Source: a virus. From it: a stretch of 64,000 bases of DNA. The notes under the pieces were generated by a model. The model was not told where the DNA came from, searched no databases, and was given only the letters and a program-made list of their open reading frames with translations. The position numbers and the translations under genes are program-made. The DNA is taken from positions 1 to 64,000 of the IMG/VR virus record IMGVR_UViG_3300036668_000172, one strand, 5' to 3'. This document shows, in pieces, positions 1 through 64,000 of the stretch (position 1 is the stretch's first letter; every line of letters begins with the position of its first letter).

Positions 1-680
1 TCAGCACTGGACAATGTCTGAAGAGCACCTTCAAACTCGCTTGCAGTTGGGTCTGTTCCGTCTGAACCACCAATAAGAGGAATTACCGCTATGGACGGAG
101 TTCCAGTAATATCAAGAACAGACCAACTTATGAACTCAGATTGCAAGTTAACTACGGTTTCAATAAAATCGCTTGAGTCGCGGTTGTTGAAAACCAAATT
201 AGTATACCGCTCTAGAATAAGGTCGTTTGCAACGTTTGACCCAGTTCCTGGAACAGTCTCCTTGTAAACAGTCAAGTCGTAGTAATTAGGCTGAGTACTA
301 GCAGTTAGTTGAACCCTAAGGTTGTTACCGTCTACACCGCGAGACTTGCTTCCTACCGAGGAGCTGTCTTCGACAATGTTGGTAGAAGGTATCGATACTG
401 AAGCAAAGCTGGCATCATCTGCCAGAACTCGCCTTACGTAAAGCTCATTTCCACCGTTCTGGAAGAAGTGACCTACACCAAAGGTGGCTGGGTAAGCGTT
501 GTTGTACCCGCCAAATCTCTTAGTAAATTCATACCAAGAGGTGACGAGAGTTACGTTTTCAGTTCCTTGTGGGAAAACACCAAGAACTGCACCTGCAGCC
601 TCCGCAGTGCCTGACGAGGCAATTGGGGCGGGCAGTAGGCGCTCAGTTATGTAAACGCCTGGACGACCGTATGCGGTCAT
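1..680 (-). CDS. Contractile tail sheath protein (N-terminal part, runs off the window)
   Basis: Hand translation MTAYGRPGVYITERLL...VTSWYEFTKRFGG...VGHFFQNGGNELYVRRV shows the classic sheath motifs PGVY and FFxNGG..YVxRV; RBS AAGGAG upstream. Not in the ORF track because it is truncated. Confidence 0.9.
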   Translation of the reverse strand, partial: MTAYGRPGVYITERLLPAPIASSGTAEAAGAVLGVFPQGTENVTLVTSWYEFTKRFGGYNNAYPATFGVGHFFQNGGNELYVRRVLADDASFASVSIPSTNIVEDSSSVGSKSRGVDGNNLRVQLTASTQPNYYDLTVYKETVPGTGSNVANDLILERYTNLVFNNRDSSDFIETVVNLQSEFISWSVLDITGTPSIAVIPLIGGSDGTDPTASEFEGALQTLSSA

Positions 681-706
681 ATTATCTCCTTAATAGATAG
701 TTTAAT

Positions 707-1378
707 TCAGGGGGTAACGTATGGTTCCGTAATAGTTTGCGAGCCAAGCGACGAATAGTAGGGGGAAGTAGCACGACCACCAGCTCTTTCAGCTGTTGGA
801 GGGTCAAGATGAACACTTGTAACTTTGTAAAGCTGAGTGAACTCATCTACAGTAACTTCACTAGACACGCGAACAGTTACTGCGTTCATAAACAAACGCT
901 TTCCTTGTTCTATCATGTCCCGCTTAGTCAGGTCCAGCACGTCTAACCGACGGACTGTGTTGTCGTCCACTTCAAGGACGCCAAATCTCATTGGTAACTT
1001 TGTAGCCATAAGCTGTGCCATAATCTGGCGGTCATGGCGTGGGTGTCGAGCATACGAAGTTATCTGGTAGTCAATGTTGACTGGGATAGGAAGGTCTGCC
1101 TCTAAGGCGGTGTTATTGGGCGTATCTTGCCCCTCAAATAGGTAAGGATAGCGCTCAGAGCTAGTTTTACCGCGCATTTCTCTAGAGGTGTCTCTTATGA
1201 CATCAACCATGTCAATGGTTACGTAAGGATAGGACTGGCTTCTAATTTCTTGGTCAGGCATGCCAAACCAAACTCCGACGTCTCTGGGGACATCTTCGCC
1301 ACTTGCTTTCTGGTCACTAACTTGCATCCCAATAAGCTTTTCTCTTAGAGCCTTATCTTCACTTAGTAAGAAAGTCAA
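707..1378 (-). CDS. Tail completion/terminator-like protein
   Basis: Directly upstream of the sheath; YPYVTIDM and PVNIDYQITSYAR resemble sheath-stabiliser/Pvc16-like proteins. Confidence 0.55.
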   Translation of the reverse strand: MTFLLSEDKALREKLIGMQVSDQKASGEDVPRDVGVWFGMPDQEIRSQSYPYVTIDMVDVIRDTSREMRGKTSSERYPYLFEGQDTPNNTALEADLPIPVNIDYQITSYARHPRHDRQIMAQLMATKLPMRFGVLEVDDNTVRRLDVLDLTKRDMIEQGKRLFMNAVTVRVSSEVTVDEFTQLYKVTSVHLDPPTAERAGGRATSPYYSSLGSQTITEPYVTP

Positions 1379-1686
1379 ATTAAGTCTCCTAGCTTCTCTT
1401 CTATACGGTCCATGTAGGTAGACATCAAAGACGCCTCAGAGTTTAAGAACTTACGAATAGAGGCACTAGGCCTAATTGATTCAGAGCCAAACTCTAAAAG
1501 CTGTGCTTCAGCTACGTTAGGACCCTCGTATTTGACCGTGAATGACGAGCCATTGCGCACTATTTGGACGCTATTAGCAGCATCTGCTGGCCAACCTGAG
1601 CTTATTAAATAGCTTCTAAGGTTTTCTGTAATAACAAAGGCAGCCTCTTCGCCAGCCTTAGTGAGTTCATCAAAAAAGTTTGCCAT
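1375..1686 (-). CDS. Putative neck/tail-completion protein (HK97 gp10-like)
   Basis: AQLLEFGSESIRPSASIR resembles the A.Y.EFGT..M.P.P motif; position in the neck module. Confidence 0.45.
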   Translation of the reverse strand: MANFFDELTKAGEEAAFVITENLRSYLISSGWPADAANSVQIVRNGSSFTVKYEGPNVAEAQLLEFGSESIRPSASIRKFLNSEASLMSTYMDRIEEKLGDLI

Positions 1687-1885
1687 TAGGCCTGCCCTTA
1701 TAAGATTCTGGCTGGACGAACTCTCGATTACGGTAACCCGCGGCTAAGCCCATGATGTAAGACTGAGGCTGTTTTGGACGATACGTAGTACTTGCTTGGT
1801 AAACTCCACGAAGGAAGTTTTCCTGGTCAGCATCGTTAAAATCAGCAACTCGTTCCCACCAAGGCTTTTCTTGAGAAGTACGCAT
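1670..1885 (-). CDS. Hypothetical protein
   Basis: ORF with RBS AAAAGGA, overlapping the next gene. Confidence 0.6.
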   Translation of the reverse strand: MRTSQEKPWWERVADFNDADQENFLRGVYQASTTYRPKQPQSYIMGLAAGYRNREFVQPESYKGRPNGKLF

Positions 1886-1910
1886 AGCAGAATCCTTTTC
1901 AGGCGCAGGT

Positions 1911-1962
1911 CTAGCCGTAAGGCTAGGTAAGCACCCGCACGGATGCTCACCCTACAAGGATA
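1911..1962 (-). promoter_or_regulatory. Promoter (-10 TATCCT at 1957-1962) followed by a two-hairpin 5' leader
   Basis: Stems GTGAGCATCC/GGGTGCTTAC (G-U pairs on the minus strand) and CTAGCC/GGCTAG begin 6 nt after the -10 box. Confidence 0.55.
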
Positions 1963-1986
1963 GGGAAAAACGCCTAATAAATAAGG

Positions 1987-2349
1987 CTAAATGTATCTAG
2001 TAAGGCTGTCATTATTTTGCCTACTCTTTAAAGAGTGGCAGTTGACACAAAGGGTCCTTAAATTAGAAATTTCATCATTATGGTGGTCTCCATCTATGTG
2101 GTCCACAGTTAGCTGGCAGTCATCTTCAATGGTAGCGGTGCACCGCATGTTTTCGCAGTAATCCTTTTTGTGAATTATGTATGGGCGCTCAGCTAGCGTC
2201 TTACCGACTTTAAACTGTCTATAGCAGCGGTAATGCTGCTTTTGATTAGGTTTTTGTTTGTAGGAAGTCTTTACACGAACATTATTGCCACAGACAGCGC
2301 AGTCTGCGAGCAGCTCATCTTCATTGATATTAGAAAGCGAATGTTTCAT
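1987..2349 (-). CDS. HNH endonuclease with Zn-binding Cys pairs (leaderless)
   Basis: LTVDHIDGDHHNDEISNLRTLCVNCH; -10 TAAACT 7 nt before the ATG. Confidence 0.85.
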   Translation of the reverse strand: MKHSLSNINEDELLADCAVCGNNVRVKTSYKQKPNQKQHYRCYRQFKVGKTLAERPYIIHKKDYCENMRCTATIEDDCQLTVDHIDGDHHNDEISNLRTLCVNCHSLKSRQNNDSLTRYI

Positions 2350-2365
2350 ACCACTTAGTTTAGTG

Positions 2366-2419
2366 TTATAAAGCTGTTTTTTTGCCGCATCTACAGTTGT
2401 TGCACTTGCACTCTGGCAT
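2366..2419 (-). CDS. 17-aa Cys-rich peptide (MPECKCNNCRCGKKTAL)
   Basis: Coupled by a TAATG overlap to the upstream gene; below the track cutoff. Confidence 0.45.
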   Translation of the reverse strand: MPECKCNNCRCGKKTAL

Positions 2420-2556
2420 TACTTTGTGCTCCTTGCTTTTCCTCTAGAGTTTTTCATGCGGTCAGAAAGCTTCTGATTTCGCTTCATCTGCTCTTCTTTT
2501 TTATAAGAAGGCTTCTTGGGGTCTAGTCCCTCAACCTTGCGTGCTGGTCTTGCCAT
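2419..2556 (-). CDS. Small basic protein (45 aa)
   Basis: MARPARKVEGLDPKKPSYKK...; TAATG-coupled on both sides. Confidence 0.6.
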   Translation of the reverse strand: MARPARKVEGLDPKKPSYKKEEQMKRNQKLSDRMKNSRGKARSTK

Positions 2557-2855
2557 TACTTCTTACCTGCTCTTCTTTTGTTTTCCTTAGCGGTGTTGGC
2601 CCCATGTGCCAAAGGTCTTAAGTTACTTTTGCGGTCATCTGAGTGGTTATTGTTCTTGTGGTCTACGTCTACGTTTTTAGCCAGCTTGCGGCCAGCCTTA
2701 GTCTCATAGTCGTCACGAGCCTTATTCTTAGAAGTAGTCTCCCACCCGTCCTTAGTCTTAGTCTTAGTGACGTAGATTGGGCGGCCACCATTTTGTTTAG
2801 AGCCCTTGTACGGCCCAAACTTCTTCTTAGTACCTACTGGAATCTTTTCAGCCAT
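2556..2855 (-). CDS. Basic HNH-like protein
   Basis: DVDHKNNNHSDDRKSNLR motif. Confidence 0.65.
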   Translation of the reverse strand: MAEKIPVGTKKKFGPYKGSKQNGGRPIYVTKTKTKDGWETTSKNKARDDYETKAGRKLAKNVDVDHKNNNHSDDRKSNLRPLAHGANTAKENKRRAGKK

Positions 2856-3100
2856 TACTTAGCCTTCCTGTGTCCCGCTGTCTTTTTAGCAATCTTCTTA
2901 GGCTGAGCTACGAATTGCTCACCTTTTTTATTTCCCGCAGCTTTAGCTCTATTGGTAGACTTCTTTTCCGCAGAGCTAAGGCTTTCCCAAGCTTTTTCAG
3001 GAAGATAGCGCTTTTTACCCTTAGAGGGTTTGCCATCCGAGGTTTTCCATTTTTCATCGCCCCAGTTCTTAAGGGACTTTTGAGACTTAGCTAAGGCCAT
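2855..3100 (-). CDS. Basic protein, DUF5872-like C-terminal half
   Basis: QKSLKNW..EKWKTSDGK..RYLPEKAWESLS. Confidence 0.6.
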   Translation of the reverse strand: MALAKSQKSLKNWGDEKWKTSDGKPSKGKKRYLPEKAWESLSSAEKKSTNRAKAAGNKKGEQFVAQPKKIAKKTAGHRKAK

Positions 3101-3297
3101 TAGTTCTTGTAACCCCCGCCAGCTTTCTTGTACTCAGAAGCTAAAAGCTGTGCCTTACGAGCCGACCATTCGCCTGGGTCTCCACCCTTACTGCCAGCTT
3201 TAATGCGATTAAAGATAGTCTTCCTAAGCCCAGGCTTAGTGTAGTTACCTGCTTCGTTTACTTTTGACTTAGCCTTAGGCTTAGCTTTTTCAGCCAT
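3100..3297 (-). CDS. Basic protein, DUF5872-like N-terminal half
   Basis: NYTKPGLR..IKAGSKGGDPGEWSARKAQLLASEYKKAGGGY. Confidence 0.6.
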   Translation of the reverse strand: MAEKAKPKAKSKVNEAGNYTKPGLRKTIFNRIKAGSKGGDPGEWSARKAQLLASEYKKAGGGYKN

Positions 3298-3608
3298 TAT
3301 TTCTTCTTCTTTGCGTCAAGTCGCTTGGACATAGCAGCTGCTTTTTTCTTAGCGTCAGCTTTAGAGGAGGCCCCCCATGCCTGAAGAGACAGCAGTAGGC
3401 GAGTAGGGTCGCCGTTTGGCTTCTTCTCAGGGCCAGGATTACCGCCCATGCGAGCTAAAAACGAAGCACGACGAGGGTTGTCACCAGATTTAACAGGGGC
3501 TTTTAGATTAGAACCAGGATTAGCTTTTTCATAAGACTTGCGGCCTTTTTCATTTAGACCACCCGACTTAGCTTTACCTTCTTTACGTTGCCATGCTTCG
3601 CTGGCCAT
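3297..3608 (-). CDS. Basic phage protein, DUF6321-like
   Basis: AWQRKEGK..GGLNEKGRKSY..NPRRASFLARM. Confidence 0.6.
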   Translation of the reverse strand: MASEAWQRKEGKAKSGGLNEKGRKSYEKANPGSNLKAPVKSGDNPRRASFLARMGGNPGPEKKPNGDPTRLLLSLQAWGASSKADAKKKAAAMSKRLDAKKKK

Positions 3609-3772
3609 TACTTCTTCTTTGCCTTCATGGTGCCACTCTTTTTCATCTGAGCACCTTTTATGACGTCACCGCGAGTAATCTTGCCTTTGTCACCAGACAT
3701 AGCCGCGAGCTTCTTCTCTTTCGGAGACATAGCCTTGCCATCAGAGGAGGCCATCTTCTTACCATGTACCAT
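3608..3772 (-). CDS. Small Lys-rich protein (54 aa)
   Basis: MVHGKKMASSDGKAMSPKEKKLAAMSGDKGKITRGDVIKG...; TAATG-coupled to the downstream gene. Confidence 0.55.
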   Translation of the reverse strand: MVHGKKMASSDGKAMSPKEKKLAAMSGDKGKITRGDVIKGAQMKKSGTMKAKKK

Positions 3773-3808
3773 TTGATTCTTCTTTCTTTTTAGGAAACTA
3801 GAGGATTA

Positions 3809-4021
3809 CTAGCTTTTCTTTTTAGATGTAGTGCTGGAATAACGAATCTTTCCAGAAGGCTTACGGACAATGCCGCCCTTCTTGGACTTAACTTTGGCTC
3901 CACCAGACTGGTATTTAGAGCCAGTTAGTGAAGTCTCTACGCCTGAGCTACGGGTAGTAATGTCTGCTTTACCAGCTCTGGCCCCAACTCTTTTTGTTGT
4001 TACTTTTCTACGTTCTGCCAT
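3809..4021 (-). CDS. Small basic protein
   Basis: K/R-rich ORF with RBS AGGAG. Confidence 0.6.
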   Translation of the reverse strand: MAERRKVTTKRVGARAGKADITTRSSGVETSLTGSKYQSGGAKVKSKKGGIVRKPSGKIRYSSTTSKKKS

Positions 4022-4029
4022 GACGGCTC

Positions 4030-4602
4030 CTAAGTGGTAGTTGTTCTAGAAAGTGGTGGTTTTACTGTTGCCGCGTACCTAGTAAACTGTGGGTCGTTTA
4101 CTAGCTCTTCAGAGTTAACTTCGTTACACTCAACAGTGACTACGGCCCAACGAGTGCCAAATGCACCCCTGGGGTTTACTCTTGTAGGGGTAAATATTTG
4201 ACCACGGTATTCTATGCGGTCTTTAATATAGTTATTTGGCTCGTTTCCCACCAACTCGGGTATCAGCCGCAGAGCGTCGCCAGAATTAATTACAAGACGC
4301 ATAGTATCTGAGGTATAGAAACCACGGTCATTTACTACGCTGCCACCACGAGTAATGCTTGCCATAATGGCAGGCATCTTAAATGGAAGCATCCAGCGCT
4401 TGCCTTCACCAGGAATAGAGCTGGAAACATCATAGGTGTTGTCTACGATTCCATCAAAGTTGTCTTCTAAGAAGTACTCTTGCCACCTGAACCAGTTGAC
4501 ATTAACACCAACCATCCCGCCAATGTCTTCAGCTATGCCTTCGTACATTGACAAAGACTCGTAGTCTATGTCAAACCTGCCTTCGTGCTTATTACTTCTC
4601 AT
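4030..4602 (-). CDS. Putative head-closure/neck protein
   Basis: KDRIEYRGQIF beta-barrel pattern typical of head-tail joining proteins. Confidence 0.45.
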   Translation of the reverse strand: MRSNKHEGRFDIDYESLSMYEGIAEDIGGMVGVNVNWFRWQEYFLEDNFDGIVDNTYDVSSSIPGEGKRWMLPFKMPAIMASITRGGSVVNDRGFYTSDTMRLVINSGDALRLIPELVGNEPNNYIKDRIEYRGQIFTPTRVNPRGAFGTRWAVVTVECNEVNSEELVNDPQFTRYAATVKPPLSRTTTT

Positions 4603-4613
4603 TACATCCTTAT

Positions 4614-4931
4614 TTAGACTGGAGGATTATCTGATGGGAATCCGTGCTGATGAATCTGATTGTGCTGGAACTGCCTTAAATTAACCGCAGCAGAATAGAA
4701 GTTATTAAACCTATTCATCCAGTCATTGCCAGGGACATCCTCAGTCACACTCTGGACTATGAACTCATACTGCTCAGCAAGAATCTTTTTAATAAAGTCA
4801 AACGCCTTATTGAAGAACTCAGGGTCCTCATCAATGTAGTCCTGGAGAGGACCATACTCAAAAAAGAAGACTATCTCGTCTTCTGCAACCACAGCTGGGC
4901 CGTTGCTTGTACTCATAAATTTGTATTCCAT
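4614..4931 (-). CDS. Hypothetical protein
   Basis: Co-oriented ORF that fills the gap. Confidence 0.6.
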   Translation of the reverse strand: MEYKFMSTSNGPAVVAEDEIVFFFEYGPLQDYIDEDPEFFNKAFDFIKKILAEQYEFIVQSVTEDVPGNDWMNRFNNFYSAAVNLRQFQHNQIHQHGFPSDNPPV

Positions 4932-4934
4932 GTA

Positions 4935-5108
4935 TTACCACTTTCCTATGGGGCAAGTTGCCTCGTGTACTTTTGTTTTAATACTCATAATGCACATGCA
5001 CTCTTTGCATTGACGAGTTGGTTTAAAGAACTTTTCACATCCTTTACAGATGTCATACCGTTCTTTAGGGTCTGTAATTATGTTTACAGAGACTTTATTA
5101 TCTTCCAT
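4935..5108 (-). CDS. Small Cys-rich protein, DUF6171-like (57 aa)
   Basis: ERYDICKGC...RQCKECMCIM..KTK...TCPIGKW; below the track cutoff. Confidence 0.7.
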   Translation of the reverse strand: MEDNKVSVNIITDPKERYDICKGCEKFFKPTRQCKECMCIMSIKTKVHEATCPIGKW

Positions 5109-6499
5109 TATTCCGCCCTAAAGTTGTCTACCGTGCTGCCTTGACGTTGAACTTGATTGCCGTTCTTAGCAATTCCTACACCCCTAGTCCTTATAGAAGA
5201 ACCAGAGTTATGGACTACTGAAGCTATTCTACTTCCACCTAAACCAGCAGCACTGTATAAAGCGACAGTAATGTTAGCTCCTGAAGTAGAGACCTCCATG
5301 CTCCGAGGGTCTGAAGAAACGTCTTGAGTAAAAACCTGAGTGATAGTGCCACTTAGATTTCTAAAGATACGTATAACAGAAGGGTAAGAAGTAGTAGCGG
5401 GATTAAATGTCGCATTCTGTGACTCTGTAGTGCTGCACTTGTTGCCATCCCTGTTTCCGCCGCTAGCACACACAAGCCCTGGAGCAGGACAGCTGCACGA
5501 GCTGCCAGAAGGAGGGCAGCTTGCAGGACATACATAGTTAGTGCCTGTTTGAGTCTGCTGTGCGGGAATAGGCGAAGTAGTATAGCATCGGCCACCAGAC
5601 GGGGTCCCAGTTGAACAGGTAGTAGTAGTAGTAGTAGTTGGAGTCGCAAAAAAGATGAAATCAGGGGGGCAATAAGTAGTAGTTCTAGTACACTCGTACA
5701 CGACAGGGTAGGCCCCGCTGCCGCTGAAAACGGGCCGACTAGAACCACCAGGGCAGCTTGGACTAGAGTTGTATGTCGTACTAGTACTAGTAGTACATGG
5801 TCGAGACGTTCTGCACCTGTTAGTAGAGCTGGGCCCCGAGCTACCAGAAGGACAGGAGTAGGAAGTAAAAGAACGAGTAGTTGCGGAGCCAACATCAGTG
5901 GTTATTATACAGTTAGTCCCACTCAGCTGGCCGCTAGAGCAACTGTACGAGTACACGGGAACTGGTGTAGGCGAGACACTATAAGGTCCTTGATACACTG
6001 CGTCTGGGTAGTTGGTTGTTCTAGTACAAATTGTGCCATTGAGAGTAAATCCTGAAGGACAAGAATAAAAACTAGGGTTGTCCTGCTGCCTAGAACCTGG
6101 GATAGCAGCGTGCCAGTTGTTGTTGTCTTGTACCCAGAAAGAAACACCAAGACCAGTGTTGCTAGGAGTATCTATAGTTACTTTATAGTCTGTACTAGCT
6201 TTATAGAGCTGTGTAAAGGCGATACCAGGACCTGCAGAGCCATCGTAAAAAGCTTGATTGTTTTGTATAGCCCAGTTACCTGAGAGTTCATTCCACTGGG
6301 AGAAGGTATTGCTGGCAGTACCTAGGTTAGCGTCATTGGCTCTATTGAAGTTGTCTACGATTTCAGCAGAGTGCCAAATCTTCCATACACCATCTACTTT
6401 TGTATATCCGAGCGCGACTGGCTGCCAGTTACCGTTTACTTTTACGTAAGGGGCAACTACTGGTCGCTGAGAACCATCAACTTTTAAATAACCTGGCAC
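5108..6499 (-). CDS. Cys/Thr-rich virion fibre or receptor-binding protein
   Basis: N-terminal YxKVDGxW motif, repeated YSCPSG..L.GT.C modules, and lectin-like flanks ending in DNF. Confidence 0.6.
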   Translation of the reverse strand: MPGYLKVDGSQRPVVAPYVKVNGNWQPVALGYTKVDGVWKIWHSAEIVDNFNRANDANLGTASNTFSQWNELSGNWAIQNNQAFYDGSAGPGIAFTQLYKASTDYKVTIDTPSNTGLGVSFWVQDNNNWHAAIPGSRQQDNPSFYSCPSGFTLNGTICTRTTNYPDAVYQGPYSVSPTPVPVYSYSCSSGQLSGTNCIITTDVGSATTRSFTSYSCPSGSSGPSSTNRCRTSRPCTTSTSTTYNSSPSCPGGSSRPVFSGSGAYPVVYECTRTTTYCPPDFIFFATPTTTTTTTCSTGTPSGGRCYTTSPIPAQQTQTGTNYVCPASCPPSGSSCSCPAPGLVCASGGNRDGNKCSTTESQNATFNPATTSYPSVIRIFRNLSGTITQVFTQDVSSDPRSMEVSTSGANITVALYSAAGLGGSRIASVVHNSGSSIRTRGVGIAKNGNQVQRQGSTVDNFRAE

Positions 6500-6521
6500 A
6501 CCGACTCCAAAGCTTGTGTAT

Positions 6522-7574
6522 CTAGTTTCCCTTAATTAGTCGCAAATTTCCTTGTAAACGCTCGTTATCTGGCTCTAAGGCGAGCGCTTTAAGCGTGTAC
6601 TCAGTAGCAAGGTCTGGGTTTCCTAAGTTCCATGCAGCGATAGCACCGATGTCATAAGGGTGAGCCCCCCAAGCAAACTCTTCACATAAGTAATCAAGAG
6701 GTTTCTCTGTGAGGTTGTCCAACACAAACACTACTTGCTCTAGTGTGGCTTCCCAGTACTTGTTCTGGTAATACAAGAAGGCAAGCTCTAGACGTGCTTC
6801 TCTTCGCAGAGGGTCTTCAAGGATAGCTTTCTGCCACCACTCTAACTTCTCGTTAAATGTATTGCTGCACTTGGCCAAGTAGCGCATAGAGGCTGCTCGT
6901 TCTGGCTTCCATCGGGCAGTAGGCAGCGCTAGGTGCCGCTTAAACTCTTCGGAAGCTTCCGCTAGTTTGTTATTAAAGAACAGTTCACGAGCATAGTAAA
7001 AAGCATTGCGGTCATCATGGGGGTCTTCTTTAACAGACTGAGCCAACAAAGGGAAGTACTGAGACCTAGGCTTTGAGTTATCTGGGTGGTGGTGTATCTC
7101 TAACTTAATCCACTCCTGAACCTCAGCTAAGCGGTCACTAACGATTACTTCGTGTACTGGGTGCTTCCACCTGTAACCCTGGCGTCTGTGAATCTTATCG
7201 CCACCGTATACTAGCCCTGGCTTTTCTCCTACCCATGACCAGGTGTACTGGTATCTAGGGCGAGTAGTTTCAGGCCTAATACTCTCTAGCTCTTTGCGCC
7301 ATCCTGGAACTAAAACTTCGTCCATGTCTAAAGCAACACAGATGTCTACATCTAGAGGGATAGCCGCGAGAGAAGCATTGCGTGCATCATCAAATCGCCA
7401 AGGCTTAATACCTATTGATACCACATTGATACCAAGTGCTTTAGCTTTTTCTATAGTCCCATCTTGGGACCCAGTATCCGCAATCAGTAAGTAGTCTGCT
7501 TCTTTAGCAGACTCAAACCATGGCTCTACAAACTGTTCTTCATTTAGTGCGACTGTGTATACTGCTATCTTCAT
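6522..7574 (-). CDS. GT2 glycosyltransferase with TPR repeats
   Basis: IAVYTVALNEE, DTGSQDGT, RFDDARN, LDMDE (DxD), VHE; helical C-terminus. Confidence 0.9.
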   Translation of the reverse strand: MKIAVYTVALNEEQFVEPWFESAKEADYLLIADTGSQDGTIEKAKALGINVVSIGIKPWRFDDARNASLAAIPLDVDICVALDMDEVLVPGWRKELESIRPETTRPRYQYTWSWVGEKPGLVYGGDKIHRRQGYRWKHPVHEVIVSDRLAEVQEWIKLEIHHHPDNSKPRSQYFPLLAQSVKEDPHDDRNAFYYARELFFNNKLAEASEEFKRHLALPTARWKPERAASMRYLAKCSNTFNEKLEWWQKAILEDPLRREARLELAFLYYQNKYWEATLEQVVFVLDNLTEKPLDYLCEEFAWGAHPYDIGAIAAWNLGNPDLATEYTLKALALEPDNERLQGNLRLIKGN

Positions 7575-7602
7575 GTAATGCTCCGTTATGTTTTATAGCC
7601 TA

Positions 7603-7776
7603 TTATTTATTGCGCTCTTCATCAGTTAGAGGGACACCGCTGCGGGTGTGCTGCCCTGGGCATCCCTGTCTAAAGCATGTAGGGGCTCCTGAAGTTCCAT
7701 TTCGCTCTTTACGAATAGAGCCGCAGAACTTGCATTTGTCCCATTGCTCCTTAGGGAGCTCGCGATTAATTATCAA
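7603..7776 (-). CDS. Small Cys-containing protein (57 aa, TTG start)
   Basis: MIINRELPKEQWDKCKFCG...CFRQGCPG; overlaps the upstream stop codon. Confidence 0.45.
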   Translation of the reverse strand: MIINRELPKEQWDKCKFCGSIRKERNGTSGAPTCFRQGCPGQHTRSGVPLTDEERNK

Positions 7777-8408
7777 TTTAGTTCCTTAACCCAGAGATGA
7801 ATGTCTCCTACTTGACCTAGAGTAACGTTTCCTGCGGCAGATGAACGCCCAAAGATTCTGTAGGTAACTGTTGTTCCAGAAGCTAGGCCGTGAGTATCAA
7901 TGACGCTAAGAGTAAGAGCCTGAGAAGGGTCTACATAGTTCTCATATACATCGACAGAGGTAGAGCCGTCAAACCTAACAATCTTTACGTAGGAGTTATT
8001 GTTACCTGTATTAATGGCGTACCCATTAAACGCAATCTCACATGCAGAAGAAGTCGTAGTAACTATTTGTGCTTCTAACGCAACAGCTCCTGAAGTAGTG
8101 AATTGAAGGTAAGCGCTACCCACAACAGTGTGAGTAGTTCCTGACTCATAAACATCGTACTCAGGTATTCCGTTATCCCAAGCGGTGTCGTAGTCAGTAC
8201 CGCTGGCTTTTACGATAATTTGCCCAGCAGTTCCTCCAGTTGGGAACCCTGTTGGGCCAGTAGGTCCTAAAGGTCCTTCAGGTCCAGTCGGACCTAGGAC
8301 TAGTGCTGTTTCTACAGTGTTCCATACAGCCCCTGTCCATACCCAAGTTCGGCTACCTGAAGTAAACTCCTCATCTAATGCAGGAGAGTTAGGAAAATCT
8401 ATAGCCAT
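7773..8408 (-). CDS. Virion structural/fibre protein with a short collagen tract
   Basis: MAIDFPNSP..TWVWTGAVW, GPT repeats, PTGGTAGQIIVK. Confidence 0.7.
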   Translation of the reverse strand: MAIDFPNSPALDEEFTSGSRTWVWTGAVWNTVETALVLGPTGPEGPLGPTGPTGFPTGGTAGQIIVKASGTDYDTAWDNGIPEYDVYESGTTHTVVGSAYLQFTTSGAVALEAQIVTTTSSACEIAFNGYAINTGNNNSYVKIVRFDGSTSVDVYENYVDPSQALTLSVIDTHGLASGTTVTYRIFGRSSAAGNVTLGQVGDIHLWVKELN

Positions 8409-8436
8409 TTATGCCTCTGCTCTTGTTTGTGTTGGG

Positions 8437-10338
8437 TTATCCGATGACATTTATAGTGCCTACCATTGCTGAGTGGTTTTGGCATTGATAGTACAAAGTG
8501 CTGGGAGCGCCAGCGTCTATCGTAAACTGAATTCCGCCTACGTCGTCACCGTTGTTAGTAACTCCAGTGTTGTATACGTCTCCTGAAGAGTACCCCGCCC
8601 CAGTGGTCTGAATCCAAAATGGGTGCCCAGAAGCGTTTACAGTAAAGAAGTAAGTGTTACCGCGAACTAGGGTTAACGTGGGGTTATCGCTGCCGTCTAT
8701 AGTGTAAGCAGATGCCCCGTTGTTAGTTACCTGAAAGTTTTCAATAATAGTAAGTCCATCAGCTCCTGTAGGTCCAGTCACTGTTGAGTCAGCCCCTGTT
8801 GGGCCAGTAGGACCTACTGCACCGTCGGGTCCTGTAGGTCCCGTTACGGCTGAGTCAGCACCATCAGCCCCAGTAGGACCTGTAGGTCCGATAGCACCGT
8901 CAGGTCCTGTTGGCCCAACGACAGTTGAGTCTGCCCCAGTAGGACCCGTAGGTCCGCCTGAAGGTCCTGTAGGACCGACTAGGTTAGAAGTGCTTTCCAC
9001 CCAGTAGCCATCGTAATAGACGTACAGACGACTGACTGAAGAGTCAAACCAGCCGTCGCCTTCTTGAGCTGAAGCAGGCGGTGTATCTGAAACAAAGTAA
9101 CCTTGTGCAGGACCCGTAGGTCCATCAGGTCCATCAGGGCCTGTTGGTCCTGTAGGTCCAGTTGGGCCATCTTCGGTTGAAGCCGCACCAGTAGAACCAG
9201 TAGGTCCAAGAGGTCCTTGCTGTCCAAAAGGGCCAGTAGGTCCTTGCGGACCAACAACAGTGGGTACGCTGACCCACTCTGAGCTAAGGTAGGTGTAGAG
9301 ACCACGGGGGTAGAGCGTCGGGTTATCGAGGTCGGCCTCATCTTCGTAAGTGCCTATTGCAAAGTACGCGTCCCCTTCTTCAGGAGTTAACGCTGCCAAC
9401 CCCGAGTAGTCATCAACAAAGCCTAATAGAGTAAAGGTATAGCCAGTGGGGCCAGTTGGTCCTGTAGGTCCAGTAGAGCCAATAGGGCCTGTAGGGCCAA
9501 AGATAGCGCCTACATTTACCCAGATAGTCCCATTCCAAGCGTACAAAGTGGCTTCATCAGCTACAAAGTAAGCAGGATTTCCTGGCGCATTATCGTCTGG
9601 GTCAAATGTAGCTGGAAGGTCTGTAGAGGAAGTAACCCCTCCAATTACATTAAAGTTCAAAGCTTGTGGGCCAGTAGGGCCGATGATGGGGCCAATGTTT
9701 GACCAGCCAGTGTCTAGCCAGACCCAAACGTCTCCTGTGGCAGCTATGTAATACGCATCGTTTATAGTGTCGCCAAATTGAGGGAGAGCAGAAACTGTAG
9801 CTACAGTTCCCAGCAGCTGGAATCCTACCGCATTAATTCCTTGAATTCCTTGTGTACCAGAAGGTCCAGTAGGACCTTGGGGACCAGCAGGCGTTGCCTC
9901 TGCTACGTATGCCCAAGTTGAGCCTGTCCATATAGCAAAAGCATCGTTAGCACTATTCAGCCAGATGTCTCCCACTTGACGAGCGTTTGGCTGTATAGGG
10001 GAGACAGAAACGTTAGTGCTTCCAGCTGTTTCGTATACCAGAGTAGCGCTAAAGTTGACTCCCTCTACAGTAGAAGAAACAAAGAGCTCGTCGCCTTCTT
10101 CTAACGCAAAGCGGAAAGTCTCAAAGGTCTGGGTAGCACCTAGAGAAATGTTAGCGGCTACGTAAGCATAAAAGTCTGGAGTTACTGCACCGCCAGGCTT
10201 TACCCAGATGCTAACAAACGCGTCTACGGTACTGGTATTAGCAGCTATAACAGAAGAAATACCCGTGTTGCCAGCAGAAGCTAGAAGAAGGTCTGTGCTA
10301 GCTTCAGGCGTAGCGGAGCCTATACGACGTACTGCCAT
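8437..10338 (-). CDS. Collagen-like fibre with a C-terminal cupredoxin-like domain
   Basis: Extensive GPT repeats; C-terminal GHPF...[11 protein letters not shown]. Confidence 0.75.
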
Positions 10339-11525
10339 TAGATTATGTCTCCAAACAAGTAGTATGAACCGTTGATGTTCATGAGAATAGCTCTAGAATA
10401 CAGCCCGTTAGTTCTGTTCAATCCATTTTTAGACTCAATACTGATGTTGCTTCCCGAAAAAGTAACCTGCCCGTTGCCCGCCTGAACAACCTCTATCCGC
10501 TGACCATCGGTTAAGATGTTAGGGACAGTCACAGTGATTCCAGCGTCAGAAATAGACCTGACTACACCGTTAGCGTCTGTAGTTCTAAGGGTAAACGCAC
10601 TGTTAATGTCAGTAGTGATAGTGCTTACGGCCGAAGACACCATACTAGTAACGGCAGGCCCAGTTGGTCCAGCTAGGCCTAGAGGTCCCGTAACTCCTTG
10701 AGAACCAGTTGGGCCAGTAGGGCCTTGGGGCCCATCAAATCCAATGTTACCCTGAGAGCCTTGAGGGCCAGTAGGACCCTGAATTTCACCTGCATTAAAC
10801 CAAGCAGTTCCTGACCAGACGTACACGCTGCCAGTGTCAGTGACATACCTGCCATCATTAGTAGTGTTTCCAGTAGCAGGCAAGGCTGCAACAGTCGCAG
10901 ATGCCCCCCTCATAACTACAGAGGTTGCCTGAGGGCCAGCCTCACCTTGCTCGCCAGCGGGGCCAACGATTCCTCTAGGGCCTTCAGGGCCTGTATCTCC
11001 GTCAATTCCAGCTCCAGCAAACGCCCACCCGTTAGAAGTAAAAGACTCTAGACGGTTAATTTCCGTATTAAACCTCGTGTAACCTATCTCTGCCTCAGGA
11101 AAGCGCTCAGCAGTAGTGCCCTTTTCTAAGTAGATAGTGTTGACATTCCCAAGAATTGTCTTATTAGAGAAGGTCTGCGACAAGTTTTCAGGAAGAACAG
11201 CGTCAGACTGAGGAATTCCTGTGCAAGTAAATGAACAGCTATTGGTAGTAGCCTGAACGAAGACCGCGTCTCCAGCGTTAACTGCAAATCTGAAGGTCTC
11301 AAAAGCTTGCCCAACATCAATTGAGAGGTTCTTAGCAATGTAGATGTACTGGTTTTCAGTCGTGGCTCCCAGAGGGACAACCCAGATGTTAGCTTTTAAT
11401 TCGGGTGTAGTTGCAAGGGTTGTGTTGGCAGCTAATACGGAGATAAGGTGCGCTCCCGCAAAGCTTGCCAGCACTGAGGGACCATTGGCAACGGGTGTTA
11501 CTGTTCCCAGTCTTGAGACTCCCAT
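10338..11525 (-). CDS. Collagen-like fibre protein, paralogous at the N-terminus to 8437..10338
   Basis: Shared FETFRFA motif and GPxG repeats. Confidence 0.75.
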
Positions 11526-11533
11526 GTTTTCTC

Positions 11534-14500
11534 CTACGCTTGAGCTTCGGACCAGGACATCTTGGCTGATGTCAACGTGCCACTTCCTGTTAGACGAGAT
11601 ACCGCAATGGTAAGAATGTCGGGCCCATCTGGGAAGACAGAGTCTCCACCTAGAATAGAGTTAGATAACTCAAACAATGAGGAGACATCTACTGTGGTAG
11701 ATAGCTCAGCACCAGCAGTTCCACCAGAAGCACGGAAGTTGTAGACCTGAACTCCACCAGAAACGGTGTCTGCTGCAGTGTGCTCAACAACCTGTGTTAG
11801 TGATGGGGAATCAACACCTTGGAAGTTCAAGTTGTTTAGACGGCCATTCAAGAGAACCTTTACATCTACCAACTGGGTGCTTGAAATACCAATCTCCTGC
11901 AATCTAAGTTGCATTCGGTTTAGCACGTCTCGGTCACCCAGTTTACCCGTCAAACCAGAGGACACTGAAGGGCTCAATCGGATTGAGATAAGTGGCTGAT
12001 AGTTTGGCCCTGAGGTGTTATTTAGTGCACCTTCTGGGTACAGGAAGTAGGTGTACTGGCTATTACCTTGAGTAGTAAAGTCCAGAGCTCGGTATACCCT
12101 TGCTCCAGGGTCAGACAATGCGCTGATAGTGGCAGTAGTTGGGACGACCATAGTAAAAGTGGTCGTGTCTGTGACAGTTGCATCCCCATATACTTCTTTT
12201 ACAGAACCTAGCTGAGTAATGCCTGTTAACCTGACAGTCTGCCCACTTGTTAAGTTGTGGACACCGCTAGTGATTATAGTAGCCACGGTAGTTGACTGAG
12301 CTACCGTAGAGACGGTGACCCCTGTAGCAGCACCAATACCAGAAGTAGGGGCAAATAGCCCAAGAGTATTAGCGCTAGCCGCAAAGGCAGTATAAACAGC
12401 CGCGTTGTCTAGGTTATTATCTGGATTATAAGCAGTAACACTTACGCTCAAATCAGGGTTCTGAGTTTCCTGACCACGTAGACCGCTAGTAGCAATACCC
12501 TCAAACTGCAGTGTATCGCCGTTAGTAAATCCGTGTGAAGGTATGGTTATTAGATTTGTGGCTACGTCAATAGCCGAGGATGAGAATGACTTCTCAGTGG
12601 TACCAGTGACCTGGAGCGCTTGAGACGTTGATGTGAACTTGTAGGCGTTATCATCATCAAATCCACCGTCCATCATTACTGAGGTACCCCAGTGGAACAA
12701 GAATGGGATGTAGGTAGGGTTATCGTAAGTAATTACTTCGTAGCGAGCAGGCAAGTTACCTGAACGGAAGTAGGACTCGTACAGCTGGTTGTTGTGGATA
12801 AACTCGTGGGTGTACTGTACTTGACCATCAGTAGTTTTGAATCCGAAACGAATCTTACCAGCACCATACCAAGAGTAGTCCATGTAGACCATCTGAATAC
12901 GAGATAGGTCAAGATTGTAGCCTGTGACACCCGTGCCATCTAGTGGGTCAATGTTAAAGTCTTCCTGAGCTACTCTAGTATCAACCGTCTTAGTGATGAT
13001 GATACCCGCTTTAGCAGGAGTGAACGAGTGAACACTGGTGGTTCCTACGCTAGATAGGCTAACTACAGAGGCTGAGTTAGGACCAGCTTTTAGCTGGAAA
13101 CTGTTGTTATCAGTCAGTTCAATGTAGTAAGTACGTCCGTTAATCAGACCACCAATTTGCTCACCGTCAATTGCGTTGTAGATAACTGGCAAGTTATCAG
13201 CAAAACCGTGTCCAGTTATTTGGAAGATGTCAGTAGCTAGACGCACCACTCCAGTGGTTCCATTGCCTGGGTTGAACTCTTTCTCAATTCCTGAAGAACC
13301 CTTGTACTCTGGGCGGATAGCGAGGCGAGTGTCCGACTGAATCTCAACGATACGATAGGACTGTCCACGCATAACAATGTAGTCACCTACTGCAAGCTGA
13401 GCAGTAAATTGGGTATTAGTACCAAATACAAGCTCAGACCCTTGCAAACAAGCTGCAGTTCCTGCTATCTGCTGAGTGGAAGAGCGGCGAACGGCATATA
13501 GCTTTTGACCGTCGTATTCGTAGAAGGCACCATTCTGGAAGTCAAACATTCCTGAACGAACTGCGCCGTTGCTCCACGACTCCACAAAGAACTGAGGGAA
13601 TCCATAGGCACGGTTTTCGACTATTGTCTCCGAAGCGGTGATTCTAAAGGTAGTTAAGTCCACCACAGTTACCTGGAAACGCCCATTAAACACAGAGCTA
13701 GCTTGTCCAGTAGAGTCAGTAGCTTGACTTATAACTACAAACAAACCAGCTCCCAAACCATGTGGTCGGCGAGTCTTAGCCTCTATGGTGATTGGAGAGA
13801 CTTGAATCATTGATTCAAGGTCAATTGAAGGCTTGAAGTTTATACCAGCTGAAGTCTGGATACCCTTACCTGATTGGTAACGGAAGTACTTACGAGTTTG
13901 GCGCACAATCTGCGCCAAAGAAGTCTCTGCACCAGCAGACATCTCAACACCACCATCAAACGGACGGTGTAGAGAGTACCCTTGTGGACGTACATACAAG
14001 AAGGTTGGGAAAGAGTAGCTAGCATCTGTAAAAGCGTTAGCGTATGGACGGTCTACAGTCACCTGAGTATCAGAACCGACCGCTGTAATACGACGAATGA
14101 TAGGGCTTACTGGAAGAGTCCATGTCAAAGTAAACGCAGTACCAGTACCCTGAGAGCTAAAGTCTACAAGGCCAGTGTTCGCTACAGCGTCATCAAACGA
14201 GCCGTGGAGCGAGAGCTGGGTCTCAGAGATATTCCTTACAAAGTAGTAGTAACCTTCAATCAAAGGCGTAGGAGCCACGCCACCGTTTGCATTGAAGACA
14301 ACAGTGTCACCTGTCTCATAAGTGTGGGTTTTATTGATTACGTTGGTGGTGGCGTTTACATCCGCAGCAGCAAAAGTTATCTTATTCTCAACGTTAGCTG
14401 GGAACAAACGGAAGCGGTCTCCAACTTTAAGAATTTTAGAGAAAGAAGTACCTTCACCATTTACAAGAACTGACCCTGCCTGCACAGAGACATTTCCACC

Positions 14501-17368
14501 ACCAGTAATGTTTCCATTAATCTGAGCAGTGGTGAAAGTGTGCTCAACGCCAGTACCAAAGTCGTCTAGGCCCAGCGTGATACCAGCACTAGCGTTATCC
14601 GCGTTTGTGGCTAACTTGAGATAGTCGCGGTTTAGTACTACTACAAAGTAGGCTACGCCAGAGGTAAGCCCTGTAATAGTAGTCCCTGTACCACCTGCAT
14701 TGTAGGTAACTCTTGTTCCTGTTACAAATCCGTGAGAAGGAAGCTTTATAGAATCTAGGTTTAGGTCCAGTGCCGAGCGTGGGTTAAAGATTTTCTCAAT
14801 AGAGGAAACCCTGCCCTTAGCTGCAACGGTGAATGTAGTCGGCGTAGGTACTGAGGTGATGTCGTAAATACCATCTGGGGTCTGAGTAAGTGACTTTAGG
14901 GAGTGAATTCCAACACCAGCTGGTGAATCCACAAGGTCAATTGCGATACCTTCAAGAGCATTTTGGACGCTAGTGGCTAGCTTGATGTTATCGCCGTCTA
15001 GGGAAATTACGTAGTAAGGAGTAGCTGTAGTTAGTCCCCCAATAACTTGCTGACCCTTTGAGTCATACTCAACTAGCTCTTTTGTCAAATAACCGTGCTG
15101 AGGTAGAGTGATGGTATTCGTCGCAAAATCAATTGATAGAATAACTAGCGATTGGGTACCTGTTCCCACGTCTGTCAAGTCAACAATGTTTGTTAGAGAT
15201 TTATTAGACGCTAACTTAATGATGCTGGCGTTTTCCCTGACTACAAAGTAGGTAGAACCGCTCGCTAGACCTGCAATGGTAGTTCCCCCACCATTTTCAT
15301 ATCTTACTGACTGGCCAGAAATAAGGCTGTGGTTAGGAAGATACAGAGTATTTTCAAGCAAGTTAACTGTTACAAAGATAAAGCTGTGACTAGTGCCCGT
15401 ACCCGCTGAAACAAAATCAATTGGGGTTGGGGCGTTCAAAGCAACTTTCAACTTAATTCGGTTTGCGTCTACTACTTCAGAGATGTAGTAAGTTGCTGAG
15501 TCCTGTAAAGGGCTAATCGGGGTACCATCACCTGGGGTGTACTGAACTGGTTGGTCAACCTCAAATCCGTGGTTATTAATAGTCAAGGTGTCAGTAGACG
15601 TGTTCACTACAATACGGCGGATAGCGTCTGATGTGCCCAAGCTGCGTTTTGAAGGCGTGGTGAAGTTAATGGTTGAGAATGAAGGTCCAGGAGTACTACT
15701 TAGGCTATAAGTAAATGTGTCTACAAACTGAGCGTAGTATACCTCGTTGCCCTGAAGGTTGCCTGGAGGAGTACTCCCGAAGCTAAAGGTTACAGCAGTG
15801 CCACTAGTCAACGTGTGCGGCTGGGTGCTGTGAATCTGGTTATTTTGAAGGTCCAAAGTGATTGGCACAAATGAGTGGAAAGAGCTACCTGCTGAAGCGA
15901 CAGCAATCTTATTCGTACCGTTTTCAGCGTCTAGAGCTGTTGGGTATACCTCATTACCCGTTGTAAAGGAGTTTACTAGAGTCACTCCTACAGAGCCTTC
16001 TCCAGTATTCCAAGAACTCAAGTTAGCGATACCTGCAGAGTTAAAAGTGTTAATACCCTCAAAAGAACCGTTAGAAGTTCCTACGTTAGTTGCAGTGCTT
16101 ACTAGGAAGCTACCACCACCACCACCACCGCGGTTAGATTGGTTAACGCGGGCACCAGCACCTCCTGAATAACCACCACCACCACCAGATTGGTTAGCTA
16201 TGTTTCCGTCAGCTTGTGAGCCTCCACCGAAACCACCAGCTCCACCATTACGGCTGTTTGCAGTCATAGTTAAGCCATTAAAGAAGTTTCCACCAGCTTG
16301 AGAGTTTAGGGAGCCACGACCATTTGTAAAGGTAGTGCCGTCAGTACCATTTGAGAAGAACCCACCACCACCTGCAGACCAACCTCCTTGGGCGAAACCA
16401 CCTTGTCCAGCAGAGAAGTTAGCTATCTGGTTAGTTTCAGACAATCCTCCAAGAAAAGTAAGTGCGCCGTCTTTTCCTACACCTGTGTTAGGTTCACCAG
16501 AGCCTCCTCCAGCAATGAATAGTGGCTCATTACCAGTTTTACGAACGACAAACGACCCACCACCAGAGCCGCCAGCAACAGAGCCCGAGTTTGGAGAAGC
16601 GCCCTGCTGGCCTGCAATAATAGTGATTATCTCACCTTTAGTGAGAGGTATTCGGCCTTTAACCACGGCTCCTCTACCAGTTGTTCCTGAACCAGAGCCA
16701 TTGAAACCTGCGGCTCCTGAAACGTTGAACTCATAAACACCAGAAACTGGAACAGTCCAGTCTTGGTAACCCTGCCAAGTACCTTGACTAAGGAAGTTAG
16801 TTGACCATGCAGTTGCTCCAGTATAAGAGGAGCGTAGCTGAGCAATAGTGGGTCCTACACGTCCAGTTAGACCTGCAGTATTAAAAGTGTGGTTAGTAAA
16901 AGAGTAAAGAGCCTGAGTACCAGCAAAGCTAGAAATAGACACGTTCTTTAAGAAGTAAGTCGAACCACTAGCCAACCCTGTAATAGGAGTTTCATTGGTG
17001 TAATACTTAATGGCTTGATTGTCTGCAGTAGAGGCGTCAATGTTGAGCTTTTGGTCGAATAGCACAGGTAGGTTAAAGCTAATACCACCAGCAGTAGAAC
17101 CGCTGAAGTCAATAGCTGCTCCGCCTGAAGACGCGCTAAAAGTAAGCTTCTTTTGGTTAGTAGTAGTCACGTATACAAGTGCGCCCCCATCAAGGCCGCC
17201 CAAGGTACCAACGCCAGGCTGATAAATAAAAGTAGTACCAGGAACAAAGGCATCTGGGATAGTCTCTCCAGAGCCTTTAAAGTAGATAAAGTCTTCATCA
17301 GTGTCTACATTTACTCTAGCAAAGGAGTGCGTTCCAGCCGCACCTACTGTTAGTAAATCAATAGCCAT
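11534..17368 (-). CDS. Giant (1944 aa) tail fibre/virion protein
   Basis: Repeated HG(F/Y).TG..V.Y..GL...TYYV...I.LA modules and a Gly-rich domain. Confidence 0.75.
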   Translation of the reverse strand: MAIDLLTVGAAGTHSFARVNVDTDEDFIYFKGSGETIPDAFVPGTTFIYQPGVGTLGGLDGGALVYVTTTNQKKLTFSASSGGAAIDFSGSTAGGISFNLPVLFDQKLNIDASTADNQAIKYYTNETPITGLASGSTYFLKNVSISSFAGTQALYSFTNHTFNTAGLTGRVGPTIAQLRSSYTGATAWSTNFLSQGTWQGYQDWTVPVSGVYEFNVSGAAGFNGSGSGTTGRGAVVKGRIPLTKGEIITIIAGQQGASPNSGSVAGGSGGGSFVVRKTGNEPLFIAGGGSGEPNTGVGKDGALTFLGGLSETNQIANFSAGQGGFAQGGWSAGGGGFFSNGTDGTTFTNGRGSLNSQAGGNFFNGLTMTANSRNGGAGGFGGGSQADGNIANQSGGGGGYSGGAGARVNQSNRGGGGGGSFLVSTATNVGTSNGSFEGINTFNSAGIANLSSWNTGEGSVGVTLVNSFTTGNEVYPTALDAENGTNKIAVASAGSSFHSFVPITLDLQNNQIHSTQPHTLTSGTAVTFSFGSTPPGNLQGNEVYYAQFVDTFTYSLSSTPGPSFSTINFTTPSKRSLGTSDAIRRIVVNTSTDTLTINNHGFEVDQPVQYTPGDGTPISPLQDSATYYISEVVDANRIKLKVALNAPTPIDFVSAGTGTSHSFIFVTVNLLENTLYLPNHSLISGQSVRYENGGGTTIAGLASGSTYFVVRENASIIKLASNKSLTNIVDLTDVGTGTQSLVILSIDFATNTITLPQHGYLTKELVEYDSKGQQVIGGLTTATPYYVISLDGDNIKLATSVQNALEGIAIDLVDSPAGVGIHSLKSLTQTPDGIYDITSVPTPTTFTVAAKGRVSSIEKIFNPRSALDLNLDSIKLPSHGFVTGTRVTYNAGGTGTTITGLTSGVAYFVVVLNRDYLKLATNADNASAGITLGLDDFGTGVEHTFTTAQINGNITGGGNVSVQAGSVLVNGEGTSFSKILKVGDRFRLFPANVENKITFAAADVNATTNVINKTHTYETGDTVVFNANGGVAPTPLIEGYYYFVRNISETQLSLHGSFDDAVANTGLVDFSSQGTGTAFTLTWTLPVSPIIRRITAVGSDTQVTVDRPYANAFTDASYSFPTFLYVRPQGYSLHRPFDGGVEMSAGAETSLAQIVRQTRKYFRYQSGKGIQTSAGINFKPSIDLESMIQVSPITIEAKTRRPHGLGAGLFVVISQATDSTGQASSVFNGRFQVTVVDLTTFRITASETIVENRAYGFPQFFVESWSNGAVRSGMFDFQNGAFYEYDGQKLYAVRRSSTQQIAGTAACLQGSELVFGTNTQFTAQLAVGDYIVMRGQSYRIVEIQSDTRLAIRPEYKGSSGIEKEFNPGNGTTGVVRLATDIFQITGHGFADNLPVIYNAIDGEQIGGLINGRTYYIELTDNNSFQLKAGPNSASVVSLSSVGTTSVHSFTPAKAGIIITKTVDTRVAQEDFNIDPLDGTGVTGYNLDLSRIQMVYMDYSWYGAGKIRFGFKTTDGQVQYTHEFIHNNQLYESYFRSGNLPARYEVITYDNPTYIPFLFHWGTSVMMDGGFDDDNAYKFTSTSQALQVTGTTEKSFSSSAIDVATNLITIPSHGFTNGDTLQFEGIATSGLRGQETQNPDLSVSVTAYNPDNNLDNAAVYTAFAASANTLGLFAPTSGIGAATGVTVSTVAQSTTVATIITSGVHNLTSGQTVRLTGITQLGSVKEVYGDATVTDTTTFTMVVPTTATISALSDPGARVYRALDFTTQGNSQYTYFLYPEGALNNTSGPNYQPLISIRLSPSVSSGLTGKLGDRDVLNRMQLRLQEIGISSTQLVDVKVLLNGRLNNLNFQGVDSPSLTQVVEHTAADTVSGGVQVYNFRASGGTAGAELSTTVDVSSLFELSNSILGGDSVFPDGPDILTIAVSRLTGSGTLTSAKMSWSEAQA

Positions 17369-17384
17369 TTATTTTATCCTTAAC

Positions 17385-20114
17385 TTAGAGTTTCTGAATT
17401 GTGATGTAGCCTGTACCGCCGTTGTTCCCCAGCCAACTAAAATTTGAAACTGAGCCAGCCCAGATGGATGTGTAACCGCCACTAACATTGAGCCCTGCGT
17501 AGTAACTACCTCCAGCACCTGCACCGTAGGAACCGCTTCCACCACTGAAGCCTCCAGCACTGCTACCGTCATCGTTGGAGCCTGCACCTCCACCGAAACC
17601 ACCATAGCCAGCGTCGGTGTCTATTGAACTACCGCCAATCCAAATTCGACCACTATTGGCATTACCGTTGCCGCCCAGCCAACCAGCACCCTCTCCAGAT
17701 TGACCTGATTGTCCTGGCTGACCATTATTGGTAGTAGGAGAGTTTTGTCCGCTACCTGATGTAGGATTTAGGTCTGAGCGTGCATCATCGCCGCTCTGGC
17801 TACTATCATCTGCACCTCCACCGCCACCAGCAGCAAGAATTAGCCCATTGCCTCCAGGATTTCCCGAGTAGATAAACGTACCGCCAGCTCCACCCCCGCC
17901 TCGACCGTTGAAGCCTCTCTCGCCTTGCTGACTAACAACTAAATTCAAGAGTTGGTTACTAGTTAGTGCAACATCTACACGCAAGGTTCCGCCATAGCCA
18001 CCACGGTTATTACTTCCACTAAAGTTCGTGCCGCCGCCGCCGATGCTGCTACTAGCAGTGATTCTATATATGGCATCTGCAGGAACTGTCCAAATTTGTA
18101 TACCGTTAGTGGTCATGTTTAAGTACTGACTTGCCCATGAAGGGTTTCCAACGCCGTTGCGGGCTTGAGAAATACTTGGACCGTTCTGAGTATCTGGACT
18201 CCCGCTGTTGGACCTGCCCCCCGAGGTAAATGTTGCATTGCTAAAAGAGTACAGTTCTGGCGGCTGGTTGAACTGGAAGGTAATAATCTGTTGACCAGTT
18301 GCGCCAGCAGCGTCCGAAACACGGATTATTACGTCTGCCTGAGCTTGCGCAGCACTTGGCGTTCCTGAAATGACTCCAGTAGAAGTGTTTAGGACCAACC
18401 CAGCTGGAAGTGTCCCACTGATTACTGCCCAGCTTAGTGGAGCTGTAAAGCCTACAGTGTTAACGGTAGTAGGCGTAATAGGGCTTCCTGAGTCAGTTCC
18501 TGTGCGGTTCTGGGTAGTAGGAGTCACTTCCCCTAGAGTGTGAGAAAGCGTAAAATTGTGCTGGTCATACCTAGTTTGTATAAAGTAGAAGTTCTTTACT
18601 TGGTCTGACCCAAAGTTACCCCCAACAGGGTAGGAGTACTTGAGCATGTCATTTACTTGGAAGCCATTGTCTTTAAGGTGAATAATATCTTTGTCTAAAG
18701 AGATGCCTATTTGCTTAAATGTCTGAGTACCACTTCCCCCAGATAGTCCAGAAATAACTGAGCCATTAGGTAGTGGGCGCAAAGTTACGCTGTAGAAGTC
18801 AGTGGAGCCCTGACGGAAATACGCATCTACAAAGTAGGTGGTGTTGTTGAGAAGTCCAGTGGCGGCCGAGCCGTCAGTAGAGTACAGCAACATAGTCCCA
18901 AAGTACCAGTTAAGTTCAACCTCGGACTGCAAAGTAATGTTTGAACCGCTGTAGCCGTTAGCAATTACTGTGCCCATGGTTCCGTCGGCATTATCGCCAT
19001 CAAACTCTTTGGCAGGGTCATTAATAAGGGTGATTGTTTGTTCAGTGCTTGGGCTTACGTTGTTACCTGCAAAAGTACGCGCTTGGTTGGCCCTCTGGAA
19101 GGTTCCAGACAAGTTTCCAGTGATGTCAATTACAGGTCCGTCTGGAACTTCACTGACTGAGAAAGAGGATACAGATGGGCCGTTACCGTCAGTGCTTTTT
19201 AGGAATACAACCCCACGAGGGTTAGCTGCAAAGAAGCCAGAAGCAGATAGAACATCGTAGTATAGCGGCGCACCCAGTGCTAGGCCTGAGAAGTTTTCAG
19301 CTCCGTGAGTAACTGTAACCGTGTCATTAGCAGGGTCAGTAGTAGAGATAGCGCTAGTAGCGCCACCAACTACTGCACTGTTAGAAAAGTCAATAGAGAC
19401 TGAGGACAAAGTGTTAGAGCCATCAAAAGTCTGCGCTGTAGCAGAGTTAGACGCGTCAAAAGCCCTAGTGGTTGTATTTGCAGAAGGGAACTCTTGTGAA
19501 ATAGTGGAGTTCAAGTTCAAGAAGTAGAATGGAGTCTTTACACCAAAGCCGTGCGTTGACTCAGTAGTAACAGTTAATGTAGAAATAGACTCATCGTCTG
19601 TAACAATTCCATCAGAGTCAGAGATGCGAAGTTGAGAACCTTGGAAGAATTCACCAGTAATAATAGATGTGTACAAATCTTCAATAGCGGCAGTATTAAC
19701 TTGGTTATCTCTACACAGATAAGTGAAGGTAGAAACGTCTGGAATAGAGTTAATGATGTAAGAGCCATCTGCTGTAACTGACTTAGAACCAGTAACCTGA
19801 ATAGGAATACCGACAGCGAGGTTGTGCTCAAGAGCTGTAGTTACTGTAATTTCACGAGTTCCTGCGTTGGTAGTTACAGACACGATTCCAGGAATGGTGG
19901 TGTCACCAGACTTAGAGAAGAATGACGGAGTGTTGTTGATTAGCTCAACAGTCTCCCACTTGGTTGGCTGTAGACCGTACTCAAAGTCAGTATCAATGAG
20001 GTTCTCAGGGTTAGATACCCTGAGTTTAGTTACTGGGTCAATAAACTCTTTAGGGAAGCGTATTTCTCCACCTGCACCACCTGAAGAACCGCCGCCGCCT
20101 AGAAATCCTGGCAT
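17385..20114 (-). CDS. Virion structural protein with a putative Ig domain and Gly-rich C-terminus
   Basis: KLRVSNPENLIDTDFEYGLQPTKWE; GTLPAGLVLNTSTGVISGTP (He_PIG-like); WTVP..Gly-rich tail. Confidence 0.75.
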   Translation of the reverse strand: MPGFLGGGGSSGGAGGEIRFPKEFIDPVTKLRVSNPENLIDTDFEYGLQPTKWETVELINNTPSFFSKSGDTTIPGIVSVTTNAGTREITVTTALEHNLAVGIPIQVTGSKSVTADGSYIINSIPDVSTFTYLCRDNQVNTAAIEDLYTSIITGEFFQGSQLRISDSDGIVTDDESISTLTVTTESTHGFGVKTPFYFLNLNSTISQEFPSANTTTRAFDASNSATAQTFDGSNTLSSVSIDFSNSAVVGGATSAISTTDPANDTVTVTHGAENFSGLALGAPLYYDVLSASGFFAANPRGVVFLKSTDGNGPSVSSFSVSEVPDGPVIDITGNLSGTFQRANQARTFAGNNVSPSTEQTITLINDPAKEFDGDNADGTMGTVIANGYSGSNITLQSEVELNWYFGTMLLYSTDGSAATGLLNNTTYFVDAYFRQGSTDFYSVTLRPLPNGSVISGLSGGSGTQTFKQIGISLDKDIIHLKDNGFQVNDMLKYSYPVGGNFGSDQVKNFYFIQTRYDQHNFTLSHTLGEVTPTTQNRTGTDSGSPITPTTVNTVGFTAPLSWAVISGTLPAGLVLNTSTGVISGTPSAAQAQADVIIRVSDAAGATGQQIITFQFNQPPELYSFSNATFTSGGRSNSGSPDTQNGPSISQARNGVGNPSWASQYLNMTTNGIQIWTVPADAIYRITASSSIGGGGTNFSGSNNRGGYGGTLRVDVALTSNQLLNLVVSQQGERGFNGRGGGGAGGTFIYSGNPGGNGLILAAGGGGGADDSSQSGDDARSDLNPTSGSGQNSPTTNNGQPGQSGQSGEGAGWLGGNGNANSGRIWIGGSSIDTDAGYGGFGGGAGSNDDGSSAGGFSGGSGSYGAGAGGSYYAGLNVSGGYTSIWAGSVSNFSWLGNNGGTGYITIQKL

Positions 20115-20150
20115 AGTTTACCGCTTTCTAAATATAAAAGACTATAAGAA

Positions 20151-21671
20151 TTATACACCCAGCCACCAAGACTGACTCAGTGAAATAGAGCCCTGTGAAC
20201 CCTGAGGTCCAGTCGGTCCAACTTGCCCCGCTACCTCTACAAACACCCCTTCATAGTAGATGTAAGTTTTGGCATTGTCAGTGTTAAACCAAGCTGTTCC
20301 ATTGGGGAACATGCCCGAAGGCTCTACGGGGCCTGAGAAGAAAGCTCCCTGGGCACCTGTTGGTCCAGTTGGTCCGAAAGGCCCAGTTGAACCAAGGGGC
20401 CCTGTAACAAACGAGTCTGCACCGATAGGTCCAGTTGGCCCTGTCGGACCTGTAGGGCCTGTTACAAAGGAATCGGCTCCAGTAGGGCCTGTTGGTCCTG
20501 TTGGTCCTGTTGGTCCAACAAAGCGACCCACATTGACAAATGCCGCTCCGTCATACTTCCAGAGGTCACCAGTATCAGCGACAATCCAACCGTCATTAAA
20601 GGTATTGTCTTCATTAGGAAGATTAGCTGAGGTAGCAACGCTGCCCAGAATGTCAATGGCCTCACCCGTAGCACCAGTTGGTCCTGTAGGTCCAGTGGGT
20701 CCTGTAGGTCCTGTGACCTGAGATGCGGCACCAGTTGAACCAGTAGGTCCAGTAGGTCCTAGGGGACCAGTAGGCCCAGTAGGCCCAGTAACAATAGAGT
20801 CTTCACCAATAGGTCCAGTAGGTCCCGTCGGGCCCAGCTCACCTTGAGGGCCAACAATCTGGCCAGCACTTACCCAACCGTTCATCACAGACCAGACGTA
20901 AAGGTCTCCATCTGAGTCAACAATGTAAGCATCGTTAGGGCTGTTGCTTAAAGTAGGCAAAAGGCTAGGGTTATCAACAGAGCCCACAAGGTGGATGTCA
21001 GTACCCTGAGGACCAGTGGACCCAATAGGTCCAGTTGGTCCAGTCACGCCACGAGGGCCGCTGGGTCCAGTTACGCCTTGGTTACCCTGAAGACCAGCAG
21101 GACCGCTTGGTCCAAGGTCTCCAGTCAAACCACGAGCACCCGTAGGGCCAGTAACTCCAGTAACACCAGTAGGACCAGTGACACCAGTAGAGCCTGTAGG
21201 TCCAGTAGCACCAACTAAGCCAGCTGAACCAGTAGGTCCAGTTACACCTTCAAAACCACGAACACCAGGTTCCCCAATAGGTCCAGTGTTTCCACGAGGT
21301 CCTTGAGCACCCTGTGCTCCAGTAGGTCCAGGAGTGCCGTCAAAACCGCGAGGACCAGTGGTCCCCGTAGGCCCAGTTACACCAGCAGGACCAGTAGGCC
21401 CCGAGATTGGACCTAGGTTTAGCCAAGTAGTGCCATTCCAGATGTAAAGGTCAGAGCCGATAGTATAGGCATCTCCACGAAGGGGGCTAGGCGCAGCAGC
21501 CTGTAAGGCGGCTAGATTAGCATAAGACCCTAGTACAGTGATTCCTTCACCTGCAGGTCCAGTAGGCCCAGTAGGTCCTAGTGCGCCCGTAGCTCCACGC
21601 TGGTTAGGAACCGCGGGAAGTAAGGTGGAATCAATGCTGGGGTATAACGGGGAATCTGGGTCAATAGCCAT
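20151..21671 (-). CDS. Collagen triple-helix repeat protein
   Basis: Long G-X-Y runs interspersed with GDAY..GDLYVW modules. Confidence 0.85.
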
Positions 21672-22729
21672 TAGACGCGTACCTCACTAGCTCTCTCTGT
21701 AAAGAAGTTTCCGCCCAAAATCTGAATGATTTCATTATCATTATCATCAACACTCACAAGCTGCCAGTAGCAACGCTTAGGAAGACGACGAGTGTTTTCT
21801 GCAGTTAGCGAGATACTAGCTACATAGTCAATGCTGTCACTAGTAGTTACCTCTAGCTCAAATGAGCGTATCCTCTGCAAGCTGCCGCGCTGCACAATTA
21901 GTCTGGCGAGGAAGGACTTGTCAGTAAAGTCTCCAGTAAATGAAATGTCCGTAGTGTAGGCAATGCCCTCGTAAGAAGTAAGCTCGCCACCGTCCGTAGG
22001 CCACGGCGTTAAGCGGCTTCCATAGTTTGGAATAACCAAGTCTGCACGCTGGCCCCAAGACCTGTCGTCCACTTCTTGTGGCTTGTATACAGGAACATAG
22101 CGGTTGCTTGTCTTAGAGATACGACGGAGAGTAAATACCTCCATGGTGTAAAGACCAATACCAAGCTGGGTACATAATTCACGGTACTGCTCACGACGAG
22201 AGTCAATAATCTCCATAAGCTGGCGATACCGCTCAGACCTAGGGATAGTCACACCATCTGGTGCGAAGATGTTGATGTCAAAAGATGCATCTGTAGCCAA
22301 GGTGTACAGGGCTAAAGTTGATGCGTATAACGCAACTGGGTAATCTTCAATAGGGGGCAGATTCTCTACGGTAATTCTGCGCCCTATCTCGTCTGTCTTA
22401 CGAGCTGTGTGTTGCTGGAACGCAGCTTCTACAAAGTAGCCGATTTCAGAGGTAGTAAAATATCTGTAATAAGTTCCACTAACTAGCAAAGCCTCACCGT
22501 CAGCAGGCAGGGTATCAAGCACTAGCGTGCCAGTGCTCTCTTCTACTGAGCTTTGGGAAGAGATGTCTACGCCGTCTTTAAGAACTGTAAGCTCTGGGCC
22601 ATCCACTGGAGAGTACTGGATTGTGAAGCGGTTGCTAGAACCGTCAGCCATAAACTGAACAACAAAGGACTTACCCATGTCACCTAGCTCTAGCCGCACT
22701 CTATCAACAAGCGATGCAAGCGTAGCCAC
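21671..22729 (-). CDS. Putative head-tail connector
   Basis: [11 protein letters not shown]...YFTTSEI pattern of gp6/gp15-like adaptors; located just after the capsid genes. Confidence 0.55.
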
Positions 22730-22791
22730 AAAACCTCCGAAAAATTAGTCTCATCTATGTTCTCGTATTATGCCTAGAAATACAGCACAAA

Positions 22792-22849
22792 CGATAAAGC
22801 CCACCCTGCTGGGAGGAGGGCGGGAACCAGCAGAGTGGGCAGTTTATCG
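22792..22849 (-). ncRNA. Long hairpin (terminator or sRNA) with a 14-nt anti-SD-like loop
   Basis: CGATAAA-CT-GCCCACTCTGCTGG / CCAGCAGGGTGGGC-TTTATCG with loop UUCCCGCCCUCCUC; the U-G pair works only on the minus strand. Confidence 0.55.
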
Positions 22850-22857
22850 GTGACTGT

Positions 22858-23229
22858 TTAGTTAGGTCGCCAAATATAACCGAGACCCTCAAGGTAATCC
22901 GCGAGGTCTCGTGGCACTGCATACTTAACACCTGATTTAAAGGTGTACGTGTTCCCAACGCCGTAAGTCATTTCATCGATGTCAGTGATTGTTCGTATAA
23001 CGACTTTGTCGTTATTTACCGATACGCCTACCTCTTCAATCTCATCTAGGAAGATTGGAACATCTGGATTCTTTGGGTCAAAGACCCCAGTCTCTAGTAG
23101 CTCTGCTTCTGCCTGACGAGTTGTCGAAATTTCATCCTGACGTGCTCTCAGCTCTGCTGCGTTTCTTTTTGCTGCGTCTTCGGCAGCTTTACCCGTTGCG
23201 TCTAGTGGGCTTGTCTTTGGTGTTGCCAC
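22858..23229 (-). CDS. Hypothetical head-associated protein
   Basis: Directly downstream of the capsid gene; RBS AGGAG, GTG start. Confidence 0.65.
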   Translation of the reverse strand: MATPKTSPLDATGKAAEDAAKRNAAELRARQDEISTTRQAEAELLETGVFDPKNPDVPIFLDEIEEVGVSVNNDKVVIRTITDIDEMTYGVGNTYTFKSGVKYAVPRDLADYLEGLGYIWRPN

Positions 23230-23262
23230 AGTATTTTTCTCCTAATGTTAGATGTTTGTGTT

Positions 23263-23284
23263 GGGGGGCCCCGAAGGACCCCCC
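23263..23284 (-). terminator. cUUCGg hairpin after the capsid gene (no U-tract)
   Basis: GGGGGGTCC-TTCG-GGGCCCCCC followed by AACACAAACA. Confidence 0.55.
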
Positions 23285-23302
23285 TCCACTAATGTTGCAC
23301 TA

Positions 23303-24415
23303 TTACGCGGTGTATACCTTGACAATAGCCTGGTCGGTGATAACACCAAGACCCCAAATTGCGTACCATGCAAGTGCGTGCTCGCGACCGAAGTCTAGAA
23401 CACCACCGTCACGGAGCTCAACTGGTAGAGAGATTGCGTGACCAAATGCGTTGTCACCAATCATGATTGACTCGTAAACGTCAGTTGCAGTGGTTCCAGT
23501 AGGAGCGGTTGCGCCTGGCTCTGCAGGGTTTCCACCACCACCTGGGACGGTGTTAGCCTTTACAGGGATGTAGCTCTGGCCTGTAAGGAGACCTGCCTGA
23601 GCGCTGTAATCAACTGCGGTACCCTGAGCTAGCTTGTTAACCTGAGTGGTCTCGATGAAGACTACGTCGTATAGACGACCAATCTCACCAAGCATGAAGT
23701 TACCAGGTGCTGCATATTTGGTAACTTCAATGAACTCTGGGTTTGAACGCAAGTCGCGTGACTGCTTTGGGTGGATGAACTGTACGTAGGTTTCGCCTAG
23801 ACGTGGGATGTTCTTTCCAGCAAGAGTAAGAGCGGCATCCTTGATGGCACCAGTCGTTAGCTTGTGGGCTGCTGAAACTCCAGCAATAGAAGTAGCTGCA
23901 GTTCCCTCGTCGTAGTTGGTGAATGCGCCACCAACGATACCTGAGCGGTCGTAACCGAATACAGCTGAAGTAGCTGCAGACAAGGTGTTACGTGCCTGTA
24001 GGTCTAGGTACTGTGCCATGTGGCGACCTAGGAGACGCGAAGCGGAAGCCATAACGTCATCAAATGATGCGTTAAGTAGTAGCTCCGAAACAGCGGTTGC
24101 GTAACCGTGCTCTGCAACGGTGATAGCAATCTGCTCTGCGGTTAGTGAGTTGGTAGTCATACGGACACCTTCGGTCAGTGGAGTTGGGTCCACTGCGAAG
24201 TTCTTGTAACGTAGGAAGTTGACACGGAGACCAGGTGATACACCTAGCTCGGTCTTCTTAACTGCGAACTGTTCAAAGCGAAGAATTGGCATCGCTTGGA
24301 ATAGGATTTCCTTTGACCAGATGGTCTGAATGGCCTGTGAAAGCTGGGAGTTGCTACCTGAGTAAGCTGTAGGTGCGCCTGCGAGCTGACCAGTTCCTGT
24401 AATACCTGAAGCCAT
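23303..24415 (-). CDS. Major capsid protein, N4-gp56 family
   Basis: LRFEQFA, PLTEGV, EHGYA, FIHP.Q..DLR, GEIGRL..VVFIET, DFGREHALAWY; RBS GAAAGGA. Confidence 0.9.
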   Translation of the reverse strand: MASGITGTGQLAGAPTAYSGSNSQLSQAIQTIWSKEILFQAMPILRFEQFAVKKTELGVSPGLRVNFLRYKNFAVDPTPLTEGVRMTTNSLTAEQIAITVAEHGYATAVSELLLNASFDDVMASASRLLGRHMAQYLDLQARNTLSAATSAVFGYDRSGIVGGAFTNYDEGTAATSIAGVSAAHKLTTGAIKDAALTLAGKNIPRLGETYVQFIHPKQSRDLRSNPEFIEVTKYAAPGNFMLGEIGRLYDVVFIETTQVNKLAQGTAVDYSAQAGLLTGQSYIPVKANTVPGGGGNPAEPGATAPTGTTATDVYESIMIGDNAFGHAISLPVELRDGGVLDFGREHALAWYAIWGLGVITDQAIVKVYTA

Positions 24416-24451
24416 AGTGGTTCAAGTCCTTTCGGTCTAGTTAGTTGATTG

Positions 24452-25213
24452 TTAGTTGAACAAACCCTGTCCACTGTTGTTGCCTGTGCCAAGTAGCTTG
24501 GCTCTGTTCTTTGCATAATCCGCCATTGACATGTTATTAATGTCGTTGGGCGAGTACGAGCGTTGTTCCGAATCGTTATCCAGGGGTCCTGAGGCAGGCA
24601 CGGTAACCCGTGCTCCCACCATGTCTTTTCTCGTCTGTACCCCAGCTTGGGCTACAGAGTCAAAAATCTTTGCAGATTTGTCTTTCAACGATGAGATACT
24701 CTGCTCAATCTCATCCTCGTTATTACCCTGAATCATGTCGATAAGCTCAGGGATAATGCCGTCTCTTTCCTGCTCTAATCTCATAGAGCGGTAGTTAGTG
24801 AGGGCTTGAAAGCGACGTTCTTGGTCTAGGAGTGCAAATGCCTTCTCACGTTCCTGGCGCTCATTGTCTAACTGAGACTGCCATTCCTGTTCCTTGACCT
24901 GCAGAAGCTGGCGAACCTCAAGTTCAGCTTCTTCCTCATCCTTCTTCTTCTTCAGAGCTTCGGTATCACGCTTTTTGCGGTCATCCTTGCGACGAGACTC
25001 TTCAGCCTCACGCTCTTGCTCACGTAGCTTGAGAAGGGTAAGCTCTTCTTTTAGCTTCTCTACCTGAGGGTAAAGCTTCTCTTTTTCCTGTGCACGAGCT
25101 TTTGCAATGTCATCAGCTGTGAACTGTGGAAATGGAGTATCAGGAGTTTCTGCGGTATTTAGAGCATCTGTTGCGGTTTCAGGCAAAGTCTCAGCCTGCT
25201 GTATTTCGTCCAT
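24452..25213 (-). CDS. Capsid scaffolding protein
   Basis: Coiled-coil, FTADDIAKARAQEKEKLY, C-terminal MSMADYAKNR; lies between portal and capsid. Confidence 0.8.
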   Translation of the reverse strand: MDEIQQAETLPETATDALNTAETPDTPFPQFTADDIAKARAQEKEKLYPQVEKLKEELTLLKLREQEREAEESRRKDDRKKRDTEALKKKKDEEEAELEVRQLLQVKEQEWQSQLDNERQEREKAFALLDQERRFQALTNYRSMRLEQERDGIIPELIDMIQGNNEDEIEQSISSLKDKSAKIFDSVAQAGVQTRKDMVGARVTVPASGPLDNDSEQRSYSPNDINNMSMADYAKNRAKLLGTGNNSGQGLFN

Positions 25214-25351
25214 GGGTATTCTCTTTTCGTTTACTTGGTCGTTGTCCGTATGAGTGTCTGGTTAGCCGTGCCTATTACGTAACTAGTTTTTAGTATTTAG
25301 AGTAACTTTGGTATCTAAACCCAATAAATTACAGCAATTAAATATTAAAAA

Positions 25352-27058
25352 CTATTCTCTGTCAGTTGCTTGTCTAGGAGGAACTTGGTCCCCATAAGCT
25401 TGCAATAACAAATCTTGTTGTAGTTTCATCTCAGCCTGCGCTATTGCTGGGTTAGCCTCAGCTCCTGAGTTGAGTTGGCCGTCGCCTACAAGTTCTCCGC
25501 CAGCCATAGTAGGCTCCATTGGAGTGGCGGTACCATCTGGGGCTACTAGCATTCCAGTAAGGTCCATGAGTTGCTTCTGAATCTCGGCTTTAATAAGGTT
25601 AATTGCACCCTCATCTTTGACGTCGTTAATAAGCTCTTTTCTAATCTCAGCGAGCTTCTCTTCTGGGAATTCTTCTCCAAGGGCGCGTAGAGCGCCTTCT
25701 TTGGACTCAAGCCCCATAGACATCTTCTGAGAAAGCTCGTTAAGAAGAACAATCTTATCCAGAGGTAGGGGAGGAGGGAAGTGCGCGTGTGAGATGTACG
25801 TGATTGGGTCGTTGGGGTCCAACTTAGTAAGCTGGTTCTCATTGATAGCGCCATCAGTAGCTGGGTTATACACGAGAGACTCGGGCTCTTTAACAACCAA
25901 GTTGAGCATAATAAGCTCATTAACCTTTTCTAATCCAGCCTTGTACATTGAGACCTTGTGGGTCCAACGGTTCATTAGAGGCTGGAACTGAATCTGTAGA
26001 GCAACACCAGAAGTATTAGATACAGGCTGGGATTGGCCAAGAGCTGACTCTGGAATGTTCATAAGCTCGTGCATTGAGCGTTTAATCATCTCTAGGTATT
26101 GTAGAGAGCCCTGAATACCAGCACTACCACCTTCTAGGTTGAAGACCTGCGCATCTTTAGGTAGGCCTCCCCAAACCTTCTTTGCACCCTTTTCAAGGTT
26201 AGAAGCCTTAGCGCCAGTAATAACTGTGATTGGAGCAGCGTGATAGTTGATGATGTCAGCGACATCTGTTGAAATTTCGTTATACGACCTGTTTAGACTA
26301 ATAATGTCATGAGCATCAGAGAGACCCCAAGGAGAGCCAGATACAGGGATGTTTGGTATGTGTACAACAGGGATAAGCCCGAGCGGATTAGGTCGCGAAT
26401 CAATGAGCTCATCGTTTATGTACTCCTCAATAATGTCGTCTGTAAGAATTTCAGTGTAGGTAAACACTTGGCGAGTTCCCTCTAAAGAGGTTCCCCAGAA
26501 ACGGTACTTCTGCTTGAACCTAAGAAGGCGTGTACGGTCGTGGGGGTGAAACTCTGGGAAACAAAATGCTGAGTTGAGAGGAAGGATACGTACTCTTCCT
26601 GGGTGAATGCGTCCTACGGCATCTTCCCAAGCCTCTTCGTAAGCAACCTTAACGAAACAATCTCCTGTGATACCGCCAATTTGCGCCATCTCAAGAAGTA
26701 CTTTAGTCTTTTGATTGTCTATTTCCCAAACACGCTCTAGTCGGTTTGGTACTATGGCCTCAGTCGCTGCTGGAGAGCGGAAGTGGATTCCCTGTCCAAA
26801 CGTGAACCTAGCTAGATAGTCAATGAATGCGCGATAGTAGTTGACAGAGATTTGCATCTCGCCCTGCTCGCGGCGGTATCCCCAGTGGTGGCCAAGATAC
26901 ATGGCCCAGTTTAGGGAGTAACGGTTTAGACGAGGACCGTGGACCTCAAATTCTTCATCAGCAAGCTCAACGAGCCCCAGAGGGGAAATGGAGATAGTAA
27001 GGTCAGAGGACGCTGCCCTGTAGCTTGGGGGCGAGAAGTCAAAATATGACCCACTCAT
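25352..27058 (-). CDS. Portal protein (SPP1 gp6-like)
   Basis: NYYRAFID, GDCF, NPLGLIPVVHIPN, WGLSD, NTSGVAL. Confidence 0.9.
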   Translation of the reverse strand: MSGSYFDFSPPSYRAASSDLTISISPLGLVELADEEFEVHGPRLNRYSLNWAMYLGHHWGYRREQGEMQISVNYYRAFIDYLARFTFGQGIHFRSPAATEAIVPNRLERVWEIDNQKTKVLLEMAQIGGITGDCFVKVAYEEAWEDAVGRIHPGRVRILPLNSAFCFPEFHPHDRTRLLRFKQKYRFWGTSLEGTRQVFTYTEILTDDIIEEYINDELIDSRPNPLGLIPVVHIPNIPVSGSPWGLSDAHDIISLNRSYNEISTDVADIINYHAAPITVITGAKASNLEKGAKKVWGGLPKDAQVFNLEGGSAGIQGSLQYLEMIKRSMHELMNIPESALGQSQPVSNTSGVALQIQFQPLMNRWTHKVSMYKAGLEKVNELIMLNLVVKEPESLVYNPATDGAINENQLTKLDPNDPITYISHAHFPPPLPLDKIVLLNELSQKMSMGLESKEGALRALGEEFPEEKLAEIRKELINDVKDEGAINLIKAEIQKQLMDLTGMLVAPDGTATPMEPTMAGGELVGDGQLNSGAEANPAIAQAEMKLQQDLLLQAYGDQVPPRQATDRE

Positions 27059-27294
27059 TACTTACTCTTGCTCTGGTGCTGTTTGCTTGCCATGTGTGCC
27101 TTCTCCTGAAGAAAATGCTTTATCATTTCCTTCTTCCGCGCTTCTGCTTCTTGGTCTATAAACTTACCACCAAGTTCCAGATAACGTGTGTGAACCCAAT
27201 GTGATGCTCCAGGAGAAGGGTACACTCGGTACTTCGCCTTAGCTTGGTTAACAACCATGGCATACAACTTTTGGTTGGTGGGTTCGTTAGTCAC
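27058..27294 (-). CDS. Hypothetical protein
   Basis: PTNQKLY..AKAKYRVYPSP.ASHWV..Y..LGGKF; TAATG-coupled to portal. Confidence 0.65.
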   Translation of the reverse strand: MTNEPTNQKLYAMVVNQAKAKYRVYPSPGASHWVHTRYLELGGKFIDQEAEARKKEMIKHFLQEKAHMASKQHQSKSK

Positions 27295-27315
27295 TGAAAC
27301 TCCTAAAGGCCTAAG

Positions 27316-27345
27316 CCTACCCCTCTACAGTAGTAAAGGGGTAGG
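27316..27345 (-). terminator. Stem-loop, probable terminator
   Basis: CCTACCCCTTTAC/GTAGAGGGGTAGG. Confidence 0.55.
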
Positions 27346-27359
27346 AACTAGGGGTTAAA

Positions 27360-27797
27360 TTAGTCGTTGACTACAGTCGGGTTAACACGCATGGTGCGAC
27401 CCATTGACATCTTGGTCTCAATAACCTGCTCGGAGTTCTGGCTGTAAGAGCCATGAGCAAATTCGCCAAGGAATGTCGGTGCCTCAATCCATGCAGCCGA
27501 ACCGACGTGTGCACGCTCTGAAAGAGTCTCAGCTGCTGGCTTCTGCCATACAGGTGCATTACGGTTTGGACGACCTGGAGCGCTAGAGGAGCCGCTTACC
27601 ATGCCCTTCTGAAAGTCGGTTGGAACATCGGTATCTGTGGCGATACCTTCCTCAAAACGTAGCGGTCCACGGCGTTCTACATTGCCAGTGGCTTTCATCT
27701 CATACATCTGAGGTGCTCGTTCAGGAAATTGTGGTGCGGGAGCGATACCCATGGAAAACTCCTTAAAGTTAGGATTGGAATAATCTGCAGTTTCCAT
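27360..27797 (-). CDS. Hypothetical (possibly virion) protein; true start probably at MGIAPAP
   Basis: RRGPLRFEEGIATDTDVP; AAGGAG precedes the internal ATG. Confidence 0.6.
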   Translation of the reverse strand: METADYSNPNFKEFSMGIAPAPQFPERAPQMYEMKATGNVERRGPLRFEEGIATDTDVPTDFQKGMVSGSSSAPGRPNRNAPVWQKPAAETLSERAHVGSAAWIEAPTFLGEFAHGSYSQNSEQVIETKMSMGRTMRVNPTVVND

Positions 27798-27845
27798 TTA
27801 CAAGTGTGGCTGTTATCCGCCAATTTGTACTACTAAACTCTTTTT

Positions 27846-29456
27846 TTAGTAAAACATGTTAGAGGTAGACTCCACCTCTGGCATAACTAGGTCCACAGTC
27901 ATAGAGCAGGCGATAGCTAACGAGTCTACGAAGTCATCATGGGCGTAGTTCTCCTTAGGAGCCTCCACAGAGAAGTTAGGTCCCTTGTAGGTAACTTCTG
28001 CGTCTGTCATCTGCTGGTAGAACTGCTTCCATACACGCAGTCTCTTTGTCTTAGCGTGAGACGGGAAAGAGAGCATGCGGCGCTGTATTAGCGCCTGCAA
28101 ATGTTTAAACCTTCTAGACTGCTCTGTAGGGCTAGAGGTAAGGCCAATCACTTCTGCTCTGGGCATTAAGACTTTTAGTCGTTGAGCGACAGCGTCGCCG
28201 ACTCCGTTCGAGTCCACCCCAATCGCGAGAACATCGTAGTTATTAAGAAAGTTAACGATTTGAAAATACTGTTCTTCCCAATCATCCCCTTGAATTTCCA
28301 GCCAGTTGAGAACTCTGTGGTCATAATAGCCAAACTCATCTGGGCGGTCCCAGTCAACCCAGACCACAGTGACAACAGTGGAGTCCATTTTTCTAGCAGG
28401 GTCGACTCCGACCACAACAGGGGTTTGATGCCAGACTTTGACGAGCTCTTGCGACTTGTCACCCAGTTCATCCAAGAGGGTAGCCGTAACAAACATGCCT
28501 CGCTCAAGAAGCCATTTGCAGTTGTAAGACATCTGGAACTCATCTGATTCTTCTCCAATTCGCAATGCCTCTTTCTTAATAAACTTTGCATAGTTCTTGT
28601 TGACTTTTGCTACGTCTTTCCAGTCCCACTGGTAGTGGTTCTGTCGAGCCCCACGCCCACTGGCGCGGCGCTTATTGAGCTGGATAGAACGGTAAAAGTT
28701 GTTCTTACTGGTGGTGGGTGTTCCTGTCTTTATCATGGTTCCTGCGTAATACGCAAGCATCGGAGCGATTGACTTAGAGACCACGAAGTCATCTGCTTCT
28801 TGGCACTCATCGATTACGATTACGTGGAACGACTTGGACTCAATCTTTGCGCGAGGGTTAGCTGTCATCATGGTGAGTGTTGACCCGAGCTTCTTCATGC
28901 GAATCATTCTGGTAACACCACCGACTTTGGCTGCCTCGTCATCTATTTCTGGGTCTCCCAGTACTTCAAGAGCAATCTCTGAGGTTAGTCGAGTGACCGT
29001 ACGAGAGAAGAGGGTTTCGGCCTGAGACTCAGTAGGAGCAAACATCCCTACCCACAAGCCATCTCTAAAGCGCCCTAGCAGGTCTGGGTATAGTTTTGCG
29101 AGAAGAGGCAGGAGAACCATGAGAGTTGCAAGTGTGTCAGATACAGTTTCAGTCTTTCCAGACTGGCGAGATGCTAGCGCAGTTACTTCTTCGCCGTCAT
29201 TTATAATAACGGACTCTATAATACGACGAGCTAAAGGCTTCTGGTATACGTGAAGGTCATGCCCGACCAAAACCTCCATAAAGGTCATAATCTTGTCTAT
29301 AAGCTTTATAACAAATGCGGTGGTTAGTTCGTCAGGTTCTTCGTCCCAGCCCTGTTCAGACTCATCTTCATGGTCTTCTTGATAGAACTCAGGGTTAATT
29401 TCCTCAAACTTCTCCCGCTCTTCAAAGTCATTTACTATTTCTTCGTAGTCAGCCAT
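27846..29456 (-). CDS. terL: Terminase large subunit
   Basis: Walker A SRQSGKT, Walker B VIVIDE, GTP motif, RNase H-like VGVDPA and HDDFVDS. Confidence 0.93.
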   Translation of the reverse strand: MADYEEIVNDFEEREKFEEINPEFYQEDHEDESEQGWDEEPDELTTAFVIKLIDKIMTFMEVLVGHDLHVYQKPLARRIIESVIINDGEEVTALASRQSGKTETVSDTLATLMVLLPLLAKLYPDLLGRFRDGLWVGMFAPTESQAETLFSRTVTRLTSEIALEVLGDPEIDDEAAKVGGVTRMIRMKKLGSTLTMMTANPRAKIESKSFHVIVIDECQEADDFVVSKSIAPMLAYYAGTMIKTGTPTTSKNNFYRSIQLNKRRASGRGARQNHYQWDWKDVAKVNKNYAKFIKKEALRIGEESDEFQMSYNCKWLLERGMFVTATLLDELGDKSQELVKVWHQTPVVVGVDPARKMDSTVVTVVWVDWDRPDEFGYYDHRVLNWLEIQGDDWEEQYFQIVNFLNNYDVLAIGVDSNGVGDAVAQRLKVLMPRAEVIGLTSSPTEQSRRFKHLQALIQRRMLSFPSHAKTKRLRVWKQFYQQMTDAEVTYKGPNFSVEAPKENYAHDDFVDSLAIACSMTVDLVMPEVESTSNMFY

Positions 29457-29685
29457 TGCGCTCTCTACGTTTTAATTCAGTAGTAATTGCCAATAAGGCT
29501 TCAGCGCCCATGTGGGCGTCTTCCAACATGTCAGAGTTAGACTCTCTGCTCCAGTGGGTGATGTTCTTGCCGATAGAGTACAGGGAAGTCTCTACCCAAA
29601 GAATTAGGTCAGTAGTCCCAATCTTCTCTACCCTCTTCTGAAGCTTTGTAGGCGGGGGGCTGCCAGCCTTCGTAAAAATCTTCAT
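29449..29685 (-). CDS. Hypothetical protein (start uncertain)
   Basis: Helical ORF overlapping terL. Confidence 0.5.
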   Translation of the reverse strand: MKIFTKAGSPPPTKLQKRVEKIGTTDLILWVETSLYSIGKNITHWSRESNSDMLEDAHMGAEALLAITTELKRRERNG

Positions 29686-29929
29686 CTGTTAGTACTCGAC
29701 CTTCTATTGCGCGACTTAGTGCTTCTTCTTCTGTGTCAATGTTACCTGTCCATCTACCGATAACAAGGGCTTTATTATGGGGCATTCTAAAAATTAGTGG
29801 GGCAGAGGTCCTAAAGGGCTCCGAAATCTCTTGAGTCCAGCCTCTTACCCAGAATTTGCTCTTCCACTGTACGGGGAACTTAATGTACTGTACAAAGTGT
29901 TTTGGTCCGATGTCGTGTATTTTTGGCAT
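29609..29929 (-). CDS. Hypothetical protein
   Basis: ORF with RBS AGGA. Confidence 0.6.
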   Translation of the reverse strand: MPKIHDIGPKHFVQYIKFPVQWKSKFWVRGWTQEISEPFRTSAPLIFRMPHNKALVIGRWTGNIDTEEEALSRAIEGRVLTDEDFYEGWQPPAYKASEEGREDWDY

Positions 29930-29935
29930 GTTGTC

Positions 29936-30769
29936 CTATTTTTGATACGGGTTCTTCCCCATCTTTGCTGCGGGGTTCTTTCCTCTATTAGCGCTTGGAT
30001 TTTTGGCAGATGACACACGCTTCTGAGAGCTTGTAGACACGTAGTTAGCTGTTCTAATCTTACGGTCTCCTACCTGTATAGACCTAGTCCTACCAACTAC
30101 AGATGCGCTTGACGCAGTCCTAGCTACTCGGTAAACCTGCCTCTGCAATTCAACAGGGACTTCTGACAGGTCTGCAGGGCCGTGAGGGTATCCCAACAGT
30201 ACGCCGTCGGAACCTTGGAACTGGTTCTTCCTGTTCAGCATTGGGCCTTTAGAGATAGAGCTTTTAAAGGTCTGCCAAGTTCCTGGAGGCACGTTGTAGT
30301 AATTGTAGAAGGTTCCATCGCGGAAGACAACGGTTAGTTTACCGCGTTGGTCTGCGTATGGCTTTGCCCTCTCACCTACATAGAGGTAGTAGCCAGCAGC
30401 TAAGGTCCTTGGACGAGAAGCATTGCTCGTCGAAGTTGGTATGTTTAAGTTTTCTGGATTAACAGGGGTTAAGCGGTCACCAAAGAAGTTGGTCTCTTCA
30501 TCAAAGACGTCCATCCCATATGCTGATGAGTCATTCCCATTAAATACTTGCCCACCATAGTTAGGGTCTTCACGGTATGCATCTGCTTGAAACTCTGAGT
30601 AACGGTCTCTAATCGGCTTGCCAGTAGCGGGGTCAACTTGAGTTTGCCCATCTATTTGACGAACTGGGTTTGTAGTGGGTAGCTGGCTCAGCCTAGGGAC
30701 TACATAGTCCCCCGTAATTTCCGTAAGGCGATTACGTAGTTGATTACGTAGTTCTTTATCGGCAGCCAT
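29936..30769 (-). CDS. KTSC-domain protein (leaderless)
   Basis: LTVVFRDGTFYNYYNVP...FKSSISKG; -10 TATACT 6 nt before the ATG. Confidence 0.7.
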   Translation of the reverse strand: MAADKELRNQLRNRLTEITGDYVVPRLSQLPTTNPVRQIDGQTQVDPATGKPIRDRYSEFQADAYREDPNYGGQVFNGNDSSAYGMDVFDEETNFFGDRLTPVNPENLNIPTSTSNASRPRTLAAGYYLYVGERAKPYADQRGKLTVVFRDGTFYNYYNVPPGTWQTFKSSISKGPMLNRKNQFQGSDGVLLGYPHGPADLSEVPVELQRQVYRVARTASSASVVGRTRSIQVGDRKIRTANYVSTSSQKRVSSAKNPSANRGKNPAAKMGKNPYQK

Positions 30770-30782
30770 GACCCCAGTATAA

Positions 30783-30822
30783 AGTTAACCCCCGCCCATG
30801 TAAGTATGAGCGGGGGTTAACT
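30783..30822 (-). terminator. Intrinsic terminator
   Basis: 17-bp stem AGTTAACCCCCGCTCAT/ATGGGCGGGGGTTAACT, continuing into a short T run. Confidence 0.7.
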
Positions 30823-30833
30823 ATTACTTTTGC

Positions 30834-31478
30834 TTAGCTAGCGTAGTAAGGGGTGATGGTGATTGCGTCACCTTCAATTACACCATTGGCAGCTGGTGCG
30901 ACGCTCTGGGTGACAATCTTGCCAGCCTTAGCGACGACCTTGGCGGTGCCAGTATCTGGGTCACTTGCAACGTCAGCATTGGTCTTAGCAAATACCAAGG
31001 TAGAACCAGTGGTTCCAGTAATCAGCGTGAAAGTACCGTTGAATACAACGTTAGTCAGGCCAGCGATGACTACTGAGTCACCAACTGCAAAGCCGTGGGC
31101 TGCTGCAGTAGTTAGGGTAGCTACGTTGCTGGTTAGAGCTACATTGCTAACTGCTGGGGTGTAAGCAGCTGCGGTAGTGATGTCGGCGGTCAAGTAACCA
31201 GCGTCAATCAAAGACCGACGTGCAGCCGCGACTGTAAGTCCAAGTACGCTAGGTACAAGGAGGTTGCCTAGACCTTCACCTGGATAGTTAGGGGTATATA
31301 GAGGGAACCCATTCCAACCAGAAATCATCAATGCGTGATTATCTAGGTCTGGGTCCAGCAGCTCTCCGCCGTTCTCAAGACGAACGTCGTTGGGCTGAGG
31401 GGGCAGGTTGCCCCATACATGGTCTATGACAACGTTTCCAGCGTCATCAACAAGATTACCATTTTCGTTTGTTGCCAT
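30834..31478 (-). CDS. PASTA-domain protein with an inserted beta domain
   Basis: VPSVLGLTVAAARRSLIDAG ... GKIVTQSVAP...GDAITIT flank TAAAHGFAVGDSVVIAG..FNGTF. Confidence 0.6.
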   Translation of the reverse strand: MATNENGNLVDDAGNVVIDHVWGNLPPQPNDVRLENGGELLDPDLDNHALMISGWNGFPLYTPNYPGEGLGNLLVPSVLGLTVAAARRSLIDAGYLTADITTAAAYTPAVSNVALTSNVATLTTAAAHGFAVGDSVVIAGLTNVVFNGTFTLITGTTGSTLVFAKTNADVASDPDTGTAKVVAKAGKIVTQSVAPAANGVIEGDAITITPYYAS

Positions 31479-31714
31479 TAGTTTTCTTCCTCACATTCAT
31501 GAATGGATAGTTCATCCTCGTATAGGATGTCCCCACAGTCTTTACAACGGAACATACGTACGTCATCTAGTGCTTCATGCAAAGAATCGGAATGTAAGTC
31601 CTCTTGTACCACCCTTGTTTGCGCAAGAACCTCGGGTGGAAAAGGTCCGTGGGGCCTATATACTGTACTAGGGATAGCGTGTCCCTGTATGGCAAACTTT
31701 CTAACTAGTCCCAT
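31478..31714 (-). CDS. Small Zn-finger-like protein
   Basis: FRCKDCG...IHEC. Confidence 0.55.
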   Translation of the reverse strand: MGLVRKFAIQGHAIPSTVYRPHGPFPPEVLAQTRVVQEDLHSDSLHEALDDVRMFRCKDCGDILYEDELSIHECEEEN

Positions 31715-31953
31715 TACTCCTCCGTTGGAGTGGAAACTTCTTCTAAAGACTCCTCTTTAGGCACAGCAACTTCAGCCTTTTTCTTCTTACTTACTTTAGG
31801 GGTCACTACTTCAGGTGTGTACACCTTCAGCATTAGCCTTCCCGTTTTAGTTTTTAGGAAGCCAGGTACGTGACCTGCGCAAAATAGCATTGAGCTCAAT
31901 GGCCCAGTTGCATACTCGTATTGAGCGTCTAAGGTACATGCAGCACATTTCAT
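31714..31953 (-). CDS. Small Zn-binding hypothetical protein
   Basis: CAAC...FCAGH. Confidence 0.55.
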   Translation of the reverse strand: MKCAACTLDAQYEYATGPLSSMLFCAGHVPGFLKTKTGRLMLKVYTPEVVTPKVSKKKKAEVAVPKEESLEEVSTPTEE

Positions 31954-31955
31954 AT

Positions 31956-32525
31956 TTAATCTCCGTATTGTTCTTGAGCATCTTTATTTAGCTGTGGGCT
32001 AGGAAACATAATTGGTTTTGGGCGCTTGTTGATAGGTAATAGAACCCCATCTTTATCCGTGTTTTTAACAGGGGACTTGATAGCTGCTGGTTTAGCAGAG
32101 GCTTTAGCTGGCGGGGATTTTACTGCAGACGTTTTCGCAGTAGCTGCCCTCATAGGTGCTGCGCGAGGAGTGGCCTTCTCCTTAGCTTTTTGAGCAGAAG
32201 TATTCTGTTTTTCTTTTTCAGTTTGCTGGCGTGCCTTCTCTACCGAGACAACTCCCCTGGCGCGTTCTTTAGCCAGAGCCCGAGCTCCTGTGGAGCGGGC
32301 GTTAGACATCTCTGTGGCCTTACTTACCTTATCTGCATGGCCTTCTTCAAAGGCCGTCTTCTTTGCGCTAGCTCTGTCAACAGCTGCCTGAGCCTTTTCT
32401 TCAGCTTTTAAAGGGGCGGCCTTGACTTTACCATAAAACTGCACGGCGCTATTAACTCTTTTACCCAAGCCTCCAGCTATCTTGCTGGCTGCTCCCTCGT
32501 TAAAAGTGTAAGGGGATTTAATCAT
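31956..32525 (-). CDS. Ala/Lys-rich basic protein
   Basis: Histone H1-like composition. Confidence 0.6.
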   Translation of the reverse strand: MIKSPYTFNEGAASKIAGGLGKRVNSAVQFYGKVKAAPLKAEEKAQAAVDRASAKKTAFEEGHADKVSKATEMSNARSTGARALAKERARGVVSVEKARQQTEKEKQNTSAQKAKEKATPRAAPMRAATAKTSAVKSPPAKASAKPAAIKSPVKNTDKDGVLLPINKRPKPIMFPSPQLNKDAQEQYGD

Positions 32526-32875
32526 AACGCGTCTTCTTCTAGCTTAGCAATGCGCTTTTCTAGCAATTGAAACTTTTTGTCACCTTTTTCAATTCTATCT
32601 TCAATGCGGTCTACCGCATCCTTAAGGGAGCTTCCTCCATTATTAGATAACTGACCGTCAATCTTATTAAGTCTTTCCATAACTCCAGGGTCTCCGTCCC
32701 TACCGTCACGGCCCCTGGTCCCTGCCCAATCCACCATAAAGTTCTCCCACGCGGCCATCGCGGCGAAGAGCCTTTTAAAAATGGGACTGACTAGTTGCTT
32801 AATAGCAAACACAGCACCTACTACCACAGTGATGCTGGCAGCGAGGGTTAGGATTAAAGTCATTTCTGAAGACAT
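32522..32875 (-). CDS. Membrane protein of the lysis region
   Basis: N-terminal TM helix, PGVMERL and NGGSSLKDAVDRIE, as seen in actinophage lysis cassettes. Confidence 0.65.
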   Translation of the reverse strand: MSSEMTLILTLAASITVVVGAVFAIKQLVSPIFKRLFAAMAAWENFMVDWAGTRGRDGRDGDPGVMERLNKIDGQLSNNGGSSLKDAVDRIEDRIEKGDKKFQLLEKRIAKLEEDAL

Positions 32876-32960
32876 TTATAAACAGGTCCTAAGGTAAGTT
32901 GCAGGTATCTACTATTGTGAAGTATGATAGCTGATACCGCACACGATACTCGGAGAACTT

Positions 32961-33149
32961 ATGCAGACCCTTCTTATTCTATTCATCATCTTTGTAGTCT
33001 TTTGCACATTCTTTATGTTGTTTTTGCAGTGGCTGTCCCAAGGCTCAAAGGACCCATTTGCCAAAAAGCTACGCACTATCGGATGGATAGGCGTAGCTCT
33101 AGGTTATGTGGCTATCTCATTGGGCCTTTTCGTATTGCCCATCTTTTAG
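32961..33149 (+). CDS. Two-TM small membrane protein on the opposite strand
   Basis: Two hydrophobic segments, RBS GGAG, upstream -10 TATGAT. Confidence 0.55.
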   Translation: MQTLLILFIIFVVFCTFFMLFLQWLSQGSKDPFAKKLRTIGWIGVALGYVAISLGLFVLPIF

Positions 33150-33330
33150 TATTTGGTCCTCCACTAATAGATTCTCCAGCAGCACCTCTGCCTGGTGAAG
33201 CCCAGCTAATTATGCTTGGTTTTTCGTTTGATTTAGGCCACTGATTTCCCAACATAGGGGAAACAGGTCTAGGAGTAATGACCTGCTTATTAGGGACTAG
33301 TTGCTTACGGGGAAGCATAAAGGGTGCCAC
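33112..33330 (-). CDS. Hypothetical protein
   Basis: GTG-start ORF downstream of the holin. Confidence 0.45.
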   Translation of the reverse strand: MAPFMLPRKQLVPNKQVITPRPVSPMLGNQWPKSNEKPSIISWASPGRGAAGESISGGPNTKRWAIRKGPMR

Positions 33331-33339
33331 GAGATGTTT

Positions 33340-33546
33340 CTAGTCTTCTTTAGGGCTAGTTACAGCGATGATAGAAGTTAGCACTGATAGTAGGGCTGCT
33401 CCACCAGAGATGCTTATTAGGGTTACGTAGTCAATAGCTAGCAATCCGATACTGCCAGTTCCTAGTACAGCCACTGCGGCCTGTGCAAATGTTTTTACGG
33501 CGCGTTCTCCCGCAAAACTCCAGAACTTCTTAGTCAGAATAGTCAT
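33340..33546 (-). CDS. Holin, phage r1t family
   Basis: FWSFAGERAVKTFAQA...LLSVLTSI. Confidence 0.9.
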   Translation of the reverse strand: MTILTKKFWSFAGERAVKTFAQAAVAVLGTGSIGLLAIDYVTLISISGGAALLSVLTSIIAVTSPKED

Positions 33547-33857
33547 TATGGCTCCATTTCATTGTTATTGGGTTTGTATAGTTTTACATCTTCAAGTGTA
33601 GCAATCGCTGTGTAAGCGGTCAATATAATGCTGATAAGAGATACTCCGCCTGTAATAAGGGCGACACCTACACCGTACATGTCGTTTAGAAAAGTGAAGC
33701 CCCCAAGTATAACCATGGCAAAGCCTAGGCGGTAGGCTCCAAAGATTAGAGTTCTACGAAATTTCCAGCTAGGGCCTTGCGGTGCCTCAGACTCTTCCTT
33801 TAAGAAGAACAATGCATTTATTATAGATTTCATAGCTCTCTCTTGCAACAAGGGCAA
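33546..33857 (-). CDS. Two-TM membrane protein (lysis accessory)
   Basis: SWKFRR followed by two hydrophobic helices; start probably MKSII. Confidence 0.6.
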   Translation of the reverse strand: MPLLQERAMKSIINALFFLKEESEAPQGPSWKFRRTLIFGAYRLGFAMVILGGFTFLNDMYGVGVALITGGVSLISIILTAYTAIATLEDVKLYKPNNNEMEP

Positions 33858-34366
33858 ATCTCTACAAGATTAGCCTCGATAAGCTTCTTAAGGTCCACCT
33901 TCGCAGACGTTGCTCCAAAGACACCTTTTAGGGTCCTAGACGCGGTTCCATGGAGATGGGGCCCTGAACTTCCAGAGCCCGTGTTACCGATGTAAGCCAT
34001 AAGTTGCCCAGCTTCAACCTTTGTGCCTACCGTTTTGTTTATAGGAGCATGAGGCCCCTCAACTCGGGGTCCTCTACAATTCATCCCGTGGTTATTGCAA
34101 GAAATGTGGGAGTATCCTAGATACCATACCTTCTTGTCTTTAGCCATAGCGGTTTGGACAATAACCCAGCCAAGGACATCAGACCACTGGATAAGCTTTA
34201 TAGTTCCTGCAGCAATAGATGATATTCCAGTTCTACCCTTATTAGAGCCAGAAGGGGCCCAGTCTGTACCTGAGTGAGGTTGCATGTTGTTCTGCCGACG
34301 AAAGGCAGACATAGTCCCGTATTCACCTGTAACGGCGCTTTCGGGGAACGGCATTAGCCAAGACAT
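33830..34366 (-). CDS. Endolysin, M23 peptidase
   Basis: HSGTD, YSH, GNTG.SSGPHLH. Confidence 0.9.
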   Translation of the reverse strand: MSWLMPFPESAVTGEYGTMSAFRRQNNMQPHSGTDWAPSGSNKGRTGISSIAAGTIKLIQWSDVLGWVIVQTAMAKDKKVWYLGYSHISCNNHGMNCRGPRVEGPHAPINKTVGTKVEAGQLMAYIGNTGSGSSGPHLHGTASRTLKGVFGATSAKVDLKKLIEANLVEICPCCKREL

Positions 34367-34456
34367 AGTTCTCCTAAGTAATTTACGTGTACTACCATTG
34401 TGACTTACTTAGGGTCCGATGTCGGCGTAAACTTTGGGGTAGCTAGTTGCTGGGAC

Positions 34457-34786
34457 TCACATCCCAGAGCCGCCACCGTCTCCTCCGCCATCAGCACCGT
34501 CTCCTGGTGCTCCTCCGATAGCGTCTGCGGCGCGGTCTCCTGCCGATGTGTCTCCAGGAGTTCCCTGCATAGAAGTGTTTGAGCCCGTGCTCATAGCTGC
34601 ATAGTTATTTGCACCTGCGTACATGACTGGGTAGCCGTGCCAAAAAGGTGAGCCTGGAACCGCAGGTCCCCGAGTGCTGCCCCCAAAAGAGCTCTCCCTA
34701 GCTGCTGCTACTTGGTCTACACCTGGGACCATGTTGAACTCCCTTAGGTAGGGAGCCATCTGGCTCTTTTCGTATTCAGGAAGCAT
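34457..34786 (-). CDS. Hypothetical Gly-rich protein
   Basis: ORF with RBS GAGG. Confidence 0.55.
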   Translation of the reverse strand: MLPEYEKSQMAPYLREFNMVPGVDQVAAARESSFGGSTRGPAVPGSPFWHGYPVMYAGANNYAAMSTGSNTSMQGTPGDTSAGDRAADAIGGAPGDGADGGGDGGGSGM

Positions 34787-34788
34787 TG

Positions 34789-34971
34789 TTACCTCTTTTT
34801 TTTCTTAGGTTGTCTTTGGGTTAGGCTGGAGCTTGTAGCAATCTTTTTAGAAGGAACCTTCTTTGCCCGTGCGGTTCCTGGCCCTAGCTTGGTAGCAACT
34901 ACCATGTGCTCTAATTCTCCTGGGGCAGGCTTACCTTTACGTAGCTCGTTGCCGCTTAAGGGTCTAGTCAT
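34789..34971 (-). CDS. Small basic protein
   Basis: ATGA-coupled to the upstream ORF. Confidence 0.5.
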   Translation of the reverse strand: MTRPLSGNELRKGKPAPGELEHMVVATKLGPGTARAKKVPSKKIATSSSLTQRQPKKKKR

Positions 34972-35120
34972 TTTTCCTCTTCATCTGAGAAGACCTCAAC
35001 TTCGTATTCACTCTCGTCAAACAAGGAGTAAAGTAGGTCTTCGTCTAGCTCTTCGCCATCAAAATAGACATCATCCGCTGTATCAGCGTCGTAAGGGTCT
35101 ATAGGTCCGTACCAGGTCAC
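34968..35120 (-). CDS. Highly acidic 50-aa protein (leaderless, GTG start)
   Basis: MTWYGPIDPYDADTADDVYFDGEELDEDLLYSLFDESEYEVEVFSDEEEK; extended -10 TGG-CACACT 6 nt upstream. Confidence 0.6.
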   Translation of the reverse strand: MTWYGPIDPYDADTADDVYFDGEELDEDLLYSLFDESEYEVEVFSDEEEK

Positions 35121-35161
35121 ATAAATAGTGTGCCACAGATTGTTTGTGTTGGTGTTCTAAG

Positions 35162-35235
35162 CTCCCCTTCCTGGACTTGAACCAAGAACCTACGAGTTAA
35201 CAGCTCGCCGCTCTGCCGAATTGAGCTAAAGGGGA
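35162..35235 (-). tRNA. tRNA-Asn(GTT), CCA not encoded
   Basis: TCCCCTT-TA-GCTC-AATTCGGCA-GAGC-G-GCGAG-CTGTTAA-CTCGT-AGGTT-CTTGG-TTCAAGT-CCAGG-AAGGGGA-G. Confidence 0.95.
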
Positions 35236-35339
35236 AAGGCTTTAAGCTTTTACTAGCTTCCTTTTAACTGAGTCAAAGGTCTTTGGGTGCTTCTTAGAAG
35301 ATTTCCCATTGTTTCTTTTATCGTTACTTGTTTTAGCCA

Positions 35340-35507
35340 TTAGCTTTTACCCCATCCGCCACCCTTAAAGATGGCCGCGCCTAGTGAGAATTTCTTTCTC
35401 CGTGCAGTAGAGCACGTCATACAAATGATAGTTGGGGAATCACTGACAGGGTGGCTAATTTCAATAACACTTTTACAAGTTGCGCACTCGTAGTCATACA
35501 CTGCCAT
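35340..35507 (-). CDS. FmdB-family zinc ribbon protein
   Basis: MAVYDYECATC...CMTC...FKGGGW; RBS AAAGGAG places the start at 35507. Confidence 0.85.
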   Translation of the reverse strand: MAVYDYECATCKSVIEISHPVSDSPTIICMTCSTARRKKFSLGAAIFKGGGWGKS

Positions 35508-35524
35508 AGTTCTCCTTTGCACGT

Positions 35525-35596
35525 GGGCTGTAGAGGAGTTGCACCTCTCATGTGGTCAGAAAGGAAGTAAAGACCCCACACGGCTCTCGTCAGCCC
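35525..35596 (-). ncRNA. tRNA-like RNA with an anti-SD-like loop in place of the anticodon
   Basis: Acceptor-like GGGCTG/CAGCCC, no D stem, central stem GTGT-GG-GGTC/GACC-ACAT with loop UUUACUUCCUUUCU, T arm AGAGG-TGCAACT-CCTCT. Confidence 0.65.
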
Positions 35597-35598
35597 TA

Positions 35599-35680
35599 AA
35601 ACAGTGGCAAGTACAACCAGAAGTCGTAGTAGAAGATTTGGTTAGTTATAATCGGATAACCGAAGTACTTGCCACTGTTT
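35599..35680. ncRNA. Putative structured RNA closed by a perfect 16-bp inverted repeat
   Basis: AAACAGTGGCAAGTAC (35599-35614) / GTACTTGCCACTGTTT (35665-35680) enclosing two small stems. Confidence 0.5.
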
Positions 35681-35684
35681 AGTT

Positions 35685-35930
35685 TTAGACTAGTACTTCG
35701 TCAGCTCCGCCACTACGGTCTGACGCTGTACTGGGATTAGTATAGTCAATAAAGTCTAACATTGCAGCAATCGAGTAATAAGACACGTCAAAGAAAGTAG
35801 AGGCTTGAGAAAGCAGGTCTACTGGGTGACTAACTTTCTCTAAACCGTATACGTCTTCTAGGTACTGCAGCAGGGCTGGAGTAAACGCTTCTATGAAGTC
35901 TGCTGGTGCCATGCAAGGAAATTCATTCAT
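35685..35930 (-). CDS. Hypothetical protein
   Basis: Co-oriented ORF. Confidence 0.6.
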   Translation of the reverse strand: MNEFPCMAPADFIEAFTPALLQYLEDVYGLEKVSHPVDLLSQASTFFDVSYYSIAAMLDFIDYTNPSTASDRSGGADEVLV

Positions 35931-35933
35931 TAG

Positions 35934-36167
35934 TTATTCCGTCTCTAAATGCCTATTAAACACAAGTCGCTCACGTTCATCAATGATTTGATACGCAAAC
36001 TTCATTAGCTTTTCGTATGCTTCAGCATCGGTAGTGGTTTTGTTGTAGTGATGAGCGCAGAAAAGTAGCTCACCAATGTTTCCCACAGCCTTCACATAGG
36101 CCTGAGAGGAACACTCGAAGTCGCACCTGTCTAGGGGCGTAAGCGTCCAGACCACTGTTTCAGTCAT
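35934..36167 (-). CDS. Conserved actinobacterial Zn-binding protein
   Basis: LTPLDRCD..CSSQAYV...GELLFCAHH. Confidence 0.7.
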   Translation of the reverse strand: MTETVVWTLTPLDRCDFECSSQAYVKAVGNIGELLFCAHHYNKTTTDAEAYEKLMKFAYQIIDERERLVFNRHLETE

Positions 36168-36426
36168 CTTGTCCCTCTATAGAAACTATCTTGGTAGTTA
36201 CCCACCATCCATCTTTACCGCCAATGTACATGTGCTTGCCTACTTGCACTGGTAGCCTTTTGTGCGCATCTTCTTCGCCAAACGCAGAGGGCAGTTCGTT
36301 GACTTTCATTCCTTCATAATTGTCAAAACAATACGCGTACCAGTGCTTGAATTGAAAAATTCCATTCTTGAAGCAATAGCCGTTTCTAAGGTCGTATATA
36401 GACCCAGTCTCAGTTGTAATTATCAT
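36160..36426 (-). CDS. Hypothetical protein
   Basis: TTETGSIY...TTKIVSIE. Confidence 0.6.
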   Translation of the reverse strand: MIITTETGSIYDLRNGYCFKNGIFQFKHWYAYCFDNYEGMKVNELPSAFGEEDAHKRLPVQVGKHMYIGGKDGWWVTTKIVSIEGQDD

Positions 36427-36575
36427 CTGGTCTTCCTGTCACAGAAAAATACGAACACCCTCTTGCCAATAATGATATCTAAGGTCGGTTGGGTTTTCAC
36501 GTCATACAGGTTGATGCCGAATACATAGTGAGTCCCCAGAGAGCCAGAGTCTCTATAGCTTCTAAACTTAATCAC
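36423..36575 (-). CDS. Hypothetical protein (50 aa)
   Basis: GTG start with RBS AAGGAG; ATGA overlap with the next gene. Confidence 0.5.
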   Translation of the reverse strand: MIKFRSYRDSGSLGTHYVFGINLYDVKTQPTLDIIIGKRVFVFFCDRKTR

Positions 36576-36822
36576 CGAATTTCTCCTTATAAGAGTTATC
36601 TAAAGCCTTTAAAGCTTTGCTGACGCAAATTTCTGCACCATCACCATAGCGATGTTTAAACTCTACACCGCGTTCTTCGTAGCCCTCTAGATACAGGGGG
36701 TCTTCACCAGTAGTAGCAATGTAGGTGTTCACATTACTAGGTGAAGTTCCGCCCTTTACTCTGGCTATGTGTATCTCAGTGAGCAGCTGTCTGTTTAATC
36801 TAATCTGGACGTGTAGTGGCAT
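36568..36822 (-). CDS. Hypothetical protein
   Basis: HRYGDGA..VSKAL motif. Confidence 0.6.
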   Translation of the reverse strand: MPLHVQIRLNRQLLTEIHIARVKGGTSPSNVNTYIATTGEDPLYLEGYEERGVEFKHRYGDGAEICVSKALKALDNSYKEKFGD

Positions 36823-37399
36823 CTTGACCTCTTCTCTTGGCTCCCATTACTCCCCTTAGGTATTCAAAGCAATAGATGTGCATCAGTGAGTCCCATCCAG
36901 CATCGTGCTGATTCTCTGTACCAATCTTTTCAATGGCATAAGCCTTCGCGCGTTTCTTCCAAGTCGCAGCTTTTACGGGCATCCCGTGCTCCTCTTTATA
37001 GTCCAGAGCGAAGCATAGTGCGTTTAGGTCAACAGTTCTTCTTGAGAAGAGTGAGTAGGTTTTAGGCAGAGAGTCTTTCACAAAGGGCATGTCGAATGCG
37101 CCAACGTTGAAACCAACAGGAATAGTTTTACCCCTGCTGTTAGTATCGACCCCTATTGCAATCAACCAATCGTAAACCTGACTGTCAACCTCATCTGGCA
37201 AAGGCGCACTTTGTAAAGACTCTAGTGTTATGCCGTGAACCTCAAAGGCGCGCTCTGACCACTGGCACTCACCTGGATTCATATTCATGGAGATTTGATA
37301 CCCGTCCTCGGTGGATAGGCCAATCTGAATCAGCTTGCCACCTTCACTCAACTCACTAGAGGACATCTCTCCATCTAGTCCTAGGAATAGGTAACTCAT
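36800..37399 (-). CDS. DEDDh 3'-5' exonuclease
   Basis: LDGE, GFNVGAFD, HDAGWD. Confidence 0.85.
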   Translation of the reverse strand: MSYLFLGLDGEMSSSELSEGGKLIQIGLSTEDGYQISMNMNPGECQWSERAFEVHGITLESLQSAPLPDEVDSQVYDWLIAIGVDTNSRGKTIPVGFNVGAFDMPFVKDSLPKTYSLFSRRTVDLNALCFALDYKEEHGMPVKAATWKKRAKAYAIEKIGTENQHDAGWDSLMHIYCFEYLRGVMGAKRRGQDATTRPD

Positions 37400-37435
37400 T
37401 TCTCTCCTTTATAAGTAAAAATGATTATTTGCGTT

Positions 37436-38206
37436 TTAGCTTATAAGTTCAATCTGCACTGAACACTCGCAGCCTATCAACGCTGTGTGATAGTCGCTGC
37501 AGTTTTCTGTTAGAACTTGGACAATCCGTCTTCGTTCTCCAAGCAGCGCCCTAGAGAGTTTAGTCTCTATGACCGCAATCAAAGCGTGCGGGGCGTCAAG
37601 CATGTCATTGACCCAATGGTTATCAAGGAACTCTTGCTCTTCTTGTAGCTCGTCTGCATCAAGTGAGCCTAGGTAATCCTCTTGCTTAGTCATCTCTCGC
37701 ACTCCATAATCATGTTGCGTACAGTGGCTTCATACTCTTTTTTCCACTCTGGAAAATCAGACAGTTGTTCAAAGATTTCGTTTAGCTCTTGCTCACGTTT
37801 TTCTGTGTCGTAAGAAACGCTCTTGCCTCCGTAGCAACCAACTCCGTACCTAAACTCCCACTTGTTATCATCGTGAAAGTCTGGCATAAACTCCGCTTCA
37901 TTCCATGAGCCACCGCAAACATCGCAGTCGGAATCGTCGCCCAAGCTCCAAGAGAGGTCTCTATCTTCTTCAGCCATCTCAACTGCAAAGTCTCGCTTTG
38001 TAGTTGGCTCAGTCATCTTGTCCCTCTCTTATTAGTTTCTCTAGGTCTTTTGCGTAATAGGGGTCAGCTAGTGCCTCTAGGATGTCTCGCTTAGCTGCTT
38101 TATCCTTTATGAGCGCAATGATACGTTTCTGCTCTTCCTCAACTCCAGCTTCGTAACCCTTGAGAAAGGCAAAACTTATTTGTAATCCATCGTCTAGTTC
38201 ACTCAC
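37436..38206 (-). CDS. Three hypothetical proteins (37436-37702, 37690-38016, 38009-38206)
   Basis: Overlapping co-oriented ORFs; two share the E.xRII/IV motif. Confidence 0.55.
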
Positions 38207-38259
38207 AGTGCACTCCTACCTATACCCTATACGCTTTTGTTGGTACTCACTCTATCACT

Positions 38260-38708
38260 TTAGAAGAGCATGTCCCCGCTTTGGGGTTTCGGGTTTCCTT
38301 CTTGAGAGTCTTGGTATTCAGACCTTGGGGTAGTCATCTTGGTTTTCCTGTTGGGGGTGGCGTCAGACGCGCCGAAAGGGGCTGGGTTGAACTGAGACTT
38401 ATTAGCGTTGCTATTAGCAACCTCTTTGCCCGCTGTAGTGCCACGAGCTGCCAGCTGAGCATCGCGCTTCTTAATGCTGCTCTTAGCTTTCTTATAGCGG
38501 CCTTCGAGACTCAAAGCTCTAAACCTGTTTTCCAGAAGGAGTGGTTGGGGTCAGACAAGTCCATGTGCACAACATTAGTGTGTGGGTCCCTGATGCCCTG
38601 AAGTCCCATTCGGGAAGTCGTCTCTTCAACCTGACTCTTTGGAGACTCAAACTGAGTTGGGTCGTTGACGTTCTTGACTGAGCCGTCTCTTTTATCGTGG
38701 AAGTCCAT
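38260..38708 (-). CDS. Two small hypothetical proteins (38260-38514, 38511-38708)
   Basis: Coupled ORFs. Confidence 0.55.
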
Positions 38709-38800
38709 TAGTCACTCTTTTCATGTTTGGTTTCACATTCTCTGGCTAAGGACGCAACGGGGAATGATTTTTTGCAAATGCTACAGTGACCTTCGCTCAT
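38708..38800 (-). CDS. 30-aa Zn-finger-like peptide
   Basis: MSEGHCSICKKSFPVASLARECETKHEKSD; TAATG-coupled to the next gene. Confidence 0.5.
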   Translation of the reverse strand: MSEGHCSICKKSFPVASLARECETKHEKSD

Positions 38801-39054
38801 TGTTCCATTGTCCGCCTTTTGCGGACTCTCTGCAGGGTGAATTTTTTCGATAGAAGTCTTTTTTTCACTTCTCGTGTCAAAAGGATAACGTTATCGGGAT
38901 ACTTTTGACATTTGGCAAATCTAGCCTAAAAACGCCCTCGTAGAACGGCGGCTAACGGACTTTGACGATGCACCACGGGTGATTGCATCAAAACAAAGAT
39001 AAAAGCCCCCAGATTGTCTCTGAAGGCTTATTACGGCTATGTGGTTACTTTCGG

Positions 39055-39351
39055 CTATTCATGACCCACAACTTTGAAGCCTTTACGACTTCTTACCTCA
39101 TTTGGCTTCTTAGAAGGGGTGTAAAGTGTCTCATCTGACTCAAAAGGTTCCACTCTGTGGATTGTTCCCTTACCTCCACCAAAGAATCCTTCGGCGTATG
39201 CACGAGCTTTGTCAATGTCAGGAGTTGCTGAGGCTTCGCCCTTATTTGGACGGACTACTTCACCGATAGGAATAGTGGCAGGTGAACCGTGATAAAGAAT
39301 CTTTCCTTCACCACTACCTGCTGTGCGACGGTGGTTAAATGGAATGGCCAA
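39055..39351 (-). CDS. Arr-like ADP-ribosyltransferase-fold protein
   Basis: LYHGS..IPIGEVVRP, ASATPD...ARAYA, GTIHRVEP. Confidence 0.6.
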   Translation of the reverse strand: MAIPFNHRRTAGSGEGKILYHGSPATIPIGEVVRPNKGEASATPDIDKARAYAEGFFGGGKGTIHRVEPFESDETLYTPSKKPNEVRSRKGFKVVGHE

Positions 39352-39382
39352 AAGTTATCCTAAGAACGCCCCTATTACCAAG

Positions 39383-40157
39383 CTATTCGGCTGGAGCGGA
39401 CTTGACAGGGTTAGTTTTAAGGTGCTTGGTGTACTCACCAGCGGCTGTTTCGTTCAGTGGACTGCTGCTGCCACCAGAGGTCATACCCATTGGGCTAATC
39501 ACTTTGCTAAGCATCGGACGACCTTTGCCAGTCGCAATGTAGTCACCGTGCTTCTGAGCTGCTCCTTCGGAGCTGTGCATGGTGTCGGTTACAGCAGGGT
39601 CTGACATTTGAAGTCTGTAAGAACCATCGTGAAGACTAGTGTGGTCTCCCTGCTTACGGCTTGGGTGTTCTGCTCTGTTAGGTACGTCCATTTTTCTTTC
39701 CTAGCAATCTTTGAACTGAGTGGAGTTAAGAGCTCCGTGCTTTTCAGCCTTGCGGTCCTTGCGGAGTAGCATGCCGCCGCCGACTGCTCCTACGACTGCC
39801 CCTACTCCAGCAGCCATTAAGGCGTTTGCTGGGGATGCTCCATCGTGAGCTCCCATAGATGCGCCTGCCATGGCTCCCATAACTGCTGAGCCTGTTGGAA
39901 GAGCATCTACCATCTTATATTTTTTCATAATTAGATTCTCCCACGCAATTGTATTTTTCTCTCAGTAACCATTATTTCTTATTCGACGTACGAGGAACTT
40001 TTTTCTCCAAGGCGGCATTACCGTTCACGCTGGAGGCTTCCTTGGTTACTTCGCCTGATGTCTGAGCAAGATTGGCTCTTAGGTAGTCTCCGCCTTTGAT
40101 GCCACGAGGGCCACCAAACATGCCCTTGGCAATGTTGGGACTGAGATTACGATTCAT
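39383..40157 (-). CDS. Three small hypothetical proteins (39383-39691; 39701-39928, glycine-zipper-like; 39972-40157, leaderless)
   Basis: ORF track; -10 TGT-CATACT 6 nt before 40157. Confidence 0.55.
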
Positions 40158-40208
40158 GCTCCCAGTATGACATAGCTACAGGGGCGATTTAAGGCTAAAA
40201 ATGATAAG

Positions 40209-40291
40209 GGTGACCCCCTGGTAGAACTGTCCGTAGATGAAAAGGGGGTAACAACTACGGCTCGGCCAGGGGGCCACCTGAGTAGATAGTA
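40209..40291 (-). ncRNA. Stand-alone small RNA with its own promoter and an anti-SD-like loop
   Basis: Extended -10 TGC-TACTAT (hexamer 40286-40291); 13-bp stem GGTGGCCCCCTGG/CCAGGGGGTCACC; inner stem CCGTAG/CTACGG; loop UUACCCCCUUUU. Confidence 0.6.
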
Positions 40292-40317
40292 GCACATGCC
40301 ATGGCTACAGGGGCGTT

Positions 40318-40485
40318 TTAAGACAACCCGTGCATGTGGTTCCAGATAGCAATCATGTAGACCTCTGCGTCCTCTGGGTCATCATACTTCTTAGCCAGTT
40401 CTTCAATGGCGGCGATTAAAGCTGCCTCTGGCAGGTGGGTGACATAGTGCCAAAGCTGCACCAAGTCATCGTCTATAAACTTCAT
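40318..40485 (-). CDS. Hypothetical protein (55 aa, leaderless)
   Basis: MKFIDDDLVQLWHYVTHLPEAALIAAIEELAKKY...; perfect TATAAT 6 nt before the ATG. Confidence 0.6.
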   Translation of the reverse strand: MKFIDDDLVQLWHYVTHLPEAALIAAIEELAKKYDDPEDAEVYMIAIWNHMHGLS

Positions 40486-40759
40486 AACAGTATTATAAGG
40501 CTACTGGGGCGTTTTATACATAGAATCGGTAGGCCGCAGCCGAGTCGGCTCCATTCGGGCCTTTTCGAGTGTCTTTGGGGGGTCAAACCTGCACATTCCG
40601 CAATTTAATGCCCAGTAATCAACCGATACCGAAGGATACGGGGGCATTTTAGGGACAAAATGGGCTACTGCCTCACTTTCAAGGTCATCAAGCGGGTGTG
40701 AGACCTGGCATGACCTGCTGGAATTCTGCGGTTACCCTGCTGGCGTGCAATAATCCACT

Positions 40760-40919
40760 TATCGCCACCACGCCGAACAGGTGCGGCGCGCACTCACTCG
40801 CTTACTTACGGGCGGTTATCGCTACTAGGTGTATGAATTATGTTCTTGCGCTTACTAGTGGTAATCGCCACTTAGCCCGCTGTCACTATGGGCTATCACG
40901 CTAAGTAAAGGAATAACTA
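40760..40919 (+). promoter_or_regulatory. Structured 5' leader of the first plus-strand gene
   Basis: 14-bp G-U-rich stem GGCGGTTATCGCTA/TAGTGGTAATCGCC; TTACTTA/TAAGTAA abuts the RBS. Confidence 0.5.
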
Positions 40920-41363
40920 ATGAACGCTGTATCTATCCCGACACGCTCAACCGATACACCATCAACCATCATTGACGCTACCGACAACGCTCTACGGGGC
41001 GCTATTGGTAACGTGTTCGTCGATGCTGTATTTCAGGCTCACGCTCAGGACGAGTTGGCTTTTAGGGTCGCTGTAAAGGCGGCAACTAAGGCGCAAATAA
41101 AGGCTGATGCCGATGCTATCAAGTATGCCAATGCAGAACTACTCAAGGCAGACTTGCAAGACAATGGCTCAACTGTTCTGGGTATCGCCGTATCATACGA
41201 GGAACTACTCCACCTAGCCACCGTTGGTGTCAAGGCATGGTATGACCTACCCGAGGGTAACATCATCGCCCGTCTAGTAAGCGACGTCACCGTAGCCCTA
41301 GCTGGGGCGCAGTCTCGTGAGGCAAATGCGCTCAAGAGCGCTATCGCCGAGCTACAAGGCTAA
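40920..41363 (+). CDS. Hypothetical Ala-rich protein, first gene of the plus-strand block
   Basis: RBS AAAGGA, AACTAATG start context. Confidence 0.7.
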   Translation: MNAVSIPTRSTDTPSTIIDATDNALRGAIGNVFVDAVFQAHAQDELAFRVAVKAATKAQIKADADAIKYANAELLKADLQDNGSTVLGIAVSYEELLHLATVGVKAWYDLPEGNIIARLVSDVTVALAGAQSREANALKSAIAELQG

Positions 41364-41364
41364 T

Positions 41365-41548
41365 CAGGCTACTGTATCCCCGTAAGCAAGCCCGTCTCCG
41401 AGTATGACCAGACTATACAGGCACTTCACGCCTTGTTATCAGGTACTACAAGGGGACGGGCTTACTTATTACAGGCTTGTATACCTATACGGTTAGCTAG
41501 GTTCTTGGTTCCTAGCTAGCCTTATAGATAGACAATCCGTTTATCTAG
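41365..41548 (+). ncRNA. Intergenic structured RNA (about 115-nt irregular hairpin plus two hairpins)
   Basis: TAAGCAAGCCCGTCTCC/GGGGACGGGCTTACTTA; GGTTAGCTAGG/CCTAGCTAGCC; TAGATAGAC/GTTTATCTA; G-U pairs favour the plus strand. Confidence 0.55.
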
Positions 41549-41573
41549 CCCAACATACATACAGGAGGACCTA

Positions 41574-41756
41574 ATGGGTCGCAAGAACAGTAAGGCACGA
41601 GAGAAGCCACAACCAGAGAGCACAGTAGCTATGGTTGCTAGGCTCAACAAGCAGAACACCGTCTACAAGGCACACAAGAGAGAAGAAGCGTTCTCTATGT
41701 CTCTCTCTATAGGTTCTCGTATACCTGAATCTATCTCTAAGTCCCTTCGTAAGTAA
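41574..41756 (+). CDS. Small basic protein
   Basis: RBS AGGAGG. Confidence 0.6.
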   Translation: MGRKNSKAREKPQPESTVAMVARLNKQNTVYKAHKREEAFSMSLSIGSRIPESISKSLRK

Positions 41757-41758
41757 CT

Positions 41759-41799
41759 TAGGGGGGCAAAGCCCCCCTATAACCCCCCGACTACGGGGG
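41759..41799. other. Two tandem G/C-run hairpins
   Basis: TAGGGGGGC-AAA-GCCCCCCTA and CCCCCG-ACTA-CGGGGG. Confidence 0.6.
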
Positions 41800-41833
41800 C
41801 GTTCTAAGGTAAGCCCTAATGAAAGGAAAGCTA

Positions 41834-42126
41834 ATGCCTACTAAGCAAGATGTGACCTGTTACAACTGTGAGAAAGACTTCACAGCGTGGAAGAAAGACA
41901 TACAAGACTCGGGAGACTACCCCAAGTGCCCAAGTTGTAGAGAAGAGTTCAATGTTTGGCTAAGAATGTTATGGGGTGAGCAGAACTAATGCTCATCAAA
42001 TACTATCCAAGGTTCATGCACCCAACGTTTGGAAGCGTAGGCGACCACCTATGCAAGAGCTGTGCAGGTGAAAGAACTATAAGCGAACCAAGCCCAATGA
42101 CCAAGTGTGACAACGGTCACAACTAA
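41834..42126 (+). CDS. Two small Zn-ribbon-like proteins (41834-41989, 41989-42126)
   Basis: CYNC..CPSC and CKSC..CDNGH; RBS GAAAGGA; TAATG coupling. Confidence 0.6.
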
Positions 42127-42142
42127 CGAAGGAGAGTAACTA

Positions 42143-42385
42143 ATGGCAACACTTACACCGCTAAGAGAACTAGCACCAAAGATTGAGAGAGAAGGTAGGG
42201 GCAAGAGCTGGTATGTATACGCTCAACCCTATGTAGAAGCTATGTATTCACTGGATACAGTAGCCGATGATTACTATCAGGACACTGGTTCAAGCATCGT
42301 TTCGTATGCACTATCCAACCTTACCTACTGGCGAGGAGAGACAGCTAAAGAAGTAAAGGCACAACTCAAAGCACACCTAAAGTAA
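42143..42385 (+). CDS. Conserved phage hypothetical protein
   Basis: AQPYVEAM..L..DDYYQD..SIVSYALSN..WRGETAK. Confidence 0.7.
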   Translation: MATLTPLRELAPKIEREGRGKSWYVYAQPYVEAMYSLDTVADDYYQDTGSSIVSYALSNLTYWRGETAKEVKAQLKAHLK

Positions 42386-42397
42386 GAGAGACACAAC

Positions 42398-42568
42398 ATG
42401 CAACAGTATGAGTTCACAGTTACACAGTCTGAATACGGACTGGTAACCATAACTGCACCAACTATAGAAGGTGCTCGTAGACAATTACGAGAGCTATACG
42501 AGACAGGTGCTGTTGATTGGCACGATGCAGAAGTTACATTCGAACAATACGAAAGAGAGACACGATGA
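42398..42568 (+). CDS. DpnD/PcfM-like small protein
   Basis: MQQYEFTVTQSEYGLVTITAPTIEGARRQLRELYETGAVDW. Confidence 0.55.
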   Translation: MQQYEFTVTQSEYGLVTITAPTIEGARRQLRELYETGAVDWHDAEVTFEQYERETR

Positions 42569-43327
42569 AGCGACTAAGAGAATACATAGAACTACGCAAG
42601 CAGCTAATGGCTAGCCCTTATGTGAGTGATGCAGTTAGTAGAGACAGGAACAACTTGCTCAAGTTCTTTACGGATAGCCGAAAGCTTGAGACAGCAAAGG
42701 TTGTCAAGACATTAGATGGCATCAGATACTCCAAGCCTTGGCCCAAGGGCACAAGCAATGATGATGCATTCAACCTAGCAATCATGGAAGCAATCACAAT
42801 CGTAAGACAGGAGATGAGATAACAATGGCAAGCACATACTCAAACTCAAGACGTATGGAAGTAACAGAAGCAGGAGTGATGCAGGTAAAGGTGTGGAGGT
42901 GCAGCTATTGCTACACCGAGTTCATTCAGAACCCACAGCCTGAACACCACTGTGATGACTACCCGATAGATGAACCAGAGTATACCAACCTAGTTGTAAA
43001 GCAAGCAGAGTCATACTACCTAAGGAGAAGATGATGACAGTTCCAAAGAGTGTGTTCATACACACACGCCGTTGGCATGATAAGACATGTGGCACTAACT
43101 ACTTCGCAAGCCGAGTTGAGGTAGGCACAGGTAACTATTACTATGTGCCATTTCAGTATGGCTATGAGGAGGCAGACATAGATGCAGTTGTAAAAGTATT
43201 ACAAAGTGCAGGCTATGAAGTAGAGCGTAAGCAGTTCAATACAACAGGTGCACCCTTTGACCACTACCGAGTTGCCTACTGGTCAACCAAAAAAGAAACC
43301 AAGAGATTAGGAGACGAGAACGCATGA
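42565..43327 (+). CDS. Three hypothetical proteins (42565-42822, 42825-43034, 43031-43327)
   Basis: Coupled ORFs; true start of the first at MKRLREY (ATGA overlap). Confidence 0.6.
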
Positions 43328-43500
43328 GATACAACGTCACGTTTATAACAGACAAAGTAGTGCTTACTACCTCAGTAGAAGCTACCGATGAAGACCAAGC
43401 ACACGACCAAGCACTAGCCACAGTGTCCTACGAACTAGGGCTGAACCTTATACCCATCAGATACCAAGTGGAATACGAAGAGACGGAGGAATACGCATGA
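43324..43500 (+). CDS. DpnD/PcfM-like small protein
   Basis: MRYNVTFITDKVVLTTSVEATDEDQAHDQA. Confidence 0.55.
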   Translation: MRYNVTFITDKVVLTTSVEATDEDQAHDQALATVSYELGLNLIPIRYQVEYEETEEYA

Positions 43501-44019
43501 GCTACGAACCAGGAGTAATTACACGAATAAGCAACACCTACACACTGCTACAAAGCTACGGTGTGAACGTTTGGTATGGGGAAGCAGGAGATGACACTGA
43601 CCTAGCCAAGATGACACTAGACAACACGCCCATGGAAGAACTACTTGCTTACTGCAAGGAGTATGGCTACCTAGAAGAGGAGGAAGTATGAGCGAGACAG
43701 CTTACTTTATGAACAAGACACAGGCAGAGATGCTAGCCAACTTGATACAAGAGACGATGTCGAACAGCTACGAGGACTACCAGAACTATGCAGAGTTACA
43801 GCCTGTATACCACGTACTTACAAGAGGGTGGACATTCAAGACACCAGACCACGAAGAGAGAATGAGGGAGGGCAAATGATTAAGTATGACAGCGAAGTCT
43901 GCTACCAGTGTGAAGCCAATGAAGTATCTGTGCCTGTAGGTACAGTGCACCCATTGTGTGGAGAGTGTGAGAACGAGTTCGATAGCTGGTTCTCTCAGCA
44001 ACTTATACAACTGGGCTGA
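43497..44019 (+). CDS. Three small proteins (43497-43691, 43688-43879, about 43876-44019 Zn-binding)
   Basis: ATGA-coupled ORFs; the last has CYQC..HPLCGEC. Confidence 0.6.
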
Positions 44020-44043
44020 CAGCAAGCCCCAACACAAACAAAC

Positions 44044-44102
44044 GCCCGAATAGCATACGTATAGGTGCAAGTCCTATACGGGCACGAGTAGTAACCGCTA
44101 CT
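44044..44102 (+). ncRNA. Mini tRNA-like element, copy 1, plus hairpin, upstream of an RBS
   Basis: GCCCG-AATAGCATACG-TATAGG-TGCAAGT-CCTATA-CGGGC-ACG-AGTAG-TAACCG-CTACT. Confidence 0.7.
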
Positions 44103-44123
44103 TATACATGAAAGGAATAACGC

Positions 44124-44294
44124 ATGAAAGATTACACCGTTAGTATCTACGAAAAAGTTGCTCACATTGTAGATGTACAAGCTGACTCAGAAGATGAAGC
44201 ATACGACAAAGCCTATGAAGTTATCTCTCTAGGTAAGCCCTATGACATCGAAGCTGTGGAGTTCACTGGTGAGTGGAAAGCGGAAGAGGCATAA
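44124..44294 (+). CDS. DpnD/PcfM-like small protein
   Basis: MKDYTVSIYEKVAHIVDVQADSEDEAYDKAYE; RBS GAAAGGA. Confidence 0.65.
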   Translation: MKDYTVSIYEKVAHIVDVQADSEDEAYDKAYEVISLGKPYDIEAVEFTGEWKAEEA

Positions 44295-44297
44295 CGC

Positions 44298-46303
44298 ATG
44301 AACGAATGGACAGTATGGGTAGGTGGTGGAGAAGTCAATGACCACCTACTTACCTTTGAAGAAGCCTCAGAAGTACTAGAAGAGTACAAGCAAAGAGGTT
44401 ACGAAGATGCAACTATAGAGAGGATAAAAGAATGAAAAAGTATGTAACAGACGTAACAATCAGCGTGACAGTAGACGCTAAGGATACAGAGAATGCGTGG
44501 AGGCAAATAAACCAGCTTGCAATCGCTCTAAGAGACCTCGCTGAAGCAATGGATTACAACTCAGAGCTTCAGGACATAGAGGAGCCAGAAGAGATAGAGG
44601 AGGAAAACTAATGCCAGAAGAGAAATGGGTTACCGTAGCTTATCACGATGAGCCAGAAGACGAGCTAATGGTATTCGTATCCATTGACAAAAAATGGATA
44701 GAAGGAGAAGACGATGACAACATCTTTTTCTACTTTGATACGCAAGAAGAATACGAGAACGCAAAACAAATAGACAACGGACTAGAGTTCCGCATACTAA
44801 AGGAGGAGAACTAATGAGCAAGGTTATTAGAGCAAGCATTGTTTTTGAATACTTGGTGGATGGGGATGAAGTCCTAAGTGAACTTACACCCGAAGAACAA
44901 ATTGAGTATGTCAAAGAAAATGTCGTAGAAGACATAATGTCTATGGGTTTTGGGAATTCTGATTCCTTACTAGCCGCAATTGAAATCAAAGTGTTAGAGG
45001 AGGACTAAGATGCCAAATTATTTAGCGCATTATTCAGTAGGTGAATACGGAAAAGTATGGTTCAAAGCGGATTCGTTTGAACACGCGGAGAAGTTACTTG
45101 CAGAGGTGTTGGAAGGTGAAATGCTATTCGATGACTTGCCTAACATGGCAACCAAGCCGAAAGGCGATGAGCTAGAGATTGAAGGCTTGGAGGAGTTGCC
45201 CTAATGGATTGCCCAAGGCACGAAGGAAGCTACGATTGCACACCATTTTGTAACCTATGCGAGGGCAACCAAGAATACGAAACTAAGGAGATAACTAAAT
45301 GACCAAATGGATAGAGAACGAGCACGCTGAAGCAGAAGCAAACTTAGAGTATCAACGACAAGCAATTGCTAGGGGTGGTGGAAGCGTTAGCGAACTAGAT
45401 TATGCAATTGGATACCTAGACGCAATAACTAACGCTTGGAACGAAGAGTCTGGAATGCCCCAACACAAACAAACCATAGAACACCCAACTAAGGAGGAAA
45501 ACTAATGAGCAAGCAAGTTCACTTTGTAATAGCAGTAGACGTAGACACTAAAGAAATTTACATAGACGACGATACCTATTCGGCAAGGTTTGATGAGGAA
45601 CAAGGCTACTTTGACACCGATACAGAAAGTTGGAAAGCAGACGACGACCAATCTTTCTATAATCAAGCACTAGAGATACTAAACACTAAGGGAAAGGTAT
45701 GCGGACAATGTTAGATAACAGCACTAAAGGCTTAGAGCCAGCCACACTAACAGGCTCAGAGTTGGAAGATGAAGACACAATCGTATGGCAGTCAACACTT
45801 ACTCAAGAGATGGTAGAGCACATGTCTGAAAAAGACTTGAGCAACCTAATCGAAGAGCTAGACAGTGCAGTAGAAGACATCTGCACACAGTATGACGAAG
45901 ACATGAGTGGGCTTTAAGAGCTGTGGAAATCAGCAGGCACTATGCACACGAGATTGTAGTAGCACAGTACTCAGACCTCAACGGTGTAGCCGTGAATTTC
46001 TCAATAGAGTGTCTAGACTGCGACGAAGTAATAGCCGACCAAGACGAACCAACTAACTAAGGAGGAAAGACCATGAGCAGCTTATGGAAGAGTAAAAAGA
46101 AAGACCTATCAGGTAAGTTCACTATCACCTACAGCATCACGTACAACATGAGCAAGAAGTCACTACGTAAGGACTTCCTTGAGTGGTGTGACGATTACAA
46201 GCCAACCGTTAAAGCATTGAACGATTGGTTGTCAGACAGATTCATTGACCCTATAGCAGTAGACCCTAAGGCAACACTAACGATAACTAAGGAGAGTAAC
46301 TAA
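44298..46303 (+). CDS. Run of small, mostly acidic proteins (44298-44435, 44432-44611, 44611-44814, 44814-45008, 45010-45204, 45204-45302, 45299-45505, 45505-45714, 45699-45917, 45923-46060, 46073-46303)
   Basis: Tightly coupled ORFs with AGGAG(G) RBSs; several translated by hand below the track cutoff. Confidence 0.6.
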
Positions 46304-46827
46304 TGGGATTAGACATGTACCTAGAAGCACGTAAGTATATAAACCGCATAGATTGGAAGACCGTACCACAGGGCAAGTTAGCTGACGGAGCTACCCTTGA
46401 CGACTACGTATCACAAGAGTTCAAAGAAGTACAAGAGATGTTTCCTACAAAGCTTACTAAGCACGCTGAAGGCGGAAGCACAGTAAGTGTCAACATAGGT
46501 TACTGGCGCAAGGCTAACCAAATACACAACTGGTTCGTAACGAATGTTCAAGATGGGAAAGACAACTGTGAGCCACATCAAGTAAGTGTCACTGAGCTAA
46601 GCCAGCTGGTGTCTAGTATAGACACCGTACTAGCTGGAGACATAGAGACTGCTAAACGAGAGCTGCCCGTATTAGCAGGGTCCTTCTTTGGTAACTACGA
46701 TGAAGAAGAAGGCTACAACCTGTACTACTACGAAGAGCTGACCACTACCAAGGAGATGTTGGAAGACATCATCGCCGCAAGAGTTGAGGGCGACGGTTAC
46801 GACATGTACTACCAGTCAAGCTGGTAA
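46303..46827 (+). CDS. Conserved phage hypothetical protein
   Basis: MGLDMYL...YWRKANQIHNWF...DNC...GSFFG...YYQSSW. Confidence 0.75.
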   Translation: MGLDMYLEARKYINRIDWKTVPQGKLADGATLDDYVSQEFKEVQEMFPTKLTKHAEGGSTVSVNIGYWRKANQIHNWFVTNVQDGKDNCEPHQVSVTELSQLVSSIDTVLAGDIETAKRELPVLAGSFFGNYDEEEGYNLYYYEELTTTKEMLEDIIAARVEGDGYDMYYQSSW

Positions 46828-46854
46828 TAACCAAACACAACGAAAGGAATACTA

Positions 46855-47483
46855 ATGAACGCTATAACAATCCCTTACAAGATAGAAGACAAAGAGTTCT
46901 GGTCAAGCATCCTAGGTAGTACAGAGTTCACCGAAGAGTGGTGGCTCAAGATTCACTATGAGGACGACACTAGTTGGGAGTATCCAGGAGCTATACAAGT
47001 GACTGCACTAGATGGAGACAACAAGCCAGTTACTAAGAGACTTACATTAGATGACCTGCTGGTTGCATACATCTTTGCAGTGACACGTGAGTATGGTCAC
47101 TGTGGTGCACTAGTAGACATACAAGACATGGACTCATGCGCCAGTGACATAGTGCTGCAGATAGCAATGTTCGGAGATGTTATCTATGGATAGTAAGCGT
47201 GTGAAGTTCTTACTACGTGGAGCAAAGCAAACACTGCCCCAACACAAACAAACCATAGAACACCTATGGATACGTAAGAAAACAATTTTGCGTATCATGA
47301 CCGAGGCCTATAACATGGGCAGAGAGGATGAACATGGAATTCAAACAGACCCTAATGTGTGAAGAGTGCTTTGCACACTACACCGATACAGACCCCAAGC
47401 ACGTATGCGGAGAGAATGGTGAATACGTAGTGTTCCCATTTGAATTGTACGGCCCCGAAGCGCTTTGGGATAGCGAGTACTAG
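46855..47483 (+). CDS. Three hypothetical proteins (46855-47193, about 47186-47362, 47328-47483)
   Basis: First ends D.IVLQIAMFGDVIYG; third has CEEC..HVC. Confidence 0.55.
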
Positions 47484-47490
47484 CACCATA

Positions 47491-47549
47491 GCCAGACCAG
47501 CAGACACCTAGGTGCAAGTCCTAGGCTGGCACGACTAGCAACCGCTAGT
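47491..47549 (+). ncRNA. Mini tRNA-like element, copy 2, plus hairpin, upstream of an RBS
   Basis: GCCAG-ACCAGCAGACA-CCTAGG-TGCAAGT-CCTAGG-CTGGC-ACG-ACTAG-CAACCG-CTAGT. Confidence 0.7.
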
Positions 47550-47568
47550 TATTTATGAAAGGAAATTC

Positions 47569-48930
47569 ATGTACGCAACACTTATACTCAGCCAGTCTCC
47601 TTACGGTGTAAGACAGACTGCTATCATCCCTACGCCATCAGGCGAAGTAAGAATAATGTACCGCTGTGGCTTTGGTCGTGGCTTAGGTGCAACTTGGATA
47701 GAGACTGCACCTGATGTAGATGCAATGCAAGAGCTCACACTCAATGCACCTGTGTCTTTGCTTATGACAGGAGCGCACTTACGTGACGTAGACTTCCTAG
47801 GTCGTACGCCAAACAACGTGCTACAAGCACTAGGTAAGCGCATCAGTACTAGCTTTGTCCCTAGTGTAGCTACCTTGCAAGAGGTGCACGACACAGTTAT
47901 GTCACTTGCAACTACCAACCCTGTGTCCCTCAGCAAGTTTGCACACAAGCAGATGACTGTTGTCACAGTGCCACCAGTAGTAGCACCTGTATTACAAGCT
48001 GTAATAGAGCCTGTAGTACAAGATGTACCAGAGCCGATTGCAGAGGTAGACCAGCTAGTTGTACCGACGCTATCCGCTAATCCTGCAAGCTCCACTGCAC
48101 GTAGCCTCAACATCCTCAATGTTCCAGAAGTTACCAGCTATCACGAACGTACCTTCGAGGACATTCCAGAGACCAAGGTGTACGACGTAGCTACCAAGAC
48201 ACAGCAAGCTGTGTTGCTTACAGGTGATGCAGGTACAGGCAAGACATCCAGTGCACGTAACTGTGCCGCTAGGCGTCAAGTACCGTTTGTAGTTATCGAG
48301 TGCACTCAGCAGATTGACAGCTCAATCATTCAAGGTAGGTTCGTACCAGAGGAAGACGGCAAGTCAGTCAAGTGGGTATACAGCCAACTAGCTACAGCAG
48401 TACAGCAGCCTTCTGTAATCCTGTTCAATGAGCTGACACGTATGTCTCCCAAGTCTGCTTCGTTGTTCTTGCGACTATTGCAAGAGCGTGAGTTGTTCAT
48501 CGAGCCATTCAATGAAGTAATCAAGCTACATCCTGAGTGCCTCATCATTGCAGATGCCAACGTAGGTACGTCATACAACGGCACCATGAGACAAGACGGT
48601 GCACTCATTGACCGCTTCAACATCAAGCTCAACTTTGTTTACGATGCAGACCTTGAAGCTAAGTTCCTTCCATACCCTGCACTGCTTGCGTTTGCTACAG
48701 GTATCCGCAAAGCATCAGCGCTAGGTATGGAAGACTTCAGTACTCCAATGTCTACTAGGTTGTTACAGAACTTTGCAATGCATGCCAACCACTTCAGTTG
48801 GGACTTTGCAGTTGCTAGGTTGCTTGCTAACTTCCCTACCGATACCAATGAGCGTGATGCAGTCAAGATGCGTCTTGATGCAGATGCCCCACGTATTGCC
48901 CAAGACTTCGGTGTTACTTTAAACCGATAG
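47569..48930 (+). CDS. MoxR/CbbQ/CobS-like AAA+ ATPase
   Basis: Walker A GDAGTGKT, Walker B VILFNE, ALIDRF, MSTR sensor II. Confidence 0.88.
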   Translation: MYATLILSQSPYGVRQTAIIPTPSGEVRIMYRCGFGRGLGATWIETAPDVDAMQELTLNAPVSLLMTGAHLRDVDFLGRTPNNVLQALGKRISTSFVPSVATLQEVHDTVMSLATTNPVSLSKFAHKQMTVVTVPPVVAPVLQAVIEPVVQDVPEPIAEVDQLVVPTLSANPASSTARSLNILNVPEVTSYHERTFEDIPETKVYDVATKTQQAVLLTGDAGTGKTSSARNCAARRQVPFVVIECTQQIDSSIIQGRFVPEEDGKSVKWVYSQLATAVQQPSVILFNELTRMSPKSASLFLRLLQERELFIEPFNEVIKLHPECLIIADANVGTSYNGTMRQDGALIDRFNIKLNFVYDADLEAKFLPYPALLAFATGIRKASALGMEDFSTPMSTRLLQNFAMHANHFSWDFAVARLLANFPTDTNERDAVKMRLDADAPRIAQDFGVTLNR

Positions 48931-48954
48931 CCAACCCAAAGATAGGAGAGCACA

Positions 48955-50781
48955 ATGAATTACACAGTAAGTAACTCTGTTATAAGCAAAGACACTATTC
49001 AAGATATGCACGCTGGCAAGCTTCAGTCTTCCATGGCTAAGTTCGCTCGCTCCATGGCCTTGCGGTCAGTGCAAGTCAATGTCAAAAGGTATCAGCATGA
49101 CTACATGCCTGACGCACCTGCATGGTCTGATGACCACACCATACACATCGCTCATGACAAAGACACAGGCAACATAGGGTCAGCTGACAATATCATCAGG
49201 CTCAAGGGGTTGCTGATACATGAGCTATCTCACGTGCTGTTTACCCCTCGCTCCAAGACTGCCTTAGTCAAGTGGGTGCGTGACAATCGCTTGTGGAATG
49301 CCTTCAACATCCTTGAGGACAACCGCATTGAGAACCTTATGGTTGCCAACATGTCTGGTGTCAAGCCTTGGTTAGTACACACCGTTACAACTGAGCTAAT
49401 CAAGACTGCACCTATTCAAGCTAACTCACTGCTACCGCTAGTGTGGGGACGCAAGTACCTGCCATTAGAGATACGCATGGCCGCACTTGATACGTGGAGA
49501 GTTCTCAATGCAGATGACATTACTGCACTGTTAGACGAGTACATTACACTCAACCTCCAACACAAACCAGACATATTACGAGCTACAGTAATCATAGGCA
49601 AGTTCTCTTCGGCACTACAGGAAGAGCAGGACCTTGATGGCAAGCCTCCTGTTGGGTCTATACACCATGGCACCACCTCGGAGACCGCTCCAGATAGCAA
49701 GGCAGACTCTCAACCCATGAGTAAAGCTCAGCAAGACAAGCTGCTTGATAAAGTAGAAGATGATAGTACACAGCCATCAAGTGATGATAGTGATGAGAGT
49801 AGTGCGAGTAGTGAGAGTGGTGCGAGTACTAGCTCTGGCAAGACTTTGGCTGAGCAACTACAAGATGCAGCAGACGCAGCAATGGACACGCTATTAGAGG
49901 ATGTAAAAAGCACTGTACAGTCTGTAAAAGAGTCTTCTGAGCCTGTAAATGTCATGGGTGACGATTCGGTATCTTCAAGAGAGAGCGACCAGCTCATCAA
50001 TCGAGTACCTGAGTACTCCAAGAAGCTTGAGACGCCTAGTGCTGATGCCCTGATAGCTTCAAGGCAGTTTGCTAAAGAGCTAACGGAGTTGCGTACTCAG
50101 CACGACCCAGGATGGATGCGGCGCTCAGACCAAGGTCGCCTAAACGTCAAGGACTTCATGTTGGGCACTGACTTAGAGGAAGCCTTTGACCAGTGGTCAG
50201 AAGGTAACCAAGATGTTACAGACATCGAATGCGTAGTGCTTCTCGACAACTCAGGTTCAATGGAAGACATGATTACCCCTGCTTACGAAGCTATGTGGGC
50301 AGTCAAGCGCGGGCTGGATAGTGTGCAAGCTAGCACTACAGTAATTCAGTACGGTAGTCGTGGTGAGATTCTATACGGGCCCAACCAACGTGCTTCCAAC
50401 CAAGTACTTACTGCACGTCATGCAGGTAGTAGTGGTGGCACTGACCCTTTCTGGAGCTTAAAGAAAGCCCATGAAATCCTTGCTGACTCTACTCGTGCTA
50501 TCAAGATGATGATAGTCATTACAGATGGCTCGTGGGGAAGTGCCCTAGCATGCGAAGAAGCTATCCTAGCCATGCGTGGCAACGGTGTGCTAACTGGTCT
50601 GGTGTTCTTAGCTGACCCCAATCCTAGTACCCAATGGCAGTACAGCAAGACAGCAGAAAATGAAATCATTGTTGATGCTCACAAGTGTGAAGTAGCAGTC
50701 ATGTTGACTGCACCAAGACAGTTAGTTGACTTTGCCAAGGACATCACTAAACTAAGTCAGAAGAGAGTAGAGAGGGTATAA
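48955..50781 (+). CDS. VWA-domain partner protein (CobT-like) with N-terminal HExxH
   Basis: HELSH, FNILEDNRIE, acidic linker, MIDAS DNSGS, GGT, ITDG. Confidence 0.85.
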   Translation: MNYTVSNSVISKDTIQDMHAGKLQSSMAKFARSMALRSVQVNVKRYQHDYMPDAPAWSDDHTIHIAHDKDTGNIGSADNIIRLKGLLIHELSHVLFTPRSKTALVKWVRDNRLWNAFNILEDNRIENLMVANMSGVKPWLVHTVTTELIKTAPIQANSLLPLVWGRKYLPLEIRMAALDTWRVLNADDITALLDEYITLNLQHKPDILRATVIIGKFSSALQEEQDLDGKPPVGSIHHGTTSETAPDSKADSQPMSKAQQDKLLDKVEDDSTQPSSDDSDESSASSESGASTSSGKTLAEQLQDAADAAMDTLLEDVKSTVQSVKESSEPVNVMGDDSVSSRESDQLINRVPEYSKKLETPSADALIASRQFAKELTELRTQHDPGWMRRSDQGRLNVKDFMLGTDLEEAFDQWSEGNQDVTDIECVVLLDNSGSMEDMITPAYEAMWAVKRGLDSVQASTTVIQYGSRGEILYGPNQRASNQVLTARHAGSSGGTDPFWSLKKAHEILADSTRAIKMMIVITDGSWGSALACEEAILAMRGNGVLTGLVFLADPNPSTQWQYSKTAENEIIVDAHKCEVAVMLTAPRQLVDFAKDITKLSQKRVERV

Positions 50782-50782
50782 C

Positions 50783-51689
50783 ATGAATGCAGAATACTAC
50801 TGCATGTTTTGTGAGGAGTTTGTTTACTCGCAAGACGTTGCAATAAAGTGTTACAAATGCAAAGAGTACAAGGGACTAATCCCTGTGTCAGAAGCACCAA
50901 TGAATGAGGAGGATAACTAATGGGATACAAAGTAGGAGCAGAAATAGCAGATTCAAATCTAGACATAGAAGCCAAGATGGCGTGGCACCTTACAGGTAAC
51001 CACGTACCACCAATAGACGAAGCGTTCGTTCCTGTAGCAGTGCAGGCAATAGAGCTTGCCAACACAAACAACTGGGATGAACTACTAGAGCTACCCAACG
51101 GACTAGAGCGCTCAGTAGCGTTCATAATAAATGGCATGCACCTAGAACCATTCGTTACTATCATTCCAACACCAAAAGATGAAGGAGACAACTAATGAAT
51201 AGATACCAAGTAGCAGTACTAGTTAAGTATCACGTGTCAGCAGACAACCTCGATGATGCTTGGGAGCTCATTGAAGTTGGGGCCGAGTTCCCTGTGACAC
51301 CATTTGATGATGAGACAAACGTCAGTAGCGTGCAGATTGTAAGTGTTATAGACCTATCAGACGTAGAAGAAGAAGAGGAGTGAGATGATGAGAGAGACAC
51401 TCGGAAGCGGATGGCCGTATATAATGACGATAATAGCCCTAGTAGTTTGGTGGGTTGGAAGTAATCTATGGAGGAAGAAATGAGTGAGTACTACGATGGA
51501 GGCTCCATGAGAGGCTCAGGCATAGATTCTATAGAAGTAGAATACGATGTATTTCAGTGCAATGATTGCGAGTTTGACAATCCAGAAGGGGTAGTCAACA
51601 CAGACGATTGGGGTAACTACGAAGTTACATGCAGTGAGTGCGGGTGGTTGTACACCGAGGGTAAGCGTTGGGCGTACTATGGCTCATAA
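50783..51689 (+). CDS. Small proteins (50783-50920 Zn ribbon; 50920-51195; 51195-51383 DpnD-like; 51468-51689 Zn ribbon)
   Basis: CxxC pairs; TAATG coupling. Confidence 0.6.
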
Positions 51690-51897
51690 AGAGTTATCAC
51701 ATCTGATAAAACAAGCAGAGTCACAAGGCTGGGTAGTTTCCCACTTAAAAGGTGGCCACTTAAAGTGGGTGTCACCTATAAGCGGTAGGGCAGTGTTTAG
51801 TGGGTTCAGCCCATCAGACAAAAGAGCTGTCAAAAATATAGTAAGGGAGTTACGCATAAGCGGCTTCCTCATAATCAAACAGAAAGGGACAAAATGA
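51679..51897 (+). CDS. HicA-like (dsRBD-fold) protein
   Basis: LIKQAESQGWVV..KGGHLKW..P..TPS-like SPSD.RA..N..RELR..GF. Confidence 0.65.
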   Translation: MAHKELSHLIKQAESQGWVVSHLKGGHLKWVSPISGRAVFSGFSPSDKRAVKNIVRELRISGFLIIKQKGTK

Positions 51898-52214
51898 CAA
51901 CAAAGAAATTCCGTACAGGTAAAGCTGCAACAAAGAGCTTTTTACTACCAAGCTTTGACTTGGCACGAGCGCTGTGTGCTAAGGCAGACCCTGAGGTGTT
52001 CTTTCCTGATACAGGTGCGATGAGTGACGTCAAAGGTGCCAAAAGAATCTGTAACGCATGTGAGGTACAGGTTGACTGTCTTGAGTGGGCACTGAAGAAC
52101 GAAGAGGAATACGGCATCTGGGGAGGGCTTACAGCTGCCGAGAGACGTCGCCTAAGTCGTGCACGTAAAAGGTATCAAGTTGTGCAAGTACCTGCCCCTA
52201 AAGTAAGAAAGTAA
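51894..52214 (+). CDS. whiB: WhiB-family transcription factor
   Basis: ALC...DPEVFFP...AKRICNACEVQVDCLEWAL...YGIWGGLTAAERRRL. Confidence 0.95.
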   Translation: MTTKKFRTGKAATKSFLLPSFDLARALCAKADPEVFFPDTGAMSDVKGAKRICNACEVQVDCLEWALKNEEEYGIWGGLTAAERRRLSRARKRYQVVQVPAPKVRK

Positions 52215-52238
52215 ACCAGCTTCAACACAAACATTTGC

Positions 52239-52268
52239 GGGTCCACCTAGTTGCTTATAGGTGGGCCC
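52239..52268 (+). terminator. Terminator at the convergence of the two transcription blocks
   Basis: GGGTCCACCTA/TAGGTGGGCCC followed by CTTGTT. Confidence 0.65.
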
Positions 52269-52283
52269 CTTGTTATCTACTAA

Positions 52284-53783
52284 CTAGTCTTCTAACGATG
52301 TCTTAATAATTCGGGTAGTTTGCTGTTCATCTAAGGGCTGTTGCATCTCCCTTAAAGCCGACGCTTTGTCGCCAAATATAGCGCTCAAAACCCCTCCAGA
52401 AGTCTGCCTGCTGGCAGTGATGCTGACGAACTCTTTATTGCTTTCTAGGTCCTTCATATTAGCGACCAGTTTAAACAACCTGTCTACTTCTTGAGACACG
52501 TTCGGGTCGGCGTAGCCGCCGTTCATTTCTTCGGCAAATCGCATGAACGCTACCCTCTGACCTTGCATCTCTATAATAGTGGTCAGCAAATCTTTTAATT
52601 GTTCTCTGGTTTTAACCTCTACTGGCAGGTTAAATGCGCACGTGTTATCTGGCTTAAATGCAGGACAATTTGCTGCGACAAAACACGTATTACACTGTCT
52701 TAATGAGGTCTGTTGTGAGCGTACTACTGACACCTGTTTTAGGACATCTTTACCGTCCTCATCCTTGTCTACAATAGTCTTCGACTCAAACCCAAAAATA
52801 GGTAAATTAACCTTTTCTAGTGGGTCTCTGGCTATTACTTTTTTCCGCTCTTCTACCCCCTTGTTAGTAGAACCTACCCCACCCATTTCCATTAAACCTG
52901 TGTATAGGGTATCCTCGTTGTTATCTACTAACATCTCATCTTTGGAGGGTAAACCACCTTTTATGACTCTTAAATCTGGCTTATCTTTATCCATTTTGGC
53001 CTCTAACTGTAAATATGACCACACTGCTAACTTGGTGGCCTCTGTTGTGTCATCATCTACGAACTTCTTAAAATCTAAACTTGCCTTTTCCACGACGTTC
53101 TTGTATCGTAATCGGGCTTGGTCTTTCATCTTCTTTGGATACCGCACCAGTTTGGTGCCGTCCCATACAATGGTCTCACCTCTACGCATTGGTGATAACC
53201 AACTCAATGTGCTGGCTGTGTCGAATGGAATCTGTCGTAAGTTATCTGGCTTTGCTGTTCCTAATGCATGAAACTTCACGTCATTATTTGCTTTTAGGCT
53301 TCTAGTTAATCCTGCTAATGCTGGGACATTTTCAATTACTGAACCAGGTATTGCGATGTTCTCGTACTCCTGTGCCCACCTCTGTAATAATAAGGTGTTA
53401 TACGATTCGTGCCATACTACCCACATCTTTGGGTCGTTCTCGAATGCCGCACGTTCCTGTTGAATTCTAATTAATCCCCACTGCTGGGAGTCAAACTCAG
53501 TCCAACCCTCTATTCTGTCGTAATTTAACGCTATAAAATCTTGATAGTTGGCGGCGTACTCTTCCATCTCCCTGGCACTCAATCCTGCTTTATCTGCCTG
53601 GACTGCGCCTGAATCTACCCATACTTTCATGTCAGAATAGAATCGTTCACCAATTAAATAGTCTTTGGTCTTGGGTAATCCCCTCTTACACAATCCCCAA
53701 TAATTTAACATGACGTGAGTGACGCCATTCTTTTCTAATAACGTTCGGTTACTCGGAATCTCTACCCCGCCGAAGATAATCAA
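52284..53783 (-). CDS. TGT/DpdA-like transglycosylase-fold protein with a C-terminal Cys cluster
   Basis: VDSGA, WTEFD, VVWH, NIAIPG, KFHALG, PFDTASTLSW; CNTCFVAANC...TC. Confidence 0.55.
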   Translation of the reverse strand: MIIFGGVEIPSNRTLLEKNGVTHVMLNYWGLCKRGLPKTKDYLIGERFYSDMKVWVDSGAVQADKAGLSAREMEEYAANYQDFIALNYDRIEGWTEFDSQQWGLIRIQQERAAFENDPKMWVVWHESYNTLLLQRWAQEYENIAIPGSVIENVPALAGLTRSLKANNDVKFHALGTAKPDNLRQIPFDTASTLSWLSPMRRGETIVWDGTKLVRYPKKMKDQARLRYKNVVEKASLDFKKFVDDDTTEATKLAVWSYLQLEAKMDKDKPDLRVIKGGLPSKDEMLVDNNEDTLYTGLMEMGGVGSTNKGVEERKKVIARDPLEKVNLPIFGFESKTIVDKDEDGKDVLKQVSVVRSQQTSLRQCNTCFVAANCPAFKPDNTCAFNLPVEVKTREQLKDLLTTIIEMQGQRVAFMRFAEEMNGGYADPNVSQEVDRLFKLVANMKDLESNKEFVSITASRQTSGGVLSAIFGDKASALREMQQPLDEQQTTRIIKTSLED

Positions 53784-54271
53784 TCTCCGAACCTAACCGT
53801 TTCCGTGCGTATTATACGCCTGTCCTTGGTCATCATTTCATTTTGTTTTGCAACTGAGGCTGCGATGTCATCCCATGACCGAACTGACTTTGGTGCATCT
53901 GGGCGGAACTCTGGCCGCAAATAACCTGGAACTCCGAACATCAGGCTTGGAATACCTAAATCAAATGCAACTGCCCATAATGCTGGGTCTGACGTTATAA
54001 ATAGGTCTACTACGCTTTTTGCTCTGGCCAATTTGAGCTGCCTTGGCTTCAGCGGGTCGCCGTCAATTCCAACAGATGCGTCTATCATGTTGTCGTAATC
54101 TACGATTTTATTCTGGTTTATCCACTGCTGAGCATGGTTTGGGCTCAGGTCTGTAATAAACGAAATCTTGTTGTATGCGCTCAATGCTCCAGTGATGAGA
54201 ATCCCTTGTGGGATTGGCTCGTCGTTCCTGTAACCTCTTAATACGCCGTCTAAATCTATAACTATATGCAT
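53780..54271 (-). CDS. HAD-superfamily-like protein (leaderless)
   Basis: IVIDLDGVL motif I; -10 TAGTAT 7 nt before the ATG. Confidence 0.55.
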   Translation of the reverse strand: MHIVIDLDGVLRGYRNDEPIPQGILITGALSAYNKISFITDLSPNHAQQWINQNKIVDYDNMIDASVGIDGDPLKPRQLKLARAKSVVDLFITSDPALWAVAFDLGIPSLMFGVPGYLRPEFRPDAPKSVRSWDDIAASVAKQNEMMTKDRRIIRTETVRFGD

Positions 54272-54274
54272 GTT

Positions 54275-55153
54275 TTAAATACTAGTACGGTATGTCGCTG
54301 CTCGTCTTATCAAAGTTCTTGTGTCTGGAATTACTGGTCGGTCGGCTTCCCCGTAATCTCTGACTTTCTTCAACAACTGAACTGCGCCCGTGCTCTTGCC
54401 GCCTTGCCAGCGGTAGTTATGGAAATCATAATAACCTTCACCACCTGTAGTAAAGGCTTGATGACGACCACCATGTATTTCACCAAACAATGCTTCGGCC
54501 TGCTGCTGTGCAGCGGCCATCCTGACCTCAGCATTTCTCCTGTTAGCATCTGCGTGCGAGGTCTGAACATCGTTCAACGCTGATGTAAATCTAGTATGAA
54601 CCTGTATCGCTGTTCTAGAGTCGCCTTCGACTACCATTTGCCACGCTGGGTTGTCGGGTGCCTGCTGTGCGGGGTCTGGTGCGACTGTCCACTCATCGTA
54701 TTTTAGGTCATACGCAGCGTAAGGGTTGATTGACTTAATGTTCTCAGCACCTGGATTTACGTAAAAGGTTAGCTCGTAACCATTCCAGTCTTCGGTATTG
54801 GGCTGAAGCAGGCTGCGGAACAACTCGTTTATCATGTCCGCGATTTCTGCGTCTAACAGACCAGAATACTCTGGGTTGGCTTTACGGAATTGAATACTGT
54901 TTATACCCACTAAACAGTCGAGGTCACTTGGCTTCCTGGCCGCTGACCACTGATAACTAACGCCTGAACCCGCTAACCACGCATGTGACCATAACTCTGA
55001 ATGACGATACTCGCGGTTAAAGAAATCAGCGAGCAGTTGCAAGATACCTTGACGAACCCAACTCTTTAGGTTTCTACCTTCAAACAGGATGGGGTCAAGA
55101 CTTTGCGACGGCTCGCTGAAATACGAAGTGGAGTACATACCTAGACCAGACAT
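54275..55153 (-). CDS. Nucleotidyltransferase-fold protein (leaderless)
   Basis: LAGSGVSYQW...SDLDCLV (GS..DxD); -10 TAGACT 6 nt before the ATG. Confidence 0.65.
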   Translation of the reverse strand: MSGLGMYSTSYFSEPSQSLDPILFEGRNLKSWVRQGILQLLADFFNREYRHSELWSHAWLAGSGVSYQWSAARKPSDLDCLVGINSIQFRKANPEYSGLLDAEIADMINELFRSLLQPNTEDWNGYELTFYVNPGAENIKSINPYAAYDLKYDEWTVAPDPAQQAPDNPAWQMVVEGDSRTAIQVHTRFTSALNDVQTSHADANRRNAEVRMAAAQQQAEALFGEIHGGRHQAFTTGGEGYYDFHNYRWQGGKSTGAVQLLKKVRDYGEADRPVIPDTRTLIRRAATYRTSI

Positions 55154-55174
55154 ACATCTAGTCTAAGGTGTTAT

Positions 55175-56963
55175 CTACTTAGATTCTGGCTTAATGCCAC
55201 GTTCCTTTAATGCGGATGCAATCTTCTCTGCTGTGCTTGGCTGGTTATCTATACCCAAACGCTCAGTTAATACGTCCGCAACCTTCTGGGCTAGGATGGT
55301 TGATTCAAACTCATCAACAATCTGCTTACAGGTTTGATAGATATCAAAATTGTTTACTGGCCTATCTACCTCAATACCTTCATCTGGCATTGTGGGTAGG
55401 GTGGTGATTTTTCCGTCTGGGGTTGTTGCTGCTATAAAAAAGACTTCTGCCTTCATTTGTACATGCCTCTCATTGCTCGTTTTTTAGTGGTCGCTACGCT
55501 GTGGAATGGGCAGAAATGGCACAGGTACACCTTCGGTGCTCCTGAACTTGCTGGGTCTGGTAACCCCAACTCCATGCGTTCTTTATCTGTCTTCGGTAAC
55601 AGACGCTTTGCTTCGGATTCGTAGTCGGGACATCCTGGGTCTGATGGTCGCAAATGGTAGTTGTAACACTCCATTGCGGACTCTGCAAACTCCATTTTAG
55701 AGTTGTAGAAGTTTTTATCTGGGTCTATCGCATCTAGACCCTCTGACCCGCCGCCCTTCAGCTGCTCGATGATTGCCTTGCGGCTCTCAACTTTTTCCCA
55801 TGTCTTAAATGGTAGTAGGAACATTTTGCCCATGTGGCGCTCGCCACTGGGAAACTCATGCTTTTCTAGGGTTAGCTCCAGCAGGACATCCGTCTCTGGT
55901 GGGCCGTCATGTGGAGGTAACTCGTCAATACTATTGCAAACTAGGCAATAGACTAAACGGATAACGGGCCCATCGTGGAATTCCCGTTTTCCAATTAGTG
56001 GGGCTTCAGACATTACTCAGCCTCCATGTGAGCAAACATCTTGGCCCAATAATCCTTGGTCCACTGTTCTGCTTCTTCATACTCTTTTGTACCCTTACGG
56101 GCAGCGAATCCAGGGCTGTTGATACCCATAGAACCTAGGTGGGGGGTTTCTTTCTTCTCCATAGTAATACTCCTTATCTTAGTACGTCTAATTTTAGTCT
56201 AGTGTACTACTTGCCTTCTGACGAGGTTTCTTGGGCCAACTTGGCTTTATTAGCTGCACGGGTTGCGGCAGACTTTTTAGCAGCGACTTGGCGCTTGCGC
56301 TTCTTTTCTAGCTCTGCTGCAATCTTTAGGTCAAGGCCTACCTCGGCTAGGAGGGCATTAGTTCGCTTAATTGTGTCATCAAGGTCTACAGTCATACTAA
56401 CTGGGCGTTCCCAGATAGTTCCGTCCTGTACCTTACCGTCGCTGTCCATATCTACAGCGATTAAATTCAGCTTGGCGTCTTTCTTGCCAAGTAGTCTGCT
56501 CCAGAATCCCATGTTATGCTCCTTATAATTAGTCGGGGTACTACTATCTTATACTACTTACCTGGATTGACCTGTTGGTCCTTAGGGTACTCTGATGTTG
56601 CAAAACCATATCCGTAGAACGGGTTGAGAGACTGGCGATTGTCTAGCGTCTCGTCGTGTCCGTGCATTTGGCTTACTTCTGTGTTCGGACGAATTTTACG
56701 GTACTTACCGTCTGTTGCGCCTTCACCTAAACCGTCGTTCATTGAACGTGATGTGTTAACTGCCATTAGGCCATCTTACCTTTCACTCGTTGTGCAGTTC
56801 TTTTGTTGCTGCACTGATTACAAATACCGTTGTACATATACTCAATCGGGTTTAAAACAACACCACACTGCGGACAAGGGTGTGACCCTCTATACATTGT
56901 AGCGTTTTCTGCCACTATGTACGCCTGTAACTCTAGGGTCTCTGCTCCGTCGTTGTCGAACAT
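55175..56963 (-). CDS. Hypothetical proteins (55175-55456; 55453-56013 Cys/His-rich; 56207-56512; 56554-56766; 56766-56963 Zn ribbon)
   Basis: ORF track; coupled starts and stops. Confidence 0.6.
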
Positions 56964-59900
56964 TACTTGTTACGTCCTGCTGCAAAGTGAGCTCCTAAAG
57001 GACTTCTTGCAAAATCTTTAACAAAAGACTTGGATGGAGAACTAGGTAGTGGGGTCTGCCTTTTTTCAAGGGGTTCATCCATGTAGCTGGTGCCTTCGCC
57101 TCTAGGCAAAAGGTGTCCATAATTCTCGGTGATGTGGCTCTCTGGGTCGTTAATCCCCATCTTCTCTGACATGTACTTCATCGGAGAACGCTGAGCTGCA
57201 GAACCCTCGAAAGGCTTCATCTGGCCAGACTTTACGTCTTTTATAGGGTTAGAGTTATAATGCTTTTGCGTGACTTGACGAGCTATTCTATTTACATCTG
57301 CGGACGCACGCGGGGTTGCCTTCTTGGGAACAATTAGTCCAGAAATCTCTTGCTGGTTGCTGATGTCCTCTGGGGTTGAAGCTCCACCTCTTGCTGAGGC
57401 ACGGGCCGTCATCGCTGCGCCTCTGGGTCCTGGTGAATCTTTTGTTCCACCGTCTTTTGCCCCTAAAGCTTGAGACATACCCTGCAAGTGGTCACTGTGA
57501 GCTGCAACTCTTTGTACACCTAGCGAACTTCTTACAGAACGTTCAGTCATTGAACGAATGTCTTCTGGGTGTAATTCAGGGTTATTCTTGGCATGACCTT
57601 CAAATAGCTTAGTAACAGTAGAATGCTCTGAGTCAGTCTGCTTTTGTGCTCTTTCTTGCGGGCTTGCCTTCTGTGCAACTACTGCTGGTGGGACATAATT
57701 AGGGTTGGGCTCATCACCATCTCTTACTAGCCCAATTCCAGAAACAGCCTTAATCCTCATCTGAGTTGGGGGCTCAGGGTTTACGCCAGGAGGCTTCATT
57801 TGCTTACTGATAGGTAATTGAGGCTGAGGTAGCGTCGTCTTTGATGGAGTAGCAGACCTTAGTTTACGCATTGCCAAATCATCTTGATTAGCGTACTCAG
57901 CTGACTTAGTCGCTGCTCTTTCATAAACTTTGTATGGGTGCGTAGTCTGGGCAGGCTTAGGCGACTCTCCTGGTAAAGGCTCTGCGTTATAAACTGGTTT
58001 TGGTTGTTCACTTAGGTCATAGTTAGACATTATTTAGCACTTCCTGTACCGAACTCGCCAGTTCTCTTCCCTGTAGGCTTTCCAGGCTTTTCTTCGTAAG
58101 CCTCACGTGCGATGTTTGCAGCTTGGTCTGCTAGGCCTTTTTGACCGCCAGCCGCTCTGCGGCCCTCTCCCTCTTCGCCCATTAGTCGAAGTCGGTGAGC
58201 TATAACGTTACTCTGACTTGGTACGCCAACTTTATTGGCAATTCCATAGCCGATAGGGTCTTTGCTTGCGCTGCTTGCGTGCCAAGATTTACCTGGATTG
58301 TTGTACTCATAGTGCAGCTTAGAGGAGTTGGCAACGTCATTAAACCCTGTAATACCTACGCCAGCGTAAGAATTCTTTGAAGTCTTGGCCTTTCCTGCGA
58401 CTCCGCCTTCCATGACAGAAGCTCGGGTTCTTTCAACTTGCTCAAGTGTTGGGGTAGTTCCTCCCGTGGAAGCACGAGTAGTCATCTTGTTAACGGCTAG
58501 CTGTGCTTTTACCTCAGGAGCGACGGGACGCTTTGCAAATCCTCTAGTCTCTGCTACCTTGTTGCCTGCAGCACTCATTGGGGCTAGGGAGTTTGTATTT
58601 ATAGGCTTATCTGCTAGAACACCGTTAGGAACTGTGAGCCGAGACTTCTCTGCTGCGCCTTTTAGGTGCTGGGTATACCCCGAAACTAATCCTTGGCGTT
58701 GGGAATCTCCAAGCATGGTGTCAGTCCAGTGCTTGTCGTTACCTATCTTCTGAGCCATTTTGCTCATTGGGCCTAGGCCCTCTACAAGAGTCCTATGTGC
58801 GTCAGTTATGTGCTGATGGGCAGCTCGGTAAGCTGAGTCTGCAGTGTGTAATGCGGAGGCTCCGTCTGCTGTTCCTGCTTTGTGGGCAGCGAACGAGCGG
58901 TTAGTCTGGTCTTCTGCGGCGTCTAGGTGTGCCTTTACTTTAGGTGTAATACCTCTTAAAGTCTTAGACGTCACTAGTGCGTCTAGTCGTGAACGTAGTG
59001 AGGAAATGTGCTCATGCGCAGCATCGTGATAGCCTGAGTCGTGGCTAAAGGCGTTGGGATGTCTGCTTGGCTGCAGGTCTAGCTTGCCGCCGTACTCTTC
59101 ACCGTAACTTCTAGGGGTCTGCGCAGCTTGCTGCTCCTGCTTAACGGCTTGTTGTGATGAAAAGACTTCGCGACTAACTCCTTGGTTATCAGAACCGCGG
59201 TATTCTCTACCTGCCATTTTTATTTACCGCCTTTGTCTGTAATAGTCGCTTTTTCAGCAACGGTCTTACCAGCATTCAAAGCTTTTTTGCTTGCAGCTGC
59301 CTTGTCTACCTTAGGTATAATGCTCTCTGGCGCACCTCTGGACGAATCTGCGCCTGACCAGTCTCCGACCTTACTCATCTGAGTCGCAGTGTTTCCTACT
59401 GGCTCAACTGTTACGGACCTCTGCTTATCGCTAGGCCCTATAGGTCTTTCGCTCTTGCGTACTCTTGGAGTCCCTTGCATGCCCTTCTTAACGGCACGGC
59501 GCAAATCTTCTCGGGCTGTTGGTGTGCCCGTTACTCCTACTGCCTCACTGTTCTCCATGTTTCGGATAGTGAGAGCTGCTCGTTTAGTAGGAGTGGCAGT
59601 GTTTCCAATAATGACCTTCTTAGGGTCCTTCCCCTTAGCTCGGAAGGGGCTAGGGTCTGTAGTAATGTGCAATAGCTCTTCACCAGCAGAAAATTTAAGC
59701 GGGTTACCATTGACACTGTGAGTAACGCTCGTGTCCATTGACTTGGGAGAAAGTTCACCCAAGTGTTTCATGGCAGTGTTTATACCCTTACCTGCATCTT
59801 GGAGGTGTCCCCAAGCTTCAGATGTTGCTGAGGTCTTCTTAAGACGAGCTTGACCTAAGTCTCCTGAAGCGGTGTTCAGACTGTCTGCGGCTGAATTTAA

Positions 59901-60194
59901 GGATGGGTGCTGTCCTCTGGAGGACAAATCTCTATGTAATACGCTTAAGTTTTGGTGTAATACACTAGCGATGTCTAATGCGCTGTTCATTCCCACGGTT
60001 CTCTTACCTAAAACTGCGTCAGCGGACTTCAGCTGCACGTGCAGAGGAGTGTCGGGCAGCTTTGGGCGGCGATTGCCTGATGAGGACGGCTTTACGATGC
60101 CAGACTCGTCTAAGAGATTGCTTGGAACGTTAACGGGGTTATATCCGCCGCCAGCTCCTGTTGAACCCTGACCAAATTCAGTATTTCTAGCCAT
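56963..60194 (-). CDS. Three low-complexity basic proteins (56963-58030, 58030-59217, 59220-60194)
   Basis: Rich in P/S/T/A/G/K/H with few hydrophobic core residues; coupled. Confidence 0.65.
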
Positions 60195-60203
60195 TATCTA
60201 CCC

Positions 60204-61865
60204 TTAAATATCTTGCAAGCCATTGCGTGAAGAGCCTGAATAGCTCCCAACTCCACCTGAATACCAAGAAACTCGCGGCTCAGTATACACTCTGTCCACT
60301 GTCACCACATCGTCAATTCCTGGCTGGAAGCGGACCCCAAAACCAAAACGGTCTGGGAATAATCTAATCTGGGGAAGAGGAGGGCGAACCAGTTTTTGCA
60401 GCATGGCTGCGGGCATGGTTGCGGCAAGAAGTGCCTGCTGGGTTAAACGCTGTTCGTTAGATGCCCACGGGCCAGTATACGTCCATCTAGGCTGTACTAC
60501 ATCACTAGGCTCTCCACTACGCCAAGGCTTAGTGTGGTCATACACGCCATCAATTTGTTGCCCTGCTGGGACGTTAAAACCTGACATACTACTTCCAGAC
60601 TGGCTTTAGATAGGCCATTTGGTCAGCTCTGCGTATGTTTATAGTTCCTGGACTATCCGACCTCATGTTTGACTTTCCGTCATTTACAAGGTGCGGTGCA
60701 GGAGTTAGATGCCACATAGGAGCAATGCGAGGAACACGATACACCTTGGCTTCTGCATCATACTTAGCAGTCATCTGTCGTTTAATACCCATGTCAGCGT
60801 TGAATGAGGGCGACCAGAAGTAGGAATCGGCTCCGATTCGCTCACCTTTGTGGACTCCACGCTGATACGCCTTTTGATTTACACGGTTCTTGATGCTATC
60901 CAACAGGCGGTCATCACGACGCGAGCGGATAGTGCCGAGGTACCCATCTGGATATTCGGCGGACGGTACCCTACCTGTTCCGATACGGATAGCATCAAGG
61001 TCTCCGCGGGCTACTGGTGTTCCAGAACCGCCTTGGTTGTTATACCCATGAAACCCACCAGCGCCCATAGACTGCCAGTTTTGGCTGGGTGCAAAAGAGT
61101 TATAATCTCCTGGCATTAGTTACCTCCAGGATTGGATGGGTTAGCAGTACTGCTGTCACCAGCGCCATAAACGCTTCCACGGGTGCTCTTACTGTAAGAC
61201 TGAATCTTTCCTGGAGCAAGCTCACCTGTTTTGAATACGAATGAGCCAGATTGCTGGGTTTCTTTCTGGAAACCAGTCATCTGATGTGCTTGGGGAATGC
61301 CTGCAGAACCTGAGTTCTGCTTAAAGTCGTCAAAGTTAGGCCCAGACATAGAGCCTGTACGCATTTGTGCGTAGGAGTTGCTTCGGTTACCGTTCATAAC
61401 GGCTACCTCCTAGTACTGGTCGTTGACAGCGTCCATAAAGTTTGGGTTCTGGCGGCCCTGAACTGAAGGAATGGTCCTAGCGTTTGCCATAGTTGGGCCT
61501 GCAGTTGGGTCAACAGTAGGGGTGTAAGGAACTGACACTCGGTAAGAAGCGCCAAGGCGTTCTTGAGGAATGTTGGTTCTATTAGCCTTACCGCCTGCGG
61601 TTGGGTCCATTGACTGAGTGCTCTTCTTTGGAACCATGGTGCCTCTTTTAGCCATGTCCTGTACTGGTGACATTGCTTCGTCTGCTCCATCCATCATGTT
61701 ATCTCCTACTGAAACTCGGGGGCTATTCTGATTGGTAGCCATTTGATAGTGCTCTTCTGAAGTTGCGTGGGTTCTACCTGCTGTAGGGCCAGCTGCTTCA
61801 AGGTGGTTAGAGGGAGCCCCCATGCGGCGGCGCATTGCGTGTCCCATGTCAGTCCATTTAGCCAT
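60204..61865 (-). CDS. Four hypothetical proteins (60204-60587, 60589-61116, 61116-61397, 61410-61865)
   Basis: ORF track; 60589-61116 carries AEYPDGYLGTIRSRR..YQRGVHKGERI. Confidence 0.65.
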
Positions 61866-61907
61866 GACGACTCCTTAAATAAAGTGTAATACCAGAATAC
61901 GGCGTAT

Positions 61908-62210
61908 TTAGCTTGCTGTAACGGTAAAGACTATTGCGCTTATTTCGCCATCTCTGGAGTCAATAGTTGTAAATCCTGGTTTGCAGGTTAGGTCAAGACC
62001 ACGTGGTGCGGCATAGCCTCTTGCAATAGCAATGGCTTTAACGGCTTGGTTTACAGCGCCTGCGCCTACTGCGCGTATCTTTACTTGCCTAGTGTCGTAG
62101 CAAGCGTGGGCAATTGCTGACGCTACGGACTGGGGGTTTGACCCTGCAGAGACTCTTAGGAAGGGTTCTTCGGTTTTTGGTAGAACTACATTCTCGGGTG
62201 TTTCACTCAA
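61908..62210 (-). CDS. spoVS: SpoVS-family protein
   Basis: LRVSAGSNPQSVASAIA...IRAVGAGAVNQAVKAIAIARGY..P.G.DL.CKPGF. Confidence 0.9.
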   Translation of the reverse strand: MSETPENVVLPKTEEPFLRVSAGSNPQSVASAIAHACYDTRQVKIRAVGAGAVNQAVKAIAIARGYAAPRGLDLTCKPGFTTIDSRDGEISAIVFTVTAS

Positions 62211-62270
62211 TTTATGCGCCTTTGTTGTCGATTTAGTGTGCCTGCCTCAACAACAATGATGACATTAAAC

Positions 62271-62873
62271 TTACTGAGAGTCTCGGTAATCTCCGTTTAT
62301 AATCTTCTCTAATACTTCTTCTTCAACCTTGTTAATACTTATGCCAGCAGCGATTCTGGCAAGGGCGTAAGAGTCTGCGGCGTTGTCATCATTGAACTCA
62401 ATGCCCCATCTCTTATAGATTTGCATTAGCATCTCTTGTTTCTTAGCATTTCCCTTACCAGCAGCGTACTTCTTTAAAGTCATAGGGGGAATTTGTAAGG
62501 GGGTTCTGAGCGTTTCTGCAAAAGGAACAACGGAGTTTAAGTTACCGTCAAAGTAGTCCCAGATGGTGAGCTTTACCAGCCCTGCTAACTCCCCTAGCTT
62601 TAAAGCAGAGAAAGAAGCAAGCACTGTTCCCTCCATGGCAATCTCCGTTATGCGACAGTTCTGATTATCTAGAAAGTCAAATTTGTCTGACATCCAAAAA
62701 CGAATGTCGGACAATCTACGAACTCCTGAGTAAGGAGACTTATACACCCATGTCTCATAAGCTTCTGGTTTAGCTACATTCAGAGCGGTCAAGGCAAATC
62801 CAGTTAGAGACTGGTCAATTCCGATGGCCACTTCTCCTGAGAGTAGACCTCCATCAAATACTTTTTCAGACAT
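62271..62873 (-). CDS. RuvC-like Holliday junction resolvase
   Basis: IGIDQSLTG, IAMEG, PMTLKKYAAGKGNAKKQEM, DDNAADS. Confidence 0.85.
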   Translation of the reverse strand: MSEKVFDGGLLSGEVAIGIDQSLTGFALTALNVAKPEAYETWVYKSPYSGVRRLSDIRFWMSDKFDFLDNQNCRITEIAMEGTVLASFSALKLGELAGLVKLTIWDYFDGNLNSVVPFAETLRTPLQIPPMTLKKYAAGKGNAKKQEMLMQIYKRWGIEFNDDNAADSYALARIAAGISINKVEEEVLEKIINGDYRDSQ

Positions 62874-63414
62874 TAGGAACCTGTGGTATACAGCTCATGT
62901 CTTGAAGCCCTTCAAATGGAACCATGAAGTTATCTTTACCATAAGGGGCTACGAACTCGGGCTTAACACAGTCTCTGCCGTATGCCCAACCAATAGCACG
63001 AAAAGACGGAGTCTTGTAACCGTCAGAGGCAGAGCGCCTTGTCTTCATTTCGGGGCCTCCCACCATCAAGATGTACACTTGATTTGGGTCGTCTACACCC
63101 TCTTTATAGCGCAATGCGTATTTAGGAAGGTCACTCCTGGTTTTAGTAAAAGAGTAACGAATCTCGTATCCTGGAATGTCTAGCTTGCTTTTAAAGGTAT
63201 TAACGTGTGGAACAAACTCGGAAAGGCCAAACATTCTTGCTGCAGCCAGTTCAGATGCAGCTGCAATCATGTGCTGCCAAGACTCCCAGATGTCGCCCTC
63301 AGAGTAGTTTCGATTACGCTCTGGTTGACCAAGCATGGGGAGCTGACGTTCCCAGCCAACTTTAGCTGCGATTGCTTCTTCCGCAGGAGTAAGAGAGTAT
63401 ACCCATCTAGCCAT
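62866..63414 (-). CDS. Hypothetical protein, possible PD-(D/E)xK-like fold
   Basis: AASELAAA...DIPGYEIR...IGW. Confidence 0.45.
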   Translation of the reverse strand: MARWVYSLTPAEEAIAAKVGWERQLPMLGQPERNRNYSEGDIWESWQHMIAAASELAAARMFGLSEFVPHVNTFKSKLDIPGYEIRYSFTKTRSDLPKYALRYKEGVDDPNQVYILMVGGPEMKTRRSASDGYKTPSFRAIGWAYGRDCVKPEFVAPYGKDNFMVPFEGLQDMSCIPQVPNV

Positions 63415-63435
63415 TGTGCCCTCATTCTGGTTCGT

Positions 63436-63699
63436 TTATGCTGCTGCTGCTTCTTTTGCGCTGACTGAGTGAATCTGCTTAACTAAGTTATTCAAGTTAG
63501 AGTGTCGGAATCCAGACCAGTGCTGGTCTCCAGCTACTACTACTGGCGCAGAAGCATACCCGAGTCCTCTGACCATTTCCATGGCAGTCTCGTCCTTAGA
63601 TAAATCGACAACATCGTAGTTAACCATGCCTTTTGTCAACATCTTCTTGGTAACTTCGCACTGTGGACAAGAAGGGGTGGTGTAAACAGTAACCTGCAT
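63436..63699 (-). CDS. nrdH: NrdH-like glutaredoxin
   Basis: VYTTPSCPQC..TKK..LGYASAPVV..HWSGFR; RBS AGGAG gives the start at 63699. Confidence 0.9.
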   Translation of the reverse strand: MQVTVYTTPSCPQCEVTKKMLTKGMVNYDVVDLSKDETAMEMVRGLGYASAPVVVAGDQHWSGFRHSNLNNLVKQIHSVSAKEAAAA

Positions 63700-63740
63700 G
63701 GTAGGTCTCCTAGAGATATAATGGGGGGATAGAGTATCCA

Positions 63741-64000
63741 TTATACGGACCAATTGGTTCTGGTTGACCTCAAGTCATTAGACCTTCTGGTCAACTCTCT
63801 ACTAACAAGAGATAAATCTCTTTCATAATTAGAAAGCATCATTTCTACGAGCTTTCTGTACGCATATTTCTCTTCAAACTCAAGTGCCAAATCTTGTACA
63901 TCTTGGTCAATTGCAATCTGAGCTTTTACTAAAGTGATTCGCTCGCCCTTGATTGCTGTGCCCATCTTTTGTACTAGTAGCTTATTCTCAAGCAAGTCTA
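63741..64000 (-). CDS. Helical protein, possibly UvsY-like (truncated by the window edge)
   Basis: Coiled-coil ending VSRELTRR. Confidence 0.35.
   Translation of the reverse strand, partial: DLLENKLLVQKMGTAIKGERITLVKAQIAIDQDVQDLALEFEEKYAYRKLVEMMLSNYERDLSLVSRELTRRSNDLRSTRTNWSV

Follow-up and report, generated by a model that had tools for sequence, protein, structure and literature searches.

The exposed C/U-rich hairpin loops of a large group of aquatic actinophages are probably functional, and their role is most likely translation control. By analogy with known small RNAs, we tentatively favour the reading that these loops are kept by selection for pairing with purine-rich ribosome-binding sites (RBSs), tuning translation initiation, although we give it somewhat less than an even chance. 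Three such loops lie in the window, the 64,000-nt stretch of phage DNA that was analysed, all of them intergenic and on the minus strand, exactly where the first-pass annotation had placed them. That annotation had likened the loops to the 3′ tail of actinobacterial 16S rRNA, and hence to an anti-Shine-Dalgarno (anti-SD) sequence; the tail it gave was seen at the 3′ end of the 16S gene of one Pseudonocardiaceae genome. The three sites appear to differ in kind: site 1 resembles a tRNA-like leader, site 2 a small RNA gene that stands on its own, and site 3 a terminator belonging to the capsid operon. A fourth hairpin with a CU loop stands before the DNA polymerase gene, outside the window.

Site 3 (22792..22849, minus strand) is located between a 123-aa gene (22858-23229) and a 352-aa gene (21671-22729), and its motif adjoins the gene pair after the capsid gene. 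It forms a terminator-type hairpin whose perfect 14-bp stem (22799-22840) is G+C-rich and continues into an A/U helix, and its fold energy of -33.8 kcal/mol (z -5.58) was equalled by none of 200 shuffles. As a G+C-rich hairpin with a U-rich tract after a stop codon, it has the features of an intrinsic terminator, and we infer that it terminates the capsid operon. Its loops are longer than the 3-8 nt by which our terminator scan defined a short terminator loop; the scan picked up no more than part of site 2 and neither of the other two sites. The last nine letters, GCCCUCCUC, of the site 3 loop UUCCCGCCCUCCUC (22813..22826, minus strand) make up its conserved core.

For the comparison among relatives we used 31 distinct hairpins from the 68 of 80 capsid loci that include both flanking genes; the counts of relatives' loops at this site and at the polymerase site are uncorrected for shared ancestry. 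Each of the nine core positions (-1 to -9) was kept in 27-31 of 30-31 hairpins, only distinct hairpins long enough to have a given position being counted. The loop was 12-17 nt long in 30 of the 31 versions, and at least five T followed within 10 nt after the stem in 27 of the 31. The stem itself changed fast. Among 28 aligned relatives 99.7% of 290 cells were paired, with compensatory pairs at 10 of 11 positions, and four Watson-Crick types were used by each of stem pairs 5 and 6. None of 500 shuffles equalled this covariation, and slid controls paired at no more than 53%. The 9-mer GCCCUCCUC was present in exactly one copy per genome in four of five related genomes, and it stands between CTGG and CCAG in at least 119 viral contigs. 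A homologue of a flanking gene was found in 68 of 72 further contigs with the motif, which has been lost in one relative (L008). The test proposed by the first-pass annotation, conservation of the loop while the stem covaries, gave a clear positive result here. Nine fixed letters exceed the length needed for 5-nt SD pairing, an observation that counts against the RBS-pairing reading.

In the nearest cultured phages, the Streptomyces phages LuckySocke and BRock, the post-capsid terminators are similar in position and also have G+C-rich stems and U-tails. Their loops, however, are short (4-7 nt), C-rich (CCCC, AUUCCCC) and devoid of the nine-letter core, and there is no gap after the gene next to the capsid gene. 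Judged by these sequences, the large conserved post-capsid loop is special to the aquatic clade.

Pyrimidine-rich stretches are rare in this phage: only 459 of 83,735 14-nt windows (0.55%) and 106 of 83,729 20-nt windows (0.13%) on the sense strand have at least 85% pyrimidine. The other intergenic hairpins of the phage have loops that are no longer than 10 nt or are not pyrimidine-rich, so the large CU loops are special. Where strong hairpins on the sense strand of five related genomes had loops of 9-26 nt, 9 of these loops were pyrimidine-rich, none was purine-rich and 33 were mixed. This bias, together with the position of the T-run on the sense strand in the 27 site 3 versions, argues against a role of the hairpins as single-stranded DNA, whether in replication, priming or packaging, and against the loop composition being a functionless by-product. 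Covarying inverted repeats would be kept for a DNA hairpin as well, yet we regard this explanation as very improbable; at site 3 the fixed core, next to a stem that changes fast, rules out a neutral by-product.

At the polymerase site, a hairpin of at least 9 bp was found in all 71 distinct upstream regions. Its loop was at least 9 nt long in 46 of them, giving 36 distinct loops, and a large loop on such a stem was absent from the other 25. As many as 26 of the 36 distinct large loops were at least 80% pyrimidine, and none was 20% pyrimidine or less. Their sequences are widely different, with only composition and short words in common. The longest word shared with the 16S tail had a mean of 5.97, vs. 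4.84 +/- 0.17 for composition-preserving shuffles, 0 of 2000 of which reached the observed mean. A control with the reversed tail also exceeded the shuffles (5.42), so part of this likeness to the tail is low complexity. Conservation at the polymerase site thus holds in a looser form, that of composition and tail words. The clear result at site 3 and the looser one here indicate that selection acts in these phages on exposed loops resembling an anti-SD sequence.

The polymerase-site hairpin lies on the same RNA as the polymerase SD, at a median of 21 nt before the start codon and at 17-25 nt in 59 of the 71 regions, regardless of the loop. The space from hairpin to polymerase start is too short for a promoter, and a U-rich tail follows in 40 of the 71 relatives, although it is absent from this genome's copy. 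Both points speak for hairpins that are cis-acting only, as terminators, attenuators or stability elements whose loop masks the next SD in read-through transcripts alone; fold-back inhibition as in IS10 offers a model. The U-rich tails at site 3 and the GGAGG or GGGG SD of the next gene, 20-85 nt downstream, agree with this. However, the polymerase-site loops did not co-vary with their own SDs (-5.81 vs. -5.83 kcal/mol, permutation p 0.53), which barely vary. The stretch from the site 3 terminator to the next RBS contains a conserved block that we read from its sequence as promoter-like and that would leave the loop off the next message, and site 2 stands alone with its own promoter-like box. 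We therefore consider an exclusively cis-acting role unlikely.

The constant position of the polymerase-site hairpin would also be expected of a processing or standby element, and the loops may be sites of protein recognition or cleavage, for actinobacterial RNase E, for ribosomal protein S1 (as a standby or enhancer site) or for a phage termination or antitermination factor. Actinobacterial RNase E prefers single-stranded C-rich RNA. The mycobacterial enzyme is described as cutting on the 5′ side of cytidines in single-stranded RNA, at the word RN/CNU (PMC10641625), which GCCCU within the site 3 core fits. A fixed nine-letter word, as at site 3, would suit recognition by a protein, but RN/CNU is of low information and would not fix nine letters, and the polymerase-site loops vary more widely than a sequence-specific protein site should. 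The analysis also brought to light no candidate protein that would bind these RNAs. We rate protein recognition as possible, if rather unlikely.

In site 2 (40209..40278, minus strand) an internal loop separates the 13-bp outer stem from an inner stem, which carries the loop UUACCCCCUUUU (40240-40251, minus strand). The fold, of -38.5 kcal/mol (z -4.95), was matched by 0 of 200 shuffles and is followed by a U-rich tail, CUUAUCAUUUUU (40195-40208). In one relative (L086) an outer-stem pair has changed from C-G to U-A in a compensatory manner, and in another (L085) a net +1 indel shifts the frame of the 47 codons that run across the site. A covariance model of site 2 matched only the window and relative G006. 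About 7 nt before the stem we read a possible extended -10 box, TGcTACTAT (40286..40294, minus strand), which the promoter scan did not list and which is TGcTACCAT in L086. With this box, site 2 could be a free-standing RNA of ~85 nt, and as a whole it looks like a small RNA gene of that kind.

Site 1 (35524..35596, minus strand) is a tRNA-like leader element, with 16 nt between its end and the ATG (35507) of a zinc-ribbon gene. It is composed of an acceptor-like stem GGGCUG/CAGCCC, a central arm with its loop and a T-arm-like hairpin AGAGG-UGCAACU-CCUCU (35532-35548; 7-nt loop, then A). It agrees with tRNA-like minihelices and processing elements in that the acceptor-like stem stacks on the T-arm-like hairpin and the loop of that hairpin has 7 nt; it differs from them in the absence of a D arm and in its 14-nt central loop, and its processing is putative. 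Neither ARAGORN nor the Rfam tRNA model called a tRNA at site 1. The only tRNA called by either is a tRNA-Asn at 35161-35235, which was also all that the Rfam search suggested by the first-pass annotation returned at gathering threshold in the whole window. Two further tRNA-like copies, without the CU loop, lie at ~44044-44123 and 47490-47568, and the loop UGCAA(G/C)U is common to the three copies in the genome. The central loop UUUACUUCCUUUCU (35558..35571, minus strand) is one letter off the 11-letter 16S tail of the first-pass annotation, and TCCTTTC has only two occurrences on the sense strand of the 83.7-kb genome. The loop is carried by a stem of 7 bp plus 3 further pairs. The 91-nt region folds no better than expected (z -0.41; 73 of 200 shuffles fold equally well), so that the strong stem claimed for all three loops holds at sites 2 and 3 and fails at site 1. 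No U-tail follows the element. In relative L084 the outer stem is kept, the T-arm is altered by two compensatory pairs (two sequences compared) and the loop reads UUUAAUUCCUUUCU; four distant relatives yielded no such element.

Sites 1 and 2 were each found only in close relatives, two for each, and conservation of their loops could be followed only that far. The GAGCCGU at their stem base, taken earlier as a shared feature, is not kept in relatives; GAGCCGT occurs 9 times in the window vs. 5.56 expected, a number reached by 11 of 100 shuffles. The sharing is therefore attributed to chance, and the three RNAs are not one family. The loop pattern TTACYYCCTTTY common to sites 1 and 2 does have just two exact matches, but with up to one mismatch there are 3 vs. 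2.86 expected.

The model that accompanied these claims was a global decoy, in which the loops soak up SDs generally and silence SD-led host and early-phage mRNAs while leaderless or coupled late genes escape. Likeness of the loops to the 16S tail speaks for it, and site 3 would be carried by the most abundant of the late messages. The strongest SDs are also in the plus-strand block, with a mean of -8.2 kcal/mol vs. -6.1 and -6.35 kcal/mol, which in sequence terms fits a late-on-early effect. The premise that minus-strand genes lack SDs, however, fails: an SD of -6 kcal/mol or better precedes 30 of 51 and 26 of 42 starts in the minus-strand blocks, and the SD-led genes include those for the capsid, the 352-aa product and the polymerase. 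Over the phage, 78 of 121 predicted gene starts (crude ORF picks, not a curated gene set) are led by such an SD, so a global decoy would hit the phage itself. A handful of RNA species would be up against ribosomes in large excess, and the strict nine-letter core of site 3 points to a specific partner. With no conserved target found either, the global decoy is left unsupported, and we think it quite improbable.

Candidate targets of narrower pairing can be named. The GAAAGGAA RBSs listed earlier at 41821, 44110 (44110..44117, plus strand), 46842 and 47557 are all present, each complements the site 1 loop perfectly over 8 nt, and relative G006 also has four such sites before ATGs. Their number is not significant, with 5 occurrences in the window vs. 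2.27 expected and 11 of 100 shuffles reaching 5. The three loops do complement three SD types, as had been claimed, but this follows automatically from their likeness to the 16S tail, and the search for a specific or conserved target found none. All five related genomes lack the reverse complement of GCCCUCCUC, no orthologous RBS stood out when scanned for pairing with the site 3 loop, and duplex scans of the phage's own genome for loop targets gave generic G-rich matches only. The sole RNA run (contigs) covers only a relative's capsid gene.

The closest known systems expose a CU- or C-rich word in a loop borne by a stable hairpin or a terminator, as the present RNAs do, and the loop is conserved among relatives, as at site 3. 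We tentatively read these hairpins as members of that class of RBS-pairing loops, here phage-borne and partly on terminators. In the actinobacterial 6C sRNA (RF01066), C-rich hairpin loops are described as pairing with G-rich RBSs without a chaperone (PMC6486639). The host phylum is the same and the site 2 loop contains a run of five C; by contrast, the present RNAs are phage-encoded, have a single loop each and carry U-runs and CCUCC in their loops as well. The 6C model gave no match at E up to 10 in the Rfam scan of 22000-41500, and none around the polymerase site. Among Firmicutes sRNAs of the LhrC, RsaE and RNAIII type (UCCC motif), a CU-rich loop word is reported to pair with target SDs (PMC4132741, PMC2790875), the terminator loop of LhrC with the lapB SD (PMC4132741). 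The CUCCC...UUUU of LhrC resembles the site 2 loop, although phylum and genome type are different and the site 3 loop is on a capsid-operon terminator, not a dedicated sRNA. Terminator loops also serve as regulatory pairing sites in E. coli sRNAs (PMC11979758), which are Hfq-dependent and enterobacterial and, unlike the present hairpins, are not known to carry a conserved anti-SD-like loop.

If the RBS-pairing reading is correct, the large exposed C/U-rich loops would pair with RBSs of the GGAGG, GAAAGGA or GGGGG type and tune translation initiation in the manner of 6C, LhrC, RsaE and RNAIII. As the terminator of the capsid operon, site 3 would give an abundant late message, or a fragment of that message, its loop as a 3′-terminal element. 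Site 2 would act as a free-standing RNA of ~85 nt with extended -10 box, hairpin and U-tail, and site 1 as a tRNA-like leader that may be cut out by tRNA-processing enzymes, while the polymerase-site hairpin may be cis-acting, being on the same RNA as its SD. The likeliest targets would be strong-SD messages, of the phage plus-strand block or of the host, and not all SDs at once.

Alternatively, this clade of aquatic actinophages may have evolved trans-acting mimics of the 16S 3′ tail on terminator, sRNA and tRNA-like scaffolds, which we find improbable. As competitive anti-SD RNAs, they could turn translation late in infection away from early and host messages with strong SDs. Alternatively, they could be decoys that occupy host factors by which the 16S tail is recognised or cut; MazF-type toxins, said to cut UCCUU, would be an example.

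To our knowledge, the regulatory RNAs of lytic actinophages are almost unexplored. Our full-text literature search found no paper on anti-SD-like loops in phages, and Mycobacterium and Streptomyces are absent from the main text of a 2025 review of phage-derived sRNAs. Against this background stands the comparative signal of nine loop letters that stay fixed while the terminator stem beneath them covaries fast, in that large set of viral contigs, with CU-rich loops recurring at other gene boundaries of these phages. If the loops pair with RBSs, abundant late messages could double as regulators, and the chaperone-free C-rich-loop mechanism of Gram-positive sRNAs would extend to phages; if instead they mimic the 16S tail for another partner, they would represent a new kind of host take-over.

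As predicted by the first-pass annotation, pyrimidine-rich loops are presented at three intergenic places on the minus strand: in a tRNA-like leader element before a zinc-ribbon gene (site 1, 35524–35596, loop 35558–35571), in a hairpin with a 13-bp outer stem and an inner stem (site 2, 40209–40278, loop 40240–40251) and in a hairpin after the capsid operon, flanked by 123-AA and 352-AA genes (site 3, 22792–22849, loop 22813–22826). The strong stems ascribed to all three were seen for sites 2 and 3, which are far more stable than shuffled sequences (−38.5 kcal/mol, z −4.95, and −33.8 kcal/mol, z −5.58, respectively; 0/200 shuffles fold as well in each case), but not for site 1, which is not above shuffles (−25.6 kcal/mol, z −0.41; 73/200 fold as well). 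GAGCCGU, proposed as a common mark of sites 1 and 2, occurs at chance level (9 vs. 5.56 expected) and is kept in neither relative. On the sense strand, windows of ≥85% pyrimidine account for 0.55% of 14-mers and 0.13% of 20-mers, and in the remaining intergenic hairpins of the phage the loops are ≤10 nt or not pyrimidine-rich.

Pyrimidine loops on weak stems were not in excess in a loose scan (13 vs. a shuffle mean of 16.35); only strong stems were counted afterwards. This loose scan, which allowed G-U pairs, and a genome-wide fold scan in sliding 70-nt windows were dropped as too noisy; alternative pairing of a loop with its own stem was also considered and dropped, as it depends on individual stems. 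Promoter-like and terminator-like sequences were not above chance (14 vs. 20.6 and 22 vs. 17.9 in shuffles, respectively), the terminator scan being restricted to loops of 3–8 nt and thus blind to large-loop hairpins. No Rfam family matched sites 1–3 or a fourth hairpin found before the DNA polymerase gene.

For site 3, the 599 pattern matches to the capsid protein query included 597 related stretches, of which the 80 best were examined. Both flanking genes were present and the gap was readable in 68 of these loci, while 12 with one flanking gene incomplete were left out. The 68 loci yielded 31 distinct hairpins, in which the fifth and sixth stem pairs from the loop outward each occur as all four Watson-Crick types in comparable numbers, and each position of the nine-letter loop end GCCCUCCUC is kept in 27–31 of the 30–31 long-enough hairpins. 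In an alignment (A2) of 28 hairpins, excluding L008 (no motif), L040 and L070 (same inner stem as L016), 99.7% of 290 cells were paired, with compensatory changes at 10 of 11 pairs; all 500 shuffles fell short on each of the five measures, and pairing in slid controls was ≤53%. The check suggested earlier, that the loops be fixed and the stems covary at homologous loci, thus came out positive at site 3, given this alignment and its nine-letter loop core. As judged from sequence comparison, our results show that selection acts on hairpin formation and on the exposed sense-strand loop sequence. Exceptions at site 3 are the relative lacking the motif (L008) and variants in L014, L019, L023 and L037.

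Since at least five T follow within 10 nt of the stem in 27 of the 31 versions, site 3 is, by its sequence features, a terminator-type hairpin, with a loop oversized to 12–17 nt in 30 of 31. In the nearest cultured phages, by contrast, the capsid gene is followed by ordinary short-loop terminators. The pattern CTGG-N3-7-GCCCTCCTCCCAG was found in at least 119 viral contigs; a homologue of a site 3 flanking gene is present in 68 of the 72 newly stored ones, and the other four are G+C-rich, one of them also hairpin-forming. This contig, L221 (IMGVR_UViG_3300037692_000037), carries the site 3 loop core near its end, closed by a 9-bp stem (GCGACCUGG/CCAGGUCGC), and neither site 3 flanking protein was matched in it. 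The 9-mer GCCCUCCUC is a single copy per genome in four of five related genomes, and its reverse complement is absent from all five, so that the phage itself offers no perfect target for site 3.

In the interval separating the site 3 terminator from the gene that follows (22730–22798, minus strand), the blocks GCTGWAT and CGAGAnnAT, approximately 23 nt apart, are kept in relatives and may form a late promoter. At the capsid ribosome-binding site (RBS; 24416–24440, minus strand), GAAAGGA is kept in 5/5 genomes, including the orthologous places in the relatives G001, G003, G004 and G005. A 1230-nt contig from a marine metatranscriptome run represents a relative's capsid gene (window 23309–24502) at <90% likeness. 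This was all that the run yielded against the genome, none of the hairpin sites being covered, and as assembled contigs are blind to RNA ends no conclusion is drawn from it; it is the one RNA run among the 24 runs listed for the genome, with which it shares 5% of words.

The fourth CU-loop hairpin lies outside the window on the minus strand (genome 70357–70402; 6357–6402 in L087 numbering) and has a 13-bp stem (z −4.60) and a 20-nt CU-rich loop, CACUCCCUCCUUAUCCAUCC, containing CCCUCCUU. It ends 24 nt upstream of the start codon of the family A DNA polymerase. Examination of 80 of the 357 stretches related to the polymerase query gave 71 distinct upstream regions, all with a hairpin of ≥9 bp; in 59 regions the distance between hairpin end and start codon is 17–25 nt (median 21). 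The stems differ greatly among relatives, a G-rich 5′ side being their sole common trait. Loops of ≥9 nt are present in 46 of the 71 regions. Of the 36 different loops that they represent, 26 consist of ≥80% pyrimidines, 10 are mixed and none is purine-rich (counts that ignore kinship); the most frequent 5-mers are CCTTT (in 18 of the 36 loops), CTTTC (15), TCCTT (13), TTCCT (13) and CCTCC (12).

The 3′ tail of 16S rRNA given in the first-pass annotation is present, as claimed, at the 3′ end of the 16S gene in one Pseudonocardiaceae genome; this same-family genome served as the source, as two genomes reached via WhiB yielded none. The longest word shared by polymerase-site loops and this tail had a mean length of 5.97, vs. 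4.84 ± 0.17 for composition-preserving shuffles, of which 0/2000 attained 5.97 (kinship ignored). A reversed-tail control gave 5.42, and so the likeness is partly due to low complexity. Pairing of a loop with its own Shine-Dalgarno (SD) sequence was not better than with the SDs of others in a low-power test at this site. Regions with a CU loop had slightly weaker SDs (−5.54 vs. −6.15, p 0.014, kinship ignored), from which nothing is inferred.

Only two relatives per site were found for the small genes flanking sites 1 and 2. The outer stem of site 2 has a compensatory change in the relative L086; the site is preceded, at approximately 7 nt, by an extended −10-like box and followed by a U-tail. 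Judging from a near-identical relative, in which a net +1 indel shifts the 47-codon frame across it, site 2 is non-coding. A covariance model built from three copies matched the window and the related genome G006, with no match in G001, G003, G004 or G005. The 20-nt word AAAWCGCCCCTGTAGCYATG, a possible operator or promoter element, flanks site 2 (40300–40319 and 40171–40190, minus strand), each copy having a −10-like box just downstream. In a gap of approximately 850 nt in the crude gene picks (38207–39054), a stretch on the minus strand (38809–38868) matches the RAGATH-30 RNA weakly (25.8 bits vs. a gathering score of 59.5, E 0.33).

Site 1 is one of three tRNA-like elements of the genome, the others being at 44044–44123 and 47490–47568 (plus strand), each just upstream of an RBS and composed of an outer stem, a hairpin with the loop UGCAA(G/C)U, and ACG just before the RBS. 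AUGAAAGGAA comes after two of the three, and the long central arm with a CU loop occurs at site 1 only. Compared with site 1, the relative L084 differs by two compensatory pairs in the T-arm-like hairpin and by one letter in the loop; no such elements were found in G001, G003, G004 and G005. The site 1 loop matches the complement of GAAAGGAA over 8 nt without mismatch, and this word indeed serves as the RBS at four plus-strand starts (G006 also has four); such complementarity would be expected of any 16S-tail mimic.

Sense-strand hairpins of this genome and four complete relatives were surveyed for strong stems (≥10 bp, ≤1 G-U pair, ≥5 G-C pairs, loop 9–26 nt), giving 9 pyrimidine-rich, 33 mixed and no purine-rich loops. 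CU loops are placed at different gene boundaries in different phages, e.g., at 20652–20686 of G001. In G005 (IMGVR_UViG_3300021579_000001), two tandem CU-loop hairpins (approximately 88626–88700, minus strand) lie directly upstream of tRNA-Asn, one loop matching the 16S tail over 10 letters and the second being similar to that of site 2. The first impression that a G005 hairpin is the antisense of an RBS was rejected, and it was assigned to the minus strand because that strand also encodes tRNA-Asn immediately after the hairpin.

An actinobacterial host is indicated by several results: the genome has two WhiB-family genes (window 51963–52154, plus strand; genome 65127–65351, minus strand), whose closest cellular kin are from Prauserella and Acidimicrobiia MAGs, and the cultured phages nearest in capsid sequence (approximately 60% identity) are LuckySocke, Alone3 and BRock of Streptomyces. 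The IMG/VR record (83,749 bases, its first 64 kb forming the window) is an estimated 87% complete, with a G+C content of approximately 47%; a near-identity search against the phage collection gave no match. DNA runs containing the phage are labeled as salt lake, ice, aquatic and freshwater metagenomes, and three of them cover 28–30 of 30 bins of the genome. The large terminase, portal and major capsid genes are all within the minus-strand block, and tRNA-Asn (35161–35235) is the sole Rfam/ARAGORN call in the window.

A global anti-SD decoy, silencing SD-led messages while late genes are SD-independent, is unlikely: an SD of ≤−6 kcal/mol precedes 78 of the 121 predicted phage starts, most late genes included, target searches inside phage genomes gave no specific hit, and co-variation of loop and SD was not seen. 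The closest documented mechanism is that of 6C of actinobacteria, whose C-rich loops pair with ribosome-binding sites independently of a chaperone (PMC6486639), and of LhrC, whose CU-rich loops, including the terminator loop, do likewise with ribosome-binding sites (PMC4132741). By analogy, C- or CU-rich loops of the phage, terminator loops included, would pair chaperone-independently with purine-rich ribosome-binding sites, a tentative reading to which we give slightly less than an even chance. Less likely alternatives are that the loops are RNase E or S1 sites (PMC10641625), that they act purely in cis by masking in read-through transcripts, or that the hairpins have a role as single-stranded DNA. 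A literature search, supplementary files aside, found nothing on point on anti-SD loops or sRNAs in phages or actinophages. CU-loop regulators are an already known class, and what would be new here is that phages encode them and that some form part of terminators.

Follow-up and report, generated by a model that had tools for sequence, protein, structure and literature searches.

Tag-less mini-tmRNAs are common in phages and almost unstudied, with one published case. Mycobacteriophage DS6A encodes a CDS-less tmRNA that is reduced to the tRNA-like domain (TLD) (Mao et al. 2009, via PMC4131195 and PMC11915505), and as presented in the same sources a similar molecule is a strong inhibitor of tmRNA irrespective of whether it can be charged, possibly because it titrates SmpB (Hudson et al. 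2014, PMC4131195; PMC11915505). We located the DS6A RNA at positions 28478-28556 of JN698994, where it aligns to the Rfam tmRNA model with the middle skipped (34.7 bits). The tRNA-like RNA gene analysed here, termed element 1, resembles it in its size of about 80 nt and in its architecture of a 7-bp acceptor, a long central hairpin standing where tRNAs have the anticodon arm, and then a 4-nt link, the T arm and A73, as well as in having neither a tag reading frame nor an encoded CCA and in being phage-borne and situated beside tRNA genes. The DS6A RNA differs by its AAUGGU.UCGA D-loop and by lacking the invariant loop UUCCUUUC of element 1, whereas the copy of element 1 in the DNA under study has a G3-C70 pair, the T loop UGCAACU and an FmdB-like gene directly after it. 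The TLD-only form itself is already known; new is its loop-bearing variant.

Small RNAs with pyrimidine loops that bind mRNAs are also described for the actinobacterial phylum (PMC6486639). According to that article, the C/U-rich loops of the 6C sRNA and of other Gram-positive pyrimidine-loop sRNAs could pair with the purine-rich RBSs of several mRNAs without a chaperone, a capacity that element 1 would share. Nevertheless, there is neither sequence or structure homology nor an Rfam match between the two, and the loop of element 1 is U-rich instead of C-rich and sits on a tRNA-like scaffold.

The window, that is, the whole 64-kb stretch analysed, is the first part of a single-contig phage genome of 83,749 bp that encodes terminase, portal and capsid along with PolA, DnaB, primase, RecA, an AAA+/VWA pair and two WhiB genes. 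The host is presumably an actinobacterium, given the two WhiB genes and the capsid, which is about 60% identical to those of Streptomyces phages. DNA runs containing the stretch stem mostly from salt lake metagenomes, and no RNA run containing it came up. The minus-strand order of the locus is a hairpin with 16-nt arms, element 1, the motif AAAGGAG, the FmdB-like gene, a small basic ORF recognized by eye and tRNA-Asn. The FmdB-like zinc-ribbon gene (35340-35507, minus strand, start ATG at 35507) encodes 55 amino acids; its product scores 32.6 bits against PF09723 (Zn_ribbon_8), under the cut-off of 34.4, and matches phrog_1076 with E = 2.4e-4. Its Shine-Dalgarno sequence AAAGGAG (35512-35518, minus strand) starts 6 nt past A73 of element 1. 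The true tRNA-Asn(GTT), called by ARAGORN and Rfam and devoid of an encoded CCA, lies at 35161-35235 (minus strand), 290 nt downstream of element 1. On the other side, a long leader hairpin read from the sequence occupies 35598-35680 (minus strand), with its arms at 35680-35665 and 35613-35598. The 3' arm, which is conserved in orthologues of element 1, ends in UUU; a U (35597) and an A then precede base 1. A simple terminator scan did not call this hairpin, and a consensus scan of positions 35000-36000 returned neither a sigma-70 promoter nor an intrinsic terminator. Among GenBank phages, a 5-kb query of the locus matched solely at tRNA-Asn.

Architecture and conservation of element 1

Element 1 comprises bases 1-73, including the discriminator A73, at 35524-35596 on the minus strand, as defined by sequence, folds, six versions and pair counts; 35596 is base 1, and the resulting numbering coincides with that of standard tRNAs. 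The original prediction had placed a tRNA-scaffolded RNA of 72 nt at 35525-35596, and its position is borne out, on the minus strand. The 5' acceptor strand GGGCUGA (35590-35596, minus strand) pairs through bases 1-6 (GGGCUG) with 35530-35525, and the 3' strand ACAGCCC (35525-35531, minus strand) supplies bases 67-72 (CAGCCC), leaving 7:66 as an A-A mismatch. Bases 15-48 (35549-35582, minus strand) form the central hairpin, which replaces the D and anticodon arms in the minimum free energy (MFE) folds of all six versions; in the window copy it consists of 7 bp, a GG bulge, 2 bp and the 14-nt loop UUUACUUCCUUUCU (35558-35571, minus strand), within which the octamer UUCCUUUC at 35566-35559 is constant across versions. 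The T arm follows as bases 49-65 (AGAGG / UGCAACU / CCUCU; 35532-35548, minus strand). Just as predicted, the RNA lacks both a G3-U70 pair and a CCA: pair 3:70 is G-C, and A73 is followed by CG at 35523-35522.

Element 1 agrees with canonical tRNA (RF00005) in its length of 72 nt plus discriminator and in possessing both an acceptor stem and a T arm whose loop has 7 nt; the distance between its 5' acceptor strand and its T arm is that of the adjoining tRNA-Asn. The 7-bp acceptor, 5-bp T stem and 7-nt loop of a tRNA are thereby recognizable, with 6 bp plus the A-A mismatch and the variant loop UGCAACU in the window copy. In place of the canonical 5-bp anticodon stem and 7-nt loop, however, there is a hairpin of 9-10 bp with a loop of 14-15 nt (19 nt in the MFE fold of version L013), and no anticodon. 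ARAGORN and Rfam at gathering thresholds find only tRNA-Asn(GTT) at the locus, in agreement with the expectation that element 1 would yield no canonical hit; since neither program makes such a call for the window copy or any orthologue, an ordinary tRNA or tmRNA gene was rejected. The 11-nt core GGUGCAACUCC of the T arm is identical to the model consensus of the Tymovirus tRNA-like structure (RF00233), and the UGCAACU T loop is thus known from a proven mimic of tRNA. The likeness to this element of a plant RNA virus is confined to 15 nt (Tymo_tRNA-like T arm, 10 bits, E = 6), element 1 has no pseudoknotted acceptor, and we claim no relationship.

The arrangement exceeds what shuffled sequence produces. 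Exact matches to the T-arm motif GGTGCAANTCC number three in the 83,749-bp genome, at 35545 (minus strand), 44064 and 47511 (both plus strand), and ACG follows each of them. A descriptor requiring a 5-bp T stem, a loop T[GT]C[AG]ANN and, within 70 nt, a perfect acceptor of 5 bp or more retrieved four loci from both strands of the whole genome, namely tRNA-Asn, element 1 and the elements at 44044 and 47491. In 60 dinucleotide shuffles the same descriptor found 0.5 +/- 0.6 loci, with a maximum of 2, and none of the 60 reached four. The folding energy of element 1 by itself is unexceptional (z = -1.63; equally good folds in 16 of 200 shuffles).

Six distinct versions of element 1 were recovered, all from uncultured phages (window/L012, L013, L014, L146, L148 and L149). 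Scanning IMG/VR with the FmdB-like protein yielded 40 loci, and three of the ten upstream regions that were read contain the element: L012, which is near-identical to the window, L013 (74% protein identity) and L014 (65%). It is absent upstream of the FmdB-like genes of L015 (44%) and of six more distant loci. A DNA pattern combining the loop octamer with the RBS matched 11 stretches of metagenome contigs, which represent three new versions (L146, L148 and L149), three copies of the L013 type and five chance matches. In 185,579 species genomes, where prophage copies were sought, the loop-plus-RBS pattern gave seven stretches, none of them tRNA-like, and among the 89 stretches with the loop pattern in IMG/VR the real ones belong to just three lineages that were already known.

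Folded individually, all six versions adopt the acceptor, the central hairpin and the T arm, and RNAalifold recovers all three helices, with the loop-proximal pairs of the central hairpin kept. In a MAFFT alignment, 95.8% of the acceptor and T-stem cells hold standard pairs, compared with 36-54% when the partners are slid by 1-3 columns. Because MAFFT aligned the 5' strands of the versions inconsistently, we relied on descriptor scans in place of a covariance model. Acceptor pairs 1-6 are standard in all six versions, and two T-stem pairs have changed on both sides. Pair 3:70 is G-U in four versions and G-C in two (window and L014); the T loop reads UUCGANU in four and UGCAAYU in two (again window and L014), and A73 is present throughout. 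The acceptor of L146, L148 and L149 reaches 7 bp, and with their 3-bp mini D arm, 4-nt variable region and canonical UUCGANU T loop these versions are fuller cloverleaves; the mini D arm and variable region bring them nearer to canonical tRNA. An attP remnant of a tRNA or tmRNA gene was ruled out because both acceptor strands are present and covary.

The loop is conserved in a different manner from the stems. While three unrelated sequences make up the central stem and the linker from acceptor to central stem varies between 2 and 11 nt, the octamer UUCCUUUC is identical in all six versions. L146, L148 and L149 cannot be counted toward this invariance, as their search pattern required loop and RBS; for window/L012, L013 and L014, which were found via the protein, the loop is free of ascertainment bias. 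The FmdB-like gene stands directly after element 1 in all six versions, with a tRNA gene nearby, and the 17-nt trailer is nearly invariant (CCACGUGCAAAGGAGAA, near-identical in L013 and L014). As to population variants, contigs of X2, X3 and X5 and contig 19 of X9 show no change inside 35525-35596; contig 19 carries five changes in 296 nt elsewhere, too few for significance. A second contig of X9, an L014-like variant, departs from the window at 35580-35582. Failure of the T arm and loop to persist in relatives, or a match to a known family, would have spoken against the original prediction; instead, both parts are kept in related phages. Element 1 is a genuine, structured and conserved small-RNA gene.

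Probable kinship with tmRNA and the DS6A-type RNAs

That the layout resembles the TLD of tmRNA had been noted beforehand, and the likeness goes beyond layout. L148 aligns end to end with the Rfam tmRNA model (RF00023), spanning model positions 1-374 but skipping the middle; its scores of 23.9 and 15.3 bits (E = 1.4e-6 and 9.5e-5) both lie below the gathering cut-off of 47 bits. This cut-off is reached neither by the window copy, which has no match to the model at E <= 10, nor by L148, nor by the published DS6A RNA with its 34.7 bits. As in SsrA, the acceptor and the T arm fall at opposite ends of the model, and the 3' halves of L146, L148 and L149 (ACG-T arm-...UCCAC) are near the consensus; unlike SsrA, element 1 is devoid of pseudoknots and of an mRNA-like domain, and ARAGORN makes no tmRNA call. 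The window copy shows the TLD-only layout: a long helix stands where the anticodon arm would be, a T arm is present, there is no tag frame, and phage tRNA genes lie next to it.

Two larger relatives of the window phage, G003 and G005, encode 80-nt DS6A-like RNAs that have G3-U70 as well as an ACG trailer and stand immediately ahead of tRNA genes. The gene order in G003, TLD RNA, tRNA-Asn plus five more tRNAs, an FmdB homologue (37% identity) and an M23 peptidase, parallels that of the window, so that a DS6A-type RNA occupies the same slot in sister phages. In Rfam, the G003 RNA matches tmRNA_permuted only, at 14.1 bits. A pattern scan of IMG/VR for the DS6A-type form returned 41 stretches, of which 36 are true members with covarying acceptors. 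These 36 share the D-loop AAUGGU.UCGAUUGC (AAUGGU.UCGA), a motif that was part of the search pattern. The conserved GG...UCGA is absent from element 1, which has CGAGAGCC there, or just GG in L013. By position and layout, with no significant sequence score for the window copy, element 1 is apparently a diverged offshoot of the TLD-only mini-tmRNA family. It would then exemplify how mini-tmRNAs evolve: the tRNA-like head persists and serves as scaffold, the traits on which charging with alanine and binding of SmpB depend fade, and a loop resembling the 16S tail becomes the most conserved part.

Given this apparent kinship, element 1 might act as proposed for the DS6A RNA, binding host SmpB with or without alanine and blocking trans-translation, the loop being incidental or auxiliary. 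The matching layout of the 80-nt DS6A RNA, the standard TLD-only form in the same slot of sister phages and the retention of G3-U70, A73 and a canonical T loop in four of the six versions all point in this direction, as does the strong inhibition of tmRNA by a similar molecule in the account of Hudson et al. 2014 (PMC4131195; PMC11915505). However, the D-loop common to the 36 DS6A-type RNAs is replaced by 2-11 variable nucleotides (GG in L013), and the window copy, having G3-C70 beside its A73, has lost the G3-U70 component of alanine identity and any match to the tmRNA model. Neither an SmpB gene nor a CCA-adding enzyme was found in the phage. Moreover, a decoy for SmpB leaves unexplained why the loop is the most conserved part and why paralogues without the central arm exist. 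We consider this function rather improbable for element 1.

The pyrimidine loop and its possible partners

The original prediction had read the central loop as a mimic of the 3' end of 16S rRNA. An 11-mer of the loop would be identical to a 16S 3' end of this kind. CCUUUCU is kept in the loop of five of the six versions. A loop of the same type accompanies the DS6A-type RNAs of the sister phages: in G005, the predicted primary transcript begins, downstream of a TTGACA-16-TAGTAT promoter, with a 12-bp hairpin that has CCUCCUUUCU in its loop, and the TLD RNA starts five bases later, whereas G003 has a leader hairpin with CUCCUUUCU in the loop and a second hairpin with a C-rich loop. Of the 29 distinct contexts examined upstream of DS6A-type RNAs, those of G003, G005, L185 and L201 have CCUUUC in a leader-hairpin loop, and a fifth occurrence lies outside a loop. 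The tail-like pyrimidine loop is therefore a recurrent minority companion of these RNAs. In the window lineage it is carried by the central arm itself and not by the leader hairpin, and there its invariance suggests that the loop is the part under selection.

A role in cis had been put forward at the outset, in which the loop pairs with the RBS of the FmdB-like gene. In such a regulator, the loop of the unprocessed transcript would mask AAAGGAG 40 nt downstream until processing or a bound factor, possibly the FmdB-like protein, freed it. The position of the element directly before the FmdB RBS in six of six versions, the near-invariant 17-nt trailer and the possible 7-bp duplex fit this idea, and the GUG and UUG starts of orthologous genes, seen by eye, suggest tuned translation. 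Yet the duplex includes a G-U pair, and a loop selected for this RBS would read CUCCUUU; loop and RBS are both invariant, which leaves no covariation between them. In the L-shaped fold of a tRNA, loop and 3' trailer would lie far apart, at opposite ends. The G003 homologue of FmdB is translationally coupled to another gene and has no such element. None of the four leader loops with CCUUUC (G003, G005, L185 and L201) has an RBS nearby, and because the companions in G003 and G005, whose hairpins precede tRNA arrays, stand apart from any RBS, cis masking is unlikely to be what the motif is for. As a main function, pairing in cis is thus left unsupported, and we give a cis regulator little probability. 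A purely trans role, for its part, does not explain the strict adjacency to FmdB in six versions.

Antisense RNA C4 of phages P1 and P7 is a comparable small phage RNA: it is released by RNase P from a longer transcript, and its loops pair with the RBS region encoded there. Between C4 and element 1 neither a sequence likeness nor an Rfam match was seen, and C4 is not known to be built from an acceptor and a T arm.

The exact complement of the loop octamer, GAAAGGAA, has five occurrences in the whole genome. One is the loop's own antisense, and the remaining four are RBSs of plus-strand genes (41821, 44110, 46842 and 47557); two of these four sites belong to paralogous cassettes and are not independent. 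In phage G002, five non-self occurrences comprise three RBSs of the plus-strand block, one minus-strand RBS and one other site. When RBS duplexes were ranked by energy, plus-strand genes made up 5 of the best 14 in the window against 45 of 144 genes, which is unspecific, and in G002 plus-block genes made up 10 of the top 14 against 37 of 163. We do not rely on early-gene targeting, as the plus-block enrichment is seen in G002 but not in the window. The 8-bp duplex between the loop and GAAAGGAA has only two G-C pairs. Pyrimidine loops in general pair with Shine-Dalgarno sequences, and the genes of the phage itself use strong ones.

On the basis of these results, we tentatively propose, as a quite possible reading, that element 1 is a small RNA of an actinobacterial phage, descended from a mini-tmRNA and predicted to be a processed, stable RNA that acts in trans via its loop. 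Element 1 would be transcribed together with the FmdB-like gene and tRNA-Asn. Host RNase P would cleave at base 1, right behind the leader hairpin, and a 3' tRNA-processing nuclease such as RNase Z would cut past A73; from the acceptor/T-arm fold we infer a stable RNA of about 73 nt. In the window lineage the D-loop would have decayed, as would the alanine mark G3-U70 in the window copy, and the part under selection would be the loop UUCCUUUC on the central arm. This loop, which resembles the anti-Shine-Dalgarno sequence of 16S rRNA, may pair in trans with RBSs of the GAAAGGA type and thus hinder 30S binding on a subset of messages.

In a broader formulation, which we regard as unlikely, phages of aquatic actinobacteria would use the tRNA-like head of tmRNA as a stable scaffold to display a copy of the anti-Shine-Dalgarno tail, either as an abundant, phage-made free anti-SD that competes for Shine-Dalgarno sequences and changes the choice of messages translated, or as a decoy that shields ribosomes from host toxins clipping the 16S tail. 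The display would be placed on the leader hairpin in some lineages and on the central arm in that of the window. If this is true, such RNAs form a new class for translational take-over or counter-defence by phages.

The decoy can also be formulated on its own: the scaffold shows a copy of the anti-Shine-Dalgarno sequence that absorbs a host factor acting on the 16S tail, for example an infection-triggered RNase of a toxin-antitoxin system. Phage RNAs that mimic the RNA partner of a toxin are known from pseudo-ToxI. Consistent with a tail decoy are CCUCCUUUCU and CUCCUUUCU in the leader loops of G005 and G003 and CCUUUCU in five of the six versions of element 1. [quoted passage not shown] However, the substrates of RelE1 are 30S and 70S particles, not free RNA. 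The published site CACCU is not kept in the window, where the core is UUCC instead of CUCC, and the bases upstream of CCUUUC vary (AC, AA, GU). We hold the decoy on its own to be quite unlikely.

For the trans-acting RNA that we prefer, competition of the loop for RBSs would amount to a new way for a phage to steer translation, as shielding of ribosomes from tail-cutting toxins would to a new way of protecting it. The engineered 'tRNA scaffold' for RNA expression would then have a counterpart in nature. The element 1 family is small, makes clear predictions and is directly testable.

Armless paralogues

The T loop and 3' ACG that element 1 had been said to have in common with elements at 44044 and 47491 are indeed found there, with GGTGCAANTCC exact at all three sites. 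In element 2 (44044-44086, plus strand), identified by descriptor, by fold and as family D10, an 11-nt linker connects a 5-bp acceptor with a 6-bp T stem that bears the loop UGCAAGU, and ACG comes next; a second hairpin (44087-44102), the RBS GAAAGGAA (44110-44117) and a start codon follow on the plus strand. Element 3 (47491-47533, plus strand; descriptor and fold) has the same build and is followed on that strand by a second hairpin (47534-47549), the RBS GAAAGGAA (47557-47564) and an AAA ATPase gene. Both are devoid of the central arm. They are 80% identical over 74 nt, with compensatory differences in all three stems. A sigma-54 promoter suggested by eye from TGGCAC near element 3 was rejected: the spacing deviates by two, and element 2 does not have the motif.

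The near-identical phage G001 contains four such elements in 6 kb, one of them inside an inserted gene cassette, and a single one, whose T loop is canonical and whose second hairpin is similar, is present in G002. In five of five more distant relatives, no such element precedes the AAA ATPase gene. The paralogues show the acceptor/T-arm module in use alone, most simply as a processing or stabilising signal, and the armless form of the scaffold is reused ahead of early genes.

Extended to element 1, this would make it a processing signal or relic only, whose acceptor and T arm do no more than mark cleavage sites of RNase P and RNase Z, so that cistrons are separated and mRNA ends defined as they are by operon-embedded tRNAs; the loop would be functionless. 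The armless paralogues keep acceptor, T arm and ACG with compensatory changes just ahead of RBSs, they come and go with gene cassettes between near-identical phages and are missing before the same gene in distant relatives, and all copies are co-oriented with their flanking genes. On the other hand, the octamer of element 1 has stayed invariant while stems and linkers diverged, which is not expected of a spacer, and we judge a mere signal distinctly improbable for element 1. The 11-nt linker of elements 2 and 3 resembles the 5' part of the L014 element.

Tag-less tRNA-like RNAs and their upstream regions

True 80-nt TLD-only tmRNAs of the tag-less type found in mycobacteriophage DS6A, with covarying acceptors, account for 36 of the 41 pattern matches (IMG/VR loci L184-L224). 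Many of the TLD RNAs at these loci are preceded by a TTGACA promoter overlapping the upstream gene's final codons (...KPKVIDIK), and a leader hairpin comes 3' of this promoter. At one locus, L185, a free-standing T-arm-like hairpin, GAUAAG-UUCGAUU-CUUAUC, lies ~45 nt upstream of the TLD RNA, placed between the latter and a hairpin with the loop CUCCUUUC.

Further candidate RNAs in the window and in a related phage

Besides element 1, the tRNA-like RNA directly preceding the FmdB-like gene, the window holds a second pyrimidine-loop small RNA candidate at 40209-40294 (-). No ORF is found within this interval; a 6-bp hairpin with the loop UUGUUACCCCCUUUUCAU is enclosed by a 13-bp outer stem, a U-run follows, and the heptamer GAGCCGU is common to the candidate and element 1. 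In the related phage G002, an uncalled tRNA-like element at 32564-32630 (-) (loci L160/L009) sits inside a noncoding gap of ~400 nt. Its acceptor includes three G-U pairs and its T arm reads CUAAG-UUCGAUU-CUUAG. It is followed by a hairpin with GCAACCGC; elements 2 and 3, the short paralogues of element 1 at 44044 and 47491 (+), each have a similar one as their second hairpin.

FmdB-like gene starts and an intergenic CA-rich motif

Whereas the FmdB-like gene of the window starts with AUG, the start directly 3' of the element, as read by eye, is apparently GUG in three other versions of element 1 (L013, L146 and L148) and UUG in a fourth (L149). The FmdB stop codon is overlapped (TAATG) by a very basic 32-aa ORF at 35242-35340 (-), its frame likewise read by eye, and a 39-nt piece of this ORF has 87% identity in a second related phage, G003. 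The CA-rich motif CCAACACAAACA (family D13) is repeated at intergenic spots, always oriented in the direction of transcription, with window copies at 44029-44040, 45460-45471 and 47239-47250 (+) and at 35141-35152 (-); the last occupies the usual Shine-Dalgarno position directly ahead of a GTG start. A 17-nt form, CACCAACACAAACAATC, is 100% conserved in G002.

Repeats and other genes

Long arrays of GGN-rich repeats with a 9-nt period (collagen-like Gly-X-Y) span 8240-11020 and 20340-21610 (-) of the window, in large ORFs at 8437-11525 and 20151-21671 (-). In the near-identical phage, a divergent early region (L001 150-460) is dense with GTTAC/GTTAT repeats, which could be iterons or operator sites. 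A queuine-tRNA-ribosyltransferase-like gene at 52284-53783 (-) (phrog_887, E = 6e-65) possibly serves DNA modification. WhiB-family genes are located at 51963-52154 (+) of the window and at 65127-65351 (-) of G000, apparently the whole genome of the same phage.

What the first reader, a model, noticed from the sequence alone, without database searches (positions are those of the whole stretch)
40209..40294. Free-standing sRNA gene related to the tRNA-like RNA
An extended -10 puts the TSS at 40279, one base before a 13-bp closing stem with a minus-strand G-U pair. The inner arm GAG-CCGUAG...UUACCCCCUUUU...CUACGG parallels the central arm at 35550-35585, and a U-rich tail follows. No credible ORF is present.
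Basis: partly seen in the sequence, partly recalled or inferred. Interest (0 to 1): 0.75.

Follow-up and report, generated by a model that had tools for sequence, protein, structure and literature searches.

The report
Conserved small hairpin RNA in phage
An uncultured salt-lake phage carries a short non-coding stretch that folds into a strong, evolutionarily preserved RNA hairpin with a pyrimidine-rich loop and probably its own promoter, so it is most likely a small phage RNA, though no transcript has been seen and its job is unknown.

Summary
On the minus strand, 40278-40209 forms a 70-nt hairpin: a 13-bp closing stem, an inner arm and an open loop UUACCCCCUUUU (MFE -40.1, z -4.2).

Two related IMG/VR phage records keep it as a single copy. 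All 7 stem substitutions preserve pairing. Two are compensatory and three give G-U only on the minus strand.

Against a neutral identity of 62.5%, the 25 nt upstream (TGcTACTAT extended -10) are 23/25 identical and the loop 13/14. The overlapping 47-aa ORF is not coding.

A more distant relative has the same upstream gene but no hairpin unit. Two other relatives carry TTGACA-16-TAnnAT promoters ending 8-9 nt before similar hairpins with CCUCCUUUCU loops.

A free-standing small RNA is therefore the best reading (about 0.5). A terminator or insulator hairpin is the main rival.

Homology to the tRNA-like RNA at 35525-35596 is not supported. Only the loop style is shared. No RNA data exist and no target was found.

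This scan's earlier AI notes describe similar phage "anti-Shine-Dalgarno hairpin" RNAs on other DNA.

The parts
40303..40321 (-). Copy 2 of the promoter-type repeat, TTAAAACGCCCCTGTAGCC. Its TAA is the stop codon of the upstream 55-aa gene.
   Evidence: five minus-strand copies lie between 40174 and 41804, against 0.44 expected, and 0 of 100 shuffles reach 5. In G002 the G+C-rich core of this copy is degenerate (CGCCCC to CCTCCT) while TTAAAA is kept.
40279..40302 (-). Conserved spacer holding the extended -10 (TG 40294-40293, TACTAT 40291-40286) and the inferred start A at 40279.
   Evidence: The sequence is shown. The stretch 40303-40279 is 23 of 25 identical to G002, against a neutral identity of 62.5% (P about 0.001). 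The spacing of hexamer, 6 nt, then start matches the neighbouring leaderless genes.
40266..40278 (-). 5' arm of the 13-bp closing stem, GGUGGCCCCCUGG.
   Evidence: One C-G to U-A compensatory change occurs in G002. G001 loses one G and leaves a bulged U.
40222..40265 (-). Inner part: internal loops, helix GAG/UUC, helix CCGUAG-U-UG/CA-U-CUACGG, and the apical loop.
   Evidence: The inner helix has 1 compensatory pair and 3 one-sided changes, all giving G-U on the minus strand. The non-loop inner positions are 17 of 30 identical, about the neutral rate.
40240..40251 (-). Unpaired apical loop UUACCCCCUUUU (UUAUCCCCUUUU in G002).
   Evidence: It is unpaired in both the MFE and the centroid structure. 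The stretch 40253-40240 is 13 of 14 identical to G002, P = 0.013 against the neutral rate.
40209..40221 (-). 3' arm of the closing stem, CCAGGGGGUCACC.
40195..40208 (-). Tail CUUAUCAUUUUUAG, the possible 3' end or terminator tail.
   Evidence: It is 12 of 14 identical to G002. The U-run is displaced from the stem, so it does not meet the terminator scan's rule.
40174..40192 (-). Copy 1 of the promoter-type repeat (TTAAATCGCCCCTGTAGCT), which starts the next unit. TGtCATACT, then 6 nt, then the ATG of the 61-aa gene at 40157.
   Evidence: In G002 the same repeat is followed by different genes. In run X13, contigs depart from the window below 40162.
40318..40485 (-). Upstream neighbour: a real 55-aa protein gene, apparently leaderless (TATAAT, then 6 nt, then ATG).
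   Evidence: Of 29 differences to G002, 21 are at third codon positions. Homologues are P0001 and P0002 and a 39%-identical copy in L086.

Best explanation
The element is a small non-coding transcription unit of a phage early region.

Inferred steps:
- Host RNA polymerase starts at about A40279 from an extended -10 promoter (TGcTACTAT).
- It transcribes a 70-nt hairpin and ends in or just after the tail CUUAUCAUUUUU, giving an RNA of roughly 75-85 nt.

Shown by comparison:
- The hairpin is the selected object: pairing, loop and upstream 25 nt are all preserved.
- The stretch is not a protein gene.

Inferred function: the stable stem holds out a 12-14-nt C/U-rich loop as the working part. The loop most likely pairs with a G-rich, Shine-Dalgarno-like single-stranded site of a host (or phage) mRNA. 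This is how the C-rich loops of the actinobacterial 6C sRNA act without a chaperone (PMC6486639, passages read). The same hairpin would also stop read-through from the 55-aa gene.
For: - Fold: -40.1 kcal/mol, z -4.24, 0 of 200 shuffles as good. In all 3 sequences the minus-strand RNA folds 2.5-5.7 kcal/mol better than the plus strand.
- Copy number: single copy in each of 3 of 3 close records, namely own, G001 and G002.
- Pairing: 24 pairs, 70 of 71 cells paired. Two pairs changed on both sides and three on one side, all to G-U on the minus strand.
- Conservation against a neutral identity of 62.5% (third codon positions of the neighbouring gene): upstream 25 nt 23/25 (P 0.001), closing stem 24/26, loop 13/14 (P 0.013). 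The inner unpaired and variable part is 17/30, about neutral.
- ORF47: differences spread 8/10/9 over the codon positions, 16 non-synonymous against 5 synonymous codons, and the frame is broken in G001.
- Modularity: relative L086 keeps the 55-aa gene homologue but goes straight to the next promoter repeat without the hairpin. G002 and run X13 have other genes after the next repeat.
- Promoter rule: neighbouring genes and genes in relatives show -10 hexamer, 6 nt, then ATG/GTG. The same rule puts +1 at 40279.
- Analogues: L088 and L089 have TTGACA-16-TAACAT/TAGTAT promoters (10 of 12 consensus matches). These end 9 and 8 nt before 12-13-bp hairpins with 15-16-nt loops containing CCUCCUUUCU.
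Against: - No transcript evidence: no RNA run holds the region, so the start, the end and the RNA's existence are all inferred.
- Only three sequences exist, and two are nearly identical. The shuffle control is weak: 57 of 500 shuffles reach the observed covariation.
- The consensus promoter scan finds no -35/-10 pair here, and the terminator scan does not accept the hairpin.
- The repeat copy upstream has a 24-nt gap between TTAAAA and TACTAT, so it cannot supply a -35.
- No convincing target exists in the phage. The best loop complements are a 10-mer inside a coding region and spurious ORFs, and start regions score like background: -8.4 against -7.9 kcal/mol.
- The phage's ribosome-binding sites read AAGGAG/GAAAGGAA, which would put an A opposite the central C of the loop.
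- The model finds nothing in 0 of 5 more distant relatives.
Confidence: 0.5

Rival explanations
1. The hairpin is a terminator or insulator and has no life of its own. It ends the transcript of the 55-aa gene so that the next, leaderless gene starts from its own promoter. Hairpin plus following promoter repeat would form a composite terminator-promoter cassette, like the PeSLs of T4-type phages, which also mark points of gene exchange (PMC4122927, abstract read; PMC2839356, search listing only).
For: - The hairpin lies 40 nt after the stop of the 55-aa gene, directly before a promoter repeat, and is followed by a U-run.
- Gene content changes exactly at the repeats.
- Other strong hairpins of this phage sit between genes. 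One at 30783-30822 lies before TATACT, 6 nt, ATG. One at 22799-22840 has z -7.47.
Against: - A terminator needs neither a conserved 14-nt loop nor a conserved 25-nt upstream stretch carrying an extended -10.
- The U-run is 8 nt away from the stem, and the scan rejects it.
- The hairpin is single-copy, not a repeated cassette part.
- L086 has no terminator between the same two kinds of unit.
Confidence: 0.28
2. The hairpin is an RNA processing or stability element within a longer early transcript. It could be an RNase III-type cleavage site or a 5'-terminal protective hairpin for a read-through mRNA of the 61-aa gene block.
For: About 22 stacked pairs interrupted by internal loops resemble phage RNase III sites (recalled knowledge of T7 early RNA). 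The hairpin would begin 1 nt from the inferred 5' end.
Against: The downstream genes have their own promoter repeat and start 6 nt after a -10 hexamer without a usable Shine-Dalgarno spacing. Read-through RNA would therefore translate them poorly. Loop conservation is left unexplained.
Confidence: 0.1
3. The hairpin is a paralogue of the tRNA-like RNA at 35525-35596, that is, its central arm duplicated and set free.
For: Both have GAGCCGU at the foot of the arm in the window. The loops are UUACCCCCUUUU and UUUACUUCCUUUCU. Both are kept in G001 and G002.
Against: - Model R1 gives no hit on 35525-35596 at E <= 10 with filters off.
- GAGCCGU is not kept in G002 in either RNA.
- Given two pyrimidine loops, 9 of 12 matches is not unusual (my estimate, about 0.07).
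Confidence: 0.1
4. The element works at the DNA level, as a cruciform or protein-binding site of an origin or packaging region set among iteron-like repeats.
For: It is an inverted repeat inside a cluster of seven 19-bp repeats at a strand-switch region.
Against: All three one-sided substitutions and both fixed wobble pairs are G-U on the minus strand, which are A-C mismatches in DNA and on the plus strand. The repeats behave as promoters with a fixed distance to start codons.
Confidence: 0.04
5. The element is a small protein gene: the 47-aa ORF at 40154..40297 on the minus strand.
For: The ORF is open in the window and in G002 and ends at the ATG of the next gene.
Against: - The frame is broken in G001 by a 1-nt loss and a 2-nt gain.
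- There are 16 non-synonymous against 5 synonymous codon changes, with no third-position bias.
- There is no ribosome-binding site, and the ORF runs through the next promoter.
- No PHROG or Pfam family matches (for this ORF; one search covers the neighbours only).
Confidence: 0.03

Closest known systems
6C sRNA of Actinobacteria (Rfam RF01066; Mai et al. 2019, PMC6486639, passages read)
   Same: A stable hairpin presents a run of C in an open loop. In 6C such loops pair with G-rich ribosome-binding regions (for example AGGGGGG of panD) without Hfq or ProQ. The likely host phylum is the same: the nearest cultured terminase is Streptomyces phage BRock at 51%.
   Different: There is one hairpin with five C flanked by U, not two or three loops of six C. 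It is phage-encoded. There is no Rfam match at the gathering score or at E <= 10. No target is known.
Short promoter-to-terminator phage RNAs such as lambda OOP, P22 sar and P1/P7 c4 (recalled; c4 is Rfam RF01695)
   Same: A 70-90-nt RNA made from its own promoter in an early or regulatory region and ending at a hairpin.
   Different: Those act as antisense to an overlapping or nearby phage message. Here nothing is encoded opposite and no phage complement was found. There is no Rfam hit.
PeSL composite terminator/promoter cassettes of T4-type phages (PMC4122927, abstract read; PMC2839356, search listing only)
   Same: A stem-loop is followed by an early promoter in a variable early region, and gene gain and loss occur at these boundaries.
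   Different: The promoter part is repeated, but the hairpin is unique in the genome. It also has its own -10 in front and a conserved loop.
Promoter-driven hairpins with CCUCCUUUCU loops in related phage records (L088 3289-3250 and L089 951-911, minus strand), and the tRNA-like RNA at window 35525-35596
   Same: The phage group is the same (ATPase 44-46% identical). The geometry of -10 hexamer, 8-9 nt, then a 12-13-bp stem is shared. All have a large pyrimidine loop, and all lie on the strand opposite the ATPase gene.
   Different: Those loops carry the exact CCUCC core of the 16S rRNA tail (recalled), whereas this loop has CCCCC. No sequence or model similarity was found, and no shared neighbours. 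Orthology cannot be claimed.

Membership tests
Any Rfam 15 family (includes tRNA, tmRNA, 6C RF01066 and c4 RF01695) | A covariance-model match at the family's gathering score. | tested here: not met
   In the whole window only tRNA-Asn at 35162-35235 passes. Over 40150-40340 at E <= 10 there are four chance-level hits (miRNA and lncRNA models at 11-16 bits, against cut-offs of 41-100).
6C sRNA | Two or more hairpin loops, each with a run of about six C. | tested here: not met
   There is one apical loop with five C (four in G002).
Intrinsic (rho-independent) terminator | A G+C-rich stem. | tested here: met
   A 13-bp closing stem with 10 G-C pairs.
Intrinsic (rho-independent) terminator | A short loop and a U-tract beginning within 0-2 nt of the stem. 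| tested here: not met
   The stem encloses 44 nt. The five U start 9 nt after the stem. The scan lists only a small alternative hairpin at 40219-40206, which is not kept in G002.
tRNA-like / tmRNA-like RNA (as at 35525-35596) | An acceptor stem plus a T-arm, or similarity to that RNA. | tested here: not met
   ARAGORN finds only tRNA-Asn. R1 with filters off does not hit 35525-35596. The shared 7-mer is not conserved.
Free-standing bacterial/phage sRNA gene | Non-coding, with structure kept by selection. | tested here: met
Free-standing bacterial/phage sRNA gene | Its own promoter. | tested here: inconclusive
   An extended -10 is present and conserved (23/25), with the same spacing rule as the neighbouring genes. 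There is no -35, and the consensus scan makes no call. No activity data exist.
Free-standing bacterial/phage sRNA gene | A discrete transcript of the predicted size. | not testable with these tools
   No RNA run is listed among 23 holders.
PeSL-like terminator-promoter cassette | A stem-loop directly followed by an early promoter, with indels at its borders. | tested here: met
PeSL-like terminator-promoter cassette | The whole cassette, stem-loop included, is repeated through the variable region. | tested here: not met
   R1 finds one sense-strand copy per genome. Only the promoter repeat is multi-copy.

The most novel reading that the evidence does not exclude
This phage group makes a set of promoter-driven hairpin RNAs whose large loops copy, exactly or loosely, the mRNA-binding tail of 16S rRNA:
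- CCUCCUUUCU in L088 and L089
- CUUCCUUUCU in the tRNA-like RNA
- CCCCCUUUUC here

They would act as sponges or masks for Shine-Dalgarno or G-rich start sites. This would depress host translation that depends on such sites, while the phage's early genes, which appear to be leaderless, escape.
Probability: 0.1. Interest if true: 0.8.

Novelty: new member of a known kind. Interest (0 to 1): 0.42.

Why it matters
Few small RNAs are known from phages of Actinobacteria or from uncultured environmental phages. This one can be stated precisely, with start, stem, loop and tail, and comes with a built-in comparison of three natural variants.

If the RNA is made, its conserved C/U loop gives a direct handle for finding a target by loop mutation or pull-down. 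Together with the CCUCC-loop hairpins in related phages, it would test whether phages with leaderless early genes use RNA to interfere with start-site recognition.

If it is only a terminator, it still documents how promoter repeats mark the borders of exchangeable one-gene units in this phage group.

Tried and rejected
Expression. The look-up of sequencing runs listed 23 DNA-type holders and no RNA holder. Nothing can be said about transcription.

More relatives:
- Loop pattern in viral contigs: 37 stretches. 2 of the 37 are the known records G001 and G002, and 35 are unrelated.
- Loop-plus-stem pattern in metagenome contigs: 31 stretches, 0 homologous.
- Stem-plus-tail pattern: 10 stretches. 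2 are known and 8 are short generic hairpins.
- Promoter-spacer pattern: 2 of 2 are the known records.
- Protein-alignment search for the 55-aa gene: 3 loci, all already known.
- The search for homologous proteins: 2 proteins.
- Model R1: 0 of 5 distant relatives at E <= 10.
- The pattern for the L088/L089 hairpin type found only those two.
- blastn against cultured phages: no match, in near or distant mode.

Targets:
- Exact complements of the loop in the 83.7-kb genome. The best are 10-mers at 709 (+) and 74517 (-). The latter lies inside a 333-aa ORF. About 1.6 such matches are expected by chance, by my estimate.
- RNAduplex of the loop against 415 ORF start regions gives a mean of -8.4, against a background of -7.9 kcal/mol. 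The top hits are spurious small ORFs.
- Phage ribosome-binding sites lack G5.

Protein families. There are no PHROG or Pfam hits for the small neighbouring ORFs. The exceptions are weak glycine-zipper/holin-like and zinc-ribbon hits on two of them.

The 135-nt stretch 40516-40651 was folded. Its z-score of -0.06 indicates no stable structure.

Read laying. Its table of other letters was cut, with 249 rows not shown, so I make no claim that X11 or X13 are identical in the hairpin. X11 contigs stop at 40223 and resume at 40299, which is not interpreted.

Supplements of the papers were not opened.

Full report
**What the window is.** The window is the first 64 kb of an 83,749-base IMG/VR virus record, estimated 87% complete. 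It carries a portal, a large terminase and capsid genes. The nearest cultured terminase is that of Streptomyces phage BRock at 51% identity, so an actinobacterial host is likely but inferred. Sequencing runs that hold the region are labelled mostly salt-lake metagenomes. The finding lies in a stretch of very small genes where the coding strand switches, around 40-42 kb.

**The observation.** On the minus strand the sequence reads, in order:
- TTAAAACGCCCCTGTAGCC
- ATGGCATGTGC
- TACTAT
- CTACTC
- A(40279)
- GGUGGCCCCCUGG ... CCAGGGGGUCACC
- CUUAUCAUUUUUAG

RNAfold gives one dominant structure:
- a 13-bp closing stem with one G-U pair;
- a 2-nt internal loop on each side;
- the helix GAG/UUC;
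- the helix CCGUAG-U-UG / CA-U-CUACGG;
- a 12-nt open loop UUACCCCCUUUU at 40251-40240.

The energy is -40.1 kcal/mol, z -4.24, and 0 of 200 shuffles fold as well. The plus strand folds less well (z -2.6). The U-run is 8 nt away from the stem. Two ORFs of 47 and 39 aa do overlap the element.

**Relatives.** Searches with the two flanking small proteins found two IMG/VR records.
- G001 (loci L002/L003) is nearly identical.
- G002 (locus L004) has a 55-aa neighbour protein that is 80% identical.

All further searches added no new record. These were three more DNA patterns in viral contigs, one in metagenome contigs, a protein-alignment search and the large protein database. The comparison therefore rests on three sequences, two of them close.

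**Structure conservation.** On the three-way alignment, 24 pairs were counted and 70 of 71 cells pair.
- One closing-stem pair changed C-G to U-A.
- One inner pair changed C-G to U-A.
- Three pairs changed on one side only, each to G-U as read on the minus strand.
- No substitution in the two main helices breaks a pair.
- G001 lost the G of the G-U pair, leaving a bulged U, and gained 2 nt in an internal loop. The same variant is seen in contigs of run X4, and the A-to-G change at 40234 in runs X2 and X4.

With three rows the shuffle control is weak (57 of 500). The slid-partner control is clear: 98.6% of cells pair, against 41-54% when partners are slid. In all three sequences the minus-strand RNA is 2.5-5.7 kcal/mol more stable than the plus-strand RNA. 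This points to an RNA read from the minus strand rather than a DNA cruciform.

**What is constrained.** The neighbouring 55-aa gene is a real gene. Of its 29 differences to G002, 21 fall at third codon positions. This gives a neutral identity of about 62.5%. Against that yardstick:

| Region | Identical to G002 | P |
|---|---|---|
| 25 nt between repeat and hairpin | 23/25 | 0.001 |
| Closing stem | 24/26 | - |
| Loop | 13/14 | 0.013 |
| Tail | 12/14 | 0.06 |
| Inner non-loop positions | 17/30 | neutral |

A plain terminator does not predict a conserved loop or a conserved upstream stretch. A promoter plus a functional loop does.

**Not coding.** In the 47-aa ORF, differences to G002 fall 8/10/9 over the three codon positions. 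There are 16 non-synonymous and 5 synonymous codon changes. The G001 indels change the frame after codon 7. No ribosome-binding site precedes the ORF, and it runs through the next promoter repeat.

**The repeat and the promoter question.** The 19-nt repeat occurs five times on the minus strand between 40174 and 41804, against 0.44 expected by chance. Two looser plus-strand copies exist. One of them (38933-38947) reads as a small minus-strand terminator.

Relatives with only 44-49% ATPase identity carry the same TAAAACGCCCCTG core. Where a gene follows the repeat, the layout is usually:
- TTAAAA-type hexamer;
- CGCCCC plus about 11 nt;
- TGn plus a TAnnnT-like hexamer;
- exactly 6 nt;
- ATG or GTG.

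I read this layout in the window (55-aa and 61-aa genes), in G002 (two genes), in L086 (two), in L089 (two) and in L087 (one). One copy in L090 has a leader with a Shine-Dalgarno site. I therefore read the repeat as a promoter for leaderless messages. That reading is inference.

The copy in front of the hairpin does not fit this layout. Its TTAAAA lies 24 nt from TACTAT, and its G+C core has decayed in G002, while the TGcTACYAT stretch is kept. The hairpin's start would thus depend on an extended -10 alone. The consensus promoter scan does not list this site.

**Unit-like behaviour.** L086 (ATPase 68% identical) has a homologue of the 55-aa gene. It is followed at once by a promoter repeat and a homologue of a different window gene, with no hairpin. 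G002 has two extra genes inserted just after the repeat that follows the hairpin. Two contigs of run X13 depart from the window at the same border. The hairpin with its upstream stretch therefore comes and goes like the one-gene units around it.

**Analogues in related phages.** Model R1 gave a weak hit in L088, which led me to read that sequence. A simple scan for hairpins with pyrimidine loops followed.
- L088 (minus, 3289-3250): TTGACA-16-TAACAT ends 9 nt before a 12-bp stem. The loop is UUUUUCCUCCUUUCUU, and a U7 run follows.
- L089 (minus, 951-911): TTGACA-16-TAGTAT ends 8 nt before a 13-bp stem. The loop is CUUUCCCUCCUUUCU.

In each case this was the only promoter call in 350 nt, against 0.2-0.3 expected. 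The folds have z -4.4 and -2.7. The two stems differ in sequence but both begin GCUGGGC, and the loops share CCUCCUUUCU. From memory, that sequence is the 3' tail of 16S rRNA in many Gram-positive bacteria.

These units show that this phage group does place strong promoters directly in front of hairpins with open pyrimidine loops, with the same -10-to-stem distance as in the window (8 nt). They share no neighbours with the window's hairpin and no model similarity. They are analogues, not shown orthologues. The L089 copy sits next to a tRNA gene, as does the window's tRNA-like RNA.

**Relation to the tRNA-like RNA.** R1 run over the whole window with filters off gave 16 hits at E <= 10, and none is at 35525-35596. 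The tRNA-like RNA is kept in G001 and G002. The GAGCCGU shared with the hairpin in the window is AGCGTTTC-type sequence in G002's tRNA-like RNA, and GAGUUGU in G002's hairpin. What remains is a similar loop:
- UUA-C/U-CCCCUUUU in the hairpin;
- UUUA-C/A-UUCCUUUCU in the tRNA-like RNA.

I treat this as a shared functional style, not shown descent.

**Function.** The loop's perfect target would be AAAAGGGGGUAA. Nothing in the phage fits beyond chance. The phage's ribosome-binding sites are AAGGAG/GAAAGGAA, which pair with the loop only with a central A-C mismatch.

The best-known parallel is the 6C sRNA of Actinobacteria. Its C-rich loops bind G-rich ribosome-binding regions without a chaperone (PMC6486639, passages read). 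This RNA is not a 6C family member. A host target is therefore the most likely, and it is untestable here because the host is unknown.

**Verdict.**
- The structure is real, strand-specific and under selection.
- Its most likely nature is a small phage RNA made from its own extended -10 promoter (about 0.5).
- A terminator or insulator role is the main rival (about 0.28), and the two are not exclusive.
- The homology claim to the tRNA-like RNA is not supported.

Earlier AI notes of this scan describe comparable 'anti-Shine-Dalgarno hairpin' RNAs in other phages. I used them only as a prompt to test loop-to-RBS complementarity, which failed here.

Noticed in passing
window 40174-41806 (minus) and relatives L086, L087, L089, L090: The 19-nt repeat behaves as a promoter for leaderless genes. 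The layout is a TTAAAA-type hexamer, a G+C-rich CGCCCC spacer, TGn plus a -10 hexamer, exactly 6 nt, then ATG/GTG. The core TAAAACGCCCCTG is kept in phages whose ATPase is only 44-49% identical.
   Followed up: partly
L088 3225-3325 (minus) and L089 895-986 (minus): Consensus-like promoters (TTGACA-16-TAACAT/TAGTAT) end 8-9 nt before 12-13-bp hairpins whose 15-16-nt loops contain CCUCCUUUCU. The L088 copy is followed by a U7 run. The L089 copy is followed by a T-arm-like sequence and tRNA-Ser.
   Followed up: partly
window 22799-22840 (minus): A 14-bp hairpin with the loop UUCCCGCCCUCCUC (z -7.47) lies downstream of the capsid gene block. It looks like a late terminator but again shows a C/U loop with CCUCC.
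   Followed up: partly
own genome G000 70357-70402 (outside the window, minus strand): A perfect 13-bp stem has a 20-nt loop, CACUCCCUCCUUAUCCAUCC. On the plus strand that loop reads as a Shine-Dalgarno-like AAGGAGGGAG.
   Followed up: no
window 40516-40651 (minus): A 135-nt stretch between two repeat copies has only an implausible 48-aa ORF that starts inside a repeat. It has no significant fold (z -0.06). Runs X2, X11 and X13 show many substitutions and indels at 40530-40553.
   Followed up: partly
window 41760-41806 (minus); L087 about 2910, L089 about 7119, L090 about 7116 (minus): One repeat copy is always followed by two G-runs that form a small GGGGGG...CCCCCC hairpin. This composite is kept in distant relatives and may be the main early control region.
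   Followed up: no
window 30777-30836: A 13-bp hairpin (GUUAACCCCCGC...) is followed directly by TATACT, 6 nt, then the ATG of the 277-aa gene at 30769. This is another hairpin-plus-leaderless-promoter junction.
   Followed up: no
L084 5611-6480 (record G002): Two extra genes are inserted exactly after the promoter repeat that follows the hairpin, ahead of the 61-aa gene homologue.
   Followed up: partly
window 40064-40427: One contig of run X13 joins 40064 to 40427. It skips 362 nt that include the hairpin and parts of both neighbouring genes. What lies between is not known.
   Followed up: no
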